Part shown: piece after piece, positions 1 through 64,000 of the stretch
Layout: the number at the start of each line of letters is the position of its first letter
How positions within the stretch are numbered: the stretch's first letter is position 1
Source of the DNA: Vampirovibrionaceae bacterium NZW_1234
GTDB taxonomy: Bacteria; Cyanobacteriota; Vampirovibrionia; Vampirovibrionales; JAGQHJ01
Assembly: GCA_041697335.1 (NCBI GenBank)
Contig: JBGUGD010000023.1
Coordinates: 64,001 to 128,000, forward strand
Length of the DNA stretch: 64,000 nt
Reading direction: 5' to 3'
Position numbers and translations under genes: made by a program
Notes under the pieces: generated by a model
Seen by the model: the letters and a program-made list of their open reading frames with translations, nothing else
Told to the model about the DNA's origin: nothing
Database searches by the model: none

Positions 1-371
1 TTGCGGGTTTAAACAAGAGCCCTCGTGACGCGGCTCAGGATTCCTTCAATGCCATCTCGCGTCGCTATATTATTTTAGACAGCAAAGATCGCTCTTACCG
101 GGGTCTGGGCTATGTCAACCTGAGAGTTCACCCCATTGTGGCTCAGGTGGCTCAGCTCTATCACGGTGATTTGGGGCGTGCCGGATACCGCTACGAAGAT
201 AAGCCGGAAGCCAAAAAAGCATTCCCGGTTCTGTTCCAGGTGATGGATATGCCGGACAAGGCTCGCGCTGGAAAACTGTTAAAAGAAGCCTTTGGCTATT
301 ATCAAGGCATTGACGGTTTTTCCAAAATCGTGGATAAATTCGTTTCCGACGTGCTGCCAAACCGGAAATAG
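1..371 (+). CDS. hypothetical protein, 5'-truncated by window edge
   Basis: Frame of the 138..371 ORF is open back to base 3; followed by a terminator-like hairpin. Confidence 0.7.
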   Translation, partial: AGLNKSPRDAAQDSFNAISRRYIILDSKDRSYRGLGYVNLRVHPIVAQVAQLYHGDLGRAGYRYEDKPEAKKAFPVLFQVMDMPDKARAGKLLKEAFGYYQGIDGFSKIVDKFVSDVLPNRK

Positions 372-394
372 GTTTCAATCCTGAAGTCCTTATC

Positions 395-427
395 AATCCC
401 CCTGTTCCTCCGGGTCAGGGGGATTTT
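395..427 (+). terminator. putative intrinsic terminator
   Basis: AATCCCCCTG...CAGGGGGATT stem followed by a short T run. Confidence 0.6.
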
Positions 428-533
428 GATGTTGGGCTCTGAGTTCCAGCACGCGCGCAACCGGTCAGGGCAATCGGTTTTTTATAGGGAAAGCCTTAAT
501 CGTTCAACCCACATGATGGGATAGGAGTTGATG

Positions 534-1751
534 ATGACCCAGATTCTTTCGCACTTTCCTTTGAAGACGGTTGCATCTCGTCGTCCCAGTATTGCCGTAA
601 TGCAATCTCAAAGCCGGTTTCCTTTAGGTGCCCGACCCATTTCCTCAGGACAGGATGTTGAAGCTCCGAGAAGACTCCGATTCGGATCAGCCATTCAAAT
701 CGACAAGATGCCTGTTTCGTCTGATGTGATGGCGGGGTTGCCCTCGCTGAAGGAGCTAAAAAAGCCGGTGGCTGTGGTTGTTGTCGGGGGGAATGCGACC
801 CAGCTGGTGATTGTTCACCCGAATAGTCAGTCGCTGGTGGCACAGACGTTGATACCTTTGGGCAGTAAAGGCAAAGGCACTGGTATCAATCCCCAGGGGC
901 TCGCCGGAACGGTGGTTCAGGGCCAGCTTCATGAGGCTTTCAAGGATTTTCAACGGGAACTGGAGGCTGCCGGTATTTTACCCGAACACCCTGAGCGTAT
1001 TCTGGCTGTGGCCACAGGCGGGGTCCGACAACTGGGGGATTCCGACCGGACTTGGGTTTTGGACACGGCGCAGAAACAGTATGGGATTCCTTTGAAGACA
1101 ATTGATGGCCACGACGAAGCCGATTTTGTTTATCGAAGTGTATTGACTGGGCAGCCCGTGGGAGCTTCTGAGCCGGTAAGGCTCATTGAAATCGGGGGCG
1201 CTTCTACGGAAATTGCCTCGGGGCGAGGAGTTTATAGCGACTCTCATCAGACAGTCACATTGCTGGTGGGTGGCGGCTCGCTGGGATTGTCTGAGCCTTT
1301 TGACCTGGGGCAATTGCAGACTGCACGCAATACGGTGTCCAAGGCAATTCACGCGTCCCAGATTCGCCCGGACGCAACGTTGCCTCGATTGTTTATGAAT
1401 CCCTCGGCGGTTTATCATACTTTGGCCACAGTCCATTTAGCCCAACATCCTGGAGAAGACCTGCTGAAAGAAGGTTTGTCGCTTCGGTTAATTCAACACT
1501 ATCTTTCTCCGGAAGGGTTACAAACCTTGAAAACGACTCATGATAGCGTCACCACTTCGGATAAAGCGCGTAAAGCTCTTAAAGACGTTCCTGCTAAACT
1601 GCTGATTCTCGAGCAGGTGCTGTTGAGTCTTGGGGCTAGCCCCGAAACGCTGGTCAGGTTCGGCTCCCCGGGAGGCATGAAAATGGGCGTGATGGCAGAA
1701 CTGATTGAAGCGGTCTCGGCTAAGGACACTGCCGCCAAGGACGCCTCGTAA
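534..1751 (+). CDS. Ppx/GppA-like (ASKHA fold) phosphatase with N-terminal extension
   Basis: Motifs VGGNATQL, VATGGVR, IDGHDEA and IEIGGASTEI parallel Ppx/GppA; SD AGGAG at 523-527. Confidence 0.75.
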   Translation: MTQILSHFPLKTVASRRPSIAVMQSQSRFPLGARPISSGQDVEAPRRLRFGSAIQIDKMPVSSDVMAGLPSLKELKKPVAVVVVGGNATQLVIVHPNSQSLVAQTLIPLGSKGKGTGINPQGLAGTVVQGQLHEAFKDFQRELEAAGILPEHPERILAVATGGVRQLGDSDRTWVLDTAQKQYGIPLKTIDGHDEADFVYRSVLTGQPVGASEPVRLIEIGGASTEIASGRGVYSDSHQTVTLLVGGGSLGLSEPFDLGQLQTARNTVSKAIHASQIRPDATLPRLFMNPSAVYHTLATVHLAQHPGEDLLKEGLSLRLIQHYLSPEGLQTLKTTHDSVTTSDKARKALKDVPAKLLILEQVLLSLGASPETLVRFGSPGGMKMGVMAELIEAVSAKDTAAKDAS

Positions 1752-1789
1752 ATTCGGGTCTGCAACTAGGGCAAGGCGCGACGAATGCG

Positions 1790-2002
1790 CTACAGGGCCA
1801 GGATCTGTTGCGAAAAATAGGTTTGAATGTTTGCAAAGACCGAGTTATAGATGAGGCCCATTTGCAATGGCGCAATGGCCACCACGGTGGCGACGATCAG
1901 AGCTCCCGTAATCATGGCTCCGGCGTACTCAATCATGGCTTGGCCGGGGTGGGCGTGGTTTTTCGCGGTGGTCGCCTGCATTTTTTTAACCATCATGGAC
2001 AT
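1790..2002 (-). CDS. Flp/Tad-type (type IVc) pilin-like protein
   Basis: G|QAMIEYA prepilin cleavage/Flp motif followed by a hydrophobic helix; 70 aa. Confidence 0.75.
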   Translation of the reverse strand: MSMMVKKMQATTAKNHAHPGQAMIEYAGAMITGALIVATVVAIAPLQMGLIYNSVFANIQTYFSQQILAL

Positions 2003-2120
2003 CCTCTCTTTCTCATTGGTGTGCCTGACGGAGCATCGGGCATGGGTTATTGGTATGTTCTTTTTATATATAGTTTAGACTGCTTTTCCATGACTTGCGT
2101 TCATCTTATGGTCTAGACCG

Positions 2121-3389
2121 GTGGATGAGACGTTAGCCATATTGCTAGTAACACTTTGGAGAAACCAAGCCGACTCGGCACGGGGCATGGTGGAAATACT
2201 GACGGATAGAGACCCTGAGGATACCGGACTCGTGAAACCCCTTGTTGAGCCAATGGCGAAAGACTTGATGCATTACCCTATTATTACGGCCAAAGAGTCC
2301 ATGAACTGCCGTGATATTATGAATCTCCTGCTGAAAAGCCATGTGAGTGGACTCCCTGTGACCGACAATGCCGGTCGATTGGTGGGGATGATTACGTTGC
2401 GCGATATTGTACGGATTAAGCATGACTTACCCTATATGCCCACTATGGCTGACAGCCAGAACGGTTTTGTAAAAGATTATATGATTTCCCGAGTGTTCAC
2501 AGCCTATCCGGACGATCCTATCAGCAAGATTGCCACGTTGATCTATGAGAACCATATTCATCGTGTGGTTATCGTGAACAAAAAGAATCAGCCTGTAGGC
2601 ATCGTCACGGCGTCCGACTTTGCAAGCTATTATCATCGTCAACTGTCAGGCAACCCCGGTTCTTCACCGCCTGCCTCGGAAACGTCGGGTTTGCCGGAAG
2701 CCCTCGTTAAAGACTATATGTCGAAACACCTCATCACCATTCGAGAGAATGATTCGGTCAATACGCTCCTGGAACTACTGGGGCATACCCATGTGAGCGG
2801 GGTGCCGGTGATTAATGAGCAGGGCGATCTGACGGGCATCGTCACCCGGACGGATCTGTCGCATCCGGTGTTATTGCGTTTCTTGCGGGAAGGGCGATCG
2901 CTCTATGAATTGTTTGTCAAGGATATTTATACCTCGCATCGGGTTATCGATGTTTATGTGGATGATACCATTGCCCATGCTTCTAAAGTGATGCTGGATT
3001 CCCAAATTCATCGGGTCATGGTTATTAACCACGAACAGCGCTATGTCGGGATTTTGACCAGCACGGATATTATGCGACTTTGCTCCGAGAATCACACTGT
3101 CCCTGAGCGCCAACCCCTTACCGATGTTCATATTGTGGTTGAAACCGCTGCCAACGTACCTTGTTCGTTGGCCCTTCGGGAGTGGGAAATTCAGATGCTC
3201 CGGCTTCTGGCCCAGGAGAAGACCATGAATGAAATTGCCGATATCTTGCATATGCAAGCCGATGAGGTCCTCGTTGAAAAAGAGAACCTGTTGACCAAAC
3301 TGAATGCCCGAACCATTGGTGAAGCCGTGGCTAAAGCCATTGAGGAGGGGTTGTACAATTACCGGTTTTCCTGCGAAAAGAACATATAG
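2121..3389 (+). CDS. CBS-domain protein (two pairs) with C-terminal LuxR-like HTH; start may be 2232 or 2253
   Basis: Four CBS repeats (SGLPV..GMIT, IHRVVIV..GIVT, SGVPV..GIVT, IHRVMVI..GILT); C-terminal REWEIQMLRLLAQ..EIADIL..KLN..AVAKAIEEGL. Confidence 0.85.
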   Translation: MDETLAILLVTLWRNQADSARGMVEILTDRDPEDTGLVKPLVEPMAKDLMHYPIITAKESMNCRDIMNLLLKSHVSGLPVTDNAGRLVGMITLRDIVRIKHDLPYMPTMADSQNGFVKDYMISRVFTAYPDDPISKIATLIYENHIHRVVIVNKKNQPVGIVTASDFASYYHRQLSGNPGSSPPASETSGLPEALVKDYMSKHLITIRENDSVNTLLELLGHTHVSGVPVINEQGDLTGIVTRTDLSHPVLLRFLREGRSLYELFVKDIYTSHRVIDVYVDDTIAHASKVMLDSQIHRVMVINHEQRYVGILTSTDIMRLCSENHTVPERQPLTDVHIVVETAANVPCSLALREWEIQMLRLLAQEKTMNEIADILHMQADEVLVEKENLLTKLNARTIGEAVAKAIEEGLYNYRFSCEKNI

Positions 3390-3412
3390 GCTGATTCAGT
3401 CTAATGTCGTGT

Positions 3413-3442
3413 GCCGTCTGCTTTTTGGGCAGGCGGCTTTTT
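3413..3442 (+). terminator. intrinsic terminator
   Basis: GCCGTCTGC/GCAGGCGGC stem plus TTTTT. Confidence 0.75.
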
Positions 3443-3559
3443 ATGGCGGACACGCGTAAACGGTGAGGGGCAAATTGTCACATATGGAAACAACCTGTTC
3501 CAAACATAATAATGATTGTTTTTATATTAATATTCGTACATTGAGAGAGCAGGAGAAAC

Positions 3560-4450
3560 GTGCCCATGGTGATGGCCAAACCCGCGGATAGAAATTCTGC
3601 AATGGAACGTGCATTGACCCGAGCCGACAGGCAAAAGGTAGAGTCCCGGTATTCCAAACAAAATGATGGTGTCGTCTCATTTGAAGAACTGGTGAGCGCC
3701 CGCAAGGAACTGCGTGCCGCCTTGGGTCTGGAGAGCAATACCATCGGGCAGCCTTTGGGCAAAGCCAATATCCGCAGTCTGAATGAAGAGCTCCGTGAAA
3801 CCGAACGGTTGATTAAAAATTTCTACCCCACAGCGGGGCAGGAAAAGAATCTGCTTTACGGCGGCAAAGGGACCAACCCGCGTCGGAATGAAAATATCTA
3901 CACCATTTCCAAAACCGAAGGCCAAAACGTGATTGACGCACCTATCAAGTTAAATGATACCGATATCTCGACCTTGGCCACCGACATCAACCGCACGCGC
4001 GGAAAAGCCTTGGTCGGACAGCCTTTTAGTGCAGAAGATCTGACGCGTTACAAAGGCCAATTGGAAGCAAAACTGGGCTTTAATGATCCATCCATGCTCA
4101 AACAGCTCAGCGATACGGATCGCCAGAGTACGCTGGACCAGCTGAATGCCGTGAACGCCTTGATTGAACAAAAAGATCAGGTGGATGCCAACCGTGACGG
4201 TAAGCTGAGTACCGATGAAATTAAGCGTTATTCCAATGCCAACAATTGGGGAGCCACAGCACCCGCTCCGGCACCTGTGCCAGTTCCCGCTCCTGTTCCG
4301 GTTCCGGCCCCGGTGCCAGTTCCGGCGCCTACGCCAACCCCTTCTCCCACACCGGTGCCTCCACCATCTGAGCCACCAACGGATATCAATGCCTTGCTTC
4401 AAATGCTTCAGACACTGCTTCAGCAATTGCAAGTACTCTGGGGCCGGTAG
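3560..4450 (+). CDS. EF-hand-like protein with Pro-rich linker
   Basis: DANRDGKLSTDE and QNDGVVSFEE loops; PAPVPV repeats; SD AGGAG upstream. Confidence 0.8.
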   Translation: MPMVMAKPADRNSAMERALTRADRQKVESRYSKQNDGVVSFEELVSARKELRAALGLESNTIGQPLGKANIRSLNEELRETERLIKNFYPTAGQEKNLLYGGKGTNPRRNENIYTISKTEGQNVIDAPIKLNDTDISTLATDINRTRGKALVGQPFSAEDLTRYKGQLEAKLGFNDPSMLKQLSDTDRQSTLDQLNAVNALIEQKDQVDANRDGKLSTDEIKRYSNANNWGATAPAPAPVPVPAPVPVPAPVPVPAPTPTPSPTPVPPPSEPPTDINALLQMLQTLLQQLQVLWGR

Positions 4451-4540
4451 AAAAAACTTTCTCGTCTTACACCGTTACATTAAAGAAGGTCTGACATGCT
4501 GGACCTTCTTTTCCTTATTTGTCGCTTTTTCACCCCAAGC

Positions 4541-5119
4541 TCAGCGTTGAGCGGTAATGCACTTGATAAGCTTGTCTTCCTGGTTTTGGCAGCCGCTTTT
4601 TTTATGGAGCAACAGTTTTTGCAGCAAGTTCGGGGTGTCCTTACCATGGGTGCTGAAGACAAAGTAAAAAGTTTCCTTGCGGCTATCGGGCCTGGTGAGG
4701 GTCCCAAGGCCATGGCCGCGACGAATACTGTCGGCCACGGGAGTGGCATCCATAGTGGAGCCATCGGAGCAGGTCAGCTGGGCATCGCCGACGAGACCTT
4801 TTACAGCAAGCGGATTCTTGCCGGAATAGCCGTTCATTTTAAACGTCCCGCTACATTGGGTGGGCTCATCCTGAAAGTTGATGGTAATGTGCCCTGTGTT
4901 TGCAAAGGCTGCATGATGCACTTTGCCGACAGCCAATTTGCAGCTTTTGTCCAGTGTGCCGAGCACATCGTATTGGAAGGCATAGGCCACAGGGGCTAGC
5001 ATCAACATTAAAGCCATCACGAGGCGGGCGCTGGAGAGGCATGATTTACTGCGATACATACTCACTCTCGACCTGGATCCCTTTGCTGCTGTTACTGCCT
5101 TTACTGATAGTATACCCAT
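4541..5119 (-). CDS. hypothetical exported protein (true start probably downstream of 5119)
   Basis: Signal-peptide-like LVMALMLMLAPVAYA; several Cys residues. Confidence 0.6.
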   Translation of the reverse strand: MGILSVKAVTAAKGSRSRVSMYRSKSCLSSARLVMALMLMLAPVAYAFQYDVLGTLDKSCKLAVGKVHHAAFANTGHITINFQDEPTQCSGTFKMNGYSGKNPLAVKGLVGDAQLTCSDGSTMDATPVADSIRRGHGLGTLTRPDSRKETFYFVFSTHGKDTPNLLQKLLLHKKSGCQNQEDKLIKCITAQR

Positions 5120-5713
5120 TTTTGTTGAGCGGAAAACCTTCTGGTTTGAAAGGTTTTCGGTGCACGATTCTTTAAAAGGTCCGTATTCACCAGGGCTGTC
5201 TGAATATGACCAGAATATCTCTGCTTTCAGAAGACAGGTACTCAGGGTAGAACACGAGGTCTATCTATATAAAAACCGGATGCTTTGCCTAAATGCTACT
5301 GTAAGATGAGGTTTTGGAAAGAATTAAGAATCAAAGGCCTTCTCTCAAGGTTCACTTGCTGGATACACGATAGGGACGGTATTGAAACCGAAGGCATTAA
5401 AACGTCGGCAAGACGCATAAACCACTGGAATAATTACTTTGGAGTGGCGTGGGAGGCATCCCTACGTGGTCGGTAATGGTCTGGGAAGGCTCAACGTATT
5501 TTAAAATTGACTGGTCTTTTTTTTGATGGATGAGAGGACTTTTGAAACAAGCAGCTCTGTTATCCTGACAATTGAATCTGCTTTAAATGATTGTAGATGT
5601 GGGTAATTTCCTATCCAAGGCAGCAAATGTATTCTGTTTCATACCGAAACTAACCATACCTAAGTGAAATACCTAACTAAGGCACGATTCTACAGCTAAG
5701 AGAGAGCTGGAGC

Positions 5714-5755
5714 GCTGGTATCCCGCAAACGGTTTGGGTTGCCAGCATTTTTTTT
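5714..5755 (+). terminator. terminator-like hairpin with no credible upstream CDS
   Basis: GCTGGTATCCC...GGGTTGCCAGC followed by T8. Confidence 0.55.
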
Positions 5756-5896
5756 GACTGTCTGTTGCAGAGAATGCTGACACAAAAGCTGTGGTTTTAA
5801 TACCACCCATACAGACAGTTATTCATAGGACCATCAGTTCAAAGCATAACGGGACTGAACCGCTGTGGAAGAATGGGGCTATTGTGTTTTAAAAGG

Positions 5897-5981
<85 letters not shown>

Positions 5982-6289
5982 ATAAGGGGGTGAATCGGAA
6001 GTAGTGTAACACCCTCTTGGATACAATTCAATGGGGATTTTAGATCCGGCATGGGATTCCCATCCCGAGGCGAATGATCTGGAAAAGCCCGCAGATCAGG
6101 ATTTTAGGACCCGAAAAAAGCGTTCCGGGATACTCATCATCTGCAAATCGTCGCTGATGCCATAAATGTCCTTTTGAAAGGCAGCTCAAGGAATCTAGAT
6201 GATAGTTTTTGAAGCGTTCAAACGTGACGCAATGGAGGGATATCTTTCTGGAGATAATTAGATATCCCACTAGGGACAAAAAGAAAAAA

Positions 6290-6361
6290 CTCCCCAGGTA
6301 GGATTCGAACCTACAACCGATCGGTTAACAGCCGATTGCTCTGCCATTGAGCTACTGAGGA
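6290..6361 (-). tRNA. trnN: tRNA-Asn(GTT)
   Basis: TCCTCAG acceptor strand, anticodon arm ATCGG-CTGTTAA-CCGAT, T-loop TTCGAAT; CCA not encoded. Confidence 0.96.
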
Positions 6362-6578
6362 ATGTGTAAAACCAGTCTCAACAACTGATTGTATTCAGTA
6401 TTGTAACAAGAATTGCCAAGAAGTAAAGGGAAGGTTGGAGGATTGCGAAAATCAACACATGTGCTAAAGGCTTTTTGCGTTCGGGCGTTACAATTATTTA
6501 TATTTTATATATCTTTGGCAATTTTAGGATATCCGATGTTTTTATTATCTTACGAAGAGACATTAGAGGGTTTTAATT

Positions 6579-8582
6579 GTGGGATACGGTCCTACTAATT
6601 ATGCGAATAATTTGCAGCAGCAGGTGAACAATTCGTTCCAGCAGCAGCGGCAAAGAATGATGAACCCGGCTCTGACTGGAGTAAGTTCCGATCAGCAGCT
6701 CAGTGCTCTTCAGTTGGCTGGTTTAGCACCGGGTGGGACAGTATTAGGCGATAATAGGCGCATTGCCGGAATTAGCATGGATTACCTGGGCCTGCCCCGG
6801 AATCCCATGGATCCGAATTCCATTATTGCGAATTTTGACCGCAATTATGGGCAAAACATCTTCTCGTACGCAACCGCATTGGGTGGCCCCAATAGCCTGG
6901 CGTCTCAACTCGATCGATCGTATCGGGAAGCCTTGGCCAAACAACAAGGCCGTCCACCATTTATGCCCATGCCCGGTGGTATGCAAGGGGGCTTCCCACA
7001 GCAAGGGTTCCCCGGCGGCTTTCCGCCTCAAGGCTTGCCTCCTGGCTACGGGTTTCCGCAACAAGGTTTACAGGGTGGTTTCCCGCCTCAGGGAGCCTTC
7101 CCGCAACAGGCTGGGTTTATGCAGCCGGGTTTCGCCCCAGGGCAACAAGTTCCCAATCCGTTTGGTCAGACAGGTAATAATATTAATGCCTTGCCGCAGG
7201 CGTCTAATCCATTCCAGCAGGTTCAAGCCGGTGGACAGATTCCAGGGCAGATAGGCCAGGTTCAAGGTATTGCCGGTGCAGTGGGTGCTGCCGCAGCGGG
7301 TGCAGTCGGTGCGGCCGGGGCGATGGATCCAATGACGATTATTATTCTGTTCCTGGTTCTGGCTCAGCTTACAAAAGGTAAGAAGGAACCTCCCATCCCA
7401 TTTGAAGGCTTCGAACTGGATAAGATCCTGAAAGCCATCAATGTTCAGGTGCCGGTGGACGCCAAGGACAGAGAAAAATTTGACGTCATCATCATTAACG
7501 AGCATAAACTCGATGCCCTGATGACTCGACTCGCCATTGATCCGGAAGATTATATTGAGCTTGAAAACAAGATTAACGCTGTCTTCGAGCGAGAGACAAT
7601 CGTTGATACCTATTTGACGGAATTTGGTTTCAATCCGCAGAATTACCTCTACGATATTGCCGGTAAGCTCGGCGCTCTGGAAACCAAGCAAAATCAGATC
7701 AACTTCCTGTATGCCAACATCGAATCCGACCCACCGGCTAACATTAACCTGATGGGTAAGCTGGACAAGTTGGCCGAGAGCAAGGAAGAACTTCGAGAGC
7801 TTGCAGCCCTGGTTGAATTAGATCCGCCGGAAAATGCCAAGCTGCCGGAATTCTATACGGCCTTGTTCAACAAATCCTTGGAATTGAACGGTTGGCTTAG
7901 CGAGTTTGGTTTGCCGGCACCGGCTGCCAATGCCACAATCCAAGACAAGCTGACCAGTCTGGAATCAGCACGGGCTGAAATGGATTACCTGTTGGTCAAT
8001 TTGGGACTGGATCCCGATGACTACGACTCCATTTATAAAGCTGCCAGAGCTGTTATTCAGAAAGAGGCCGATATTAATGCGTTGCTGATAAAAGCACAAC
8101 TGCAACCGGGTAATTACCAGACCATCGCCGATAAATACGACGCCCTGGTCAATAAGGAACTCGAGATCGATAGCAGTGGTCTGCTTGATGACTACGGTAT
8201 GGATGTCTCCGATGATGCCAGCTTGGCCGATAAACTCACGATGATTAAACAGGGCCGTACCGAAATCGAATTCCTGTTCCTCAACCTGGGCCTTGATCCG
8301 GCCGACTTTGATGGCGATCTCGACATCTTCAGTGAGATCCTGATCTATGGCGACGAGATCGATCAATTGCTGGAAGAGACGGCTGGCCTTGATGATGAGC
8401 CTGTTCCTCCGAATGCCACCTTGCGTGACAAGTTCAACATCCTGAAGGCTCGAGATGAGATGCTGACAGAGATATTGGAATCGCTGGATGAGGATCCTGC
8501 CGAATATCCCACCATCAAAGACAAGTTAGAGTTTCTGGAAGAATTGGCCGAGGAATTGCCGGAGGATGAACCTGAGTTCTAA
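6579..8582 (+). CDS. hypothetical protein: Q/G/P-rich N-terminal region, hydrophobic helix, ~11 acidic ~31-aa repeats
   Basis: 667-aa ORF; GFPQQ/GFPPQ repeats; TIIILFLVLA; recurring LxxxGLDPxxY....DKL units. Confidence 0.88.
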   Translation: MGYGPTNYANNLQQQVNNSFQQQRQRMMNPALTGVSSDQQLSALQLAGLAPGGTVLGDNRRIAGISMDYLGLPRNPMDPNSIIANFDRNYGQNIFSYATALGGPNSLASQLDRSYREALAKQQGRPPFMPMPGGMQGGFPQQGFPGGFPPQGLPPGYGFPQQGLQGGFPPQGAFPQQAGFMQPGFAPGQQVPNPFGQTGNNINALPQASNPFQQVQAGGQIPGQIGQVQGIAGAVGAAAAGAVGAAGAMDPMTIIILFLVLAQLTKGKKEPPIPFEGFELDKILKAINVQVPVDAKDREKFDVIIINEHKLDALMTRLAIDPEDYIELENKINAVFERETIVDTYLTEFGFNPQNYLYDIAGKLGALETKQNQINFLYANIESDPPANINLMGKLDKLAESKEELRELAALVELDPPENAKLPEFYTALFNKSLELNGWLSEFGLPAPAANATIQDKLTSLESARAEMDYLLVNLGLDPDDYDSIYKAARAVIQKEADINALLIKAQLQPGNYQTIADKYDALVNKELEIDSSGLLDDYGMDVSDDASLADKLTMIKQGRTEIEFLFLNLGLDPADFDGDLDIFSEILIYGDEIDQLLEETAGLDDEPVPPNATLRDKFNILKARDEMLTEILESLDEDPAEYPTIKDKLEFLEELAEELPEDEPEF

Positions 8583-8665
8583 TTCCGGGATGCTCGATAG
8601 GCATTTCAACCATTGAATAAGACCAAGAAGTAATACAAACAGAACGATTATAGGAACCAAGACCG

Positions 8666-9895
8666 ATGTATACTCAGCCCAACTTTACATTAACCCCACA
8701 AGGAGCACAGCCCGGCATGCTGGGTGCTGCTAACCTGGGTGTGGGCGCCATGAATACAAATGGCCTCACCATGGCCTACGGTCAAAACCTTTATGGCAAT
8801 GTCGCCAATTGGGGCGCTGCGTCACCGGGTATGGTGGCCCAGCCAGGCTGGTCGGACTTACAGACAATGCAAGGTGGGTCGCCATCGACCTTTGGCATGG
8901 CCGCATATCCTGCGGCACAACCCTTGGGTGGGGGCGATATCATGAGCAGTCTGACCGGTGCCGTCAATGTTCAACCCAACAGTTTTCTGGATATTGCCGG
9001 GATTGTCGGGGCGCAACAATCGGCGGCCCTGTTTAATCAGATGCCGCAGATGAACCCTATGGGCAATTTAATGAACCCCTCCGGGATGATGCCGGTTATG
9101 TATGCGATGCCACAAGTCACGCAGCCAATGATGACACCGCAGATGATGATGCCCCAGATGATGCCAATGCCCATGATGCCGCAATTTCAGTTTATGCCTG
9201 GGGCTCCCATGATGACCATGCCCTTTGGCATGTCTCCTCCCACAACAAACACCGCGGTTGATTCGGCGGCGATTGGGGCGGCAGCAATTTTGGCTGCTTT
9301 AAAAGGAGCTGCCGATGGCGGATCTTCATCGAAATCAACCAAGACCTTTGAGAACGCCGCATCCGGAACGAATACTCCGGCTACGGAAAACACCACAATT
9401 ACGGATAACAATCAGTCGCAACAGGCTGTCATCAACAGTCTGAACCAGCGAGTGGGTCAGTTGGAATCGCAATTGGCACAATCCCAAACGCAACTAACTC
9501 AGGCTCAGGCCCAGTTGGCCCAGTTGCAGCAATCACAACAGAATCAATCGCAGACGGGTACCAATTCCACGCAAACCAACACGACCCAGACCAATAACAC
9601 CCAGACAGAAACGACTCAAACCGGTAATACCCAGACAGAAACCACAGAAACCAACGCACAGACGGGAACGGGGGCAACCCAGACCGGCAACCAAACCCCA
9701 TCTGGAGAAACGGGTCAAACCCAAGCTTCGTCCGGAGGAACTCAAACGACACAAGAGGCCTCCCAGGAAAATAATACATCGACCCAACAAACTCAGGAAT
9801 CCAATGCCATTGATGATATGAGCAATGCCGTCAACGCGATGCTCGACAATCTGGATGATTGGACAAATGATGACTCGGAAGTGATTGAGGCATAA
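8666..9895 (+). CDS. hypothetical low-complexity protein (M/P/Q-rich, coiled coil, TQTxx repeats)
   Basis: 409-aa ORF 83 bp downstream of the previous gene, same strand. Confidence 0.85.
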   Translation: MYTQPNFTLTPQGAQPGMLGAANLGVGAMNTNGLTMAYGQNLYGNVANWGAASPGMVAQPGWSDLQTMQGGSPSTFGMAAYPAAQPLGGGDIMSSLTGAVNVQPNSFLDIAGIVGAQQSAALFNQMPQMNPMGNLMNPSGMMPVMYAMPQVTQPMMTPQMMMPQMMPMPMMPQFQFMPGAPMMTMPFGMSPPTTNTAVDSAAIGAAAILAALKGAADGGSSSKSTKTFENAASGTNTPATENTTITDNNQSQQAVINSLNQRVGQLESQLAQSQTQLTQAQAQLAQLQQSQQNQSQTGTNSTQTNTTQTNNTQTETTQTGNTQTETTETNAQTGTGATQTGNQTPSGETGQTQASSGGTQTTQEASQENNTSTQQTQESNAIDDMSNAVNAMLDNLDDWTNDDSEVIEA

Positions 9896-9910
9896 TCGCT
9901 TCATTCAAAG

Positions 9911-10980
9911 GCGGATACTATTGGAAAACCAGAGAGAGAGAGAGTAGACAGCAAAGAGAATAAGAAGAAACAGAAGAAGAGATTGAGAGAATGAATGAAT
10001 GTAGCGAGTAGAAGGTAAAACGTCGAGAAGCGAGTTAAATGTAGGATTGGAAAACAAGAACGTAGGAAAACAAGATCGTAGGAACCTGTTGGAAAACCAG
10101 AGAGAGAACAAAGAACGAAGAAGAAAACGAAGAAGAGAAGAGACCCTAGGAAGAAAGTAGCGAGAGAAAGAGAGAAGAAACAATCAAGGCGATGAAAGAA
10201 GAAAAACAACATCAATAATTAAGGCACGTGTAGGAATGAAAGTAGGAACGGTGAATCGGAAAACAAGAACGTAGGAAACACCCAGTGCTGGGAGACAAAA
10301 GACGAAGAAGAGAGAGAGACGGAAGAGAGAGCGAAAGAGAGAGAGAGAGAAGGAAGAAACATATGAGTGCAAGAGGCGGTAGCGTGACAGAGGAGAGGAA
10401 CTCTCGGAGAGCATCCCAAAGATGCATTCCGATCGCAGGTTATGGTCAATCGACCGGGGCGGTTTCGCTTACGATTCCCTTGGATAGACCTCCATATGGA
10501 TGGTGGGGACTATCCAAAAATGATAGTAACCCAGAGAAAGAGAAGATGATGCAAGAACCAGTCACCTTTGACCGTCATGAATCCACGGAAAACATGGATA
10601 CGTCAATGCACTATGAACCGGACTTCACACCCCAGGGGCCGAATCCTGGATGGATGACCATGGCCTCTCACGCTGTGCCGTTTCTTGGCAGTTCAATCTG
10701 ATCATCAGATCAGGCGTGTTTTTCTGAGTCCTGCATCAGAAACCGGATTTATTGGAAAACAACACCCCACTTCGAAGGAGAACCTGACCCGAGAAAGATG
10801 AAGAGAGAGAAAAAACGAGAAAGAGAGAAACCAACACAATCGGAGAACATAAAAGCGCAGTTGAACCAATCATCTGTAGCGTGACTACGAGAGGATAAAG
10901 GAGAGAGGAAAACCCATGCCCTGCCGATGCGGCAGCGTGGCTTGGTCGAAAGAGGAGAGAGAGGAAACCTGAACCATAAA
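9911..10980. repeat. purine-rich degenerate repeat region
   Basis: Recurring TTGGAAAAC (9921, 10047, 10089, 10753), GGAAAACAAGAACGTAGGAAA (10049, 10258), GTAGCG (10001, 10157, 10379, 10876) and long GA tracts. Confidence 0.75.
10546..10701 (+). CDS. possible 51-aa peptide (MMQEPVTFDR...PFLGSSI)
   Basis: Ordinary-composition ORF between purine tracts; hairpin CTGATC-ATCA-GATCAG at the stop. Confidence 0.35.
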   Translation: MMQEPVTFDRHESTENMDTSMHYEPDFTPQGPNPGWMTMASHAVPFLGSSI

Positions 10981-11052
10981 TAGCCACGTCTCAAGGCTTT
11001 GGTCTACCCGATCATGTTTGAGACGGTTATTGAAGCAAAACCATCACCACAG

Positions 11053-11559
11053 AAAGGAGGCCTTATCGAGCAAACTCGACCGGATAAAGACACAATTACA
11101 CTCTGATAAGAACGGATTATTCTTCCCATTGCGGTACGTCTTTTTGCCAGCCGAAAGGAGGTCCTATCGAATAAATTCGGCCCAGAGTATCATCAATCAC
11201 TCTCAAAACAGGAATTATTCTTCATTGATGTATTGTGTCCACCCAAAACAAAAAGGAGGTCTTATCGAGTAGACTCAGATGACGTCTTATAATGACGCTC
11301 TATAACGGAATTATTCTTCACATTCATGTCCCGACAATCCAACCGAAAGGAGGTCCTACCCCGAGAAAAAAATGACTCTAACATCTACACTACGCTCTTA
11401 AATAAAACGGATTATTCTTCAAAACCCAACGTCACATCCCCACAACCAAAAAGGAGGCCCATCCCCTAGAAAAAAGACTCTAACATCTACACTACGCTCT
11501 TAAATAAAACGGATTATTCTTCAAAACCCAACGTTACATCCCCACAACCGGAAAGGAGG
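11053..11559. repeat. ~100-bp tandem array with two alternating conserved boxes
   Basis: AAAGGAGG at 11053, 11154, 11252, 11346, 11450, 11552; GGA(A)TTATTCTTC at 11114, 11211, 11307, 11409, 11511. Confidence 0.92.
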
Positions 11560-11704
11560 ACAATCACCCAGAAAGAGAGAGAGAGAAAAGACGAAGGACT
11601 TTATTCACGATAAGCGAAGAGAAAAGGAAAGCGAAGAGAGAGAAAAACGAAGAAGAGAAGAAGAAGAAGAGATAACGCGAAGAGAACAGATCCAAGAGGA
11701 TCCA

Positions 11705-12880
11705 TTACGAAGAAAAGCTTTCCTCCATTAATTCACACAGTGTTTTATACACGTAGAGAGACGCCGGCTGTTGCCCAAGCGTCTCTTTTATTTTGCCAAG
11801 CTCCTGGTCGGCCAGTTCTCTCTCAGGGCTGGGCTTAAGGTAGGGGCCAATGGCTTTGGCATAGTTTTCCGGCGTTACGTCGGCCATCATCAACTCCGGG
11901 AGGAAGCCCTCCGGGCGTTCGGACAGAATGTTCGGCAGCCCGATGTGAGTGACATATTTAAAATGCTTGAAGAACCAGTAGGCGATCGCCGACAGTTTGT
12001 AGGAAATCACCGATGGGGTTCCGTATAGCGCAGCTTCCAGGGTAATGGTTCCGGAGGCGGCCAGAATGGCCTCAGATAATGCCAGAATAGCCTCGTTGCG
12101 TCGCTCGATAATCTGGAAGGAAACGCCTTTCAGGGTATTTGTGTATGGGGCCATGGTGGCGTCCAGGAATTCCTGGGTAATTGCCGGTGACTTGGCCAGC
12201 AAAAACTGGAAGTCCTGTTGATGCTGCTGGTTGATGCGAGGAAGGGCTTCCAGCATGGGAGGCAGAAGACTCCGAATCTCCATTCGGCGGGAACCGGGGA
12301 AAATGCCGATAATCGGCTTTTCCGGATCCAGGCCGAATTCGTTACAGAATTTCAACCGGTCCGGTGGCGGTGCCATGGCTTCGGCCAGGGGGTGGCCCAC
12401 AAAAGTGGCCGGGATGGCCTGGGCGTCGTAAATGGGCTTTTCAAAGGGGAAAATACAGAAGACATGATCCACGTATTTCTTGATGCTCTTCAAACGCCAG
12501 CGCTTGGAGGCCCAGACCTGGGGCGGGATATAGTAGAACACGGGAATACCCAGGGCCTTGAGACGCTTGGCCAGATGCAGGTGAAACATGCCATAGTCAA
12601 TCAGCAGAACGGCATCGGGCCGCCACGCGTGTGTGAAATGCCGGATCAGATCATTGGCCAGACGCAGGTGATAAGGAATCGCACCCAGGAACCCGATGCC
12701 AAGCACACCGAGCTTTTCCTGGCGATGAAAGAGGGTTACCCCGGTTTCTTCGATAAACGTGCCGCCAATGGCCTGTATTTCCACATCGGGGCGGTGTGTC
12801 TGAAACTGTCGAATGACACGGGCACCATGCACATCTCCGGATGCATCACCGGTGCTTACAAAGAGTCGTTTGAAGCTCAT
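11705..12880 (-). CDS. lpxB: lipid-A-disaccharide synthase
   Basis: STGDASGD, YYIPPQVWA, IFPFE, FVGHPL, FPGSR and ASGTITLE motifs; ATGA overlap with upstream gene. Confidence 0.95.
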   Translation of the reverse strand: MSFKRLFVSTGDASGDVHGARVIRQFQTHRPDVEIQAIGGTFIEETGVTLFHRQEKLGVLGIGFLGAIPYHLRLANDLIRHFTHAWRPDAVLLIDYGMFHLHLAKRLKALGIPVFYYIPPQVWASKRWRLKSIKKYVDHVFCIFPFEKPIYDAQAIPATFVGHPLAEAMAPPPDRLKFCNEFGLDPEKPIIGIFPGSRRMEIRSLLPPMLEALPRINQQHQQDFQFLLAKSPAITQEFLDATMAPYTNTLKGVSFQIIERRNEAILALSEAILAASGTITLEAALYGTPSVISYKLSAIAYWFFKHFKYVTHIGLPNILSERPEGFLPELMMADVTPENYAKAIGPYLKPSPERELADQELGKIKETLGQQPASLYVYKTLCELMEESFSS

Positions 12881-13764
12881 AAGGCAAGAAAGGTCATGTG
12901 CCACTGATCGGCCAACCGAGTCATTTTGGGCAGATCCAGAACCAGGGTTTTGTGTGCCTCCACCGCCAGCACTTTCAGCCCGGCCTTACGCATGGAGACC
13001 AGGGTCCGGGGGCCGACCGTGGGGACATCAAAACGCTGATCCTGGCCGGGCTTTTCCACTTTGGCCACCACGCCCCCTTTTTTACCGGTCCACTTGCCGG
13101 AGCGTCGAATGGCCTGGTCGGTGCCTTCAATGGCTTCCACGGCTATTACCATGCCGTTATGGACAATTACGGTCTGCCCGATATCCAGGCGGCCCATTTC
13201 CCGAGCCGTGGTCAGAGCAAACTTGATATCGTCCGCCTCTTTATCCGAAGGCGGCCGCTGACTGTACTGCCCGGGTGGGATGAGTGCCGAAGTCAGGTAG
13301 TGGGTCTGAGGGAGGACTAAAATGCCCTCTTGTTCTTCAAACTCCCGAATAATCATCAGCATCACGTTATCGTCGTTCAGCTGACGGCTTTGCCGAAACA
13401 AGGCCATCGCCCGGGCATCCAGAACCGGGTGCCGGAGCAGGACCCACTTGTTGACTTTGCCCCCAAAGACCGCATGGGTCAGGCCGTGCTCATGCATGAG
13501 ACGGAAGTTTTTATTCAGGAGCCCGGGCTTGGTGGGATGGACCCGGTTGGCGGGCAGACGTTTACGAAAGGCACTGACGTTGCCGGGATCCATGGCATAC
13601 ACAAACACGGTCAATCCTTGCGAGAGCATCGTTTCAAGCATCATTACCGGCAGTTCGCCTTCACCGGCAACCAGGCCGACAATGGCAGTATTGGGGTCCA
13701 GGCGGGTATCGGCAGGCATGGCAGTCGCGTTTTCTGTCAGCATTTCAGAGGGCATGGTGTTCAT
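12877..13764 (-). CDS. lpxI: UDP-2,3-diacylglucosamine diphosphatase LpxI (DUF1009 family)
   Basis: GLVAGEGELP, LDIGQTV, AVEAIEGTD and DQRFDVPTVG motifs; adjacent to lpxB. Confidence 0.92.
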   Translation of the reverse strand: MNTMPSEMLTENATAMPADTRLDPNTAIVGLVAGEGELPVMMLETMLSQGLTVFVYAMDPGNVSAFRKRLPANRVHPTKPGLLNKNFRLMHEHGLTHAVFGGKVNKWVLLRHPVLDARAMALFRQSRQLNDDNVMLMIIREFEEQEGILVLPQTHYLTSALIPPGQYSQRPPSDKEADDIKFALTTAREMGRLDIGQTVIVHNGMVIAVEAIEGTDQAIRRSGKWTGKKGGVVAKVEKPGQDQRFDVPTVGPRTLVSMRKAGLKVLAVEAHKTLVLDLPKMTRLADQWHMTFLAL

Positions 13765-14019
13765 ACACAGGCCATGGTGAGGCCGTTCTGGGTTTATTGT
13801 GCTACGACCCAGTGTATCATGTCCAAGGACACCCCGACGGAAATAGGGTCCGAAGAAGCCTAAAAAGAAACCCTCCTGCACGCTGGAAGGCATACAGAAG
13901 GGTAATGACATTCCCAAGTGGGTCTTATATGGGTTGTGACTTGCTCGTGTGGCTTTCTGCTGAACTTTTTACGGATGGGTTTTCTCGAGACGTTTTTCCG
14001 GCAATTTGTTGATACGAGT

Positions 14020-14406
14020 TTATCGGTAAACCATCCGCTCCCGACTGGCATTGATGGCTACAAACAATGCCGAGAACGTAATCAACAGGTGCAACCAGTT
14101 GTCTGCCCGGTTGATATGAATCATGTTAAACAACATGCCCCGATCCGGCGTCATCACAAATCCCAGCAAGGTTACCAGACCGTAGGCTATAACCAGGTAC
14201 CAGGCATAGCCAATGGCCAAGCGGGTCTCTCGGTATCCGGCAGCCCATATCCCAATGATTCCGGACAGAATGTGAATAATATTGTGTGGGGTATTTACCG
14301 CAAAAATGCCCAACAAGCGTCCATCGGGTGTGAGGCCCGGTATAAAACCAAGGACACCGATGAGTAGAAACACGATGCCCATTACAAAGGCAAACGAACG
14401 AACCAT
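14020..14406 (-). CDS. DUF4383-like membrane protein
   Basis: GVLGFIPG, LLGIFAVN..HNIIH and ADNWLH motifs; four TM segments; strong SD. Confidence 0.85.
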   Translation of the reverse strand: MVRSFAFVMGIVFLLIGVLGFIPGLTPDGRLLGIFAVNTPHNIIHILSGIIGIWAAGYRETRLAIGYAWYLVIAYGLVTLLGFVMTPDRGMLFNMIHINRADNWLHLLITFSALFVAINASRERMVYR

Positions 14407-14641
14407 AATCTTACTCCTCCCCTTTCATGGATGACCTGGGTTTCTCCAAACCATGATATTTCTGCTACCACCTTAACGGATGGGGCACTCCTTTTCATTC
14501 CCCAGCTCACGGATGTCTCCTGAGCGTTCAGCCGGATTGCTGATGCCCGCTTCGGCAATCTGTCATGCCCAAGCGCAACTTTTCGGCTTGACCTCCCTTT
14601 ATTGGAGGGTTCCCCTGATGCTGGTTGATGAAAGGAAATTG

Positions 14642-16153
14642 ATGAGAGTTTGTGAGATTCGGACGGCCCTAAAGGCTGTTCCCTCCGATAAAAGGGCCTC
14701 ATATACCCCTGTATTGCCTTTGTCCTCCAGGCCGGTCTCTTCGCCAGTCACGAATGACCTTCGTTTTTCCGGCGCTTCTGCTCGGATTCGTTTGTTGTTG
14801 GCCTTTTCGGCACTTTGGGGCGGTTTGACGGCACTGCCATATCCGGCGGTTACCCTGAAACAGGTGGACCCGAAGGTCCGTCAGGAGCGGATGGCGCAGG
14901 ACGATTTGGCCTTATTTAAAGAACTCTATCAGCTTAAAGCCGAATACAAGACCATCTATAAGGCTTACTCGGCCAATCTGGACAAACGCCAGCAGGCGGA
15001 AAAGGTGCTGCGCAATTATCTGAAATTGCAGCCGGAAACCTTGAAAGCCCTGCACGTTCAGGCCGAAAAGGCTCAGGTCCTCTTTAGCCCGGACTTGCCT
15101 GCCGAGGCATTGATGAGTGAGACGGTTTTCCAGGCTTTACCCGAGGCTGCCCGACAAGATCAGCGTCTGGTGCGGTGGCGAAAGCTCTATGCCAGCCTTG
15201 AGGAAGAAGCCCGAGAATTGTACCCAACCGTGGATAGCCGGTTTAAAGCCTATGCACGCTTTATTGGAGTCAACCAATCCGCCCTGGTTCATGCCATCAA
15301 CCGAAACCGTGTTGAGCCGCCTGTGGCCAACCCGAAGAACCCATTGCCTGATAATGTCAGAACCATGGCCGCCACTCTGCAACAGGATTCCGTCATTCAA
15401 GACGGCTTTACCGGGAGCAATATGGCAATGCGTCAGTTTATCCGAGCCCTCAGCCTTACAGAGTCCATGAACTCAGCCTATAATGCCCTCGATGAAATGC
15501 CCTTGCGCTTGCAGACCTATAGTCCCGAGATCCAAAAGCCAATTTCGACCTTGCGATCGGATCCGGCGTGGAAGCTGCATTGGCAAAAGCGGCACAATGC
15601 GGATCCGTCCGTCACCCGCATTGCCATTTTAATTCCCACGGAAGGCAATGATGCGTTGGAGGAAATGAATTTTGCCGACCAGATGACGCAGCTTAAAACG
15701 GCCTTGACGGATCCCAAAACAGGGTACCGCGTTGATTCGGTGATTCTGCCGCCCCCTGCCCAAAAAGAAGACGGGATTGTCCTTTTTCCGTCCTTTGAAG
15801 GCCGGGTGAACCGGGCCTTTGCCCAGGCTTGCCAGGAGCGGGATAGAATTCTGGCCGAGCGACCCGGGCAGAAGGTCGAGTTTTTTGTGGCCTGGATGGG
15901 CCACGGCGGGGTGGACACCAAGGGCCGCCCGACCCCGCAGGACCCGGATTCCTTGGATTTTTACCGCCAGGGCACCGGTGATTTTGTCCTAGGGCTAAAT
16001 CGCTGGGAGAGCCTCCCCCCCAAAAAACGGCATGCCTTGCTGGCCAGCCTCGGGGGACCGACCTTCGAGCTCCTGATTGCCTGCCACGCCGGAGCCGGCA
16101 TTTGTAAACAAGTTGAGTCACCGTGTAAGCCTGATGCGAGTCGTCTCACTTGA
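14642..16153 (+). CDS. hypothetical protein with C-terminal caspase-like (clan CD) His/Cys motifs
   Basis: FFVAWMGHGG and LLIACHAG; N-terminal LRFSG followed by a TM helix. Confidence 0.65.
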   Translation: MRVCEIRTALKAVPSDKRASYTPVLPLSSRPVSSPVTNDLRFSGASARIRLLLAFSALWGGLTALPYPAVTLKQVDPKVRQERMAQDDLALFKELYQLKAEYKTIYKAYSANLDKRQQAEKVLRNYLKLQPETLKALHVQAEKAQVLFSPDLPAEALMSETVFQALPEAARQDQRLVRWRKLYASLEEEARELYPTVDSRFKAYARFIGVNQSALVHAINRNRVEPPVANPKNPLPDNVRTMAATLQQDSVIQDGFTGSNMAMRQFIRALSLTESMNSAYNALDEMPLRLQTYSPEIQKPISTLRSDPAWKLHWQKRHNADPSVTRIAILIPTEGNDALEEMNFADQMTQLKTALTDPKTGYRVDSVILPPPAQKEDGIVLFPSFEGRVNRAFAQACQERDRILAERPGQKVEFFVAWMGHGGVDTKGRPTPQDPDSLDFYRQGTGDFVLGLNRWESLPPKKRHALLASLGGPTFELLIACHAGAGICKQVESPCKPDASRLT

Positions 16154-16323
16154 TCTTTTTCTCATCAGAATGTTTCGGGGCCATTATTGTCTCAACACAG
16201 TGGCTTCCTCCGGTTGTCGTGAGTTGTAATCAACTTTTTTGAAATCTGTCCGATACTCTAGGACATCATCCAACGGGCCTTGTCCTGGTTCACAATTAAT
16301 CTGAAGAGAGGGGAATCGTCGCC

Positions 16324-16725
16324 ATGGTTAACCCGAGTCAACCCACCGGTCCTTACCGTCCTTCTGAACCTTTAAACCTGGCTTCCTCCCAGACTGAAGT
16401 TTCACCTGGGTCTGTCTCACCGCAACCATCGCCACCTCCTTCACTTCGCCACGACACATTTGAGCTATCCCCATATTTATCGGAGCAAATTCAGCCCATT
16501 GAGAAAGAGCCATCCCCTGCAGTGGAGGCGCTGTCGATTCTATACAACGAGCCGGTGAATACGTTTCCGTGGTACTACCCCATCGATTCCAATACCCACG
16601 TCAGCAAGTTGGAGTTGCAAGACTCTAATCTCTATAAGTTTCAGAATATCAGTTCATTCTCGGAATTACATTATTTGAGTCCCCAAATTAATATTGTGGG
16701 CAAACGTGATTTTTATATCGATTAG
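16324..16725 (+). CDS. hypothetical Pro/Ser-rich protein
   Basis: 133-aa ORF with GAGGGG SD. Confidence 0.55.
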   Translation: MVNPSQPTGPYRPSEPLNLASSQTEVSPGSVSPQPSPPPSLRHDTFELSPYLSEQIQPIEKEPSPAVEALSILYNEPVNTFPWYYPIDSNTHVSKLELQDSNLYKFQNISSFSELHYLSPQINIVGKRDFYID

Positions 16726-16883
16726 ACGTGTTGTAAATTAAAAGAGAATCTCCTTAAGCCATCGGGTAAAGCAGGAGCGTTTTTATCGTGGCCAGACTAT
16801 GAAACTCATGGGGGAAGGTTTTCTGGCTGCCTGCATCGATTGAGGAAAAACCTGATGGGGAATCAGGTGATGAGCCCCATGTC

Positions 16884-17264
16884 TCAGGCTTGTAACGCAG
16901 GCGAGGTTCGACGGTTCAGCAAATATCCCAGCAGGCCTATTGAAGGTGAAAACAGGAATAGGGGTAACCAATACCAGCATCGCCGGGGGTGTCCTTGACG
17001 CACGCTGTCCTGAATCATCCACAAATACACCAACCCGGCGGTCGCCCCAAAATCAATCAAGGTGACCTGATACAAGGGATCATGCAGGGTTTGATGCCAG
17101 AAATGAAAATGGGTCCCGAGAATGCCGCCTTGCTCCTTGAGCCAGGCCTGACTGAAAGGGATTTCCAATAGAATAAACACCACCGTATAAAGCCAAAGTA
17201 AACTTTTTCGTTGTAACAAGGCATCCAACCCCATCGGCCACATCTCCTGAAAAGTTGTAAACAC
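16884..17264 (-). CDS. small membrane protein (DUF2834-like)
   Basis: Three hydrophobic segments; ID...WMIQD and SPSIGLLGYL pattern. Confidence 0.6.
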   Translation of the reverse strand: MFTTFQEMWPMGLDALLQRKSLLWLYTVVFILLEIPFSQAWLKEQGGILGTHFHFWHQTLHDPLYQVTLIDFGATAGLVYLWMIQDSVRQGHPRRCWYWLPLFLFSPSIGLLGYLLNRRTSPALQA

Positions 17265-17625
17265 AGCGAATACAGAGTATCACAACCTTGTGTGACCCTA
17301 TTAATACCATCACGCGATATGTTTCATCTTTTGTCCGAGAAGCAAATAAATCAGGCTCTTGGATAAGGTGTTATCTTGAGCCGACATGTGACCTGGATTC
17401 GTTATTGAAAGGTGATCTAACGCCACAGACAAAATACGTCAGATCAATAATTGAGGGTTTCTATAGGCGAGAATCCTTGAAAGCACTGAATTAGAGGTTG
17501 CTATTAAATATGTCTGACACAAATTAAACTATGAATGTTTTTATAATTATAAGTGATATATTTTGATATGGGCTTTGTAATTACCAGGCGTACATAGGCG
17601 TTATAAACTCAGGAGGGCTTTTTGC

Positions 17626-18276
17626 ATGCCAGACTTTCCATCGAATGTAAGTCGTCGAGGGACTGATCCTTACCTGCAAAACTATACTGAACAAGTCAAT
17701 CGAGCGTATTATGGGGCGACCCCGCCTGCTGTGAAGAGTTCCAGTGAGGAAAAAATTGCAGAGTCCCGTGCAAGACTAGGCTTATCCCCGTTGATAACCA
17801 AACCGGCGGTAAAGGAACCCTCGTCTTCGGCTCTCCCAGGTGTACCAACGGGGGTTGGGGAAGCCATTACGACGGGAGAAAATTTATTGCCCAAATCGAA
17901 TCTGGTGAAAGGCCTCGGAAAGACCGTTTCTTACGTGGATGGTGCGATTAATGTTGTCAATATTGCCAAAGGCATCGCAGAGGGTAACAGAGGCCAGGTG
18001 GCAGAAGGCGTCTATAACTTAGGAAAGGCCACCTTGCCGCCCAATATTTCAGGTCCCTTGATCGTTGGGGAACTCTTGGTGAATGATCCTGCTGTTCAAT
18101 TGGAAATGGGTACTGTTCGAACCCTTGGTGGATATATGCCTGCACCAGGAAAAACCGTAGAGGACTTGTTGCCTCAGACAAGACGTGCAATGGCGAATTT
18201 TAATCTGAATAAGACGCCCTACGATCCACCACCGCGACCGGCTCCTACTCGGCACGAGACGTTGAATGGCGATTAA
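17626..18276 (+). CDS. hypothetical protein
   Basis: 216-aa ORF; SD AGGAGG; AT-rich upstream region. Confidence 0.75.
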   Translation: MPDFPSNVSRRGTDPYLQNYTEQVNRAYYGATPPAVKSSSEEKIAESRARLGLSPLITKPAVKEPSSSALPGVPTGVGEAITTGENLLPKSNLVKGLGKTVSYVDGAINVVNIAKGIAEGNRGQVAEGVYNLGKATLPPNISGPLIVGELLVNDPAVQLEMGTVRTLGGYMPAPGKTVEDLLPQTRRAMANFNLNKTPYDPPPRPAPTRHETLNGD

Positions 18277-18490
18277 TATTTCGCCATAAAGGAGTCCATG
18301 CGCTGTCGATAATGCCAATCATACTGGCATCTCAGTCATACGAGTTCCTTAAATTGAAAGCCTTATTAAGCTCATTGTTGATTTTCCGGGCAGTTTAAAT
18401 GCTTTGCCCATTGATTAGACAGGGCGTAGCATTTGTCATTACGCACGTTTCTAGATACACATCTCTCAAGTCTTCGGGACCTTGATAAGC

Positions 18491-18543
18491 CTGAAACCAA
18501 ATTTGCACGTCAGAGAAACTCATGACGTGCGAATGAAAGTTGT
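18491..18543. repeat. 53-bp hairpin repeat, copy 1
   Basis: 50/53 identical to 20541-20593; internal inverted repeat GCACGTCA...TGACGTGC. Confidence 0.92.
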
Positions 18544-18634
18544 AAGCACAGCGCTTCCAGGGTATCACGATCACCTGACATCACACCAAACCCTTAAATG
18601 CTTTATACCCGATCTGCCCCCCAGAGGAACTTCA

Positions 18635-20284
18635 TCATGCAGGGTTGTCAGCCAAGGTGACGGATTGTGTTCGGCTCAAGAGGGAGGTATAGCCTTCCAG
18701 TCGACCGGTCGGGCGAATCTTGTTGCGAAATTCGTTATTTTCACCAATGCAGCGAATAAAGATACTGTACTCAGCACAATTCACGGCAATGCTGTTGCCG
18801 TTGCGATTCAGGCGGAGCTCTCCCTCATCAGTGGCATTATAGAGCGCCGCGAGGTCAAAAAAGAGGAACGGGAGATTGGGAGTGTCTTTATGAAGCGTGA
18901 CCACAAAGGTGGCGGGTTTCCCGCTATGCTCCACAAGGGCATCTTTGAGAACTTTACGCACCGTTTCCGGGGTGGTTTGACTGGGGCTCAAATCCAGTTG
19001 AATGATGGGTTCCCGGTTTTGTGATTTGGCATAGTGCTGAATTGACCAATCGAACTCGGACTGACTGTTATTTTGAGGGTCAAAGACCGTGAAGAGGTGC
19101 TGCCGACTGAGCAGACTCTGCCCCACATAGCGGTTTAGCTTGTGGATTTTACCAATGTTGAGTTTGGACGTATTGGGATCAATAGCCAGTTTTTCGTCGA
19201 TAGTATTAATATGATGATCCGCTTGAGAAACAATACCATAATTACCGCTATTCCAATCATAGCCAAGATAGCGGGTAAACCAGCGTTTGGCTTCCGCTAA
19301 TTCTTTTTGTTCGGATTCCTGATGGGGCGCGATTTGTTTTTCCCAAGCCTGCAGCCCATTGAGCATTAAGTCCTTTAGGGGGGGTAAGGGCTTTTCATCA
19401 ATCAGGCCGCATGTTTTAAAGACTTCTTTTCGCAGAAAGGTGAAGAAGTCTTTCGGGGTAATTCGTTGTGACACAAAATTAATATTAGAATGAACAATTA
19501 TATCTGCCTTGATATCATTGCGAGCTTCATAGTCGTTTATATTCTGGTAGGTTTCGAGCAGGGCTTTGGGAATAAGCAACGAGTTCGGGCTGATAATTTC
19601 ATTATAGAATGCTCTTTTTTCGCCGGAGTGAATCGCATGAAAATAAGTTGCTGCATTGGTCTGTTGAGTAAAATTAATCCGATATTTATTTAAATTTAAT
19701 TTGTTTTGAGCATCTAAGCTTCTCCAATTTTTGCAATTATTGTCCCAGAGGTTGGAGAAGACTTCGATTAACGCAGCCTTATCTTGGACATGCTCAGCAT
19801 GCTTATGGAGTAAATGCTGCCACAGGGTGGTTTTCTTACTGTCTTTCAACGAAGAATCTTCACGCCGTTGCAACAGATTCAGAATGGCCTCATCTCGTTG
19901 TGCTTTCGGGAGTTCTGCCAGCCGTCGATCAATACCGGACTTTGTCTCAAAATCGGTGGGAAGCCAGCCACGTTTCAAGTTCGTGACCCAGCTGGGAACA
20001 TCTGCGGTAACTGTCTTGCCCGAGCTTTTAGAAGACGCGGCATTGCCTCTGAAATAGGCAATAACGCGGCGAACATAATCCATAACAATGTCTGCGATGT
20101 TGACAAAAAAACGGGTCACACTCTTCAAAAGTCTCCTGAACGGGCCTGGTGAGCTTGCCGTGTCGGCAGTTTTGGTTTCCGAAGCAAACCGAAGGTGATG
20201 AGTTTGTTTTGTGCTGGGTAATATCAGCGACGTCGGGACAAAACGGGAATGTGTGTGAACCGGATTGCACGATTGAAGGGACAT
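18635..20284 (-). CDS. hypothetical effector-like protein (LRFASE motif)
   Basis: 549-aa AT-rich ORF; Ser/Pro-rich N-terminus, amphipathic helix, weak ClpB-D2-like C-terminus. Confidence 0.85.
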   Translation of the reverse strand: MSLQSCNPVHTHSRFVPTSLILPSTKQTHHLRFASETKTADTASSPGPFRRLLKSVTRFFVNIADIVMDYVRRVIAYFRGNAASSKSSGKTVTADVPSWVTNLKRGWLPTDFETKSGIDRRLAELPKAQRDEAILNLLQRREDSSLKDSKKTTLWQHLLHKHAEHVQDKAALIEVFSNLWDNNCKNWRSLDAQNKLNLNKYRINFTQQTNAATYFHAIHSGEKRAFYNEIISPNSLLIPKALLETYQNINDYEARNDIKADIIVHSNINFVSQRITPKDFFTFLRKEVFKTCGLIDEKPLPPLKDLMLNGLQAWEKQIAPHQESEQKELAEAKRWFTRYLGYDWNSGNYGIVSQADHHINTIDEKLAIDPNTSKLNIGKIHKLNRYVGQSLLSRQHLFTVFDPQNNSQSEFDWSIQHYAKSQNREPIIQLDLSPSQTTPETVRKVLKDALVEHSGKPATFVVTLHKDTPNLPFLFFDLAALYNATDEGELRLNRNGNSIAVNCAEYSIFIRCIGENNEFRNKIRPTGRLEGYTSLLSRTQSVTLADNPA

Positions 20285-20540
20285 CGGTATTCTTGCCTTA
20301 TGCTTGGATTAAATTGGACCGGCGATAAAACGCAGTACTGTAATAAACCATTTCAATACCATCTTTTGATATGGCGTAACAGACTATGTCACGAATTCAA
20401 CACAAAGTGCTGGTATCTCCGAAATCCGTGCTTTGCTATGTTTGACTCGGCGTTAAGAGCGTATCCAGTGCGAGACAAACGAGTATCGGAGATACCCAAA
20501 ACAATGAAAAGTCCGATGTCGCTAATGTTTAACGATCTGA

Positions 20541-20593
20541 CTGAAACCAAATTCGCACGTCAGAGAAACTCATGACGTGCGAATAAAATTTGT
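20541..20593. repeat. 53-bp hairpin repeat, copy 2
   Basis: ATTCGCACGTCA-GAGAAACTC-A-TGACGTGCGAAT. Confidence 0.92.
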
Positions 20594-20615
20594 GGCGAGC
20601 GTGCTTGCCTGTGGT

Positions 20616-20789
20616 TTACGACGTCCGAACCTGGACTTCGTTCCAGCAGTGTTCCAAGCGGCTCAGGTTCATGTCCAGCTGTTGAATGGTATTCCACAGG
20701 TCGGCCCAGTGGATGTTCGATAACAGCCCTAAAATGTCCGGAAGAGACTGCCGTTTGACTTCACCAAAACTCAGGTGATGACTTCTCAT
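20616..20789 (-). CDS. possible 57-aa protein (MRSHHLSFGE...)
   Basis: Translated by hand; ends 22 bp before hairpin copy 2. Confidence 0.35.
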   Translation of the reverse strand: MRSHHLSFGEVKRQSLPDILGLLSNIHWADLWNTIQQLDMNLSRLEHCWNEVQVRTS

Positions 20790-20956
20790 GCCTTGCTTGC
20801 CCCCATTGTTCTGCCACCCAGAATCGATTGAGATTCGTATTTGTATTAAAACGTTGCTTATAATATTGTTGATATAGTTAAACGAAATAGTTACAGTTTT
20901 TCCGCGAGCCGGTGGGCTTTGAAACTCCTCTGAATACCGGGTCTTTCAGAAAACGG

Positions 20957-20986
20957 TTGACCCCGGGAAAACCCGAATGGTATAAC
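20957..20986 (+). promoter_or_regulatory. sigma70-type promoter of tRNA-Ser
   Basis: TTGACC-N18-TATAAC with extended -10 TG, 24 bp upstream of the tRNA. Confidence 0.7.
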
Positions 20987-21010
20987 CGATTTAACACCAT
21001 TGGCTCTGAT

Positions 21011-21092
21011 GGAAGGGGTCCGGGTGGTGAGGAAGCCGCCTTGAAAGCGGTTGGCCCGTGAGGGCTTGCAGGTTCGAATCCTGTCCCTTCCG
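21011..21092 (+). tRNA. trnS: tRNA-Ser(TGA), atypical D-arm junction
   Basis: GGAAGGG/CCCTTCC acceptor stem, GCCGC-CTTGAAA-GCGGT anticodon arm, long variable arm, T-loop TTCGAAT, G discriminator. Confidence 0.88.
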
Positions 21093-21112
21093 TATTTTTA
21101 TCCTATGTCTCG

Positions 21113-21141
21113 AACCCTCTTCTTGAGAGGGTTTTTGTTTG
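21113..21141 (+). terminator. intrinsic terminator after tRNA-Ser
   Basis: AACCCTCT...AGAGGGTT followed by a T-rich tail. Confidence 0.8.
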
Positions 21142-21459
21142 TTTAGGGCCTGTATGTTGACAACAGGTCTTTGTTTTTAGAGATTGAATTCTTGAGATTG
21201 TTTTAATGACTGATATTTCGGGTTTGAATCTGGAGATAGAAGGGAATAATAAAGAAAAATAGCGATCGGGTGATGTATGTTCCTCAATTTATCGTCTAAA
21301 ACCAAAATTCATGACTAATTCGGAGTAAAAGAACCGTGCGGACAATTTGTCCGTACGGTGAACGAGATAAAAAACGAGACCCATGAGAGGTGATTTGAGT
21401 CAAAACGAGTCAAAAATCGCAAATTGCTCACAAACTTGGCCGACGTTGAAGAAAAAATC

Positions 21460-22119
21460 CTATCCCCCCAATGGGGCTTTGCGACGCTTCCAGGGACGCA
21501 TGACTTTCTCCAGGCTTTGGCCCAGAACCGATAAACCCAGGCATACAAAGAAATATACCACGCCCATAATCAAAATTACGGTAAACGAGTGCCCCCAGGC
21601 CCGCTCCATCAGAATTTCCCCGGCCTTGGCCAGCTCCAGCGTTCCCAGGGAAACCAGCGACGTATCCTTTAACAGCGTGTTGAACTGGTTGATAAAGGCC
21701 GGAATCATCCGGGCCAGGGACTGCGGGAGGGCAATGGTCATAAAAATCTGGTAATCGCTCATCCCCAGCAACGCCGCGGCCCGCATCTGGTTTTTGTCCA
21801 GGGATTGCACCGCCGACCGAATGACTTCAGCGATAAATGCCGCATTAAAGGTGGCCAAGGCGAACACCGCCCGCTGAAACGGCGGCACCGGTAAAATGGT
21901 AAACACCAGCACCAGATACAGCACCAGCGGCATACTGCGGATGCCATCCACGTACAAGGTACCCACCCACTGAAAGGGCCCCGGCATCAGGAATCGATAC
22001 AAGGCCACGGCAATCCCCAGCAAGAGCGTAAAAATCGAGGCCACGCAGGCCAGAAGAACCGTCATCTGAAGGCCCTGCCAAAGCAGCATCAAGTCGCTGG
22101 TGGTCAACAAAAAGTCCAT
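21460..22119 (-). CDS. polar amino-acid ABC transporter permease
   Basis: AEVIRSA EAA-loop region and LKDTSLV motif. Confidence 0.92.
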   Translation of the reverse strand: MDFLLTTSDLMLLWQGLQMTVLLACVASIFTLLLGIAVALYRFLMPGPFQWVGTLYVDGIRSMPLVLYLVLVFTILPVPPFQRAVFALATFNAAFIAEVIRSAVQSLDKNQMRAAALLGMSDYQIFMTIALPQSLARMIPAFINQFNTLLKDTSLVSLGTLELAKAGEILMERAWGHSFTVILIMGVVYFFVCLGLSVLGQSLEKVMRPWKRRKAPLGG

Positions 22120-22814
22120 CAGGCCGGCTCCGGTAAGGCCTGATCGTCGCTGGGAATCACCGGCTTAATGGCTCGCCGGGTTTTGGTGAAATACTCCAGC
22201 AGACGGAAGGCATAGATGATGATCAGACAAAGGGTGATATAGATGCCCAGTGCAATAAAAAAGAACTGGAAGAACAGGAAGTACTTGGCGCTGTTTTGCT
22301 CGAAGGCATAGGTCACATCCAGGACCCCCACGAAATAGACAATGGAGGTGTTCTTGGCCAGGTTCATAAACTGGTTGGCCAGTACCGGCAGAATCCGCAT
22401 CAGGGCCTGAGGCATGACCAGGTGCGAGATCAGCTGAAATCGGGACAATCCTAAAAGCCGAGCGGCCTTAATCTGTTCTTCCTCCAGGCTCTCAATCCCG
22501 GCCCGAACGACTTCGGCCGTAAACGCCGAAGCCCAGGCGATCAGGGCCAGTAACCCGGCGACATAGCCCGTAAATTGCAGGGCATAGTAAAAGAAAAACA
22601 GAATAACCAACAGCGGAATGTTCCGAAACAGCTCGACATAAAACCAGGCAAGCGGGTAAACTCTCGGAATATAGCGGGATTTACCCAAGGCGACAATGCA
22701 TCCCAGCACAAATCCAATAACCCCGGCCTGGAAAAACAGCGAGAGGGTTGTCCGCAGGCCTTCACCGAAAAGGGGTAAGCCTTCAATGACAGCGTTAATC
22801 CAGGTGGGAAACAC
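22119..22814 (-). CDS. polar amino-acid ABC transporter permease
   Basis: YVELFRNIPLLV, AEVVRAGI and KNTSI motifs. Confidence 0.92.
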   Translation of the reverse strand: MFPTWINAVIEGLPLFGEGLRTTLSLFFQAGVIGFVLGCIVALGKSRYIPRVYPLAWFYVELFRNIPLLVILFFFYYALQFTGYVAGLLALIAWASAFTAEVVRAGIESLEEEQIKAARLLGLSRFQLISHLVMPQALMRILPVLANQFMNLAKNTSIVYFVGVLDVTYAFEQNSAKYFLFFQFFFIALGIYITLCLIIIYAFRLLEYFTKTRRAIKPVIPSDDQALPEPA

Positions 22815-23538
22815 GTTCTTCCTCGTTTTGAATAAATCGTTGAATTTCGGGATACTGGGGATTATGGAGGAGGTTGGCCTTCTCCGATGCCGTCAGCAGC
22901 TCACCCCGGTGGACGAAGTAGGAGTAATCGGCAATGCGGTCGGCAAATCCCATATGATGCGTGCTGACAATCAGTGTCAGCCCATCGGCAACCAGTTCTT
23001 TGATGGTTTTTTCCAGGGCATAGACCAATTGCGGATCCAGGGCGTTGGTGGGTTCATCCAGGAGCAGGACCCGCGGGTTCATCATAATCGCCCGGGCGAT
23101 GGCCACTCGCTGTTGTTGACCTCCGGATAACTGGTTGGGGTAATCGTGCTGCTTGTCGAGGATGTGCATTTTCTCCAGCATCTCCCGAGCCCGTGCTTCG
23201 GCGTCTTTGCGGGGAAGTTTATGGACCAGACGCGGGGCCAGGGTCAGGTTGTCTAGAACCGTTAAATGGGCAAACAGGCTGAAGCCCTGGAGCACATACC
23301 CGATCACATGGGTGTCTTGTTTTACGGGGCGGTTGCCTTCAATCAACACGTTGCCGTTGTACTCGATAACCCCTTGCTCAAAAGGCTCCAGTCCGCTAAT
23401 ACAGCTAAACAGTGTGGTTTTTCCGCAGCCGGATGGCCCGATAATGACATTGATACAGCCCAGGGGGAACTCGGCCGAAAAATCGTCCAGCGCCACGTGG
23501 GTGTCATAGCGTTTGGTGAGGTGTTTAACTTTTAGCAT
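22795..23538 (-). CDS. polar amino-acid ABC transporter ATP-binding protein (GlnQ-like)
   Basis: GPSGCGKT, LSGGQQQRVAIARA and LLLDEPT motifs. Confidence 0.95.
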   Translation of the reverse strand: MLKVKHLTKRYDTHVALDDFSAEFPLGCINVIIGPSGCGKTTLFSCISGLEPFEQGVIEYNGNVLIEGNRPVKQDTHVIGYVLQGFSLFAHLTVLDNLTLAPRLVHKLPRKDAEARAREMLEKMHILDKQHDYPNQLSGGQQQRVAIARAIMMNPRVLLLDEPTNALDPQLVYALEKTIKELVADGLTLIVSTHHMGFADRIADYSYFVHRGELLTASEKANLLHNPQYPEIQRFIQNEEERVSHLD

Positions 23539-24346
23539 GGGGAAGCTCCGGTTCCACTGGGGTTGTGGAAAGCCAACGATGACGGATACGGTCGAAGGTG
23601 CCATCGGCCAGAAGGGCTCTTACGGTTTCGTCCAGTTCTCGCCACAGACGCAGATCTTCCTTGCGAACCGCCAGGGCATAGTGGCGGTCTTTTCGAATCC
23701 GCTCGGGCACAATCACCATGGAGGGGTCCAGGTGCTGCTGAATATAGGTGGCCACGTCCTCGTTCATAATGATGGCGTCACAGCGATGCTTGTAAAACGC
23801 CAGAAAAACGTCCCGCTGGTTCGGGTAAATCACCGTATTCTGCGAAAGCCCCAGATCTTTTAACAGTTGAATGTAGCTGGTGCCATTATAGACACCGATA
23901 CGCCAGGGCTTGCCCTTGAACTCGCTGATGGAATGAACATTGGCCAGCTTTGGATGGACGATCAGTACGTCGGCGGAGGTAAGGTGAGGCGTAATGTATC
24001 GGACCACCTTGGCGCGATGGGACGTGATGGAGCCGATGCTGACAATATCGTACTGGCGAGTCATTAAGCCGGAAATAAGGCGGTTGAAAGAGACGGATTC
24101 CACGTGAACTTTCTTCCCCATACGCTCACCAATAGCCTTGGCAAAGTCAATATTAATGCCGGCCAGCTTGTTCTGGTCATTGTAAAAGCAAAAGGGCGGC
24201 GTGTCATCGATGAGACCCACGGTTAATGTATCATCCGGCTTTTGGGTTTCAGCGGTTTGCACCCAGCGCACGACAAATTGGCCCATAAAAAAGAAGACCA
24301 TCAGAATCAGGACGGATAATAGAAAGCGCTGAAATTCGGAAAGCAT
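23525..24346 (-). CDS. amino-acid ABC transporter substrate-binding protein (family 3)
   Basis: PPF..GINIDFA, DGTFDRI..RW; first gene of the ABC operon. Confidence 0.9.
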   Translation of the reverse strand: MLSEFQRFLLSVLILMVFFFMGQFVVRWVQTAETQKPDDTLTVGLIDDTPPFCFYNDQNKLAGINIDFAKAIGERMGKKVHVESVSFNRLISGLMTRQYDIVSIGSITSHRAKVVRYITPHLTSADVLIVHPKLANVHSISEFKGKPWRIGVYNGTSYIQLLKDLGLSQNTVIYPNQRDVFLAFYKHRCDAIIMNEDVATYIQQHLDPSMVIVPERIRKDRHYALAVRKEDLRLWRELDETVRALLADGTFDRIRHRWLSTTPVEPELPHAKS

Positions 24347-24450
24347 CAGGCCGACCTCACCCATGGACGCTAGTTTTATTATCCCATTTGTACACATAAA
24401 TGGCGCAGCTCGCCCCAAATTTCCTCCGTTAACGGGAGAATAGAGGAACG

Positions 24451-25551
24451 CTAAAGATCGCCACCATTGTGGGCTCGGGAAGGGTGAGTATTTGTTTTGC
24501 GGATATAGTTTCTCATAGGGACTTCAATTATTTGATAGAGCAAATGAGAGACTCCCAAAACAGTAACCAAATAAAGGAGCCAGAAAAATTTATCACCTAA
24601 TCCGAAATTGAGATGATGGTTATAAGCATATTGAAATACATTTCGAATGAGTGAGTGTGACATATAGATAGAATAGGAGATTTCTCCGAGATAAACGAGC
24701 CATGGGCTTGAAAAAAATTGTGTGAGGCGCCCTTTATTTGACAATGTCAGAATCAAAATCGCTTGGCTCAGAATGAGCCAGAAGTCAAACAGCTTTGAGT
24801 GGACCAAAGGCAGGCTAATGCCGATTGTTAGAACCAAAAGCGCATAAAGCCAGAAGTTGTTTGAGGGCAAGTAAGGTCTGATGAAAAAAAGACACATGCC
24901 TAATGGAAATTCCAACGCAACTCTTAATAACCCCAAGTGAAATGTCCAATCCTGCAAAGGAAGGTGGATATGTAACAGGAGGCTGGCCAGAGCCAAGCTT
25001 AACAGAAGAATAACTGCCAAATTAAAGCAAAGTTGTCTGTTCTCGGGAACACGCGACCAGAAAAAGCAAATAAAAAAAGGAAAACATAGGTAAGCAAACC
25101 ATTCTGCACTGATAGACCAGGAAACGACATTCCAACTTAAATAGCGTGTTGTTTCCCAGGCGTGGATCAAAAACAAGTTGTAAATCAGTGTGTCGAGTGT
25201 GGTCGGCTCTTCTCCAAGTCTGACGGTATTAAAATGAAGTGGTCCTGATAAGCAGGTAATTGCAACGTAAATCAATAGCAGGGTGAGGTGAAGCGGATAA
25301 ATCCGTGCAAGGCGCGCTTTCAAAAAATGGTAAATGCCCGGTAAGGACAATATCTTGAACTTCTCATGGTAAACATACGCTAAAACAAAACCGCTCAAAA
25401 GAAAGAACAGATCGACCCCTAAGTAGCCTTTCAGTTGGATGGGCAGAAGAAAATCCGGGAACAGTGAAGGCAAATTCGGCAAATGAAACCAAACAACCCA
25501 TAGGGCTGCTGGCGCTCTTAGTCCTGTTAAGGCGTTAATCTTGCTTGTCAA
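24451..25551 (-). CDS. acyltransferase family 3 (OafA-like)
   Basis: LTGLR, GVDLFFLLSGFV, RLARIYP, WSISAEW and LGEISYSIY motifs. Confidence 0.92.
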   Translation of the reverse strand: MTSKINALTGLRAPAALWVVWFHLPNLPSLFPDFLLPIQLKGYLGVDLFFLLSGFVLAYVYHEKFKILSLPGIYHFLKARLARIYPLHLTLLLIYVAITCLSGPLHFNTVRLGEEPTTLDTLIYNLFLIHAWETTRYLSWNVVSWSISAEWFAYLCFPFFICFFWSRVPENRQLCFNLAVILLLSLALASLLLHIHLPLQDWTFHLGLLRVALEFPLGMCLFFIRPYLPSNNFWLYALLVLTIGISLPLVHSKLFDFWLILSQAILILTLSNKGRLTQFFSSPWLVYLGEISYSIYMSHSLIRNVFQYAYNHHLNFGLGDKFFWLLYLVTVLGVSHLLYQIIEVPMRNYIRKTNTHPSRAHNGGDL

Positions 25552-25714
25552 TGTTCTGTAATCCGGGGAATTGTCGACTTTTTATTGCCTACTCGGAGGA
25601 TATCAAACCGATCAGAGGAAAAAGGGGCACATCGGGGCTTTTATCTTGCAATGCTTTTAGGTAAAGTATAGCAAATTATCGCTTGTAGCTAGTTGCATCT
25701 GGAGGAAGAACTTC

Positions 25715-26890
25715 ATGGTAGATCTCCTTGTTCCCGCAAGCTCTTGCCAGTCACTCCAGTTGCAATCCCTGCCCTCTTACGCTCAAGCGTATGAAAAGCT
25801 ATCTTTTCCTCCTCATTGGCAGGATGCGTTGGCTTCGGGGGAGTGGCATGATTGGCAATGGCAGTTTCGCAACCGGGTGAAGGATTTAGAAGGGCTTCGG
25901 GCTTTGGTGACCTTGTCGCCTGAGGAAGAGACGGCCTTTTTGCAGGCCGGTAAGAACTTGCCCTTCGCTGTGACCCCCTACTATATGACCCTGGTGGATC
26001 CCCGGAATCCGGACGATCCGATTCGCCGGACGGTGATTCCGAGAGAAGAAGAATTAACGACGTCTCCCGAGGAGATGGTGGATCCATGCGGTGAAGATTC
26101 CCATTCGCCGGTGCCCGGGCTGGTCCATCGCTATCCGGATCGGGTCTTGTTTCTGATCAATGACACCTGCTCTGTGTATTGCCGCTATTGCACCCGCAGT
26201 CGGGTAGTGGGAAGCGGTGAATTACGACCGGAGTTCGAGCATGTGTATGACTATCTGGCGGCGCATCCTGAAATTCGCGATGTCCTCATTTCCGGGGGCG
26301 ATCCGCTGGTCTTTTCCGATGACCGTCTGGAGCGCATCATCAGTCGTTTACGGGCCATTGAGCATATTGAAATTATCCGAATCGGCACCAAAATTCCGGT
26401 GGTTCTGCCCCAGCGCATTACCGATAACCTGGTCTCGATGCTGAAGAAGTACCACCCGTTTTTCATGAGCATTCATTTTCTGCATCCGCGGGAATTGACG
26501 CCTGAAGTGCGAGAGGCCTGCAACAAGCTGGCCGATGCCGGGATTCCCACGTTTAGTCAGACTGTCTTGCTGCAAGGGGTCAACGATGATCCGGTGTTGA
26601 TGAAACACATGATGCAGCAATTATTGACCCTTCGGGTTCGACCTTATTACATCTACCAGTGCGATCCGGTTCAGGGGACGCGCCATTTCCGCACGAAAAT
26701 TCGGACCGGTCTCAATATTATGGAGCACCTTCGGGGGCACACCACGGGCTATGCCATCCCGACCTATGTGGTTGATGCGCCGGGCGGAGGCGGTAAAATC
26801 CCGGTGTCTCCGGACTATGTCCTGGCCGAAACCGATGAAAAGCTCATACTTCGTAATTACGCCGGACAGGTTTACGAATACTGGCAGTAA
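25715..26890 (+). CDS. kamA: KamA-family radical SAM protein (lysine 2,3-aminomutase-like)
   Basis: HRYPDR, CSVYCRYC, SGGDPL and DAPGGGGK motifs. Confidence 0.92.
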   Translation: MVDLLVPASSCQSLQLQSLPSYAQAYEKLSFPPHWQDALASGEWHDWQWQFRNRVKDLEGLRALVTLSPEEETAFLQAGKNLPFAVTPYYMTLVDPRNPDDPIRRTVIPREEELTTSPEEMVDPCGEDSHSPVPGLVHRYPDRVLFLINDTCSVYCRYCTRSRVVGSGELRPEFEHVYDYLAAHPEIRDVLISGGDPLVFSDDRLERIISRLRAIEHIEIIRIGTKIPVVLPQRITDNLVSMLKKYHPFFMSIHFLHPRELTPEVREACNKLADAGIPTFSQTVLLQGVNDDPVLMKHMMQQLLTLRVRPYYIYQCDPVQGTRHFRTKIRTGLNIMEHLRGHTTGYAIPTYVVDAPGGGGKIPVSPDYVLAETDEKLILRNYAGQVYEYWQ

Positions 26891-26893
26891 GCT

Positions 26894-27703
26894 CTATTCA
26901 ATGCCGAGACTGATGGTTTTTTCCCGGTCCGGGACCAGATCATAGTAATACCAGAATTTGTTCCAGTTGAAGCTGCGGGGATCGGTCCGGGTGCCTGAGC
27001 GGTCAACGTAGGCATGTGTGGTAATGCGCTCGGGTGCAATACCGGTTTTTACGGCCAGCCAAGCCAAGGCAACGTACTGCTCATCGGTATAGCCGGAGTG
27101 AGTCGTGCCACGGCCTCCCCCGTCGATGCATTTGGTGGAACCGGGGGCGCACCAGTAACCATCTGCCGGGGATTCCAGTTCGACCTGGTAGGCAAAATGA
27201 TTGACGGTCACATTCTTGTAGCCGCTGTGATTGGATTGGTCTTCAAACTCCGAATGACCTGCGGTCCAAGCCGTTTTATTGGCAGGAACCATTTCAACGA
27301 TGGTGCCATCGCGCAAAATAAGGGCGTGGAAGCTGGCTTTGTAATCCGGTTTGGTGACCTGTTTGAGCGTGGCTGTTCCGGGGCTGCAGGTTTCATGAAT
27401 CACAAAGACGGGTTTGTGTCCTGAGCGACGGGCTTCATACTTGGTTGCAGGGATCATCATGCTTTTCAAAACCGGTTTGGCCAGGAGTTCCTGGAGGTGT
27501 TCCACCCGGGACGTGGTGTGGGGCAGATCGATATTGAGGGCGGCATGACTGAGGGTCAACTGGGTGTCCTCGGGATGGGCGATGCTCAAGGATGTGGCCA
27601 AGGGCAAGACAACGAGACCCAGTATAACCGAGGTCGTCAGTTTTCGGGGGCGCACGATCCCCAATGGCGCAATAATACGTTCAAACAGTGTTGCGATCTG
27701 CAT
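26894..27703 (-). CDS. N-acetylmuramoyl-L-alanine amidase (Amidase_2/AmpD-like)
   Basis: VIHET, ASFH, AWTAG and TTH...RTDP motifs; N-terminal hydrophobic anchor. Confidence 0.85.
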   Translation of the reverse strand: MQIATLFERIIAPLGIVRPRKLTTSVILGLVVLPLATSLSIAHPEDTQLTLSHAALNIDLPHTTSRVEHLQELLAKPVLKSMMIPATKYEARRSGHKPVFVIHETCSPGTATLKQVTKPDYKASFHALILRDGTIVEMVPANKTAWTAGHSEFEDQSNHSGYKNVTVNHFAYQVELESPADGYWCAPGSTKCIDGGGRGTTHSGYTDEQYVALAWLAVKTGIAPERITTHAYVDRSGTRTDPRSFNWNKFWYYYDLVPDREKTISLGIE

Positions 27704-28085
27704 GAAAGCTCCCGGACTCTAATACTCCCTATGATTTCATCATACCTGATCTTTTACGAAATCCGTCGTATGGTGAATCAAAAGTTAAGAGTGTTATCGA
27801 CAAAGGAACACCTGACTTGAATCTGGGGGCTTTTTTAAAGCCTCTGGCAGCAAAGCGACAATGTGGGCAGGCCTGAAATGCTGGATAGCTCATCAGTATT
27901 GGGAAAATCACTATTGAAGTTTTAAGAAAACCTTGGCTCTCCAGTCGGCAGCTTCCTTAAGGTCGTAATAATTGTCTAATTCATTCTAAGGAGGGATTAA
28001 TGCTTTCTTAAGGCCTGTCAACAAAGCTACAATCGATGTTTTTATGCAAATGAAGAGGGTATTAATTAGATAGAGAGATGTTCGT

Positions 28086-28571
28086 ATGTTAGGTGCTATT
28101 GGCAGTGTGATTCGGACTGTCGTGTCGACTATTACGGGAGGAAGTTCCTCCTCATCGTCGTCATCACAGAACTCGTCATCGACTTCGTGGGTGTCTACAC
28201 CCCAGGTTCCGTTTTCATTTAATCTGAACCGCCCGAATGAGCAATCCAGGAATCAGGACAATCTGAATGGCGGGCAAAAAAAAGATGCGCCCATGGTTCA
28301 GGTGATTAAAGAACAGGAACAGCGCAAAGAAGAAGTAAAACAAAAGTTTCAGGCCAAAAAAGATCATATGATCCGTGACCTGTACTATCTGAAGATGCGT
28401 TTAGAGCAACCGGATCCGCGCGCTCAGGGGCGTGAAACCAACTTGCTCCGATATCAGACCAAAATGCGTGAAGCTGAATCGGCGCTAAAGACGATTAAAC
28501 TCTACATGCGTCCCGGTGAACTCCTGGATCCAACCAGTCGAATGATGGCCAACCAGCTTGGGCTGGCCTAA
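28086..28571 (+). CDS. hypothetical protein
   Basis: 161-aa ORF with a poly-Ser tract and coiled coil. Confidence 0.75.
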   Translation: MLGAIGSVIRTVVSTITGGSSSSSSSSQNSSSTSWVSTPQVPFSFNLNRPNEQSRNQDNLNGGQKKDAPMVQVIKEQEQRKEEVKQKFQAKKDHMIRDLYYLKMRLEQPDPRAQGRETNLLRYQTKMREAESALKTIKLYMRPGELLDPTSRMMANQLGLA

Positions 28572-28751
28572 AAATGGTATGTTAGTATTGCTATTGTAGT
28601 CGGTTTCCGTAATTCGTGATTCGGCTTGCCATTGGGCGACATGAGGGGGTATTAAATCCTTTAATTTGTCGGATAGGTATCTTAGAGCTGATGATCACAA
28701 TGGAATCCTGAAAGTCCATATCCTCTTTTTAATTACATCTGATTCGTTCTG

Positions 28752-30134
28752 TTACTCGAAACGCTCAGGTGGAAAGTCGGGCCAGGGATCTTGGTGATAA
28801 GTGCTGCGTTTCTGTTCGGGTATCTTCAAGCGCTCTTCCGCTGCTTGAACGGCCATTTGAAAGCCTTTCGTTGTCCAAAGTGCATGTATAATATTCCAGG
28901 ATATTTGGGGTTTGTTTTTAAGAAGCGGAATAGGCTTTGTCGCTTCTGCCCATTGCATGCGATATGCTTCGCACTCAGAGTAAAGCCGTGCAGAAAGAAC
29001 AACTCGAAGGTCTTCTAAGGGTAGACTATCGATGTAAGAGTGTTGGTACTCTTGAAAACTTTTATAGGTTTTTAGCTCCTCGTACGGAGTATTTAAGAAT
29101 GCTTTTAGATGAAGCCACTCTGAATAAGAGCTTAAGGCAAATCTTTCAGATTCTTTTGGCAAGGGTGGGAGATTATGAGACTCTCGATAGTCATTATAAA
29201 GTTTAGAACCTAAAGAATAGTTCTTTTTGTAATGTTCTCTTTTTATTGTGTTTTCAAATTTACTTTCAAGCTCTATATCAGTCATCGGAGATTGGGAAAT
29301 GATACGGAGCTTGTGATTAATCTCATGGACGAGAACACCGTAGGTTGCTGCAAATTCTCCTGGCGTTTGTAGTTTGTTAGGCAGGTATATGTGTATTTCA
29401 CCTAAATAATAGACGGGTCTCATTAGGTCATCTGAAGAATAGATCTTTTCCTTTTTGTCATAAACTGGATCCGACCAATCTACTTCATTGGTAAAGAAAC
29501 AATCGCCAAGCCGCTTTGATTCAAACCGAGTTTTATGCCAACCCTCTAGTGTAAACAAATAGAACCTTTTTGTAGGATTTTGGATGCGAAATCCCACAAA
29601 GCCTTGGGGGTGGATGTGTTTTTGGAAGGCCCGGTTAAAGATTTGTTCAGCTTCTGCTTGGGGAATTTCTTTGGGATTTTTTTTAATGAGGGCAAGCAAT
29701 TCCGGGAAAATTTCATCGGCGATGGCTTTGGTTTTTATGCGTCGTTTTTCGGGGGTCTCCAATCCCTTCGGTATTTTGAAGTCGCTGAGTTTGAGTAAGG
29801 GAAGGATACGGGGTTTGAAGTAAGGCGGTTGCTTTGCCCAGACTAATACCCGGTTGATGAGTTGTTTGAAAGCCCATATCGCATCAATAAATTTCTCTTT
29901 GATTTGTCCAAAAAAGCTCCAAACCGGTTGAAAAACACTTTTGCTCTGAAAAACCTTCTTCTCGGATGCAAATCGGGTAGAGGCGATGTGCTCCACGCGA
30001 CTGTTCTCAAAGCCATTGGCTTCGTTTAATGTGAGTCCAGCCTCAAAAACAGCTGAACGTGTTGAGGCTTGGCCTTGCAATAACCAAGAACAACCGTTTT
30101 TATGGTGCCAAAGACGATAAGGTTCAATCCGCAT
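28752..30134 (-). CDS. hypothetical effector-like protein with HExxH motif
   Basis: TRFASE N-terminal motif; LVHEINH and downstream ECEAY. Confidence 0.78.
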   Translation of the reverse strand: MRIEPYRLWHHKNGCSWLLQGQASTRSAVFEAGLTLNEANGFENSRVEHIASTRFASEKKVFQSKSVFQPVWSFFGQIKEKFIDAIWAFKQLINRVLVWAKQPPYFKPRILPLLKLSDFKIPKGLETPEKRRIKTKAIADEIFPELLALIKKNPKEIPQAEAEQIFNRAFQKHIHPQGFVGFRIQNPTKRFYLFTLEGWHKTRFESKRLGDCFFTNEVDWSDPVYDKKEKIYSSDDLMRPVYYLGEIHIYLPNKLQTPGEFAATYGVLVHEINHKLRIISQSPMTDIELESKFENTIKREHYKKNYSLGSKLYNDYRESHNLPPLPKESERFALSSYSEWLHLKAFLNTPYEELKTYKSFQEYQHSYIDSLPLEDLRVVLSARLYSECEAYRMQWAEATKPIPLLKNKPQISWNIIHALWTTKGFQMAVQAAEERLKIPEQKRSTYHQDPWPDFPPERFE

Positions 30135-30289
30135 ATTTAAAACGACAAGATGGTGTTGAAATACGGATTAGTACCATAGCAAAAATATGGTTTTGCAACA
30201 TATTGTCTTCACTCCTCCAAAATCAAAACCCCTGAAGGGAATTTTGTGCCAATTTATGGCAGGGGAGGACGCAATAATTAATACCTGTG

Positions 30290-32032
30290 TTATTTGGAGG
30301 GCTCGGTCGTGGTGGGGGAGTCTGGGGTCAGGGTAATGGCGTAGCCCAGGCGCTCCTGAATGTTTTTACCGGCTGGCGAATTCATCACCTTGATGTCTTT
30401 CCAGGGACGATCGGAGTTGAGGACCACAATCGTGTTCTGAAGATCCAGCTTGGGCCAACCATTTGAGCTGAGCAGCGTGCCCAATGCCTTCAGGGGACCG
30501 TTTGCTCGGCTGGGAGGTGTCAGAGCATCCAATGCATGGACGTTGTCCACCAGAATCATGTTGCCCGCCAGCGAATAGATGTCGTCCTCCTGCTTGATCG
30601 CGGCCTTTAAGAGCTTGGCTTCAATGGCTTCATGGCTTTTCAGTTCGTGCAGGTCGAGAGTAATGAGTTTATTGGGTCCCTGAAGTGTTTCCGACAGTTT
30701 TTGGGCCAACTTTCTTCCCTCGCCTGCCGAGCCGACAATACCGAGCTGGGTGGTCACAATCTGGGGGCCAAGTGACTGGCCGGGTAAATAACTTTTCCAG
30801 GTTTCAATGGCATTGGCCAGTGTCTCAGCAATGGTGTATTGGCCTCCTGAGTCTGGATGGGTTTGGTCGCCATGGCCCTTGAAATCCTGGGCTACGCTGG
30901 CTGCAACCGTTTGGGGGTTGATTTCCCGATATTTGCCCAATTGCTTTCGTGTCTTCAGCATTTCTTTGGCCTGGTGAACCTGAAACGTGTCTTTGGAGAG
31001 GAGCCGTTTTTCCAGGGCCAGGTTAAGCGCCCAGCTTTCGCCAAAGGTTTCGGGTTGATCCGAATGGAGCTTCGCCCCCACCAGACCGGCCAAGACGAGT
31101 TGATCGTTCGGGCTGTTGATCGCTGTGGCCAACAGGTTTACATAGCGAGGAGGACGCAACGCCGGGAAGCGGATGAACCCAAGTACCCCTGCTGCTTTGA
31201 TGACGGGGCTTTCATGTTTTATGGACTCCCGCAGAGCTCTTTTGAGCGATTCTTCGATGCCCGGCGTCATTTTGGCCAGGGGATCTGCGGCGAGATTCTG
31301 AAGCGCAAAGAGGACCATGGCTTTTTGTGCATCCGGGATGGGTTTTTCAAGGGTCTTCATCAAGGCCTGGGTTTGTTTGGCGTAGTCGATGGTAATGCGT
31401 TTCTTGGGCGTGGTCAGTGTACGGGCATACAGTCGGGGAAAGTCCGGGATTTGGCAGAGTCTTTCCAGGAGGCTCTCTGCTTGCTCGCGATTTGCTGCGT
31501 TTTTTCCTTTCAGCGCCTTGTGCAACACAGGAATATAGGCTTCCAGTGCTTTCAGATCAACGGAGCTGTGCGGGGCAAGATCTTCAGGAGAAATTTTGCT
31601 GACTTTCAGAAGGTTTTCCAGGTTCGGCTCCGTAAAGGGCACAAGATCCGCCGTTTGACGGTTCAGGGTATGGAGTCTGCTCTGAATCTGTAATTCCCGG
31701 CGCAGGCGTTCGCGTTCATCTTCCGGCACCGCGTCCGCGTCTTTAGAAGGTTTGGCGTCCGGTGTACTTTTCCAAGGATTTGCAGGGCGCGTGCCTGTAA
31801 ATAAACCAATGAGCCATTTGAAAGGGTACAACAGGGTATTCACCAGAACAGCAAGGGTTTTTTTGAAATCAGCAGACCAGGTTCTCTGTTTCTCGGCTTG
31901 CTTTTTCTCTCCAGATTCTGAACAAAATCGAACGGAAATCCTGGAGAAGCTGGATGCAGGCAGGCTTTTTGCTGGCGAAGCAGCCACGGGGCGTTGAGAA
32001 GGGACCCATGTGCGTATCAGTTCTAAAGGCAT
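30290..32032 (-). CDS. effector-like protein with HEAT-like helices and a degenerate ClpB-D2-type AAA+ domain
   Basis: VRFCSE; GSAGEGRK, ITLDLHE, ILVDN and LDLQNTIVVLNSD. Confidence 0.8.
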   Translation of the reverse strand: MPLELIRTWVPSQRPVAASPAKSLPASSFSRISVRFCSESGEKKQAEKQRTWSADFKKTLAVLVNTLLYPFKWLIGLFTGTRPANPWKSTPDAKPSKDADAVPEDERERLRRELQIQSRLHTLNRQTADLVPFTEPNLENLLKVSKISPEDLAPHSSVDLKALEAYIPVLHKALKGKNAANREQAESLLERLCQIPDFPRLYARTLTTPKKRITIDYAKQTQALMKTLEKPIPDAQKAMVLFALQNLAADPLAKMTPGIEESLKRALRESIKHESPVIKAAGVLGFIRFPALRPPRYVNLLATAINSPNDQLVLAGLVGAKLHSDQPETFGESWALNLALEKRLLSKDTFQVHQAKEMLKTRKQLGKYREINPQTVAASVAQDFKGHGDQTHPDSGGQYTIAETLANAIETWKSYLPGQSLGPQIVTTQLGIVGSAGEGRKLAQKLSETLQGPNKLITLDLHELKSHEAIEAKLLKAAIKQEDDIYSLAGNMILVDNVHALDALTPPSRANGPLKALGTLLSSNGWPKLDLQNTIVVLNSDRPWKDIKVMNSPAGKNIQERLGYAITLTPDSPTTTEPSK

Positions 32033-32144
32033 CTGAAAATTGTCCTTCGATTCGTATCGATCTGAATAACATGAACACACTGAATTTCAAAAGTTGCTAT
32101 CACTCCAGACCGTTTACGAGGACGGAGGATTGAATCGCAAGCCG

Positions 32145-34250
32145 TTATAAGTTACATTGTGCTCCTTCTTTGGACAGACGCTGGAGCAGGCACTCCAGCT
32201 CACGGCGTTTGGCCTTGTTTTCCTCGGAGGACGGTTGTTCATCGAGACGCTTTATTTCTTCGGAAACCGCTTTTTTCAGCGCTCCATTTTGACGGCAATG
32301 GATTTCACGATTCAGTTTATCCAGGTTCTCCTGAAGCGTTTGTGTTTCCCGGGCCAGGTCTTCCGGGCTAAAGAAATCTTTTTGGACCGATTTTTCAGAC
32401 TTCCCGTCCCGAACAAGTTCAGTCACATAATTTGTCCGGGGAATTTGCCGTTCGGGGGCAATGTCTTTCCCTGGCGGAGGGGTGCCGCTGGTACCTGATA
32501 CGACAATTTGAACGTGTCTGGTGACTTTCTTGCCCTGAGCCAGACAGTTGTACTGTATTTCCTTGTGAGCGGGTTTTGCAGAGACAGTATCCGGATTGGT
32601 ATTGAAGCCGACGGCCTTGAGGACGTCAAGCAACATGGTATGGTATGTTTGCTGAACGAGCAGGTCCTGATAGGCGCAATCTTGTTCGGTCGTCTGAGTG
32701 GCTTTGTCAATGATGTCTGGCGGGATCGGTTGATCCTTGCATGGCTTCTCCGGCGATGGCTGGCCGACCAGGGAAAGATGTCGTGAATAGGTGGCTTGAA
32801 GGTTTATTTGACCCATATTGAGATTGAAAGGGGTGGTCTCCGACCAGGTAGCCCCTGGTTTCCATGGGATGTCCCCAAAAAAAGTGTTCAGCCATTCCGT
32901 CATGACGCGTTGGCTGGATAAGGACTCGTTTATTGCACCCTCTGAATCGTCACATCGACAATAAAGCTGGGCATTATGATTCACCATTTCAAGGTTGGGA
33001 CTCGGCACCTCGACGGACAGGCTGGCTTGCCCGTTTTCATCCACCTGGCCGGTAACGTTGACGTCAGTCCTGCCCGCTGGATAGTTAAAGGATCCCTGGC
33101 AGGCGCCGCTGTATACATGGACCATATCAGGCAACATCACGGTTGCTTGACCTGTCACTTTTCCGGTGGACTTGTCCAACACCAGGGGAATCTCTCCCTG
33201 GGTTGGCCAGTTCGTTGTAACCGTTATAGGACAACCCTCGGGATATGCGGATAATTGGAAGTTGACGTCGCCTTTAAAGCGCAAGGTCATTTGGTCATTC
33301 AGGTTTTTATAGCGGTTTTGAGATTGATTTGTGTTGCGTTTGCCGTTATCAGACGGGTTGATTTTGACGGATACTTTGGGCACCGTCAGAACGGCCGAAT
33401 CTGCTGTTGTCATTCCGCTACGTCCATCGGGCAATTGCGCGGTCATTCGTGCCGTAATTCGGGTTTCGCCATGTTGTCGGGCACCGATAAAGGTTGTTTC
33501 TGCAGTGCCTCCTCGTATCGCTGCATTGATAGAGGAAAGATGGCCAACCTGGGGGTTGCTGCTTTCAAAGCGGACAATGCCGCTTGTGATTTCATATCCC
33601 CGTAAATCGGTAACATAGGCTGAAAATGGAGCTTTCCAGTCCTGGGTTAGTTTGAGTTCAGCTTTTTGGGGTTGGAGGTGGATGCAGTTTATGGCCGGTG
33701 CAAACGATTCCGCAATCTGATCGATGGCTTGGCCCAGTTGCCATTCCAAGTCATCCAACGATGTCAGCGGCAAGGTCGATTGAGCTACCTGGCCATTGCT
33801 GTCTATGGCGATTAGCTGGGTCTGGACTTGATACCCCCCTGGGCCACGAACCAGGCGACCCATCAGGCGGAATAGGGGGGTGATGTTTTTCGATGGTTTC
33901 GAACCCAGGCTGAATTCCATTCCCGTTTTGCCACCCATCTGTTTTTGCAGTTGCATCAGTTGGGTTTGGAGGTTTCCCGTGTCGTTTTCATCGAGGTCAC
34001 CGTCATCATTGAAGTCGCCCGGAGGTGGGTTGGTGATAACCACTTCCGAAAGGTTGGATTTGATCTGAGCACTCATGGTCCGTTGAGCCGCATCGACGTG
34101 ATGGGGCGGTAAAAGGCCGTTTGCCTCAAAACGGCCAAGCTCAATTCCAATAGGGCAATTGGGCAATGCATCTGCTGCGTGGGTCGGCAAAACCCACCCA
34201 TAGGATCCCAACAAACCTAATGACAAGGCAACGAACGCCCAATGTCGCAT
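32145..34250 (-). CDS. large exported Cys-containing protein, possible Ig-like domain
   Basis: Signal peptide ending THA|A; beta-rich middle region; GDFNDDGDLD loop. Confidence 0.82.
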   Translation of the reverse strand: MRHWAFVALSLGLLGSYGWVLPTHAADALPNCPIGIELGRFEANGLLPPHHVDAAQRTMSAQIKSNLSEVVITNPPPGDFNDDGDLDENDTGNLQTQLMQLQKQMGGKTGMEFSLGSKPSKNITPLFRLMGRLVRGPGGYQVQTQLIAIDSNGQVAQSTLPLTSLDDLEWQLGQAIDQIAESFAPAINCIHLQPQKAELKLTQDWKAPFSAYVTDLRGYEITSGIVRFESSNPQVGHLSSINAAIRGGTAETTFIGARQHGETRITARMTAQLPDGRSGMTTADSAVLTVPKVSVKINPSDNGKRNTNQSQNRYKNLNDQMTLRFKGDVNFQLSAYPEGCPITVTTNWPTQGEIPLVLDKSTGKVTGQATVMLPDMVHVYSGACQGSFNYPAGRTDVNVTGQVDENGQASLSVEVPSPNLEMVNHNAQLYCRCDDSEGAINESLSSQRVMTEWLNTFFGDIPWKPGATWSETTPFNLNMGQINLQATYSRHLSLVGQPSPEKPCKDQPIPPDIIDKATQTTEQDCAYQDLLVQQTYHTMLLDVLKAVGFNTNPDTVSAKPAHKEIQYNCLAQGKKVTRHVQIVVSGTSGTPPPGKDIAPERQIPRTNYVTELVRDGKSEKSVQKDFFSPEDLARETQTLQENLDKLNREIHCRQNGALKKAVSEEIKRLDEQPSSEENKAKRRELECLLQRLSKEGAQCNL

Positions 34251-34506
34251 TGTGATTCCAACTCAGATTAGACGGATATAGGAATGGCTCAATCTTATCA
34301 TGGGACCGGATCCCAGAACGAGGTCTCTGTTTCTCCAGGCTTTATCGGCGAAAATCCGGTCGCGTATTGGGACGTTTGTGTCTTGAACCCCGCTCAAACT
34401 CAACTGATGGGAGGGCCCGCTCGACGCAGGAAACACAGCCTTATCTCAATAGCACGCATTGTCCACTTCACCTCATCTTCGAGGAGAGTGGATGTTGGCA
34501 CAGGGC

Positions 34507-35745
34507 CTAGTTGAAGCTCATTTCGGTGCGGACCTGGTTGCGCTTGAGTTGGTTGGGGATGGGGGCGTAAGGCGCCGCATTTTCGATGGCTTGAACAACG
34601 GCCTGATCGATATCGGCATCCCCCGAAGATTGTTTGATCTGATAGCCCCGTAAATGGCCATCTTTATCCACGTTAAGGGATACCTTGACCCCATTGCCCA
34701 AGGATGCCGCAGGACGGATGAAATGGGTTTTTACCTTTTCATTGACGCCTTCCAGGTACTGTTCCTCATGGGGTGTGGATGAATTGATCTCAGGCTGACG
34801 GGTTGCAGCTTTTGCGCCACTGCCGTTTACCGTGTGGTTGTGCGAGTGCATGTGCCCCGTGGTGGCGGAGGCCACTTTGCGGCCTTGGGTGGTCACTGCG
34901 GCGTATAAATCCTGGCCACGCTGCCATTGGTTGCTGTACAACAGGCGAATAGCCTCAATGTCGTTGCGAGAAAGCTTGGCTTTGTAGTTGAAATATTCAT
35001 CCGCGGATTTCCAGTCGCGGCCGCTTCGCATAATGTCGTCATTATGCGGGCTGTGACCCGAGATGCCCAAGGCATGGCCGATCTCATGCATGATGTCGGC
35101 CTTGATAATCTGATCCGGCAGTTTGACGGTTTTAATCTCAATAGCCGCATGCCCGACGCTAAACGAGGTTTCGCCGGCCTGATCCTTGTCGGCAAACCCG
35201 GCTACCCAGCGGACGGTAATATTGGCATTGCCGGGGTTCTGTACCAATTCGTATTTCAATCGTCCACCCAGGGCGTTGGACCATTCATCCAGGCTTTCTT
35301 TCACAAATACCGGGTATTGTTTCTTGTAGAGCCGGGTTTCCTGGGGATGCGTTTCCACATACACCTTGAGGGGCTTGTTCAGCGTCCGGGTTAAATGAAA
35401 GGTGCGCACAGAGTCCCAGTTGGGATCAAAATCTTCCTGCAGGCTGCCGCTGGAATAGGTTTCCTCATCCTCGGCAGGGCGATAGGTGGGAACCATGCGA
35501 TTGTATTGCTGTAAAATCTCCTGGGCCGGTCGCTGATAGCTCTCTGCCGGTTGGGGCAGGCGACTGATGGCCAATTGCTGAATGGTATTCTTCGGGCCTT
35601 CATAGCGAATCAATCGGCTTGAGTTATGGGTAGAGCCGGTTTCATTCAACCAGTAAATCTTCTCGGCAAAAGCGGTTGGTATGGCAGATACTGCTAAATT
35701 TGCAAGCAGCAGCGCTGCAACCGCAACGCGTACGGCGCACTTCAC
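34507..35745 (-). CDS. matrixin-like (M10) metalloprotease with TonB C-terminal-like domain
   Basis: Signal peptide; HEIGHALGISGH plus DIM Met-turn; C-terminal SSGDADIDQA..AAPYAPIP. Confidence 0.88.
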   Translation of the reverse strand: MKCAVRVAVAALLLANLAVSAIPTAFAEKIYWLNETGSTHNSSRLIRYEGPKNTIQQLAISRLPQPAESYQRPAQEILQQYNRMVPTYRPAEDEETYSSGSLQEDFDPNWDSVRTFHLTRTLNKPLKVYVETHPQETRLYKKQYPVFVKESLDEWSNALGGRLKYELVQNPGNANITVRWVAGFADKDQAGETSFSVGHAAIEIKTVKLPDQIIKADIMHEIGHALGISGHSPHNDDIMRSGRDWKSADEYFNYKAKLSRNDIEAIRLLYSNQWQRGQDLYAAVTTQGRKVASATTGHMHSHNHTVNGSGAKAATRQPEINSSTPHEEQYLEGVNEKVKTHFIRPAASLGNGVKVSLNVDKDGHLRGYQIKQSSGDADIDQAVVQAIENAAPYAPIPNQLKRNQVRTEMSFN

Positions 35746-36310
35746 TCGTCACTAACTCCCTGATTACTTCTCTTCGTTACCCTCGATAGAGCTGTTACGA
35801 ATATAATAATTTGGATGGGTGATAGATACCTTCAACGCCAGGGGAATTTTGGTGTGGCAGAGGCTTCTTCCCTTGGGTTCAGGCTGTCTGTGTTGGATAT
35901 CGACCAGATATTGTCAAACTTGAATCTGCTGCAATGTGGATCCTCCCTCTTCCCGATATTCCTACCCTCTTCTGGTAAAAGTTAAGGCCCTAACAAGACT
36001 TTAGTGACTAAAGCGTTTTAGGGCCTTGAGATAGACGGAATACTGACTGCTTCAGTCGTTCCGTTCACTATTATGACGAGTGTCCTTGAATTCAATATCC
36101 TCTGGACAGCTGAGTTTTAATAAGAGATGAGAAATCATATATTAAATTTTGTTAACAGGATTGTTTTTTGGCGTGCTGTTTGGGTTTTAGGCTTTCGTTT
36201 TTATACTGGCTTCAATTTGTTTAGTATAATGGTTGAATCGAATGAATTTAGTTGTTTGCGATTTTGGTTTTGGTTGGGTTAGTGAACAAGATGGTGGGAG
36301 GATTCACATC

Positions 36311-36811
36311 ATGAAGGTTGTAACGCCTGCATTGCATGTTTCGGCTGGGATTAGCCGTCCCCGGTTTGGGTATATGACACAAGAGCAAGCTGCTGCGGTG
36401 TTAGAGATGCTGCATCCCAAAGACCGGGCCCGTGAACTGGTGGAAAAACTAGAGGACCTGGCCCGGCAGGAGTTCGGGTTTATGAGTCAGGAGCGTCGGG
36501 CCAACTTGACGGCGCAAAACGACAAAACCCAAAAAGAACTGCTCAAGGTTGTGAAAGAACCCGATTTTGGTAAAAAGGATGCCATTGAACTTTTGGCGTT
36601 TCTCTACAGCAATCGGGACACCTTAAAGCATGAGCTGAAGCCGGAAGTCTTTAAAGCCATTGAGGCCAAGGCAAAGTCGCGTGCGTCTTCGCCACCCCCG
36701 GTGGAAACCGAAATTCCAGAGGCCATTAAGAGACGATTGGGTATCCAGACCGGTGCCGTGACAGCGGAGCAGGTGCTCTCCCAGTTGGGGGTGCTGACAA
36801 ACCAGTCATAA
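36311..36811 (+). CDS. hypothetical protein (PRFG N-terminal motif)
   Basis: SD GGAGG upstream; terminator downstream. Confidence 0.8.
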   Translation: MKVVTPALHVSAGISRPRFGYMTQEQAAAVLEMLHPKDRARELVEKLEDLARQEFGFMSQERRANLTAQNDKTQKELLKVVKEPDFGKKDAIELLAFLYSNRDTLKHELKPEVFKAIEAKAKSRASSPPPVETEIPEAIKRRLGIQTGAVTAEQVLSQLGVLTNQS

Positions 36812-36882
36812 ATTGACATCGCGATATTGAGAGAGAGGTTAATCACGGTCATCCATAGACGTATCTAAGATAACCACAGGAC

Positions 36883-36912
36883 AGAGCAAGTGGAGGCTTG
36901 CTCTTCTTTTTT
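36883..36912 (+). terminator. intrinsic terminator
   Basis: AGAGCAAG/CTTGCTCT stem followed by a T tract. Confidence 0.65.
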
Positions 36913-37032
36913 ATGGGCTGCCTCTGGGTTACGGGATTTTTGCATTTTCAAAGAGATTCCCCGACTAGGGAAAATCACGCACTGAAAACTATTTCATACT
37001 AAGGCCAGGAAAAATAGGGATCAGGGGATGGG

Positions 37033-37398
37033 ATGATGCTGGCCCAGTGGACTCATCCGGTCACATGGCCGGAGGCCGCCTACCTGGTGATGGTCGTTTT
37101 TATCATTGCGCTCAATGCCGTGGTGCTTTTCGTGGCCCTCAGGCGCGCCAAGCTGGATGATCTGGAGTGTACCAAGTATGTTGTATTCACTCAGGATCCG
37201 TTTCCCAAAGATGTGCCGGAACCTGCTAAGCCTTTTTATTGTGAACTCAACTATGCCAAGGACCACGCCTTTTGGCGCGGTCTACGGCATCCGCGATTTG
37301 GAACCCACACCCGGTGGATGGGCGTGGTGCTATTAATCTGGTTGGTATGGCTGGTCGTGGTGTTCGGTGCTTTTTTCCGATATCACCTTAACTCCTGA
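37033..37398 (+). CDS. small membrane protein
   Basis: Two TM helices. Confidence 0.7.
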   Translation: MMLAQWTHPVTWPEAAYLVMVVFIIALNAVVLFVALRRAKLDDLECTKYVVFTQDPFPKDVPEPAKPFYCELNYAKDHAFWRGLRHPRFGTHTRWMGVVLLIWLVWLVVVFGAFFRYHLNS

Positions 37399-37411
37399 AC
37401 GCACCTGTCGC

Positions 37412-37690
37412 TTAGCACTGCTGATTCAGGCGTTCGCGCTCGGCCATAAAAAACTTGTGTGCCGCTCGAAAGCTGGGAATGTTGCTCAGGCTTTTGGGAA
37501 GTGCCTGATTGTTCCCATCCCCAATCGACATGCGATTTAAAAAGCCGGTCATGGCCTGATACACCGAGCCAAAGTTGTCATCTTTTTTGGACGAGCTTTT
37601 GTCTTTGTCGTCTTTATCTTTATCCGATGAGCCTTTGGATTTTTTGGAATACTTGTTTGGAAGTGCAAAAGATGCCATAAAAATGCCCAC
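37412..37690 (-). CDS. hypothetical Lys/Asp/Ser-rich protein
   Basis: 92-aa ORF with coding-like composition. Confidence 0.6.
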   Translation of the reverse strand: MGIFMASFALPNKYSKKSKGSSDKDKDDKDKSSSKKDDNFGSVYQAMTGFLNRMSIGDGNNQALPKSLSNIPSFRAAHKFFMAERERLNQQC

Positions 37691-37823
37691 GTGAAACCCC
37701 CCATATCTGTTCTTCGATTGTCCCCCATGCAGTCCACAAAACGTCCTGCATGAGCATAAAACCCAGCTTAAGATTTTTTTTGCTATTGTTTAAAAATTCA
37801 ATGACAGGTTTACATGAACAGCG

Positions 37824-37991
37824 TTACAGGGCAGCCTCCGTCACTCGTCGGCAATAGCCGGCCAGAATGTTTTGCAGTTCATACTCCAACAGTTTGAGAC
37901 GATAGGTGCTATCGTCCTCGTCGGCCTTGTCGGTTTGACTCAAAGACGACAACACCTGGATCAGTTGTTCATCGTCACGTGAAGTTCTCAT
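37824..37991 (-). CDS. 55-aa small protein (MRTSRDDEQL...VTEAAL)
   Basis: Translated by hand; SD AGGAG just upstream; below the ORF-track cutoff. Confidence 0.6.
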   Translation of the reverse strand: MRTSRDDEQLIQVLSSLSQTDKADEDDSTYRLKLLEYELQNILAGYCRRVTEAAL

Positions 37992-38207
37992 ACTTCTCCT
38001 CTCCTATGCGAATCAATTGAATTGTGTTATGGGAAGAAAAAACAGACATCGTTGGTGAATATCATTGTCCATAAACAATGTCCTGCGACCATACAGGATG
38101 TTCATGATTTTTTTAACACGTCTTTTTTAACACGTCTCGATGGCAAAACAATGATATTGCCGAGGGGTTGTCATCGGCATAAACCAGTGATATGGGTTGC
38201 AAAAGGG

Positions 38208-40022
38208 TTACTTGAAATTGAGGTTTTCCTTGCGTAACCGAATGTTTAATGGGGTCACTTCCATCAGTTCATCCTGCGCAATATAGTCCAACCCAAACTC
38301 CAGGGTGACTTCAATGGGTGTTGACAAAACCTCCAGCACATCGGCGGTGGCGCTTCGCATGTTGGTCAGCTTTTTGGCCTTGCAGACATTCACCAGGAGG
38401 TCGGATTGGCGGTTATGCTCTCCGACGATCATTCCCCGATACACCGTGGTGCGGGGTTTGATGAAATAGGTCCCGCGATCTTCCAGGTTTTTCAGAGAGT
38501 AGGCTGTCGCTTCGCCCGGTTCATGGGCGACCAGAACACCATTGCGGGTGCTGCCGATATCACCCACCCAGGGATGATAGGCGTCAAAGGCGTGTGTCAT
38601 CATACCCTGGCCCCGGGTTAAGCGAATGAAGTCACCTTTGAAGCCCAACAGGCCTCGGGACGGGATGTAGAACTCCAGCAAGGTCCGACCGCCGGTGCTG
38701 TGCATGTGCTTTAACTCGCCTTTGCGTTGGCAGAGCTTTTCGATACAGCCGCCGGTCATGTCTTCGGGCACATCGAGAATCAGGTTTTCAAAGGGTTCAT
38801 TCAATTGCCCGTCAATGGTCTTGGTCAAAACTTCGGGCTTGCTGACCTGGAATTCATAGCCTTCACGACGCATGGTTTCAATCAGAATGCTCAGGTGAAG
38901 CTCACCACGGCCGCTGACCACAAAGCTTTCGGAGGATCCGCCTTCTTCCACGTGAAGACTGATGTTCGTTTTGGCTTCCCGCATCAGGCGATCGCGCAAC
39001 TTGCTGGAAGTCACGTGCTGACCTTCCCGACCGGCCAGAGGGCTGGTGTTGACGGAGAACGTCATTTTTAATGTCGGCTCCTCAATGGCAATCAAAGGCA
39101 GGGGTTCAGGGGTTTCTGTCGCGGTAATGGTTTCTCCAATCTGGGCGTCGGGAATGCCTGCCACAGCAACAATATCACCGGCACCGGCCGTTTCGATTTC
39201 CATGCGCTTGAGGCCCTGAAATCCGAAGAGCTTGCTGACCCGATGCTGGCTGATTTTTCCGCTGCGCTGGACCAGAGAGATGGTTTGGCCCATGTTGATC
39301 TGGCCTCGACGGATTCGCCCGATCAGGATTCGACCCAGATAATCGTTGTAATCAAGGGTCGAGACCTGAAGCTGCAAGGGAGCTTCCTCATTGCCCGGAG
39401 GCTCCGGAATCTTGGCGATGATGGTCTCAAACAAGGGTTCCAGTGTGTCGGTCATGACGGCCGGGTCCAGGGAGGATTTGCCATCCAGACCACAGGCATA
39501 CACCACCGGGAAGTCCAATTGGTGTTCATCCGCACCGAGTTCAATAAACAGATCGATGACGCGATCCACGGCCCGAGCCGGATCGGCGGCAGGGCGGTCC
39601 ATCTTGTTGACGACCACCACGACTGTGAGGCCCAGCTCGAGGGCTTTTCGCAAGACAAACCGGGTCTGGGGCATGGGCCCTTCCACGGCATCCACAACCA
39701 GAAGCGCCCCATCCACCATGGTTAAGACGCGCTCGACTTCGCCGGAGAAATCGGCGTGGCCAGGGGTGTCCAGAATGTTAATCTTGTATTGGTTGTAGGG
39801 AATGGCAGTGTTTTTCGCCAAAATCGTAATGCCCCGTTCCCGCTCCAGGTCGTTGGAGTCCATGGCGCGTTCGGTGACTTGCTCGTTGTCGCGGTAAACA
39901 CCGCTCTGGCGGAACATGCTGTCGACCAGCGTGGTTTTGCCATGGTCAACGTGGGCAATAATGGCAATGTTTCGGATGTTGGGGTTGGTTTTTTCCATGA
40001 TGGGTTGAGGGGCGGTTTGCAT
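38208..40022 (-). CDS. typA: translational GTPase TypA/BipA
   Basis: [37 protein letters not shown] and KKLTNMR motifs. Confidence 0.98.
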
Positions 40023-40167
40023 AGGTCGTGATTCTGTCTTCTTGTGGGCTTTATAACAATGACTTCATTTTGAATAGCCCGAACTCGAATGTCAAACCTT
40101 CATTCTGATTTGACGCCAAGATCAGGATGGTTCTCGGTGAAAATAGGGTTGGGATGGATGGATGAAC

Positions 40168-40611
40168 CTAGACCACCGCGTTTTGTACGACGGTGACTTT
40201 GGTCATTTTGTCACCGACCCGGATTTCCGCAGGAACATCGGTGCCGTCCACGAGCTTGCCGAAGACGGCATAGTTCTTGTCCAGAAAACGGGCGGCATTC
40301 AAGGTGATGTAAAACTGGCTGGAGGCACTGTTGGGATCCTGGCTACGCGCCATGCCCAGCACACCGGGGCCGTCGTGGGATAAATCCGGGTGAATTTCCA
40401 GGGGGATAGTCTTGTCGGAGCCGCCGTTGCCGTTGCCCTTAGGATCGCCGGTCTGGATGACAAAGCCCGGCTCCACACGGTGGAAGACTAGGCCGTCATA
40501 AAAGCCGGATTCGGCCAGCTTGATAAAGTTTTCGGTGGTAATGGGGGCCTGTTCGGTAAACAGCTGTGCTCGCATGGTGCCTTTTTCGGTTTCGATAATG
40601 ACTTCGGTCAT
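40168..40611 (-). CDS. cyclophilin-type peptidyl-prolyl isomerase
   Basis: [27 protein letters not shown] and YAVFG motifs. Confidence 0.95.
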
Positions 40612-40838
40612 GGGTTAAACTCCTTTTGAGGTCATCGATATGAGGGGCGTATGACACACAATAGAACGAAACGCCCCATTTCGACAACGGCTGTAAGGGC
40701 ATTGGGCGACGCTTTGTGCGAGGGACGTTGATTCAGGCAGGTAATATTTCTTCATAATTTGGTCCAAGTTTTTCTTGAGAGGACTTAAAGACAGCATAGA
40801 ACACAGCAACGCCTAAGGGCTCGATGAAGAGGTAAACG

Positions 40839-40970
40839 ATGTCCGTATTGACCGTCATGATCTATATTCTGGTCATCTCTCGCTTTATTTTAAGCTTGAG
40901 TCGACTTCTGAAGCCGCTTTTGTCCCGTGAAGCCCTTGCTCCCGTCTATGACAGAAACCGCTGGTTTTAA
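40839..40970 (+). CDS. possible 43-aa hydrophobic small protein (MSVLTVMIYIL...)
   Basis: Translated by hand; SD GAGGT; single hydrophobic helix. Confidence 0.45.
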   Translation: MSVLTVMIYILVISRFILSLSRLLKPLLSREALAPVYDRNRWF

Positions 40971-41312
40971 GGCTTTTTCATTCCCTGGACTTCTCAAAGA
41001 ATTTCATTAGGTAAGGATAGGGCGTTTGAGTCGCCAAAAAAATGCTCCCTCTCTGGAACAGACAGTCGATGAACATTGGATAGGGCTTATTGAGAGTTGT
41101 TTTAATACTATCCATATTCTCATCCCCACAGTTTCTGCTTGGGCTTGCTTAATAAGCTGTTCATCCGGGCTAGCCGCGACAGGCCTTGTAGGAGATTCGG
41201 CTAACCCCAATAATTACTGTTTGGCACAGGTTTGTTTATCCTTACTCAATCGGGCAGAACGGGCCTCGTGTAATCGATACCACTCAACGTATTAGGACCA
41301 AGGAGGCCTCGG

Positions 41313-41630
41313 ATGTCAGCGGTAGCGGATCGTCAAATTACTTGTCGCGTTTGTCAGAAAGATTTTTTGTTTTCTGCCGAAGAGCAGGCGTTTTACCAGG
41401 AAAAAGGGTTTCAAGAGCCTCGCAAGTGCAAAGCTTGCAGAGATGAGGCAAAGCAGCATCGCTATGACTCTCAGGAACAACGGCATGGCGAGTACCGGCG
41501 CCCGCATCGGGAATTATATGATGTGGTGTGTTCAGCCTGTGGTGTGCCCACCAAAGTGCCCTTCGAACCCAAGGGAAGTAAGCCGGTGTATTGCCGAGAT
41601 TGCTTTCAGGCGACCATGGACTATTCATAA
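41313..41630 (+). CDS. double zinc-ribbon protein (CxxC-x17-CxxC family)
   Basis: CRVC..EQAFY.EKGF.EPRKCKAC and CSAC..VPFEP..PVYCRDC. Confidence 0.9.
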   Translation: MSAVADRQITCRVCQKDFLFSAEEQAFYQEKGFQEPRKCKACRDEAKQHRYDSQEQRHGEYRRPHRELYDVVCSACGVPTKVPFEPKGSKPVYCRDCFQATMDYS

Positions 41631-41754
41631 TCATCGGTTCGGCCATCTGGGAATGTTGCAGACAATCCGTTAAAACGAGGCCAAGGGCTTGCTCATGGTC
41701 TGTGTTTCAGCGATGATCAGCGCACATGATCCGATAACCAGTTGGATGATTGCG

Positions 41755-42030
41755 ATGAAACGGTTTGTGATTGTTCTGTGTGTTTTAATGGGCCTCTGGG
41801 GCTTTATGTTCTCGGGTTGCAGCCAACATCGGCCTGAAAATCCCGTGATCCGGTTTTGGCATCAAAGCGGGATTGGCGATTATGTTCACGATGTGACTCA
41901 TCCTCGGCTTTCGCTGAAGACCCAGTTCAAGTTGTGGCGGATGTCGCGTCGGGTGCATAAAACCATGTACCGCTGGTCCAAAGACCTGGATACCCGTCTT
42001 CACGATCTGGCAGACGCTTTGCCGATATAG
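41755..42030 (+). CDS. putative lipoprotein
   Basis: MKR, hydrophobic core and FSG|C lipobox. Confidence 0.65.
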   Translation: MKRFVIVLCVLMGLWGFMFSGCSQHRPENPVIRFWHQSGIGDYVHDVTHPRLSLKTQFKLWRMSRRVHKTMYRWSKDLDTRLHDLADALPI

Positions 42031-42072
42031 GCCGGCTGCCTGATAATTTCTTCTTGCGACGAGTGTCTTTGC

Positions 42073-43227
42073 CTATTGTGATTTCGACGTCGGACGGCTG
42101 AGAATGCGTTTCAGCGAATCTTTTACGTCTTGCGACAGCACCTGGGTACCGGGGGGTGTTGCATCCTGTTCCGTAGCCAGTTTGGCGGAGATGCCTACCT
42201 GAGGCCCGGTGGGCTTGGGGAAGGTGGTCAAGGCCATTTTCTGAGCCAGTTTGTCAGACACCAGCTTGAACTGGATCATGCTGTCGCTGTCATCGAAGAC
42301 GGATTTTGTGAAGTTCTCAAAGGCGTTCAAGGGGACCTTGGCTTCGGCACGACGTTGATAAACCAAGACCATGGAGCCGTTTTGGACGTTATAGACCTGC
42401 ATATTACCGGTCACATAGAAGTTGGGTTGCTTGGGCAGTTGATCATGATGGTAGTACAAGTACTTTTCCAGCAAGCCGGACGGCCGGGTCAACTGGTTGT
42501 AGTCAAAGGTGGATCCAACGAAAATGACCCAATCCACAGGGTGGTCTTTGGTGCTCAGCTGGTTGGCCAGGGTCATGATATCGTTTTCATCCGGCTCACC
42601 CGCTTCGATGTAATCACGCATCACCTTTTGATAAACCCCGTCTGCGCCTCTGGCTTTCAGGCGATCATAGGCGTAGATGGGGTTCATCACGTGAAAAGGC
42701 TGGTTTTCCTTGGCAAACTTGATTCGAAACTCTTTTGCGACAGCCGTGGACAGAATCAGAGGCAAGTCCGAAAAGGCTTTGTTCTGGTTGCTATGGTACA
42801 TCACCGGGAATATGGCAATCCCCGGTGATGATGTATTGATGGATTGGAGCTGGGAGGGTGCCTGCGGCGACGGATTCAACGTGGCCGGCTGACCCTGGAC
42901 TTCCGGATTGGGTGCGGATAGGGTTGCCGGTTGGGCCTCAATGGTCGCCGGTGAACCGGGTCTTAACTGCAAGGCCTGCTGAGTGTTGGGCCGGTATTCC
43001 AGCGACTGGATGGCTTCAAAGCTGGTGGTGGGCTGTTGTTTTTGAAATCCTACCGGTACCGTGGTTTTGGCGTGTGCCGGTTGAGATTGGATATCTTCAA
43101 CCGAGGTATAGCTGTAGACGTTCTCCTGGACGGACAGATCCAACGACCAGGCGCTGGGGTACAGGGTTGTTGCCACCAGCATCAGGAAGGCCGTCAGCGA
43201 CAGAAAGATATGCCATTTCTTTGTCAT
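42073..43227 (-). CDS. hypothetical exported protein
   Basis: Signal peptide; Pro/Gln linker; globular C-terminal domain. Confidence 0.8.
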   Translation of the reverse strand: MTKKWHIFLSLTAFLMLVATTLYPSAWSLDLSVQENVYSYTSVEDIQSQPAHAKTTVPVGFQKQQPTTSFEAIQSLEYRPNTQQALQLRPGSPATIEAQPATLSAPNPEVQGQPATLNPSPQAPSQLQSINTSSPGIAIFPVMYHSNQNKAFSDLPLILSTAVAKEFRIKFAKENQPFHVMNPIYAYDRLKARGADGVYQKVMRDYIEAGEPDENDIMTLANQLSTKDHPVDWVIFVGSTFDYNQLTRPSGLLEKYLYYHHDQLPKQPNFYVTGNMQVYNVQNGSMVLVYQRRAEAKVPLNAFENFTKSVFDDSDSMIQFKLVSDKLAQKMALTTFPKPTGPQVGISAKLATEQDATPPGTQVLSQDVKDSLKRILSRPTSKSQ

Positions 43228-43572
43228 TCGTTTCCCTTTCTCACTTTTTGTACGCAATATCTTCTCCACAATAATCCCATTATGGTGTTGGGTCCCTGGC
43301 AACACATCCCCAGATGGGTGGAGCTTGATTCCGAATCCTCAGGAGTATCGACCGGTATTTGGATTTTCTTTGACAGCCTTTATGAAGTCTATTCTGATTT
43401 TTCCAGGCGATGTCGTCTCACCATCATTGAGAATCTTCAAATTCTTTAGTCTCCAATACCACAAACCTCTGTGAATCGCAGTCTCCCAGGATGGAAAAAT
43501 AACGATATAATGAACTCATGATGAGATTTCACCCTGTTCCGAAATCCAGGGCTGCGTGTAAGGAAAACCCCT

Positions 43573-44934
43573 ATGCCTGCTGAGCTCGACCCAGCCAGTC
43601 CCCATTCTGCTTTCTTCCGGTCCCGGCGCTCCTCTAAACGGATGGTCTTTGCCCTGGCGTTTTTGCTGGTGGTGGGAGGCGTGTATTGGGTTACGCATCG
43701 AGGGGGGAATGGGATGAATGCGGGTGCCCCATCCATGGCCGAGCTGATGAAAAAGCCCGTTCCGGTCATTGTTTCCCCGGTTTCGATGCAATCCGTTCCG
43801 GTGGTTCTGACGACGATTGGCAATACCGAACCGATGTCCACGGTGGCCTTAAAACCTCAGGTCACCGGCCGACTGGAGAGTATTCACTTTGTTGAGGGGC
43901 AATATGTTCAGCCGGGACAGATTTTGTTTACCCTGGATTCCCGGCCCTTTGAGGCGGCTTATCGCGAGGCTCAGGCGACCCTCCAGAGTGCTCGGTCGCA
44001 GGTGCAGCAGTTGCGGGCCAACGTCATCAGGGATGAAGCTGCTGTCCGCCAGGCGCAAGCCAACCTGTCTCGAGACACCGCGCAATTAACGTATGCCGAA
44101 TCCCAGGTACGTCGCTATGCCAGTCTTTTACAACAGGAGTATATTTCCCGAGATCAGTATGAACAGTCCGTTGCCAATCGTGATGCGGCCCGCTCGGTGG
44201 TAGCGGCCAGCAGAGCGGCAGTCGAAAATGCCAATGCTCAATTGCTGTCCGATCGGGCATCGGTACAGACGGCTGTTGCACAGGCTCAAGCTAATGAAGC
44301 CATTGTGGAGAACCGTCGTCTTGAGTTGGGGTATACGACCATTCGGGCGCCTTTTTATGGCCGGACCGGAAGTTTTCGGGTTCATGCCGGAGATATGATT
44401 CAGGCCAACACCACGGAGTTGGTGACCTTGGATAAGACAAATCCTATCTATGTCAGCTTTTCCGTGCCCGAGGCCCAGTTGGCCGAGATCAAGCGTCGTC
44501 AGGCCGTGCGGCCCCTCACGGTCAATGTGACCCTCAAAAATTCAGAACGCACCCGACTGACGGGGCGCCTGACCTTTGTGAACAATGCCGTGGACCAGAC
44601 CACCGGAACCATTCGCCTGAAGGCTTTGTTTGATAACGCAGACCGCAGGCTTTGGCCCGGTCAGTTTATGGATGTGGAACTGGTGATGGGCATTGATGCC
44701 AACATGATGGTTGTCCCGGCCTCGGCCATTCAAACCGGCCAGAAAGGGGATTATGTATTCCGTGTGGTGGATGGCAAAGCCGAGTACCAGGACGTTAAGG
44801 TCGTTCGTGTTGTCGAGGATCGAGCGGTTATCTCGTCCGGACTGAATACGGGAGATACCGTGGTAACGGACGGGCAGATGCAGCTTAGTCCAGGTCAGAA
44901 GGTGACCCTGAAGCGGTCGTTGTCACAAGAGTAG
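43573..44934 (+). CDS. RND efflux periplasmic adaptor (MdtA-like)
   Basis: FVEGQYV, TTIRAPFYG, VDQTTGTI and LWPGQF motifs. Confidence 0.95.
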   Translation: MPAELDPASPHSAFFRSRRSSKRMVFALAFLLVVGGVYWVTHRGGNGMNAGAPSMAELMKKPVPVIVSPVSMQSVPVVLTTIGNTEPMSTVALKPQVTGRLESIHFVEGQYVQPGQILFTLDSRPFEAAYREAQATLQSARSQVQQLRANVIRDEAAVRQAQANLSRDTAQLTYAESQVRRYASLLQQEYISRDQYEQSVANRDAARSVVAASRAAVENANAQLLSDRASVQTAVAQAQANEAIVENRRLELGYTTIRAPFYGRTGSFRVHAGDMIQANTTELVTLDKTNPIYVSFSVPEAQLAEIKRRQAVRPLTVNVTLKNSERTRLTGRLTFVNNAVDQTTGTIRLKALFDNADRRLWPGQFMDVELVMGIDANMMVVPASAIQTGQKGDYVFRVVDGKAEYQDVKVVRVVEDRAVISSGLNTGDTVVTDGQMQLSPGQKVTLKRSLSQE

Positions 44935-44954
44935 GGAAGGGTTGTCCTGCCCCC

Positions 44955-47900
44955 ATGAACTTTAGCCGAGTCTTTATTGAGCGTCCCATTATGACCACCC
45001 TGGTGATGGTGGGGATTCTGCTCTTTGGGCTTTTGAGTTACTTCCGCCTGCCGGTCAGTGATCTGCCGAACGTGGATTTCCCGACGATTCTGGTTTCTGC
45101 GGCCTTGCCCGGTGCCAGTCCCGAGACCATGGCGTCCTCGGTGGCGACGCCGTTGGAACAGCAGTTCTCTACGATTGCCGGGTTGGAGTCCATGAACTCG
45201 TCCAGTTCCCTGGGAAACACCTCTATTACGTTGCAATTTGACTTGGAGCGCAATCTCGATGCAGCGGCCCAGGATGTCCAGGCCGCAATCTCCTCGTCTC
45301 TTCGCAAGCTTCCGGTCGATATGCCCGCCCCGCCGACCCTGAGAAAGGTCAATCCGGCGGATCAGCCGGTGCTGTATATGGCGGTCAGTTCCAGTTATCT
45401 GCCGCTGTCTCAGGTTGATGAATACGCCGAAAAATTGATTGCCCAGCGGATCTCCATGGTGTCCGGGGTGGCTCAGGTTTCTGTTTTCGGCTCTCAGAAA
45501 TACGCCGTTCGGGTTCAGGTCGATCCTACGGCATTGGCCTCTCGCAGTATTGGTCTGGATGAAGTGACGTCGGCCATCCAGGATGCCAATGTCAACCGTC
45601 CCATTGGGTCTTTGTATGGCTTGAATCAGACATTCACCGTCAAGGACAACGGGCAGTTGTTTAATGCCGCTGCCTATCGGCCGGTGATTGTGGCCTATCG
45701 TAACGAAGCTCCCGTGAGACTGGAAGAAGTCGCCAATGTCATTGACAGTGTCGAGAATACTCGTATTGCCAGCTGGCGAAATGGCACACGAGCTGTTGTC
45801 TTGGCGATTCAGCGCCAGCCGGGAACCAATACCATTGAAGTCATTAACGACATCAAGGCGCTGCTTCCCACCTTTCAAACCATTCTGCCGCCAGGGATTA
45901 ATCTCGATATTGTCTTCGATCGCTCCATTACGATTCGAAAATCGGTTAACGATGTCCAGTTTACCCTATTGCTGACCATTGTCCTGGTCGTGATGGTGAT
46001 TTATCTCTTCCTGCGCAGTGCCTTTGCAACCATCATTTCCAGCCTGGCGCTTCCAATGTCGATTATTGGGACCTTTGCGGCCATGCACCTGTTGGGCTTC
46101 AACCTGGATAATATCTCCCTCATGGCCCTGACTCTGTCGGTGGGCTTTGTCGTGGACGATGCCATTGTGGTTCTGGAGAACATTACCCGGCATATGGAGA
46201 TGGGCAAACATGCGTTTCAAGCAGCACTGGAAGGAGCGCGGGAGATTGGGTTCACCATTGTCTCAATGACCCTGTCCCTGGTGGCGGTGTTTATTCCGGT
46301 TCTCTTTATGGGAGGCTTGATTGGGCGTTTGTTTAACGAGTTTGCCGTGACCATCAGTGTGGCCATTCTGATTTCCGGTGTCATTTCCCTGACCTTGACC
46401 CCCATGCTCTGCAGCCGCTATCTCAAAGTCGCTCCCAAAACCAGTGCGAATCCTGTTTTGGCTACCTCCGGTTATTTCTTTGACCAGCTTTATCATCTCT
46501 ATCAGTGGACTTTACAGGCCACGCTTCGACATAAGCCCCTGGTACTGATACTCTTTTTTGTGTTGACCGTCTTGACCGGTGTTCTGTTTGCTGTTACCCC
46601 CAAAGGCTTTATGCCCAACGAAGACAATGCCCAGATTTATATCTCCACGGAAGGTCCCCAGGGAATTCCTTTTGCCGAGATGGTCCGTCACCAGCGGGTG
46701 ATTGCCGAAATCGTGCGCAAGGACCCCAACGTTCGTACGGTGATGTCTACTGTCGAGAACAGCAATACCGGTCGGATGTTCATTGCCCTCAAGCAGCGAG
46801 AAGAACGAAGCAAAGGGGTCGAGGAACTGATTCAGGAATTGCGGCCCAAGCTCAATGCCGTTCCTGGAATTCGGGTGTTTATGCAGAATCCGCCCAGCAT
46901 TCGTTTGGGTGGCCAGCTCACAAAGAGCTTGTATCAGTTGACGCTGCAAAGCCCGAATACCGAGGATCTGTATAATGCCACCGTAGAGCTTGAAGCGCGC
47001 ATGAAGAAGATGCCGGATCTGTTGGATGTGACCTCTGATTTGCAAATTAAAAACCCGCAACTCAACATCCATATTGATCGGGACAAGGCCTCCTCGCTCG
47101 GGGTCAGCATGGATCAGATCGAAGAGGCGTTGAGCAACGCGTATGGCACGCGCCAGATTTCGACCATTTATACGCCCAATAACAGCTATCAGGTCATCAT
47201 CGAATTGATGCCCGAGTATCAAAAAGATTTTAGCGCTTTGTCCTTTTTGTACATTCGTTCCCAGTCCGGCCAATTGGTGCCGTTAAATGCAGTTGCCTCC
47301 ATTACCCAGACGGTGGGTCCCTTAACGGTGAATCACTTGGGGCAATTCCCCTCCACCACCCTTTCTTTTAACCTTCCTCCCGGTGTGGCCCTGGGAAACA
47401 AAGTGAACGAAATCGACGATATGGCCCGTTCGATCTTGCCCGATACGGTTCGAAGCAGCTTCCAGGGAACGGCTCAGGCGTTTCAGGCTTCCTCGCAGGG
47501 GATGGGGATCATGTTACTGGTTGCTGTTCTGGTGATTTATCTGATTCTGGGAATCCTGTACGAAAGTTTCATTCACCCGTTGACTATCCTGTCAGGCTTG
47601 CCACCGGCTGGCTTTGGTGCTCTGATTACCCTGTTGCTGTTCAACAAAGATCTCAACCTCTATGGGTTCTTGGGGCTTATTATGTTGATAGGCATTGTCA
47701 AAAAGAACGCCATTATGATGATCGACTTTGCGCTTGAAGCCCAACGACATGAAGATAAACCGGCTGAGGAAGCCATTTTCTCGGCGTGCCTGATCCGTTT
47801 TCGTCCCATCATGATGACAACGCTGGCTGCTCTCATTGGAACGTTGCCCATTGCCATTGGGTTGGGGGCCGGGGGGGAAGTCAGACAATCCCTGGGGCTT

Positions 47901-48011
47901 GCCGTGTTTGGCGGTTTGGTGGTGTCCCAACTCTTGACGCTCTATATTACGCCGGTCCTGTATGTTTACCTGGAGCGCCTCAAAGCGCGTCTGGTGAGGT
48001 GGGCTGCATGA
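44955..48011 (+). CDS. RND efflux permease (MdtB/C-like)
   Basis: GFVVDDAIVV, GIVKKNAIMM and RFRPIMMTT motifs. Confidence 0.97.
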   Translation: MNFSRVFIERPIMTTLVMVGILLFGLLSYFRLPVSDLPNVDFPTILVSAALPGASPETMASSVATPLEQQFSTIAGLESMNSSSSLGNTSITLQFDLERNLDAAAQDVQAAISSSLRKLPVDMPAPPTLRKVNPADQPVLYMAVSSSYLPLSQVDEYAEKLIAQRISMVSGVAQVSVFGSQKYAVRVQVDPTALASRSIGLDEVTSAIQDANVNRPIGSLYGLNQTFTVKDNGQLFNAAAYRPVIVAYRNEAPVRLEEVANVIDSVENTRIASWRNGTRAVVLAIQRQPGTNTIEVINDIKALLPTFQTILPPGINLDIVFDRSITIRKSVNDVQFTLLLTIVLVVMVIYLFLRSAFATIISSLALPMSIIGTFAAMHLLGFNLDNISLMALTLSVGFVVDDAIVVLENITRHMEMGKHAFQAALEGAREIGFTIVSMTLSLVAVFIPVLFMGGLIGRLFNEFAVTISVAILISGVISLTLTPMLCSRYLKVAPKTSANPVLATSGYFFDQLYHLYQWTLQATLRHKPLVLILFFVLTVLTGVLFAVTPKGFMPNEDNAQIYISTEGPQGIPFAEMVRHQRVIAEIVRKDPNVRTVMSTVENSNTGRMFIALKQREERSKGVEELIQELRPKLNAVPGIRVFMQNPPSIRLGGQLTKSLYQLTLQSPNTEDLYNATVELEARMKKMPDLLDVTSDLQIKNPQLNIHIDRDKASSLGVSMDQIEEALSNAYGTRQISTIYTPNNSYQVIIELMPEYQKDFSALSFLYIRSQSGQLVPLNAVASITQTVGPLTVNHLGQFPSTTLSFNLPPGVALGNKVNEIDDMARSILPDTVRSSFQGTAQAFQASSQGMGIMLLVAVLVIYLILGILYESFIHPLTILSGLPPAGFGALITLLLFNKDLNLYGFLGLIMLIGIVKKNAIMMIDFALEAQRHEDKPAEEAIFSACLIRFRPIMMTTLAALIGTLPIAIGLGAGGEVRQSLGLAVFGGLVVSQLLTLYITPVLYVYLERLKARLVRWAA

Positions 48012-49627
48012 GGAAACGTCATCAACTGCTTGCGTTGGCATTTGCGCTTCAGGTTTCAGGGCTGGCATTGGCACAGACCGAACCGGGATCTGCAATACCG
48101 GCCCCATCTTCAGGAGCACCGAATACCGGAAATGTCTCTTCAACGCCTGCCGTACTCCCCCCGAGTGCCGATCCGGGCTCAACTTCCCCAACAAAGTCGA
48201 CCTCTCCCCTGACCGTGAATGTGGAGGGACAACAGGTGGCATTGCCGGAAGGCACCATGGAGGCGGTGACACTGAGAGCCCATTTGCAAAAATCGCAGGA
48301 ACTGCCTCTAACACTGGAAAACGCCCTCCGCTTGGCTATGGGGCAAAATATTGTCATTGATTTGGCTGATGAGAACGTTCAGGTTCGCCGTTGGGAGCGG
48401 ATGTTGTCGCTGGCGACCCTGCTGCCGGATGTGACGTTTCAGTACAACCAGTCTCGGTTTCGGGGTGCAGTTCAAATCTTTGGCGGTGGGACCGTGGCCA
48501 TTATTCGTCCCACCGTGCAACCTCAGGTGACCTTCAATTACACCATCTCGACAGGCGGACGCGATATCTTTCTCTTGCGCGCCTCTCAGCAGCGTGAGGC
48601 GGCTCAAAAGAGTCTTGCTGAAGAGACGCGTCAGGACATACTCCGTCAGGTGGCACTGGCCTATTATGATTTGCAGCAAGCCTATTGGTTAAGAGCCATT
48701 GCACTTCAGTCCATCGAAGAAGCCCAGCAGCAGGTAGACCTGAACCAGGCTCGCCTCACCAGTGGTGTGGGTGTGCGGCTGGAGTTGCTGCAGTCCCAGA
48801 CCACGCTTGCAACCCGTCGAAACGATTTGATCACCACCGAGAATTCCATATCCACCGCATCTAACCGACTGTCACAATTATTAAATATGGACTTTGACGT
48901 GGATATTGTCCCGAATGCCTTGGAAGCCACGGTTCATCCGCTGGTGGATGAAACGATCTCCATTGATACGCTTTTGGCAACGGCCTATGCCAATAATCCC
49001 CGCATCAAAGCTCTTCAGAATTTAATCGAAGCCGGTCGCTCCGATGTTCGGGCGGCCATTGCCTCTATTTTCCCGGTGGTGCAGATTACGGCCTTTGCCA
49101 ACGGCACCGGCCCGGATTGGGCGAGTTTGCAATTCAGCCGGTTTACGGGGATTCAGGCCTCAACATCGCTGTTGCAGGGTATGGGTGTGGCACCGTTTGC
49201 GGGTGTACAGCTGGCTCGCACCAATGAGCGTATTGCCAAACTGAACCTGGCTGACTTTGATAACACGCTTCGGGAAAATATTGCCAATGCCGTGGTGTCT
49301 TTGCGGACGTTTGAGGCCAGGATTGCGGCATCTCGGGAAGCCCTTTCCTTTGCCCGTTCCGCTTATGAACAGGCATTGGGTCGTTTGCGAGAAGGTGTGG
49401 GAACCAATACCGATGTCATTGCCGCCAATACGACACTGATTCGGGCTCGAGCGGATTTGGCCAATGCTTTTCTGGACTACAACAAGGCAGCGGTGAACCT
49501 GGTTTTTGTTTTGGGAGTGGCCAGTGTGGAAACCCTGACGCAAGGCTATACGTTTTCTCCTGCACCTGCTGCACAGGTATCTCCAAATTTGGGAGCCGCC
49601 CTGGCCAAGTCACGGCTCAAGCCGTGA
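48008..49627 (+). CDS. TolC-family outer membrane protein
   Basis: ATGA overlap with the RND gene; signal peptide; two OEP repeats. Confidence 0.9.
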   Translation: MRKRHQLLALAFALQVSGLALAQTEPGSAIPAPSSGAPNTGNVSSTPAVLPPSADPGSTSPTKSTSPLTVNVEGQQVALPEGTMEAVTLRAHLQKSQELPLTLENALRLAMGQNIVIDLADENVQVRRWERMLSLATLLPDVTFQYNQSRFRGAVQIFGGGTVAIIRPTVQPQVTFNYTISTGGRDIFLLRASQQREAAQKSLAEETRQDILRQVALAYYDLQQAYWLRAIALQSIEEAQQQVDLNQARLTSGVGVRLELLQSQTTLATRRNDLITTENSISTASNRLSQLLNMDFDVDIVPNALEATVHPLVDETISIDTLLATAYANNPRIKALQNLIEAGRSDVRAAIASIFPVVQITAFANGTGPDWASLQFSRFTGIQASTSLLQGMGVAPFAGVQLARTNERIAKLNLADFDNTLRENIANAVVSLRTFEARIAASREALSFARSAYEQALGRLREGVGTNTDVIAANTTLIRARADLANAFLDYNKAAVNLVFVLGVASVETLTQGYTFSPAPAAQVSPNLGAALAKSRLKP

Positions 49628-49632
49628 GGATT

Positions 49633-50190
49633 TTACTCAAGCATCAATTCCATTTCGAGGGTTATTGGGCAATTTTTAAACACCCGATTTTCGTCGAGGG
49701 TAACAAATCCAAGCTCCCGGTATAGGCGGGTGGCTGCTGTGAATTCCCGCAAGGTGGCCAGAAAGACTTTGCGATAACCCAGTGCTCTGGCTTTGGCAAT
49801 GAGTCCTTGGGTCAGCGCTCGTCCAAGTCCATGGCCGCGATAACGCGGGTGAAGATACAGTTTGACGATTTCGCCCAGAACCTCGTTCTGGTGATATTGG
49901 GGGTCGGCTTGTTTTAGAGCGGCTGATCCGACGATGTTCTGCTCTGAATCCTGAAGAATCCAGAAGCATCCTTGAGTTGGATTGAGGGCCGTTTCCAGTT
50001 CCGAATAAATATGTCCCTTCTTTTGGGCTTCCTCCACCAGCAGAGCGCCATGGGCAAATTCTCCCGGCAGGATCTCCGCCATTAAGTTCAACACCTTGGC
50101 TATGTCCGATTCGGCGCCATCTTTCAAGGTTAACCCCACGTTTTTTAAGTGCAGGGTGAGCGTGGAATCCGGCATGTGCACACGTCTCAT
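49633..50190 (-). CDS. GNAT family N-acetyltransferase
   Basis: KLYLHPRYRGHGLG and A..LYRELGF motifs. Confidence 0.92.
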   Translation of the reverse strand: MRRVHMPDSTLTLHLKNVGLTLKDGAESDIAKVLNLMAEILPGEFAHGALLVEEAQKKGHIYSELETALNPTQGCFWILQDSEQNIVGSAALKQADPQYHQNEVLGEIVKLYLHPRYRGHGLGRALTQGLIAKARALGYRKVFLATLREFTAATRLYRELGFVTLDENRVFKNCPITLEMELMLE

Positions 50191-50410
50191 AAAAGCCTCT
50201 TTTTCAATGAAAACGGCTCCGTAAATGATAGCCCTGTTTCTACGATTAAAATCGTAGAAATCAGTATTCCAGATGTCTCATAGTCTAACACCAAATGAAT
50301 CATTTAGACAAATCATTTTTGCGCATGGCACTCGTACTATTTTTTATCTATCTAAGCATCCCAATTGTTTACTACGGTATAATTTCAGATTCAATCGAAG
50401 GGTACGAGGT

Positions 50411-51037
50411 ATGATTCTCAAACAACCTGGGCCGACAGGGACGTCGGCTCCTCCCAAGCTGGGAGTTTATACGGTCCCGTACTCCCTGCAAGGAAAGCCT
50501 GAAGTGGCTCAACTTGCAGTTAAAGCCATTCAAAATGAAGTCCGTTTGCTGCAAGGAGACGATTTTCCCTTTGTGGCCCATTACAATGGCGGAACCATGT
50601 CTCCGCGGGACGCCGATAGCTTCAAGGCGTCTTACACCATTTATATGGGAAAACATGCGGACTTTTTTAAGCGGTACCAGAAGGTTTCCAATCGTGAAAA
50701 TGATGTGTTTCTCCAATACCGCGATGCCATTGATGCGGTGAACACGAGTAAACGTCATGATGCAACGGAAAAGCAAGCCATGCTTGCCCGCGTGCACGAT
50801 TATTTTAAACCTCGCTATGACCTGATCAAAGGTCGCTACGACAAGATGATCAAGGCCTTCCGCCGAATGGTGAAAAAAATGGATGACACCCCCATTCCGG
50901 CAGAAAAAATTCTGACCAGTTTGAAACAGGGTGTCTTTGATGTCTATACAGGTCACATTCGGCGCTTTGCGCCTCCGGGTTCAGGTCGGATTCCACGGGA
51001 TGCTGCCGCCCAGACCCGAGTCCGCATCAGCGCTTAG
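50411..51037 (+). CDS. hypothetical protein
   Basis: ATG preceded by GAGGT; downstream terminator. Confidence 0.75.
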   Translation: MILKQPGPTGTSAPPKLGVYTVPYSLQGKPEVAQLAVKAIQNEVRLLQGDDFPFVAHYNGGTMSPRDADSFKASYTIYMGKHADFFKRYQKVSNRENDVFLQYRDAIDAVNTSKRHDATEKQAMLARVHDYFKPRYDLIKGRYDKMIKAFRRMVKKMDDTPIPAEKILTSLKQGVFDVYTGHIRRFAPPGSGRIPRDAAAQTRVRISA

Positions 51038-51057
51038 ATAGACAATTCCATTTCCAT

Positions 51058-51094
51058 AAAACCCAAGTTGCCACGGACGGTGACTTGGGTTTTT
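51058..51094 (+). terminator. intrinsic (possibly bidirectional) terminator
   Basis: AAAACCCAAGT...ACTTGGGTTTTT. Confidence 0.75.
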
Positions 51095-51328
51095 AGGTTG
51101 TTTTTACACTACCAACTTTTTTGAAACGAGGCATTGTATTCGACAGATGTCCCAGGCGTTTTCGGGATACCCATGGGTTTTGGCTGAGCGTCCGGAGAAC
51201 AACATCGCCTAGCGACGCCAGACTCATCATTGCGGGTCACAGGATGCCTCGGTCAGCTACGCCGAAGCAGTCAATGACATCATGAAAGGTTGTCTCTATA
51301 GTAATTTGGACACGTCGATAGGGATGAT

Positions 51329-51958
51329 TTGGTGTTGGGTAATCTGAAGTTGCTGTTTCAGCCCAAACTGTTTTGGCTGGCCCTGGTGCTGATGTATGTC
51401 GTGCCTCAAGGCGCCAGTGCCGAGTCATCGGACATGCAAATTACGGAAGCCACCCACTATTTTCGTCGCCTGATGCTTGAATCCACCAACCCGGTCATTG
51501 CCACCATGGCCCAGTGGAGTCTGGATTATCTGCATCAAGACGACCATGCCAGAACGCTCAGGTCGGTTGAGATTCCATTGACCTCCTCCGGGAGTTCGGG
51601 CTTGATGGTGACTGCGCAAATCTCGGCCAAGAGCCAGCGGGTGCAACACGGCCAGTTTATGTTTGATACCGGCTCCACCTACTCGTTGATCACACCTCGG
51701 TTTGCGCGACAACTGGGTATTCAGATTACCTCCAACACTCCCCATCGCTTAATCTATACCGCCAACGGCAGTATGACTGTTCCCCTGGTCGAGCTGGACA
51801 ATGTCACTGTAGGGGCCTACCGAATCCCGAAACTCCAAGCTGTCATCAAAGACATCGGCGATAACGAAGGTTCCCTGGCGGGCCTATTCGGCATGAATGT
51901 CTTCCAAAACCACGATTTCTCCCTCCAAAAAAACAAGGTCATCGTGTATCTGAAATAG
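51329..51958 (+). CDS. retropepsin-like (clan AA) aspartic protease
   Basis: FMFDTGST, TANG and GLFGMN motifs; signal peptide. Confidence 0.88.
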   Translation: MVLGNLKLLFQPKLFWLALVLMYVVPQGASAESSDMQITEATHYFRRLMLESTNPVIATMAQWSLDYLHQDDHARTLRSVEIPLTSSGSSGLMVTAQISAKSQRVQHGQFMFDTGSTYSLITPRFARQLGIQITSNTPHRLIYTANGSMTVPLVELDNVTVGAYRIPKLQAVIKDIGDNEGSLAGLFGMNVFQNHDFSLQKNKVIVYLK

Positions 51959-52185
51959 AAACCGTAATTACGGTATTATTGAGCAGCAAAATAGCAGACC
52001 TGTTCTTTGTCTAATGATTTTCCTTGCCGTGTGTCAGGACTGGTGCTAAACAGATAATTGTGACTGAAAAAGCGATGTTACCCTATGATAAATCAAGGAT
52101 CAGTGTTGACGACTTATAATAATAGAAGCAACTGCCTAATGATTTTTTGAGATAAGTGCAGCCTAAATAGTGTAGATTAAATTAG

Positions 52186-53220
52186 GTGATGAAAAAGGTA
52201 CTTATAATTTCATTTACAAGTGTTGGAGACACTATCTTATGCATACCTATGTATAAGGCTCTAGGTACCAGCCCGAATATTAGTCGAGTGGACCTTCTTA
52301 TCTTTAACACGACGATTCGGGATTTATTAATTGGGCAGCCGGTCAATCTGATATACTTTCCATCCCCGAGCAATATATTTTCGTTTTCCATTAAGTTTTT
52401 GATGCTCCTAAAAACCGAAAAATATGATGTTTTCATTCTTCCTAAACCTTCGATATTTATACCTCTCTTGGCTTTTCTTATGAGAGTTCCGGAAATCATC
52501 AGCTATGAAGAGCGGCCCAATATTTTTTCTTATTTGAGTCGGTTTCTTCGTGATTTACAAAGAATTGCTCCACAAAAATTGAAGTGCTGGATTAGCAAAA
52601 TAGAATCACGCTTACCCTACCCGTATTCTCGCTGGGGTGGCTTTTTAACCCATCCTATTTTTGTTGAGCATCCAGAAGAAGGCGTTTATGTCAGGCATTC
52701 GAGAAATACATTTGTAAATCCTCTTGGCGTGGTAGTTACAGATAATTCCTTAGATGTAAACTACACATCTCAAGATAAAGTATCTGTTGAGCTTCTATTA
52801 AAGCAACATTCGGTTGATATAAATAGGCCTATTGCTATTTTTAATTGTTTTGCATCATCACAAGAGAAATCTATTCCATTAGAACATTATGCTTTATCAC
52901 TATCCTACTTAAGGGATAAGGGGTATCAGATCATTTGCACTGGTGCACTTGATACGAGTAAGCTTTATGATGAATTCAGAGTGAATCATCATTTAGAAAG
53001 TATGGTTAATTTAGCGGGTCAAACTACAATTCGTGAACTCGTTTACCTCTGCTCTAAAGCTGATATTTTACTGACGATTGATACGGGAACATTCCATGTA
53101 GGAATTGCTTCAAAAACGCCCCAGATATTTGTTCTATTTAAGTCCACAAATCCTGACAATTGGCTACCGGAGGAACAAGAAACAAAAATCGTACCAATAG
53201 TGACCGAAAACAACCCCTAA
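52186..53220 (+). CDS. glycosyltransferase family 9 (heptosyltransferase-like)
   Basis: SVGDTIL, NLAGQTTIREL and IDTGTFH motifs. Confidence 0.88.
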   Translation: MMKKVLIISFTSVGDTILCIPMYKALGTSPNISRVDLLIFNTTIRDLLIGQPVNLIYFPSPSNIFSFSIKFLMLLKTEKYDVFILPKPSIFIPLLAFLMRVPEIISYEERPNIFSYLSRFLRDLQRIAPQKLKCWISKIESRLPYPYSRWGGFLTHPIFVEHPEEGVYVRHSRNTFVNPLGVVVTDNSLDVNYTSQDKVSVELLLKQHSVDINRPIAIFNCFASSQEKSIPLEHYALSLSYLRDKGYQIICTGALDTSKLYDEFRVNHHLESMVNLAGQTTIRELVYLCSKADILLTIDTGTFHVGIASKTPQIFVLFKSTNPDNWLPEEQETKIVPIVTENNP

Positions 53221-53602
53221 AAACGTTTATCAAACACCAAGGCTGCAAATTTCAGGGTATAGAGATACAATTAGAAGATTATATATTCGAGGTTGTCAAA
53301 ACAGAAACAGATCTACGTTAACTAAACTTCTCGGGAATTAGACAACATTGCTGTTTCTGAGACAAATCTTGTTGAATTGTGGCGTGAATATTTGAACATG
53401 CGAAGCCCTACAGTATGCTATAATAAGGTTCTCTTTTGTATGTTTCGATTAACTCTGGGAAGCGTCAAGGGTATGGGTTCTCGCGAAGTCTTTCAAAACG
53501 ATTTTAAGAGGCTTTATGAGATGCAAGGTTTGTATTTCATTGCTCTCGACTTTTTGGGGTTAGTAACCTTATTGAAGAGCTGCCCATACTGGAGCTTTTG
53601 CG

Positions 53603-54505
53603 ATGCAACCTATTGATTCGAATCTACTGGTAGAGCTTGAGACCCATTTTAAGCTTTATTCTTCTCAGGTAGCTCAGAATGCAAAGAAGCCAAGAGGCCT
53701 TTTAGGGACCCTAAATCATTGGTTGTCTTTGTGCTTGCCCTCTAAATTATATAATTTATTCCGTTCCTCCTCCTGCTATCGAAACTTTTACCTGTTTTTT
53801 CGACGCAAAGCTTTGTTGACTCCCGATCCGGCTTTACTTGCTTTGTACTCCCAATTTATTACTCCAGATATGGTATGTTTTGATGTTGGTTCCCATTTAG
53901 GCTCTCGTATTACCGCTTTTCTTGCATTAGGGGCAAGAGTCATTGCTTGTGAACCTCAAAAAAATTGTGTCGCTATCTTGAGTTGTCTTTTTGATAATTC
54001 TTCTCGTGTAAATCTAATCCCGAAAGCGATAGGGAGCGCGACTGGCGTTACAGAGATTCAGATATGTAACAATACGCTGGTATCTTCCTTGAACCCTTCT
54101 TTTACTAAAAGCATGTTAGATACAGGGTGGAAAATTGTCTCAATTGCAACTCAACGTGTGGATGTGACGACTTTGGACTCGTTGATTGCGGAGTATGGGG
54201 TGCCGGGTTTTTGTAAAATTGATGTTGAAGGCTTTGAGTCGGCGGTTTTACAGGGGCTGACAAGCCCAATTCCAGCTTTGAGCTTTGAATTTCATATGTG
54301 GACACCAGAAATGAGAGAGGCTCTTTTAGATTGCTTGGCTCAGCTTGAGTCTTTAGGGCAGTATCAGTTTAACTTTTCTTTGGGGATGACCTACACGTTG
54401 GCGCTATCTTCATGGGTCGGTAAAGACGAATTACAAGACATGTTAATGAATAGACTGCCTCACGATGCTGAAGGCGATATTTACGCCAAACTGATTTCGG
54501 CATAA
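53603..54505 (+). CDS. FkbM family methyltransferase
   Basis: FDVGSHLG, ACEP and KIDVEGFE motifs. Confidence 0.92.
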   Translation: MQPIDSNLLVELETHFKLYSSQVAQNAKKPRGLLGTLNHWLSLCLPSKLYNLFRSSSCYRNFYLFFRRKALLTPDPALLALYSQFITPDMVCFDVGSHLGSRITAFLALGARVIACEPQKNCVAILSCLFDNSSRVNLIPKAIGSATGVTEIQICNNTLVSSLNPSFTKSMLDTGWKIVSIATQRVDVTTLDSLIAEYGVPGFCKIDVEGFESAVLQGLTSPIPALSFEFHMWTPEMREALLDCLAQLESLGQYQFNFSLGMTYTLALSSWVGKDELQDMLMNRLPHDAEGDIYAKLISA

Positions 54506-54811
54506 AGCAAAAGACAAGCAACTTGTCTGGTGGTCTTGTGAAACTGGCATAGTCGTTGTCGGATCAAACTCGTTGGGGCGTGCATAGACGCTTTATTAAA
54601 TCCTGGCTCTCCTGGTAGACGTCTATCAATTTCCTATCGGATTGGTGCCTGCGAGTTCAGACTTCTTGAACTAAAGGTCAGTCAAATCATAAATAGCTGA
54701 GAATGATGACAAAATCACGCGTTCCTATTTTGTGAGGTTCGTACTCGTGCAATGAAGTGCTAGACTAGAGCTATTGCAAACTCTAGTGAACTGGTATTGT
54801 TTGTGAATATA

Positions 54812-56047
54812 ATGCCCAAGCCCATTGCTGAACAGGTTGATCATGCGCCCCATATATCCAAGACGGCGGCGTTGTGTTGGTTTGGGTGGGTGTTTGATTT
54901 TTATGACTTGATCCTGATTGCCTTTCTCATTCCGGCCATTGAGGAGTCGCTGCATTTGGATGTCAAGGCTGGGGCATGGCTTTTAGGTGTGGGCTTGGGG
55001 GCTTCGGGACTGGGCGGTATTTTGTTTGGGTGGTTGGCGGATTTGTATGGGCGTAAAAAGATTCTGACGGTGACTGTGTTGCTGTTTTCGCTGGGGATGC
55101 TGGCCACCGGGTTCACCCAGACAGCATGGCAGTTTTTAATTGCCCGTTTTATTACCGGCCTTGGCCTGGGCGGGGAGTGGGCTGTTGGGCATGCGCTGAT
55201 TGCCGAGTCTGTTCCGGCGGCAAAGCGGGCCCGATGGAGCGCTTTTTTACAAAGCGGGGAACCGGTCGGGGTTGCCATTGCTGCCGTGATGGGGTTTATG
55301 GTTGCTCCGGTGATTGGCTGGCGAAATGTCTTGATTTTATCGTCATTGACCGGGCTATTGGCGCTGCTGTTTCGGCGTCACCTGACGGAGTCGCCGTTGT
55401 GGCTGGCTTCTCCCGCCTTGCGCTCTCGCGAGCGCCTGGAAGCCTTGAAGCCCTTTTTGCGGAATTACAAAGGCCTGATGCTGATTGCCTTTATTTTGGC
55501 CGTATTTAAGCTGGGCACCTATTGGACCTGCTACACGTGGTTGCCCCGGTTTATCAAGGCTTCGTTTGGGCTGGAGCTTCATAAGTCGGCCCTGTGGATT
55601 TTGTGCGGGCAGTTGGGGCAGTTTATCGGGATGTATGCCTTTGGCCTGGTTGCCGATAAGATTGGCCGCCGCTGGGCCTTTACCGGATTTTCCCTGTTGA
55701 CTGCCATGGCGTTGTTGCCTCTGGCCGTGTTCTGGCATGAGCTCTTTGCCGATTGGCCGACCTTGTTTTGGGCGTTGATTTTTCTGCTGGGCTTTGGCTC
55801 CGGCTGTACTGCCGGGTTTGGGGCCTTGCTGTCGGAATTGTTCCCCACGGTGCAGCGGACCTTTGCCATGGGTACCGTATATAGTCTTGCCAGAGGGGTG
55901 CAGATTTTTGCACCCGTTATTGTGGCTTCCGCTGTCAGTGAGGCGGGCTTGATGGGAGGATTGCTGGTACCGACTACGCTGGCGGTTTTAACGGCGCTGT
56001 GGGTTTGGACATTGCCGGAGCGGAAAGGGACTTCGCTGGCGGCTTAA
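54812..56047 (+). CDS. MFS transporter
   Basis: GWLADLYGRK, RFITGLGLGGEW and ELFPT motifs. Confidence 0.95.
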   Translation: MPKPIAEQVDHAPHISKTAALCWFGWVFDFYDLILIAFLIPAIEESLHLDVKAGAWLLGVGLGASGLGGILFGWLADLYGRKKILTVTVLLFSLGMLATGFTQTAWQFLIARFITGLGLGGEWAVGHALIAESVPAAKRARWSAFLQSGEPVGVAIAAVMGFMVAPVIGWRNVLILSSLTGLLALLFRRHLTESPLWLASPALRSRERLEALKPFLRNYKGLMLIAFILAVFKLGTYWTCYTWLPRFIKASFGLELHKSALWILCGQLGQFIGMYAFGLVADKIGRRWAFTGFSLLTAMALLPLAVFWHELFADWPTLFWALIFLLGFGSGCTAGFGALLSELFPTVQRTFAMGTVYSLARGVQIFAPVIVASAVSEAGLMGGLLVPTTLAVLTALWVWTLPERKGTSLAA

Positions 56048-56209
56048 GGCTCCGCGGACTGAATGCTCTGTAAATATTTCGTAATACACGTCGGGCTTTT
56101 GGCAATTCAGCATCTTGAGCGAGTATCTTTAAACTAACCCCACCCTGAAGCAAATTGGCTCTGTGTGCTTCTGGAACGGGGTGTGATGTCCTATAGGAGT
56201 TTCCACCCG

Positions 56210-57100
56210 ATGAACGTAATTTCTTTTCAACCCGCGTTTCAAGCCGTCCAGTCCAAGGCATCCGGCTTGATGCGCCAGCAATTGAAACAAGGTTTACTGC
56301 CGTTGGCATCGACCCAGGCCAAGGATACCGTCACGTTCCGGGGGCGCGGGGATGATTATGATGCGCCTCGCAACCTGTCTCCAAGCGAGAAGAAATATGG
56401 GGAAGCCCTGGCTCTGGCAGAGCGGGTGACCCAGCAAGACACCCCCAAGCTGACGCTGTCGAAGCGGGCCGGGCAAATTGAGAAGCTCTTTGCCGAGGCC
56501 GTCGAATTGGGTGTCAAGGAAGGCAACGCCAACCTGGTCTACAGCGTTGGCCTCGTGAACCATCATGGGGTTGAGCGCTTTTATGAGAACGGCTTGGGTG
56601 GTGTGCACCGGTATCATCAACTGCCCAAAACCGCAGACAAAGGGCAAGCAGAACCATTGGATAAATGGATTGTGGTGCCCAATTACGAGTTGGGTATGGA
56701 CTATTTCCGCAAGGCGGCCCAAGTGGCGCAAAAGACCGGCGATAGCTGGACCATGATGAATGTGGCCCGCAAGTTTAGCGATGGCCTGCGTCGGCATTCG
56801 GCGGATCGTCCCAGCTTGCCCATCACCCCGGAGATGTGCCACAACGAAGCCAAGGATTATCTGGGTCAGGCGGTGTCGCTGGCTCGTAGAACCCTGGCCG
56901 ATGTTCCCAAACCGGAGAACTTCCGGGTTGCGGATAACGTGAAGTATGCCGTCGGTGTGCTCCGCAAGGTGGATGACATCTACCGCAACGGTGCTGAGAT
57001 GGATCGCTATGATGACGCTCGCAAGACCTTTCCGCCGATGCCTGAAAAGGCCGAGGAGCTGGCACCCTTGCTGGCTAAGTTTGCCAAAGTGGTTGTCTAG
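56210..57100 (+). CDS. hypothetical helical protein (DTVTFRG N-terminal motif)
   Basis: SD AGGAG; Sel1/TPR-like helices (GMDYFRKAAQ, AKDYLGQA). Confidence 0.8.
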   Translation: MNVISFQPAFQAVQSKASGLMRQQLKQGLLPLASTQAKDTVTFRGRGDDYDAPRNLSPSEKKYGEALALAERVTQQDTPKLTLSKRAGQIEKLFAEAVELGVKEGNANLVYSVGLVNHHGVERFYENGLGGVHRYHQLPKTADKGQAEPLDKWIVVPNYELGMDYFRKAAQVAQKTGDSWTMMNVARKFSDGLRRHSADRPSLPITPEMCHNEAKDYLGQAVSLARRTLADVPKPENFRVADNVKYAVGVLRKVDDIYRNGAEMDRYDDARKTFPPMPEKAEELAPLLAKFAKVVV

Positions 57101-57163
57101 CCGGATTGAACTGGCAAGTATGATGCAGCCGAGCCGTATCCTTCGTGGTGTGGCTCGGTTTGC

Positions 57164-58093
57164 TTAGTAAGCTCGCGGGGGAATGCCGTGGACCAGGAGA
57201 TCGATGATGCGGTCGCTGATGGGGTAGCCGGAGAGCTGCTCATCCAGGATGAACACGGGTGTGGGGTTGCCTTCGAAGAAGACGTATTCGCCCTCCGGGG
57301 TGCGGCGCAGGTCGATGCCGGTGAAGACCAGTTTAAGGACATCGGCCAGGCGTTTGCAGTCGGTCAGAACCTCGTCGGGGAGGGTGATGGGCACCCGCTT
57401 GGCTTCGTCGTCCTCTCGAAAGTCCAGGGTGGTGCTGTGGATCTCCATGGCAAACATCTCGTTGCCCACCAGGTAGGCTCGGATGTCCGTGCCGGGGATG
57501 AACTCCTGGAGCTTCACGGGTGAGTTGGCCAGGGTTTTGAGGCGCTCGGAGGTCAGGTCCTCGTCTTTTAAGAGGGTGGTGTGGGCCCAGCCTCGGACGG
57601 GTTTGAAGATGACCTGCTTGTTCAGGCGTTCGTAGAAGGCGATTAATTCGTCCGGGTCGTTGGTGATGAGGGTTTCGGGGACGCGGATGCCCGCCTGGTT
57701 GAGGAGTTGGAGCTGATAGCCCTTGTACTTGTGCATTTCCACCGACTCCCAGGGGTTGACCCAGGGGCAATCGAGGACCCGGCAGAAGCTGCCGATGGCC
57801 GATTCGATGTTCCAGTAGACGATTTCGTTGAGCATGGGGTCGTCTTCGTGGGGGGCGTTGACCCCTTTGGACCAGCGGCGGTAGACGCCCTGAATATCGG
57901 AGAAGGCCACCTTGGGTTCGGAGGGGGAGGCCTGGAAGAAGCCTTCGCATGGGCTTTCGGGTTTGTAGGATATCAAGGTCACCGTGGGATACTGGGTGGT
58001 ATCGAACATGGTGGTCTTGAGCCCCCGTTGATGCATTTTGGATTGCATGTAGACGGAGGGGTAATCATCCGGGGTGCCGACAATGAGAATCAT
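57164..58093 (-). CDS. RimK/MvdC-like ATP-grasp ligase
   Basis: WVNP, KGYQL, VPETLITND, IFKP, LQEFI, DFR, GIDL and FEGNP motifs. Confidence 0.9.
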   Translation of the reverse strand: MILIVGTPDDYPSVYMQSKMHQRGLKTTMFDTTQYPTVTLISYKPESPCEGFFQASPSEPKVAFSDIQGVYRRWSKGVNAPHEDDPMLNEIVYWNIESAIGSFCRVLDCPWVNPWESVEMHKYKGYQLQLLNQAGIRVPETLITNDPDELIAFYERLNKQVIFKPVRGWAHTTLLKDEDLTSERLKTLANSPVKLQEFIPGTDIRAYLVGNEMFAMEIHSTTLDFREDDEAKRVPITLPDEVLTDCKRLADVLKLVFTGIDLRRTPEGEYVFFEGNPTPVFILDEQLSGYPISDRIIDLLVHGIPPRAY

Positions 58094-58182
58094 AGGTCCA
58101 CTATAGCACGAGGGGGGCTTTTGCGGGTATGGGGGAGGGAGCGGTTGTCTGAGGTGAAGGAAACGGGATTTTCAACTCGTTT

Positions 58183-58519
58183 TTGCTCATTTTTGCTCAG
58201 GGTGACTTTGTTTTTGGTTTTTTGCCTCGTTTTTACTCAAAAATTACTCAGGGATTGAGTTGTTTTTTACCCAAAATTACTCAGGGCTTGAGTTATTTTT
58301 GTTGTTTTTTACTCAAAATTACTCAGGGCTTGAGGTATTTTTGTTGTTTTTTACTCAGAATTACTCAGGAATTGAGGTTTTTTGTTGTTTTTACTCGAAA
58401 TTACTCAGGGAGGTGGGGTTTTTGGTTTGTTTTTTACTCAAATTGACTCAGGATGTTGATTTTTTTACTCAGTTTTACTCAGGTTGTTGTTTTGGTTCAG
58501 GGTTACTCACCGATACTCA
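58183..58519. repeat. tandem array of TTACTCA heptamer pairs (~42-bp unit)
   Basis: Nine heptamer pairs separated by T tracts; unit TTTTTACTCAAAATTACTCAGGGCTTGAG. Confidence 0.92.
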
Positions 58520-58886
58520 CCCAGGTGGGGTGGGAGGGACTCGGGGGTAGGGTGTTGTGAATTTTGAAGGGTGTGATTAATTCAGGTGGTCTTGTTTGTT
58601 TTCCGGGTGTGTCATTCGGTAAAATGGCTTGAGGTAGGTAAATAGGGGTGTGTTATGGGTATTATTCCTGATTTGGGCTTGGTTTAAACCTGGTTTCTGT
58701 TTTTTGTGCCGTTGATGCCCAGAGGGCGATTGCGGCGGTCGTCTTTCGATGGGGCGTATTAAGCAGATTCGGAATGATTTTTGCGTCGCTTCCCATGGCG
58801 TTTCAAGAATACCGCTATTTGTCCAATGGCGGGTTTTTATCAGATTGGGGTAACCTGAAGTATCGAATTGGGAACCAGGATGAGCG

Positions 58887-61754
58887 ATGACTGCAGAAAT
58901 GTCTCTTGGGCCAAGCGGCGAGGAGGCCCAAAAATTTCAGAAAATGGCATTTTGGTTTGCCTGTGCCATCGGGGGCATTGGCCTATTGGCGCTAACAGGG
59001 TTTATTCTTGATATTCATTTGCTGCGGTCGTTTCTGCCCCATTTCGCGCCGCTGATTTCCCTGCCATCTACGGTCAACATCCTTTGTGTCAGCATAGCAA
59101 TGTTCCTGTATGCGTTATTTGACTCAAAACCATGGTCTCGCAGGGCGATCATCTGTCTTTTGCTGGTTCCCTTGTCCGTTGCCGGGTATTTCATTGTGCG
59201 TTCGTTATGGGCGGCACAGTTTGACGTGATTTCCTTGCTAATTCAGGATTATGGCATTGTCATGCCCTTCTTGTCTGCCATGAGTATGGGGCTTGGAGCA
59301 TTGTCCTTCATGTCTTTTATTCTCTGGAAGGAGAATCGTTGGGGGACTTTGCTCTCCGGACTATTGGCCATGCTGATGGTTCAGATGAACCTGTATGCCT
59401 TGCTGGGGTATTTGCTGAAACTGCCGGTCCTTTACGATGATCGAATGTCGCTGCCGTCGTCCTTGTCTTATGTTCTGATTGGGACGGCGTTACTGATTAT
59501 GACGACCCCCTTCGAGGGCTTTCTGGTACCGCTCTTTTCCAAAAACACCCGTGTTCGTCTTCTCACCATGTTCGCCCTCACCGTTGGCATTTTGATTTTG
59601 GTCGAGGGGATGACGGACGTGTCGCGTTTTCATCATACGGTTGAACAGGGGATGATGGCGGATGTGCTTCGATTTAATTATTTCTATGTGATGACCTCGT
59701 TTTCCAACATCGGATTATCTATTTTAATGCTGGTGGGGGCTTTGGAGGCGATTTACTATTTCGAGGCGTCCACGATCTATCAACGAGAAAAGCAGGTGGC
59801 CCAGCGCGAAACGCAACGGGCGGAGGAGGCTTTAGAAGCTTCATATCGGCAGTTGGAAGACTTTAAAAAGGCATTGGATGCATCCGATATTGTGGCCATT
59901 ACGGATACGCACGGGGTGATTACCTATGTGAACGACGCTTTTTGTCGTATTTCAGGGTATACCCGTGACGAGCTGATCGGTCAAACCCACCGGCTGATCA
60001 ATTCGGGCTATCATCCCAAGTCGTTTTTTAAATCCATGTGGTCAGCCATTGGCCATGGCCATGTGTGGCATGCGGAAATAAAAAACAAGGCTAAGGATGG
60101 GAGCTATTACTGGGTTGATACGACGATTGTTCCGTTTTTGCGAGACGATGGCAGGCCGTACCAATACATTGCCGTCCGGCATGATATTACCGAGCGAAAA
60201 CGTGTTGAAGAGCAACTTCGGATGGCCTTTGACGACGTCAAGGAGAGTGAAGCCCGATTTCGGACCATTGCGGATGAGTCGCCCATGTTTATTGTCATGG
60301 TCGATCTGGCGATGCGCACCACGTTTCTCAATAAAACCTGGATTGACTTTACAGGGCAATCGTTCAGGGAGAGTCCTGTTCGTCCGTTTCTGGCCGAGGT
60401 GCTTCATCCGGATGACGTGGACAGAACCGTTGACATGTATCAGCAGGCGGCACTATCGCCTCACACGTTTTCGCTGGAGAACCGACTGCGGTCCAGGGAG
60501 GGGGAGTATTTTTGGGTTCTATGGCATGGGACGCCGCGGTTTTTGCCCAACGGTGAATTTCTGGGCTTTATGAGCAGCGGGGTGGATATAACGGTTCGCA
60601 AACACATGGAGGAAGCCCTTCGAAACAGTGAATCCCAATGGCGAACGCTGGCCAACTCCATTCCGCAACTTGCATGGATGGCCGATCAGACCGGCTGGAT
60701 CTTCTGGTATAACCAGCGCTGGTATGAGTACACGGGGCTCCCCATTGAATCTGTTGAAGGGTGGGGATGGCAGCAGGCGCATCATCCGGACCATGTGGAT
60801 CGGGTGACCGAATCGATTCAATATGCCTTTATCCACGGAACCCCTTGGGAGGATACTTTTCCGCTCAGAAGCAAGGAGGGCCAATGGCGTTGGTTCTTGT
60901 CCCGTGCACTGCCGATTCGAAACGATGCAGGCGAGGTGATTCGCTGGTTTGGATCCAATACCGATATTACCGATGAGCTGACAACGAAAGCGGCGCTGGA
61001 ACAACTGACCCGGGAATTGGAACACCGGGTTGCCGAACGGACGGCAGCACTGGAGGAGAGCAATAAAGAATTGGAATCGTTTTCCTACTCCATTTCACAT
61101 GATTTAAGGGCCCCGCTACGAAGTATTGATGGGTTTAGCCGACTGGTGTTAGCCGAACAGGCTGATAAGCTGGATGACGAAGGCCGACGTTACCTGCGGT
61201 TTATTCGGGAAAATACCCAGCGTATGGGAGAACTGATCGATGACTTGTTGCAGTTGTCCCGGGTGGGTCGGGCCGAGGTAAAACAGGAACCGGTGGATTT
61301 GAGTCAACTGGCAACCCAGGTGCTGGAGGAATTGCAACTGCAAGAGCCGCATCGGCACCTGATGATTCATGTACAGGACGGCTGTCTGGCCACCGGGGAT
61401 CGGATCCTGTTGAGAACGGTGTTGCAGAATTTATTGGCCAATGCCTGGAAATTTACATCGAAAACCGAGCAGGCCCGAATTGACTTTGGGTGTGATCAAG
61501 ATGATACTGGAAAGCCGGTTTATTATGTGAAAGACAATGGCGCCGGATTTGATCCGGCCTATGCCGGAAAGTTGTTTGGTGCGTTTCAACGCCTGCATGA
61601 TGCCCGTGATTTTCCGGGCACAGGCATCGGCCTTGCGACGGTGAAACGCATTATCAATCGTCATGGGGGAGAGATTTGGGCGGAAGGACAAACTAACCAG
61701 GGGGCTAACTTTTATTTCACCCTGGGTTCTCGCAAAATAAAGCTGGGAACATAG
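58887..61754 (+). CDS. membrane-bound multi-PAS sensor histidine kinase
   Basis: N-terminal TM region, three PAS/PAC domains, SHDLRAPLR H-box, NAWKF, DNGAG and GTGIGLA. Confidence 0.96.
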   Translation: MTAEMSLGPSGEEAQKFQKMAFWFACAIGGIGLLALTGFILDIHLLRSFLPHFAPLISLPSTVNILCVSIAMFLYALFDSKPWSRRAIICLLLVPLSVAGYFIVRSLWAAQFDVISLLIQDYGIVMPFLSAMSMGLGALSFMSFILWKENRWGTLLSGLLAMLMVQMNLYALLGYLLKLPVLYDDRMSLPSSLSYVLIGTALLIMTTPFEGFLVPLFSKNTRVRLLTMFALTVGILILVEGMTDVSRFHHTVEQGMMADVLRFNYFYVMTSFSNIGLSILMLVGALEAIYYFEASTIYQREKQVAQRETQRAEEALEASYRQLEDFKKALDASDIVAITDTHGVITYVNDAFCRISGYTRDELIGQTHRLINSGYHPKSFFKSMWSAIGHGHVWHAEIKNKAKDGSYYWVDTTIVPFLRDDGRPYQYIAVRHDITERKRVEEQLRMAFDDVKESEARFRTIADESPMFIVMVDLAMRTTFLNKTWIDFTGQSFRESPVRPFLAEVLHPDDVDRTVDMYQQAALSPHTFSLENRLRSREGEYFWVLWHGTPRFLPNGEFLGFMSSGVDITVRKHMEEALRNSESQWRTLANSIPQLAWMADQTGWIFWYNQRWYEYTGLPIESVEGWGWQQAHHPDHVDRVTESIQYAFIHGTPWEDTFPLRSKEGQWRWFLSRALPIRNDAGEVIRWFGSNTDITDELTTKAALEQLTRELEHRVAERTAALEESNKELESFSYSISHDLRAPLRSIDGFSRLVLAEQADKLDDEGRRYLRFIRENTQRMGELIDDLLQLSRVGRAEVKQEPVDLSQLATQVLEELQLQEPHRHLMIHVQDGCLATGDRILLRTVLQNLLANAWKFTSKTEQARIDFGCDQDDTGKPVYYVKDNGAGFDPAYAGKLFGAFQRLHDARDFPGTGIGLATVKRIINRHGGEIWAEGQTNQGANFYFTLGSRKIKLGT

Positions 61755-61776
61755 TGTCTTGTTACACTGAGGCGAT

Positions 61777-62217
61777 ATGAAAAATTGCGTTATCTTGTTG
61801 GTTGAAGACAACGAATACGATCAGGAACTGACCATGAAAGCGCTTAAAATGGTGGGGCTTCAGGCAAAAATTGTGGTTGCCTGTGATGGGGTAGAGGCCT
61901 TGGATTATTTGATGGGGTCGTTAGAGACCGGTCAGTGCGATTTGAATGAGCACCCGCAGTTGGTTTTATTGGACTTGAAACTGCCGAAATTGGATGGGCA
62001 CGAAGTCTTGAAACAGATTCGCTCTAATGCCCGAACCCGGTTGCTTCCGGTGGTGGTTCTAACGTCGTCGCGTGAAGAAGAGGACGTGGTGAAGAGTTAT
62101 GCCAACGGCGCGTACAGCTATATTCGGAAACCTGTGGATTTTGACGACTTCCTGGATGTGGCTCAGAAAATCGGGGATTATTGGTTGAAAGTGAACGAAA
62201 ATCCTCCGGTGGGTTAG
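61777..62217 (+). CDS. single-domain response regulator
   Basis: LLVEDN, LLDLKLP, VLTSS and KP motifs. Confidence 0.96.
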   Translation: MKNCVILLVEDNEYDQELTMKALKMVGLQAKIVVACDGVEALDYLMGSLETGQCDLNEHPQLVLLDLKLPKLDGHEVLKQIRSNARTRLLPVVVLTSSREEEDVVKSYANGAYSYIRKPVDFDDFLDVAQKIGDYWLKVNENPPVG

Positions 62218-62221
62218 GAGG

Positions 62222-63772
62222 ATGGCCGTGAACTCGTCCAACTTGACGCCTATTCGGGTTCTTCTGGTTGAGGATTCTGAGTATGATGCTGAACTGATCA
62301 TTAAAGAGCTGAAAGCCAGTTGGGATGTTTTTTATGAACGGGTATGCACCCCGGAAGAGATGACTCAAAAACTGTATGCGCATGACTGGGATATTATCCT
62401 GGCCGATTACCAGATGCCCCGCTTTAGCGGCCCTGCGGCCCTGGAGTTGCTGAAGAAGACCGGCTTGGACATTCCCTTGATCATCGTGTCAGGGACAGTG
62501 GGGGAAGAAATTGCCGTGGATGCCCTTCGGGCCGGTGCCCAGGATTTTATTGTCAAAGGACACTTCATCCGGTTGATTCCGGCTGTCAAACGAGAACTCA
62601 GCGAGCGGGTGGCCCGTCAGGAGCTGCGTCAGGTCGAGCGTCAGTTTCGCCAGAGCGAAGAACGCTATCGGACCTTGATTGAAGGATTAACCCAATTTGC
62701 CATTCTGATCATTGATGCGACGGGCTATATTCAGACTTGGAACGAAGGGGCGCAAAAAATATTGGGGTATCCCCCGGAAGAAGCCATCGGAATGCATTGT
62801 TCTTTCCTCTACTGCCCTGAAGACCGGGACCGTAGTATCCATGATCAAAGTTTGGCGATTGCCGTAAAGATGGGACAATATCATGAAGAAGGGTGGCGCT
62901 TAAAAAAGCATGGGGAACGCTTTTGGGCCGAAATTACCATTACGCCGATGTTTGATGACAAGGCGCAATTGATAGGTTATTCCAAGATTGCCATCGATCG
63001 TACCCAGGAAAGGGAAGCCCAAAAAGCGTTAGAAGAGTCGAAAGATCAGGCCGAACTTGCGAATCAGAAAAAAAGCCAGTTCCTGGCCAATATGTCCCAC
63101 GAACTCAGAACACCACTGAACTCCATTATCGGGTACTCGGAGATGATTCTGAACAATATGGTCAAATCTTCGGAAGATCTGGAACGCTACGCCAGGAATA
63201 TTTCCGTTAGCGGGCGTCACCTGCTGGACATTGTGAACGATATGCTGGATGTGTCCAAAATTGAAGCCGGAAAGCTGGAGATTCATGCCCAGCCTGTTGA
63301 TCTGCAGAAGTTGGTGCAGGAATTGCATGATGTGCTGGTGATGTTGGCCAATCAAAAAGAAATCAAGATTTTCTGGGATGTGGCTCCGGAGGTGAAGACC
63401 GTCGAAGCGGATCCCCAGCGGTTACGGCAGATTCTGTTTAACCTGATGAGTAATGCCATTAAATTCAACCGACCCGGGGGCAAGGTGATGCTGAACCTGT
63501 GCCGAAGCCAGGATGAACGCTGGTTTCAAGGTGAAGTCACGGATACCGGCATTGGGATCCCGCGGGATAAGATTGATCAGCTGTTTTCCGATTTTTACCA
63601 GGTGGACAGTTCTTCGTCCAAGTCCTACGACGGGACGGGGTTGGGGCTGGCCCTGACCAAGCGCCTGCTGGCTGTGCAAGGCGGTGATATTTCCGTTGAT
63701 AGCGAAGAAGGCAAAGGATCGACGTTTCTCTTCCGTCTGCCGATTCGACGGGCCAACCCGGAGTCGGCCTAA
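62222..63772 (+). CDS. hybrid REC-PAS-histidine kinase
   Basis: REC domain, PAS domain, [18 protein letters not shown] and GTGLGL. Confidence 0.96.
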
Positions 63773-63815
63773 GGCCCCGGCATCATTGAGACCCAGGCGC
63801 ATGATTGTTGCCTCA

Positions 63816-64000
63816 TTATTTTTGCATCATTCCCTGCAGATGGGCGATAAACTGGCTGATATTGCCATTGTCCAGGTGTTGGTACATGGTATTGGATTCC
63901 GAGTAGGTGTTCAGATCGGTCCAATTCATCTGACCCGCATAACCGCCGGGATTATGGTTACTCATATAGGTCGGGGTGCCTCCCAAGGCAATCTGGACGG
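63816..64000 (-). CDS. hypothetical protein, C-terminal fragment running off the window edge
   Basis: One minus frame open from the edge to TAA at 63816 (..QFIAHLQGMMQK). Confidence 0.5.
   Translation of the reverse strand, partial: VQIALGGTPTYMSNHNPGGYAGQMNWTDLNTYSESNTMYQHLDNGNISQFIAHLQGMMQK

Follow-up and report, generated by a model that had tools for sequence, protein, structure and literature searches.

An N-terminal RFG-type tag on dispersed proteins of a Vampirovibrionia genome, a candidate export label for a second, flagellum-derived type III machine

The window (the 64-kb stretch of DNA analysed here) carries dispersed open reading frames whose translated sequences display a short Arg-Phe motif close to the N-terminal end. 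A sequence-only reading had placed such motifs, or weaker variants of them, in nine open reading frames of the window, and all nine frames and motifs are present. The six main cases score 7.5–10.2 bits on a matrix built genome-wide. The features are collected in Table 1. The gene that ends at position 371 is a further tagged member, which that reading did not list.

Table 1. Tagged genes, tags and promoter-like elements in the window
Feature	Position	Strand	Remarks
3′ part of 201-aa tagged orphan gene	1..371	+	start 234 nt left of window; PRFGS at residue 13; promoter score 23.1
weak copy of shared promoter-like element	457..484	+	score 7.9; before gene 534
tagged Ppx/GppA-family protein, 405 aa	534..1751	+	tagged paralogue on C26
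LRFGS tag of gene 534	675..689	+	Phe at residue 50; score 8.9
promoter-like element, GTTTTTAT subtype	6518..6545	+	score 13.4; before untagged Gln/Pro/Gly-rich gene
untagged regulon member	6579..8582	+	Gln/Pro/Tyr/Met/Gly-rich leader (second leader class)
strong promoter-like element	14575..14602	+	score 22.0; overlaps frame of ATG 14480, 40 nt before ATG 14642
tagged orphan, 503 aa	14642..16153	+	hydrophobic stretch after tag; two untagged paralogues in genome
LRFSG tag of gene 14642	14759..14773	+	score 8.6
tagged orphan, 549 aa	18635..20284	-	amphipathic helix after tag; three homologues (25–27% identical) keep tag
LRFAS tag of gene 20284	20180..20194	-	score 8.6
promoter-like element	20342..20369	-	score 15.5; upstream of ATG 20284
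tagged orphan, 460 aa	28752..30134	-	precise start uncertain; RBS absent; TTG19 and GTG47 likewise before tag
TRFAS tag of gene 30134	29964..29978	-	score 10.2
promoter-like element	30222..30249	-	score 22.9
tagged 580-aa protein	30290..32032	-	tagged paralogue on C4 (31%)
VRFCS tag of gene 32032	31919..31933	-	score 7.5
promoter-like element	32070..32097	-	score 13.1
tagged orphan, 166 aa	36311..36811	+	no clear promoter element
PRFGY tag of gene 36311	36359..36373	+	score 9.7
weak promoter-like element	56102..56129	+	score 8.8; TTGAG core
probable member, Arg-less D-x-V-x-F variant at 56324-56344	56210..57100	+	D-x-[VLI]-x-F class enrichment

Gene calls come from a purpose-written script (82% coding) that places some starts wrongly. 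In the main cases the starts are upstream of the motif: promoter-like elements scoring 13–23 are found just 5′ of 14642, 20284, 30134 and 32032; the position of the element at 14575..14602 supports a start upstream of the LRFSG tag. For the 20284 gene, both this gene caller and the public protein record give an alternative start, GTG 20119, that is past the motif, however the motif is kept in all three full-length homologues. Over the genome, an ATG with a strong RBS within 60 codons downstream is present in only 3 of 244 tagged genes, compared with 40 of 1,479 control windows.

The weaker variants are unequal. The 56210 frame is plausible, as its Arg-less class, D-x-[VLI]-x-F, is enriched 5.8-fold. 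The PKLG variant at 50411 was rejected, being found at 1/2,973 versus 9/10,359, and the 20789 frame (minus strand) is doubtful (57 aa, weak coding score, no RBS, matrix score 3.3). The motif had also been described as absent from housekeeping proteins; one chance match is present, at residue 65 of the receiver protein at 62228. As a lead only, the C-terminal part of the 32032 protein may be AAA-like (Atlas score 0.84).

The tag consensus is [VPLI]-R-F-[GSAQ]-[GSA], the strongest N-terminal enrichment in the genome. RFG is the top 3-mer and occurs 158 times in residues 2–55 of 2,733 proteins, where 31.5 are expected after correction for composition (P~1e-57); this enrichment does not depend on the scoring matrix. 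The observation made in the window is thereby confirmed, and the motif extends well beyond it. On the genome-wide matrix 286 of 2,973 proteins, or about one-tenth of the proteome, score at least 6, with 13.4 expected by chance. [VPLI]RF[GSA] is found in 132 of 2,144 N-termini, as against 8 in mid-protein and 21 in C-terminal windows; reading the same DNA in its two other frames gives 34 and 27. The tag is in-frame and confined to N-termini. Its synonymous codons are near genome usage, which points to a peptide-level signal, and an RNA-level signal was rejected on this ground. A literature search for a description of the RFG tag found none.

The leader is about 3–58 residues long, disordered, rich in Ser, Pro, Thr and Arg (S 12.9, P 10.0, T 8.1%) and poor in acidic residues (D+E 3.6% vs 9.4%), and it precedes a folded domain. 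Leaders are net positive in 134 of 141 cases, with a net charge of +3, and residues 2–5 contain Leu, Ile or Val in 177 of 198 tagged proteins compared with 1,543 of 2,480 others. A hydrophobic signal-like stretch is seen in 5/286 tagged and 473/2,480 untagged proteins. The leaders thus lack a Sec/Tat h-region and display the properties of a type III signal, i.e. N-terminal, disordered, Ser/Pro/Thr-rich and with no hydrophobic core. Within the window, the leader of the 30134 gene departs from the Ser/Pro-rich pattern, and in the 14642 protein a hydrophobic stretch directly follows the motif. Position varies, with 88 of the 286 motifs within the first 12 residues; Arg is directly before Phe in 252/286 and at −2 in 2/286. 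Long polar linkers follow the tag. An amphipathic-helix excess is absent from the leaders (72/141 above their own shuffles), and a helix of this type after the tag, seen in some cargos, is not general (17/209 vs 74/1,411). The consensus of the FlhB gate-recognition motif is F-x-x-x-hydrophobic; this pattern, Phe with a hydrophobic residue four positions later, is not enriched (75/286 vs a background of 28%).

Tagged cargos are largely orphans: 90 of the 138 scanned have no Pfam match, compared with 18 of 60 controls. Among the rest are hydrolases and duplicate housekeeping enzymes bearing the tag, and leaderless paralogues are present in the genome for citrate synthase, MDH, ICD, GDH, PurA, ALDH, Gmk, NadD, RtcB and others. 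TCA and beta-oxidation enzymes are also represented. The tag has thus been added to second copies of the organism's own enzymes and to many orphans, and in 46 of 48 annotated cases the Pfam domain begins after it. Subtilase, trypsin, calpain-like, M16, amylase and alpha/beta-hydrolase cargos have no Sec signal, which fits export. Divergent enzymes, the cargo first proposed, are recognised by Pfam in one of the nine window cases (Ppx-GppA) and in about a third genome-wide.

The genome, from a non-photosynthetic cyanobacterial relative of the class Vampirovibrionia, has a complete flagellum and beside it a divergent second copy of a flagellar-type export set (set 2), which consists of FliP/Q/R/O, FlhA, FlhB, FliF, FliE, FliH, FliI, a FliN-domain protein, rod proteins and a lytic transglycosylase and adjoins a sigma-28-like gene. 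With set 2 the cell has an export gate and ATPase distinct from those of its flagellum, as in an injectisome. A second FlgK/L, FlgD, FlgH/I or FlgA was not detected in the genome by tblastn, and filament, hook-junction and ring genes of a second kind were likewise not detected. A second (lateral) motility system, which would have flagellin, hook-junction, cap and ring genes of its own, was rejected on this ground and on the absence of flagellin from the 28 genomes of f7–f9. In a quick FlhA tree of 53 rows (at least 55 were picked; the G004 FlhA2 and three others were left out) 11 set-2 rows group in a separate clade with a long stem (1.75) on the flagellar side, outside SctV. The gates of families f6, f8, f9 and f11 are outside the tree and are assigned to set 2 by identity (42–49% vs 34–39%) and lack of flagellin. 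A 385-aa protein occupies the FliG position, and its single-sequence model has low confidence (pLDDT 51). The set-2 structural genes are mostly without the tag, and tagged genes are found inside or adjoining set-2 operons in G122, G121 and L060. A predicted complex of leader, FlhA2-C and FlhB2-C scores 0.00, which is evidence neither way.

A promoter-like element is upstream of 99/286 tagged versus 80/2,480 untagged genes (p=3e-56). It is strand-specific, occurs before tagged genes in G121, G123 and G124 as well, and precedes a small gene leading into the sigma-28-like gene. Set-2 structural genes do not have it (best score 7.6). A strict form of the pattern, searched in 61 genomes, does not tell set-2-bearing lineages from the others and is above control also in machine-less genomes.

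The inventory of secretion systems, which the sequence-only reading had put forward as a check, gives in addition to set 2 a Tad cluster and a T2SS/T4P-type cluster, in which the two secretins of the genome lie. No dedicated secretin for set 2 was identified in the genome, and no needle or translocon was recognised there, where divergent ones could escape. A CesT-type chaperone search of the genome gave no matches, as did its control, and one YbjN match (E 0.036) is below cut-off. Searches of the genome for VirB4 and a T6SS sheath found neither, and those for VirB10 gave matches below cut-off only; nor was the T4SS that has been proposed for V. chlorellavorus seen in this genome, which is 94.75% complete. 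The tagged proteins as VirB/D4 substrates were rejected on these absences and because the motif is N-terminal, not C-terminal.

In four other genera of the same family the tag is present in 13/215 genes, whereas internal windows give 3/658 (p=2.5e-6), and it is conserved in homologues whose leaders otherwise diverge. Citrate synthase homologues display an RFG leader in 5/13 long and 0/107 short sequences; RFG is also present in one longer homologue of unassigned lineage. Outside the family, [VPLI]RF[GSA] is found in 2/369 genes of two sister families with set 2 and in 0/62 (f4), 0/104 (f6), 0/82 (f9), 0/86 (f8) and 0/652 (f7) genes, where the samples for f2, f3, f5 (set-2-negative) and f9 are small (62–369 genes), so that a tag frequency of 1–2% could be missed. 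A variant, [VIL][SN]F.G, occurs in f7 (11/652, p=0.009). In f7–f9 (three families, 28 genomes) flagellin is present in 0/28, FliF2 in 26/28 and the sigma factor in 28/28, and in two other families 10/10 genomes are without all three. Set 2 is class-wide, whereas RFG follows family in these samples.

The tag is very probably a sorting or export label. Given export, the set-2 route is likely, and an export label for a second, flagellum-derived type III machine is the reading favoured here, with fair confidence. Evidence against it is that RFG follows the family while set 2 is class-wide, that the structural genes of set 2 are without the promoter element and mostly without the tag, that other possible routes are present in the Tad and secretin clusters, and that the only aconitase carries the tag. 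A lineage-specific secretion or chaperone-binding signal had been proposed from the window; a lineage-specific, non-Sec signal at the N-terminus of orphans and enzymes is supported and a type III-like route is the best candidate, while no chaperone was found. A dedicated sigma factor may activate the tagged genes during a single stage of life (prey or host contact), and the tag would be read by the set-2 gate, the ATPase platform or a putative chaperone. Unfolded cargo would pass the envelope and probably enter another cell, whose contents may be turned into food by proteases, glucanases, lipases and enzymes of nucleotide and NAD salvage, beta-oxidation and TCA-to-glutamate conversion; after export the tag may be cut off. 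A wider scheme is tentative. In Vampirovibrionia the flagellum may have given rise to an injection machine by a path separate from that of the known injectisomes, served by a sigma factor of its own and by a linear address code (RFG in this family, Ser/Asn-Phe-x-Gly in gut Gastranaerophilales). The present organism may inject about 300 proteins through it, among them duplicate enzymes of the TCA cycle, beta-oxidation, glutamate and nucleotide metabolism and NAD salvage, as a feeding metabolism inside prey, with co-regulated MPP-like peptidases possibly trimming the tag.

Injectisome effector N-termini are similar in their disordered, Ser/Pro/Thr-rich, acid-poor and non-hydrophobic leader, and some cargos here have an amphipathic helix after it, however the present gate is outside the SctV clade and no needle, translocon or CesT chaperone was found. 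To our knowledge injectisome effector signals have no sharp consensus, and type III substrates are hard to predict for this reason. If the tag is an export label, its sharpness and the shared promoter would make an exportome of about one-tenth of the proteome readable from sequence. Plasmodium PEXEL and oomycete RxLR are short Arg-led motifs that likewise mark a large exportome, in eukaryotes and after a Sec signal, which the RFG leaders lack. Buchnera keeps filament-less basal bodies for export, as one reduced set and, as far as we know, with no substrate tag; here there is a second set and a tag.

Early flagellar subunits have an extreme N-terminal hydrophobic signal and a FlhB gate-recognition motif (PMC10936197). 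As far as that account goes, the tagged proteins share this two-part layout (Leu/Ile/Val in residues 2–5 and a short hydrophobic motif further inward), with a flagellar-type gate as candidate reader, but the tag consensus differs, it sits on hundreds of non-structural cargos and most set-2 rod subunits are without it. In Myxococcus, a predator, an incomplete type III machine, the needleless T3SS*, is used with a Kil/Tad pilus (PMC12075869). A Tad cluster is present here too, however Myxococcota gates group with SctV and the set-2 gate does not, set 2 keeps rod, FliE and FliF, and no substrate tag is described for Myxococcus in the available sections of that paper. Partial flagellar genes of Gastranaerophilales (an flgG, flgC, fliF, fliH, flhA, fliI operon, and flhB) were read as genome reduction in 2013 (PMC3787301) and "postulated" to secrete in 2026 (bioRxiv 10.64898/2026.04.24.720558). 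The genes are the same, but here they make up a distinct set in addition to a full flagellum, and the candidate tag, regulon and sigma factor are new relative to the available text of those descriptions. If the favoured reading is true, the "incomplete flagella" of gut Gastranaerophilales would be an actively kept secretion system; the reading also sets a testable rival beside the T4SS model of Vampirovibrio-like feeding. A second, independent conversion of flagellum to secretion would bear on injectisome origins, and an effector set that delivers entire catabolic pathways would be of a new kind.

It is unlikely that the export label is read by another route. Such a route would be the canonical flagellar T3SS, the Kil-like Tad pilus or the T2SS/T4P cluster, singly or together with set 2. 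Both FliD caps and FliW open with similar F-G words, but such words are a normal part of these protein families, and the promoter element is missing ahead of the genes concerned. The Tad and secretin clusters are at hand, and a Tad pilus and needleless T3SS are reported to act jointly in Myxococcus (PMC12075869), although a T2SS requires Sec/Tat signals, absent from the tagged leaders. RFG tracks family rather than set 2, yet the sister tag occurs in f7, which is without flagellin.

An intracellular label is likewise improbable. In that case the tag would be a degron or adaptor-binding site by which stage-specific isoenzymes under one sigma factor are cleared or compartmentalised. The shared regulon agrees with this, as do tagged ClpB-, ClpP- and FtsH-like proteins and the many ordinary cytoplasmic enzymes among the cargo, including the sole aconitase of the genome, in which an internal ATG is kept at the start of its orthologues. 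Against it stand the excess of orphans and the proteases and glucanases without signal; full duplicate pathways would be left without a reason, and we know of no N-degron as sharp as the RFG tag.

That the tag is mainly a processing site, cut after R-F by MPP-like M16 alpha/beta pairs that free mature enzymes, has a low probability, and it is compatible with export. There are three M16 loci: two lineage-specific gene pairs (C7:57006-59899 and C8:148926-151875), each with one HxxEH subunit and under the shared promoter-like element (18.2 and 16.7), and a third, tagged M16. A cut R-F|G puts Arg at P2, as in the MPP motif, but Gly, Ser or Ala is at P1′ in place of the bulky hydrophobic residue that MPP prefers, according to the portion of the source at hand (PMC12670562); leaders of fewer than 12 residues and the long polar linkers also argue against it.

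Organelle transit-peptide mimicry, by which the cargo would be sent to mitochondria or plastids of eukaryotic prey, is poorly supported and very improbable: the positive, Ser/Arg-rich, acid-poor leaders on TCA and beta-oxidation enzymes resemble presequences as outlined in the available part of PMC12670562, and V. chlorellavorus is described as preying on Chlorella (PMC4451040), but the amphipathic helix and the Arg at P2 with hydrophobic P1′ are missing, Arg being adjacent to Phe, many leaders are too short, and Ppx/GppA, ClpP and release-factor domain cargos suit the bacterial cytoplasm. DNA of this genome was found in sequencing runs, none of those listed being RNA, from hot springs and microbial mats.

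The genome of Vampirovibrionaceae bacterium NZW_1234 (G000; 3.70 Mb, 94.75% complete) encodes a real, genome-wide and hitherto undescribed N-terminal tag. In our own gene calls (3,160 genes), RFG is the top enriched tripeptide in residues 2–55, with 158 observed against 31.5 expected. An EM matrix gives the consensus [VPLI]-R-F-[GSAQ]-[GSA], preceded by Ser/Pro/Ala. Of 2,973 proteins, 286 reach a matrix score of at least 6 (termed tagged), where 10,652 internal windows predict 13.4. Training of the matrix used the same N-termini that it scores; the RFG count is free of such training. The N-terminal enrichment over background by which the sequence-only reading proposed to judge a shared leader signal is thus borne out. 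[VPLI]RF[GSA] occurs at 132 of 2,144 N-termini. The corresponding counts are 8 for mid-protein windows, 21 for C-termini, and 34 and 27 for the two off-frame readings. Codons for the tag R, F and G are used about as elsewhere in the genome, and tagged genes are spread over 32 of 41 contigs with normal GC.

All nine open reading frames and motifs noticed in the window (contig C30:64001-128000) lie where they had been placed. The six main cases (genes at 534, 14642, 20284, 30134, 32032 and 36311) have matrix scores of 7.5–10.2. Among the weaker variants, 56210 is a probable member of an Arg-less D-x-V-x-F subclass, 50411 is without support and 20789 is doubtful. The tag Phe is located at residues 6–50 (5th–95th percentile, median 20), inside the first 12 residues in 88 of the 286 tagged proteins. 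Leu, Ile or Val is present within residues 2–5 in 177/198, compared with 1,543/2,480.

The tag is conserved in homologues. Of 120 citrate synthase homologues, 13 exceed 385 aa (query counted); five of these have mutually unrelated leaders that each end in RFG, vs none of the 107 short ones. Four of the five form one clade nested among leaderless enzymes in a 45-row tree from which the fifth is absent. The G000 citrate synthases are similar to proteins named Vampirovibrio sp. At a conserved active-site word, two of the five tagged enzymes (L018:3942-5225 and L256:14585-15853) diverge from the rest; their substrate use may be altered. Sampling of 215 genes from four further genera of the family gives 13 with a score of at least 5, against 3 of 658 internal windows (p=2.5e-6), and a few of these 13 probably match by chance. 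In sampled genes of other families of the class, RFG was not detected, with counts of 2/369 (f2 and f3 together), 0/62 (f4), 0/77 (f5), 0/104 (f6), 0/652 (f7), 0/86 (f8) and 0/82 (f9). Family f7, which clusters with named Gastranaerophilales, shows a modest enrichment of [VIL][SN]F.G (11/652 vs 12/2,116, p=0.009).

A Pfam scan covered 138 of the 286 tagged proteins. No match was found for 90 of these, compared with 18 of 60 untagged genes at the same loci and 60 of 130 in a random gene sample (flagellar loci excluded). Where a domain is annotated (48 cases), it begins after the tag in 46. Only 534 has a Pfam family among the nine window cargos. About six tag matches are native or chance (FliD twice, FliW, YdjM, UDG and a methyltransferase). 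Annotated cargo comprises, among others, subtilase, trypsin, calpain-like, M16 and FtsH/ClpB-like proteins, alpha-amylase, MalQ, alpha/beta hydrolases, NUDIX, Ppx/GppA, ADP-ribosylglycohydrolase, RtcB, NAMPT, CinA, Gmk, PurA, ALDH, enoyl-CoA hydratase, citrate synthase, MDH and GDH. Many annotated cargos have a leaderless paralogue in G000. Phage counter-defence genes act to restore NAD and RNA in the host cell, and tagged NAMPT, NadD-like, CinA, ADP-ribosylglycohydrolase and RtcB together resemble such a kit.

Few tagged genes sit inside operons (gaps below 30 nt in 4% vs 22%). They share an upstream element, [G/T]CAA-TTT-n5-TTGAG-n5-TTTA, with its 3′ end at a median distance of 50 nt from the downstream ATG. 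Of the 286 tagged genes, 99 have an element score of at least 12, compared with 80 of the 2,480 untagged genes; on the reverse strand the count is 13 of 286. The TTGAG core is associated with tagged genes (p=2e-4) and the GTTTTTAT subtype with untagged genes. We infer both that the element is a promoter and the identity of its sigma factor. The element is also upstream of tagged genes in three relative genomes (G121, G123 and G124), and upstream of a small gene that leads into the sigma-28-like gene of contig C16; it is absent upstream of the second export set in G000, and a strict version of the pattern does not discriminate between lineages. The position of the element supports starts upstream of the tag, not past it. 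The 20284 protein is a case in point. The public record and our own caller place its start downstream of the tag; this is contradicted because full-length homologues keep the tag and the promoter-like element sits upstream. Three of its five non-self matches are full-length, 25–27% identical, and carry VRFGQ, IRFTG and VQFQG.

G000 has two FlhA genes, and one complete flagellar set plus a divergent second flagellar-type export set that has no filament genes (set 2). No second FlgK, FlgL, FlgD, FlgH, FlgI or FlgA was found in G000 by tblastn. Near homologues of FlhA2 (62–67% identity) are in records titled Gastranaerophilales, Melainabacteria and Vampirovibrio; with the citrate synthase similarity, this places G000 in the class Vampirovibrionia. 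Eleven set-2 gates form a single long-stemmed clade on the flagellar side, separate from the injectisome gate SctV, in a 53-row quick tree subject to a long-branch caveat. FlhA-like matches occur in 94 of 120 class genomes (f5 0/23, f10 0/2). In a 60-genome draw, f7, f8 and f9 have flagellin in 0/28, FliF2 in 26/28 and the sigma factor in 28/28, and f5 and f10 lack all three (0/10 genomes). Since related genomes are not independent, this pattern amounts to about three retentions and two losses. Across the class, conservation of set 2 exceeds that of the motility set, and set 2 is retained in flagellin-less families. The sigma-28-like family is present in 50/50 set-2-bearing and 0/10 set-2-negative genomes.

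Near fliR2/Q2/P2, G000:C8:61797-62681 encodes a protein of 294 aa, rich in Leu and Met and built of helical repeats, with an MgtE_N (FliG-like) match; it is possibly the missing FliG part of set 2. Tag-like genes are found inside the set-2 operon of relative G122 (L247:6890-8415), and one immediately follows flhA2 in a record of Gastranaerophilales type (L060:12113-13411).

Locations of features in G000 (C, contig)
Feature	Location	Remark
fliI2-flhA2-fliH2-(385 aa)-fliF2-fliE2-transglycosylase-flgC2-flgB2-two rod genes	C32:10110-20950	set 2
fliR2/Q2/P2/O2 and FliN-domain gene	C8:66046-69852	set 2
flhB2	C29:178730-180600	set 2; span includes the adjacent sigma-28-like gene
Additional rod/hook-like gene	C30:51984-52826	set 2
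Sigma-28-like factors	C16:18950-19630; C29:179899-180600	paralogous, 42–45% identical
Tad/Flp pilus cluster	C2:140738-149266
Separate Flp-like pilin gene	window 1790-1996
NAMPT	C37:127898-129679	tagged
NadD-like	C14:6999-7787	tagged
CinA	C25:35135-36052	tagged
ADP-ribosylglycohydrolase	C14:171624-173102	tagged
RtcB	C21:5095-6285	tagged
MPP-like M16 alpha/beta pairs	C7:57006-59899; C8:148926-151875	low-complexity leader on each subunit
Second-class orphans	window 6579-8582; window 8666-9895; C8:70271-72307; C30:47242-48780; C28:12076-13371

The tag, its conservation, cargo logic, regulon and the second machine, all observed here, are best read as an export address recognized by set 2, and this reading is moderately probable. 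Tagged proteins would leave the cell, set 2 would carry them and they would enter prey; a dedicated flagellum-derived export machine is plausible. G000 DNA is matched by sequencing runs of hot-spring and microbial-mat metagenomes. Among 12 rows, 2 contain half the words and may themselves be the source. Algal and bacterial prey are therefore both conceivable. The chief gap in this reading lies in distribution, set 2 being class-wide and RFG family-level. The mismatch would be accounted for by a tag spelled differently in each lineage, together with small sets of substrates elsewhere, which the present samples cannot establish. The literature searched has no description of the tag, regulon or dual export system. 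An operon in set-2 order and a second flhA appear in PMC3787301, where the absent filament genes are taken as genome reduction, and bioRxiv 10.64898/2026.04.24.720558 states that retained flhB, fliI and flgG are postulated to secrete. Comparison systems were drawn from PMC5877343, PMC10936197, PMC12075869 and PMC12670562.

Tad and T2SS/T4P clusters are present in G000, and a T4SS was proposed for V. chlorellavorus (PMC4451040); VirB4 and a T6SS sheath were not found in G000 and VirB10 matches only below cut-off. It is unlikely that the tag addresses proteins to another such route. An intracellular degron or compartment label is quite unlikely. The element lies upstream of both M16 pairs, which are candidate leader peptidases, and a processing site is compatible with export by set 2 and improbable as the primary role of the tag. 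Leaders are high in Ser, Pro, Thr and Arg and carry few acidic residues (Asp/Glu 3.6% vs 9.4%); 134/141 have a net positive charge, and 5/286 tagged vs 473/2,480 untagged are hydrophobic. They show no amphipathic excess, helical or beta, and have Arg immediately before Phe in 252 of 286 and two before it in 2. Organelle mimicry, as the sequence-only reading had suggested, is highly improbable.

Aconitase (G000:C20:394-3000, L311) is an exception among the cargos in having no leaderless paralogue; its single gene copy in the genome carries a 105-residue tagged extension. The gene retains an internal ATG with a plausible RBS exactly at the orthologues' start, therefore two isoforms are possible.

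A second orphan class has low-complexity Gln/Pro/Tyr/Met/Gly-rich N-termini, many with the GTTTTTAT promoter subtype and some with short Leu-rich tails; these are candidate structural or adhesive substrates. Such leaders occur in 13 of 80 untagged element-bearing genes vs 34 of 2,022 controls. Downstream of the tag, three window proteins (18635-20284, 28752-30134 and 30290-32032) and their homologues display a Trp/Phe/Lys-rich amphipathic helix, a possible membrane-targeting element.

What the first reader, a model, noticed from the sequence alone, without database searches (positions are those of the whole stretch)
11053..11559. ~100-bp array alternating orphan Shine-Dalgarno boxes with a second conserved box
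Seen: six AAAGGAGG boxes spaced 101, 98, 94, 104 and 102 bp apart, alternating with five GGA(A)TTATTCTTC boxes. Each GGA(A)TTATTCTTC box is preceded by C(A/G)CTCT and followed by a 26-29 nt variable segment before the next SD box. Units 1-3 carry a small hairpin of differing sequence just after the SD box (TCGAG-caaa-CTCGA, CGAAT-aa-ATTCG, GAGT-ag-ACTC), hinting at conserved structure. The last two units are near-identical, so the array looks recently expanded. No ATG/GTG/TTG lies at initiation distance; instead ATC follows 3-4 nt later in 5 of 6 units, three of them as ATC-NNN-stop. Known: AAAGGAGG(T) is complementary to the 16S rRNA 3' end; GGA motifs are the CsrA/RsmA ligand; dual-box arrays with variable spacers are the layout of TIGR guide arrays, whose units are much shorter. 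Inference: an undescribed repetitive ncRNA, either a 30S/RNA-binding-protein sponge or a precursor processed into ~100-nt units. No cas, Nop-domain or toxin gene is recognisable nearby.
Basis: partly seen in the sequence, partly recalled or inferred. Interest (0 to 1): 0.85.

Follow-up and report, generated by a model that had tools for sequence, protein, structure and literature searches.

The report
Tandem start-less ribosome-site repeat array
In an uncultured, flagellated relative of cyanobacteria, a ~100-base repeat keeps an unusually strong ribosome-binding site with no gene behind it, plus a second fixed motif, and it may be an RNA decoy for the translation repressor CsrA, although no transcript has been shown.

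Summary
Six AAAGGAGG boxes alternate with five GG(A)ATTATTCTTC boxes, the only five in the 3.7-Mb genome. They lie in its longest convergent gap, between an orphan gene and lpxB. The boxes are conserved far beyond neutral divergence of the units (0 of 500 simulations), and contig depth suggests about three copies of unit 4. No homologue was found, and the RNA has no stable fold. It is not a TIGR or CRISPR array. The genome encodes fliW-csrA and three flagellins. Ten of the array's 14 GGA are ANGGA, spaced 42-60 nt. ACGGA, in four of five second boxes, is about sevenfold enriched in this order's flagellin leaders. A strong + strand terminator follows. Best reading (0.35): a + strand non-coding RNA that titrates CsrA. 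Against it: GGAs are not predicted in loops, CsrA explains neither the full 8-nt SD nor the invariant AUUAUUCUUC, and no RNA data exist. Rivals: DNA satellite (0.25), 30S decoy (0.17). Earlier scan notes propose similar decoys in other genomes; none matches this sequence.

The parts
11053..11559 (+). Array of five full ~100-bp units plus a sixth SD box; units 1-4 diverged, units 4 and 5 near-identical
   Evidence: mean pairwise unit identity 0.68
11053..11060 (+). Box A, AAAGGAGG: start-less strong SD and an ANGGA site; repeated at 11154, 11252, 11346, 11450, 11552
   Evidence: duplex with own 16S tail -12.2 to -15.9 kcal/mol, reached (<= -12) by 2.4% of 2419 gene starts
11112..11125 (+). Box B, (AC/CA)GG(A)ATTATTCTTC: ACGGA in units 1, 3, 4, 5 and CAGGA in unit 2; invariant ATTATTCTTC; GG starts at 11114, 11211, 11307, 11409, 11511
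   Evidence: GGA-to-GGA spacing A to B 52-60 nt, B to A 42-44 nt
11099..11104 (+). C(A/G)CTCT motif 5-10 nt before box B; also at 11198, 11296, 11393, 11495
11374..11505 (.). Youngest unit; probably about three copies in the sampled population instead of the assembled state (inferred from depth)
   Evidence: contig depth 12.5 vs 4.0 and 13.0 vs 4.6, against 1.28x expected from the assembly; both runs are one sample
10744..10810 (+). Degenerate upstream unit (CCGGATTTATT ... GAAGGAGAACC ... CCCGAGAAAG); a further start-less SD at 10953
   Evidence: read from the sequence (family D3); orphan-SD census
9896..11704 (.). 1.8-kb gap without a credible gene, the longest of 423 convergent gaps in the genome; purine-rich on +, 52 GGA on + and 19 on -
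   Evidence: ORFs 10285-10701 and 11018-11272 have no Pfam hit, and the latter reads box B in two different frames
11755..11796 (+). Terminator-like hairpin with U-tract facing the array, lying inside the 3' end of lpxB on the other strand
   Evidence: -19.8 kcal/mol, z -4.4; a hairpin with T-tract at the same place in relative G003; not called by the simple scan
11685..11706 (-). 9-bp hairpin right after the lpxB stop, a likely lpxB terminator, arguing against minus-strand read-through into the array
   Evidence: -9.8 kcal/mol, z -3.6; the U-tract is poor
8666..9895 (+). Upstream orphan low-complexity ORF (409 aa, Q/T/P/M-rich); possible source of read-through transcription
   Evidence: no Pfam hit, no match in 48 order genomes, no Atlas hit
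11705..12904 (-). lpxB, lipid-A-disaccharide synthase, convergent; lpxI upstream
   Evidence: PF02684 E 7e-76

Best explanation
The array is part of a + strand non-coding RNA, either its own transcript or the 3' trailer of the 6579-9895 genes, ending at the hairpin at 11755-11796. It grew by tandem duplication of a ~100-nt unit that looks like a translation-initiation region without a start codon: an upstream ACGGA site followed 42-44 nt later by a strong SD that contains AAGGA. These are the two kinds of site that CsrA reads in flagellin leaders, and one CsrA dimer can bridge two of them. About 11 sites (more if unit 4 is triplicated) would soak up CsrA and relieve repression of flagellin translation alongside FliW. 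Shown: the array, the box conservation, the motif match, csrA-fliW and flagellins in the genome, and the terminator-like hairpin. Inferred: transcription, strand, CsrA binding and any effect on motility.
For: csrA next to fliW; three flagellin genes plus one weaker Flagellin_N hit; CsrA in 46 of 48 other order genomes. In 29 flagellin leaders (one per genome, SD zone excluded) 16 of 60 GGA are ACGGA, against 30 of 558 in non-coding leaders of this genome (Fisher p 9e-7; 5.3 vs 0.7 per kb; kin not independent). The commonest GGA hexamers in 52 leaders are AAGGAG 30, TAGGAG 16, ACGGAT 15, AAGGAT 13 and ACGGAA 12. Array: 10 of 14 GGA are ANGGA; 10 per 520 nt against a mean of 1.9, with one locus higher and one equal among 6446 overlapping non-coding windows. 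Spacing of 42-60 nt lies inside the 10-63 nt bridging range (PMC7652899 passages). Block conservation. Terminator on + and lpxB hairpin on -. A second cluster of five start-less SDs lies in the HDOD-fliI gap of this genome.
Against: The GGAs are not predicted to be exposed: P(unpaired) is 0.03-0.51 at 37 C against a regional mean of 0.63, and there are no CsrB-type hairpins. GGA density (14 per 520 nt) is under twice the genome mean of about 8 per 500 nt. The invariant bases are AAAGGAGG and ATTATTCTTC; CsrA needs neither the last GG nor UUAUUCUUC, and ACGGA itself varies in unit 2. This genome's own three flagellin leaders have ANGGA but no ACGGA within 120 nt of the start. The motif match rests on one ancestral unit, and box A was picked for being an SD. 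No homologue was found in 4 family or 149 class genomes, though CsrA is nearly universal in the order. No sigma70 promoter on + in the 850 nt before the array and no sigma28-like promoter; a weak terminator-like hairpin at 10697-10714 lies between the upstream gene and the array. ~100-bp repeats with an SD also occur in three class genomes with no CsrA hit. FliW systems are reported to lack antagonizing sRNAs (PMC4894983 passages).
Confidence: 0.35

Rival explanations
1. DNA-level satellite: a species-specific non-coding tandem repeat whose short fixed motifs are binding sites for a DNA-binding or nucleoid protein (or are homogenised by gene conversion), with the SD likeness incidental.
For: Non-coding ~100-bp repeats that contain AAAGGAGG are common: 39 of 120 loci examined from a truncated GTDB scan, 17 of them with no start codon after any box. 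This genome has other non-coding satellites with periods of 22, 33, 41-42, 52, 62 and 83 bp. Bacillus satellites keep 2-5 short characteristic sequences (PMC8161180 passages). Growth by whole-unit duplication and probable copy-number variation. Units 2-3 hold a GAAT-N-ATTC palindrome, a pattern found non-coding in 32 of 112 genome matches against 14% non-coding DNA (the array's own copies included).
Against: The 18 non-coding comparison arrays with 4 or more boxes are 0.82-0.99 identical between units; this one is 0.68 with two invariant blocks. Unit length varies from 94 to 104, unlike constant-period satellites. The palindrome is broken in 3 of 5 units. The box has a single locus in the genome.
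Confidence: 0.25
2. 30S decoy or stabiliser: the RNA binds small ribosomal subunits through super-strong start-less SDs; box B is an AU-rich standby, S1-binding or anti-SD element, and the near ATC may allow abortive initiation.
For: All 8 SD bases are invariant in 6 of 6 copies, with 8-10 nt complementarity to the genome's 16S tail and energies in the top 2.4% of gene starts. ATC lies 3-4 nt behind in 5 of 6 units. RNAalifold pairs GGAGG with the UCUUC of box B in 5 of 5 units, though these pairs never vary. Only two real clusters of start-less strong SDs exist among 214 non-coding orphans (Poisson estimate 0.002 genome-wide for five in 600 nt).
Against: Six to eight sites on one RNA could hardly titrate ribosomes (inference). 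No RNase J C-terminal domain was found (genome 94.75% complete), so STAB-SD-type protection lacks its nuclease, and no coding sequence lies downstream to stabilise. The SDs are partly paired in the model (P unpaired 0.17-0.57).
Confidence: 0.17
3. Amplified, emptied expression cassette: each unit is a relic promoter (-10 TATTCT in box B) plus leader and SD of a lost small gene whose start codon decayed to ATC.
For: TATTCT keeps T1, A2 and T6 of a sigma70 -10 element and lies 28-31 nt before the SD (read from the sequence); ATC follows the SD.
Against: No -35 element at constant spacing, and the promoter scan finds none on + in the array. The frames behind ATC are 13, 2, 2, 2 and 16 codons and unrelated. 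A relic would not keep invariant boxes.
Confidence: 0.1
4. Minus-strand tandem sRNAs with a CCUCCUUU anti-SD seed, cut from a lpxI-lpxB 3' trailer, like cuckoo RNAs.
For: The minus strand repeats CCUCCUUU, on average somewhat more open than its surroundings (0.36-0.80 against 0.44). Two weak terminator-like sites lie on -.
Against: A 9-bp hairpin follows the lpxB stop. The strand folds worse than all 100 shuffles, so the seed is not in stable hairpin loops as in cuckoo RNAs (PMC4615179 abstract). No Rfam match. No Hfq hit.
Confidence: 0.07
5. Guide array (TIGR- or CRISPR-like) with the 26-29 nt segments as spacers.
For: Two alternating fixed boxes, with one variable segment of tight length.
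Against: The unit is ~100 nt, not ~36. There are no CCA/UG-flanked 8-12 nt spacers. No Nop, IS110 Transposase_20 or RVT_1 hit in the genome; the one Cas1 is on another contig. Segments 4 and 5 are 90% identical, so growth is by duplication. No target was found in the genome, phages (best E 7) or plasmids.
Confidence: 0.03

Closest known systems
CsrB/CsrC and RsmX/Y/Z sponge sRNAs of Gammaproteobacteria (PMC7652899, passages)
   Same: Non-coding, many repeated GGA sites of ANGGA/CAGGA type, a 3' intrinsic terminator, CsrA encoded in the genome.
   Different: Sites lie 42-60 nt apart and not in stable hairpin loops; half are full-strength SDs; built from ~100-nt tandem units; FliW-type host; no Rfam match.
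Campylobacter jejuni flaA mRNA leader, CsrA target and sponge in a FliW system (PMC4894983, passages)
   Same: An upstream ANGGA plus an ANGGA overlapping the SD; FliW-CsrA-flagellin genome.
   Different: No start codon or gene follows; multiplied in tandem; not in a flagellar locus; no conserved stem-loops.
Non-coding bacterial satellites with 52-nt or 20-21-nt repeats (PMC8161180, part 1 of 5 and passages)
   Same: Species-specific intergenic tandem repeat with short characteristic motifs and variable copy number; a sponge role is also proposed there.
   Different: Unit is 94-104 bp and not constant, one locus only, units much more diverged.
STAB-SD of Bacillus thuringiensis cry3A mRNA (PMC4113751, passages)
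   Same: Strong SD without translation start that can pair with the 16S tail.
   Different: Six or more copies, no downstream coding region, no RNase J domain found.
TIGR arrays (PMC12045711 and bioRxiv 10.64898/2026.09.09.750476, passages)
   Same: Two alternating conserved boxes with variable segments between them.
   Different: Unit length, box sequence, spacer length and the absence of a Nop-domain gene all differ.

Membership tests
Csr/Rsm sponge sRNA | Cognate CsrA in the genome | tested here: met
   PF02599 E 5e-24, next to fliW
Csr/Rsm sponge sRNA | Many ANGGA/CAGGA sites in non-coding sequence | tested here: met
   11 of 14 GGA are ANGGA or CAGGA; among the highest non-coding windows of the genome
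Csr/Rsm sponge sRNA | GGA displayed in hairpin loops | tested here: not met
   P(unpaired) below the regional mean; no consensus hairpins
Csr/Rsm sponge sRNA | Match to an Rfam CsrB/CsrC/Rsm model | tested here: not met
   5 matches with E 0.27-4.5, none of them Csr/Rsm, all below gathering score
Csr/Rsm sponge sRNA | Discrete transcript with promoter and terminator | tested here: inconclusive
   terminator-like hairpin present; no promoter found
Csr/Rsm sponge sRNA | Binds and titrates CsrA | not testable with these tools
   needs gel shift or co-IP
TIGR-Tas | ~36-nt units with two 8-12 nt spacers between box C (CCA) and box D (UG) | tested here: not met
   units 94-104 nt, segments 26-29 and 36-39 nt; definition
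TIGR-Tas | Adjacent Nop-domain Tas gene | tested here: not met
   no PF01798 or PF02371 hit in the genome; neighbours are lpxB and orphan ORFs; a remote Nop fold was not tested by structure
CRISPR array | One direct repeat with unique spacers, cas genes nearby | tested here: not met
   two boxes of 8 and 12-13 nt, segments 4 and 5 90% identical; no cas hit among 44 window ORFs scanned; Cas1 on contig C14
Cuckoo RNA (minus strand) | 2-4 hairpins, each with CCUCCUCCC in the loop | tested here: not met
   motif is CCUCCUUU and the strand folds worse than shuffles; definition from the abstract
STAB-SD | Start-less SD pairing with the 16S tail | tested here: met
STAB-SD | Protects a downstream mRNA from RNase J1 | tested here: not met
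   no gene downstream on +; no RNase_J_C hit
52-nt / 20-21-nt non-coding satellites | Constant repeat length of 52 or 20-21 nt, several families per genome | tested here: not met
   period 94-104, half-units 52-60 and 42-44; single locus

The most novel reading that the evidence does not exclude
A copy-number-variable RNA built of tandem gene-less translation-initiation regions, on which CsrA and the 30S subunit compete for the same super-strong SD while box B acts as second CsrA site and anti-SD. It would be a tandem-array decoy that tunes free CsrA in a FliW-type system, with a second, unrelated multi-SD RNA beside fliI in the same genome.
Probability: 0.15. Interest if true: 0.75.

Novelty: new variant of a known kind. 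Interest (0 to 1): 0.42.

Why it matters
CsrA sponges are established in Gammaproteobacteria, while FliW-bearing bacteria are reported to use protein control or the flagellin mRNA itself (PMC7652899, PMC4894983 passages). A dedicated decoy made of repeated gene-less initiation regions would show RNA titration arising anew by tandem duplication in a FliW system. It would lie in Melainabacteria, for which a search for 'CsrA' with 'Melainabacteria' listed one unrelated paper. If the 30S reading holds, it would be a natural multi-site ribosome decoy; one literature search listed no such case among 12 of 78 titles. The element is confined to one genome so far, which limits its weight.

Tried and rejected
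Expression: no RNA holder listed, so no evidence either way. Homologue searches without result: DNA search of 4 family genomes (best E 0.76); lpxB flanks of 3 family relatives read by eye; two-box pattern in metagenomes (75 loci, all single matches) and viral contigs (19 single matches), of which one had further box-like copies, inside an open frame; sequence-only model R1 on 149 class genomes (16 with weak hits, best E 0.011) and 4 family genomes (best E 0.027); triple-SD pattern at ~100 bp in 0 of 48 other order genomes and 6 of 352 other class genomes, those read being unrelated in sequence; triple-SD at 42-72 bp in 3 of 49 order genomes (one locus read, two judged from the listed match, none alike); phages best E 7; plasmids none; earlier scan notes none by sequence or place. 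Structure: whole array z +1.59 (+) and +3.06 (-); consensus energies -0.13 and -1.17 kcal/mol. A box-B-like hit at C14:35669 lies in a coding frame. The first neutral simulation had too little invariance (25 against 33) and was redone. Purine tracts show no orientation rule relative to flanking genes, so they do not fix the strand. No Rho hit, so a rut-site reading was dropped. The C2 multi-SD gap is not conserved behind fliI or the HDOD gene in 29 relatives each (some flanks short) and aligns poorly with the array. Holes in contig cover were not used as evidence. No closer relative than another genus was available, so conservation between species could not be tested.

Full report
Observation. 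Six AAAGGAGG boxes (box A) start at 11053, 11154, 11252, 11346, 11450 and 11552. Five GGA(A)TTATTCTTC boxes (box B) start at 11114, 11211, 11307, 11409 and 11511, each preceded by C(A/G)CTCT. These are the only five B boxes in the 3.7-Mb genome, and a profile of the unit finds no other locus (best E 0.86). No ATG, GTG or TTG lies 2-12 nt after any A box. ATC follows at 3-4 nt in five of six, opening frames of 13, 2, 2, 2 and 16 codons. The small hairpins of units 1-3 appear in the predicted folds with 4-nt loops, are missing in units 4-5, and no unit folds better than its shuffles.

More than chance. Among the four independent units, 33 of 114 columns are invariant, with runs of 10 (ATTATTCTTC) and 8 (AAAGGAGG). 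No column permutation of 200,000 and no neutral simulation of 500 with a mean of 36 invariant columns gave both runs. The boxes are therefore held by selection or by patchy gene conversion. Public contigs match the assembly without a difference over 10501-11403 in one run, possibly the source sample, and over 10565-11077 and 11082-11265 in a second sample. The contig 11374-11505 has 3.1 and 2.8 times the flanking depth in two runs of one sample, against 1.28 expected (rough Poisson p 1e-4 and 4e-4). I infer about three copies of unit 4 in that population.

Setting. The genome belongs to the class that holds Obscuribacterales, that is Melainabacteria/Vampirovibrionia (class name recalled). Its DNA holders are hot-spring and microbial-mat metagenomes. 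The array sits in the longest of 423 convergent gaps, between an orphan low-complexity ORF (8666-9895, +) and lpxB (11705-12904, -). The gap is purine-rich on + and built of related modules; a degenerate unit lies near 10744-10810 and two more start-less SDs at 10776 and 10953. A hairpin of -19.8 kcal/mol with a U-tract lies on + at 11755-11796, inside the lpxB tail (z -4.4), and relative G003 has a hairpin with T-tract at the same place. A 9-bp hairpin follows the lpxB stop on -. Both favour the + strand, weakly. No promoter was found before the array, and a weak terminator-like site at 10697-10714 lies upstream.

Candidate partners. The genome has csrA next to fliW and three flagellin genes. 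It has no hit for Nop, IS110 Transposase_20, RVT_1, Hfq, Rho or RNase_J_C (completeness 94.75%). Its one Cas1 is on another contig. CsrA occurs in 46 of 48 other order genomes. To learn which GGA context this lineage uses, I took 52 flagellin leaders from 30 fetched loci. The commonest hexamers are AAGGAG, TAGGAG, ACGGAT, AAGGAT and ACGGAA. Outside the SD zone, 16 of 60 GGA are ACGGA with one leader per genome, against 30 of 558 in non-coding leaders of this genome (p 9e-7; related genomes overstate it). The array carries AAGGAG six times, ACGGAT three times, ACGGAA once and CAGGAA once. It holds 10 ANGGA in 520 nt against a non-coding mean of 1.9. Site spacing alternates 52-60 and 42-44 nt, inside the 10-63 nt range that one CsrA dimer bridges (PMC7652899, passages).

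Mechanism. I commit to a + strand non-coding RNA that titrates CsrA (0.35). Each unit resembles a flagellin-type initiation region, an upstream ACGGA plus an SD-embedded AAGGA, with no gene behind it. The precedent in a FliW system is the C. jejuni flaA leader (PMC4894983, passages). Shown are the anatomy, the conservation, the motif match and the partner genes. Transcription, strand, binding and phenotype are inferred.

Evidence against is substantial. The GGAs are predicted less open than their surroundings. There is no consensus fold. The invariant bases go beyond what CsrA reads. This genome's own flagellin leaders lack ACGGA near the start. The match rests on one ancestral unit. No relative carries the element. 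Three class genomes with ~100-bp SD-containing repeats have no CsrA hit.

Rivals. A DNA satellite (0.25) is plausible. The 18 of those with four or more boxes are 0.82-0.99 identical between units, however, against 0.68 here. A 30S decoy (0.17) explains the full SD best: duplex energies of -12.2 to -15.9 kcal/mol are reached by 2.4% of 2419 gene starts, and box B's UCUUC can pair with GGAGG in all five units, though invariant pairs prove nothing. STAB-SD-type protection (PMC4113751, passages) lacks both a downstream gene and RNase J. An emptied promoter-leader cassette (0.10), minus-strand anti-SD sRNAs (0.07) and a guide array (0.03) fit worse. The variable segments have no target in the genome, phages or plasmids and the TIGR criteria fail. 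About 0.03 is left for readings not listed.

A second locus. A census of start-less strong SDs in non-coding DNA found 214. Only two real clusters exist: this array and five boxes in the convergent gap between an HDOD gene and fliI on contig C2; a third, trivial cluster counts two overlapping sites. The C2 cluster is unlikely by chance (about 0.002), aligns poorly with the array and is not found at the matching places in 29 relatives. It hints that this genome favours multi-SD trailers, which suits the CsrA and 30S readings equally.

Verdict. A real, selected, so far single-genome element that works most plausibly like a CsrA sponge but is not a member of the CsrB/Rsm families. It is a new variant of a known kind. 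Interest is 0.42: unusual anatomy and a cheap test, but no transcript, no homologue and no structure. Earlier scan notes describe comparable candidate decoys in other genomes; they are unchecked, share no sequence with this one and are not counted as support. No supplements were read.

Noticed in passing
G000:C2:179260-179935 (L324:3761-4436): Second cluster of five start-less strong SDs plus further TAGGA/AAGGA sites in the convergent gap between an HDOD gene and fliI; partly duplicated; not seen at the matching places in relatives.
   Followed up: partly
window 9896-10400: Purine-rich modules repeating GTAGGA and TTGGAAAAC; the densest GTAGGA cluster in the genome, but only 2 of 17 GGA are ANGGA.
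   Followed up: partly
G000:C26:161950-162200, minus strand: The first flagellin gene has a ~250-nt upstream region with a run of closely spaced GGA (ACAGGA, AAGGA, TTGGA), a likely CsrA target or built-in sponge.
   Followed up: partly
G000:C14:31850-32400 (L325): Non-coding window with the highest ANGGA count of the genome (11 per 520 nt), about 13 GGA in 150 nt.
   Followed up: no
window 11755-11796 and L003:2591-2660: An antisense terminator-like hairpin is embedded in the lpxB 3' coding region in this genome and in G003, with different sequence.
   Followed up: partly
G000 C5:216161, C10:207214, C14:95941, C21:39970, C23:105456; window 58231-58481: Family of non-coding satellites sharing a TTTTACTCA-like core with periods of 41-42, 52, 62 and 83 bp; a second family with CGCGTGA and periods of 22 and 33 bp.
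   Followed up: no
L176 / G223:C2:1488840, G194:C3:891189, G217:C48:35224: Homogeneous ~100-bp tandem repeats containing AAGGAGG in three genomes of another family with no CsrA hit; unrelated in sequence to this array.
   Followed up: partly
G000:C14:90767-92315: 66-bp-period repeat next to cas1, a probable short CRISPR array.
   Followed up: no
window 6579-8582 and 8666-9895: Two consecutive orphan ORFs rich in Q, P, G, M and T with no Pfam hit; the second has no match in 48 order genomes.
   Followed up: partly
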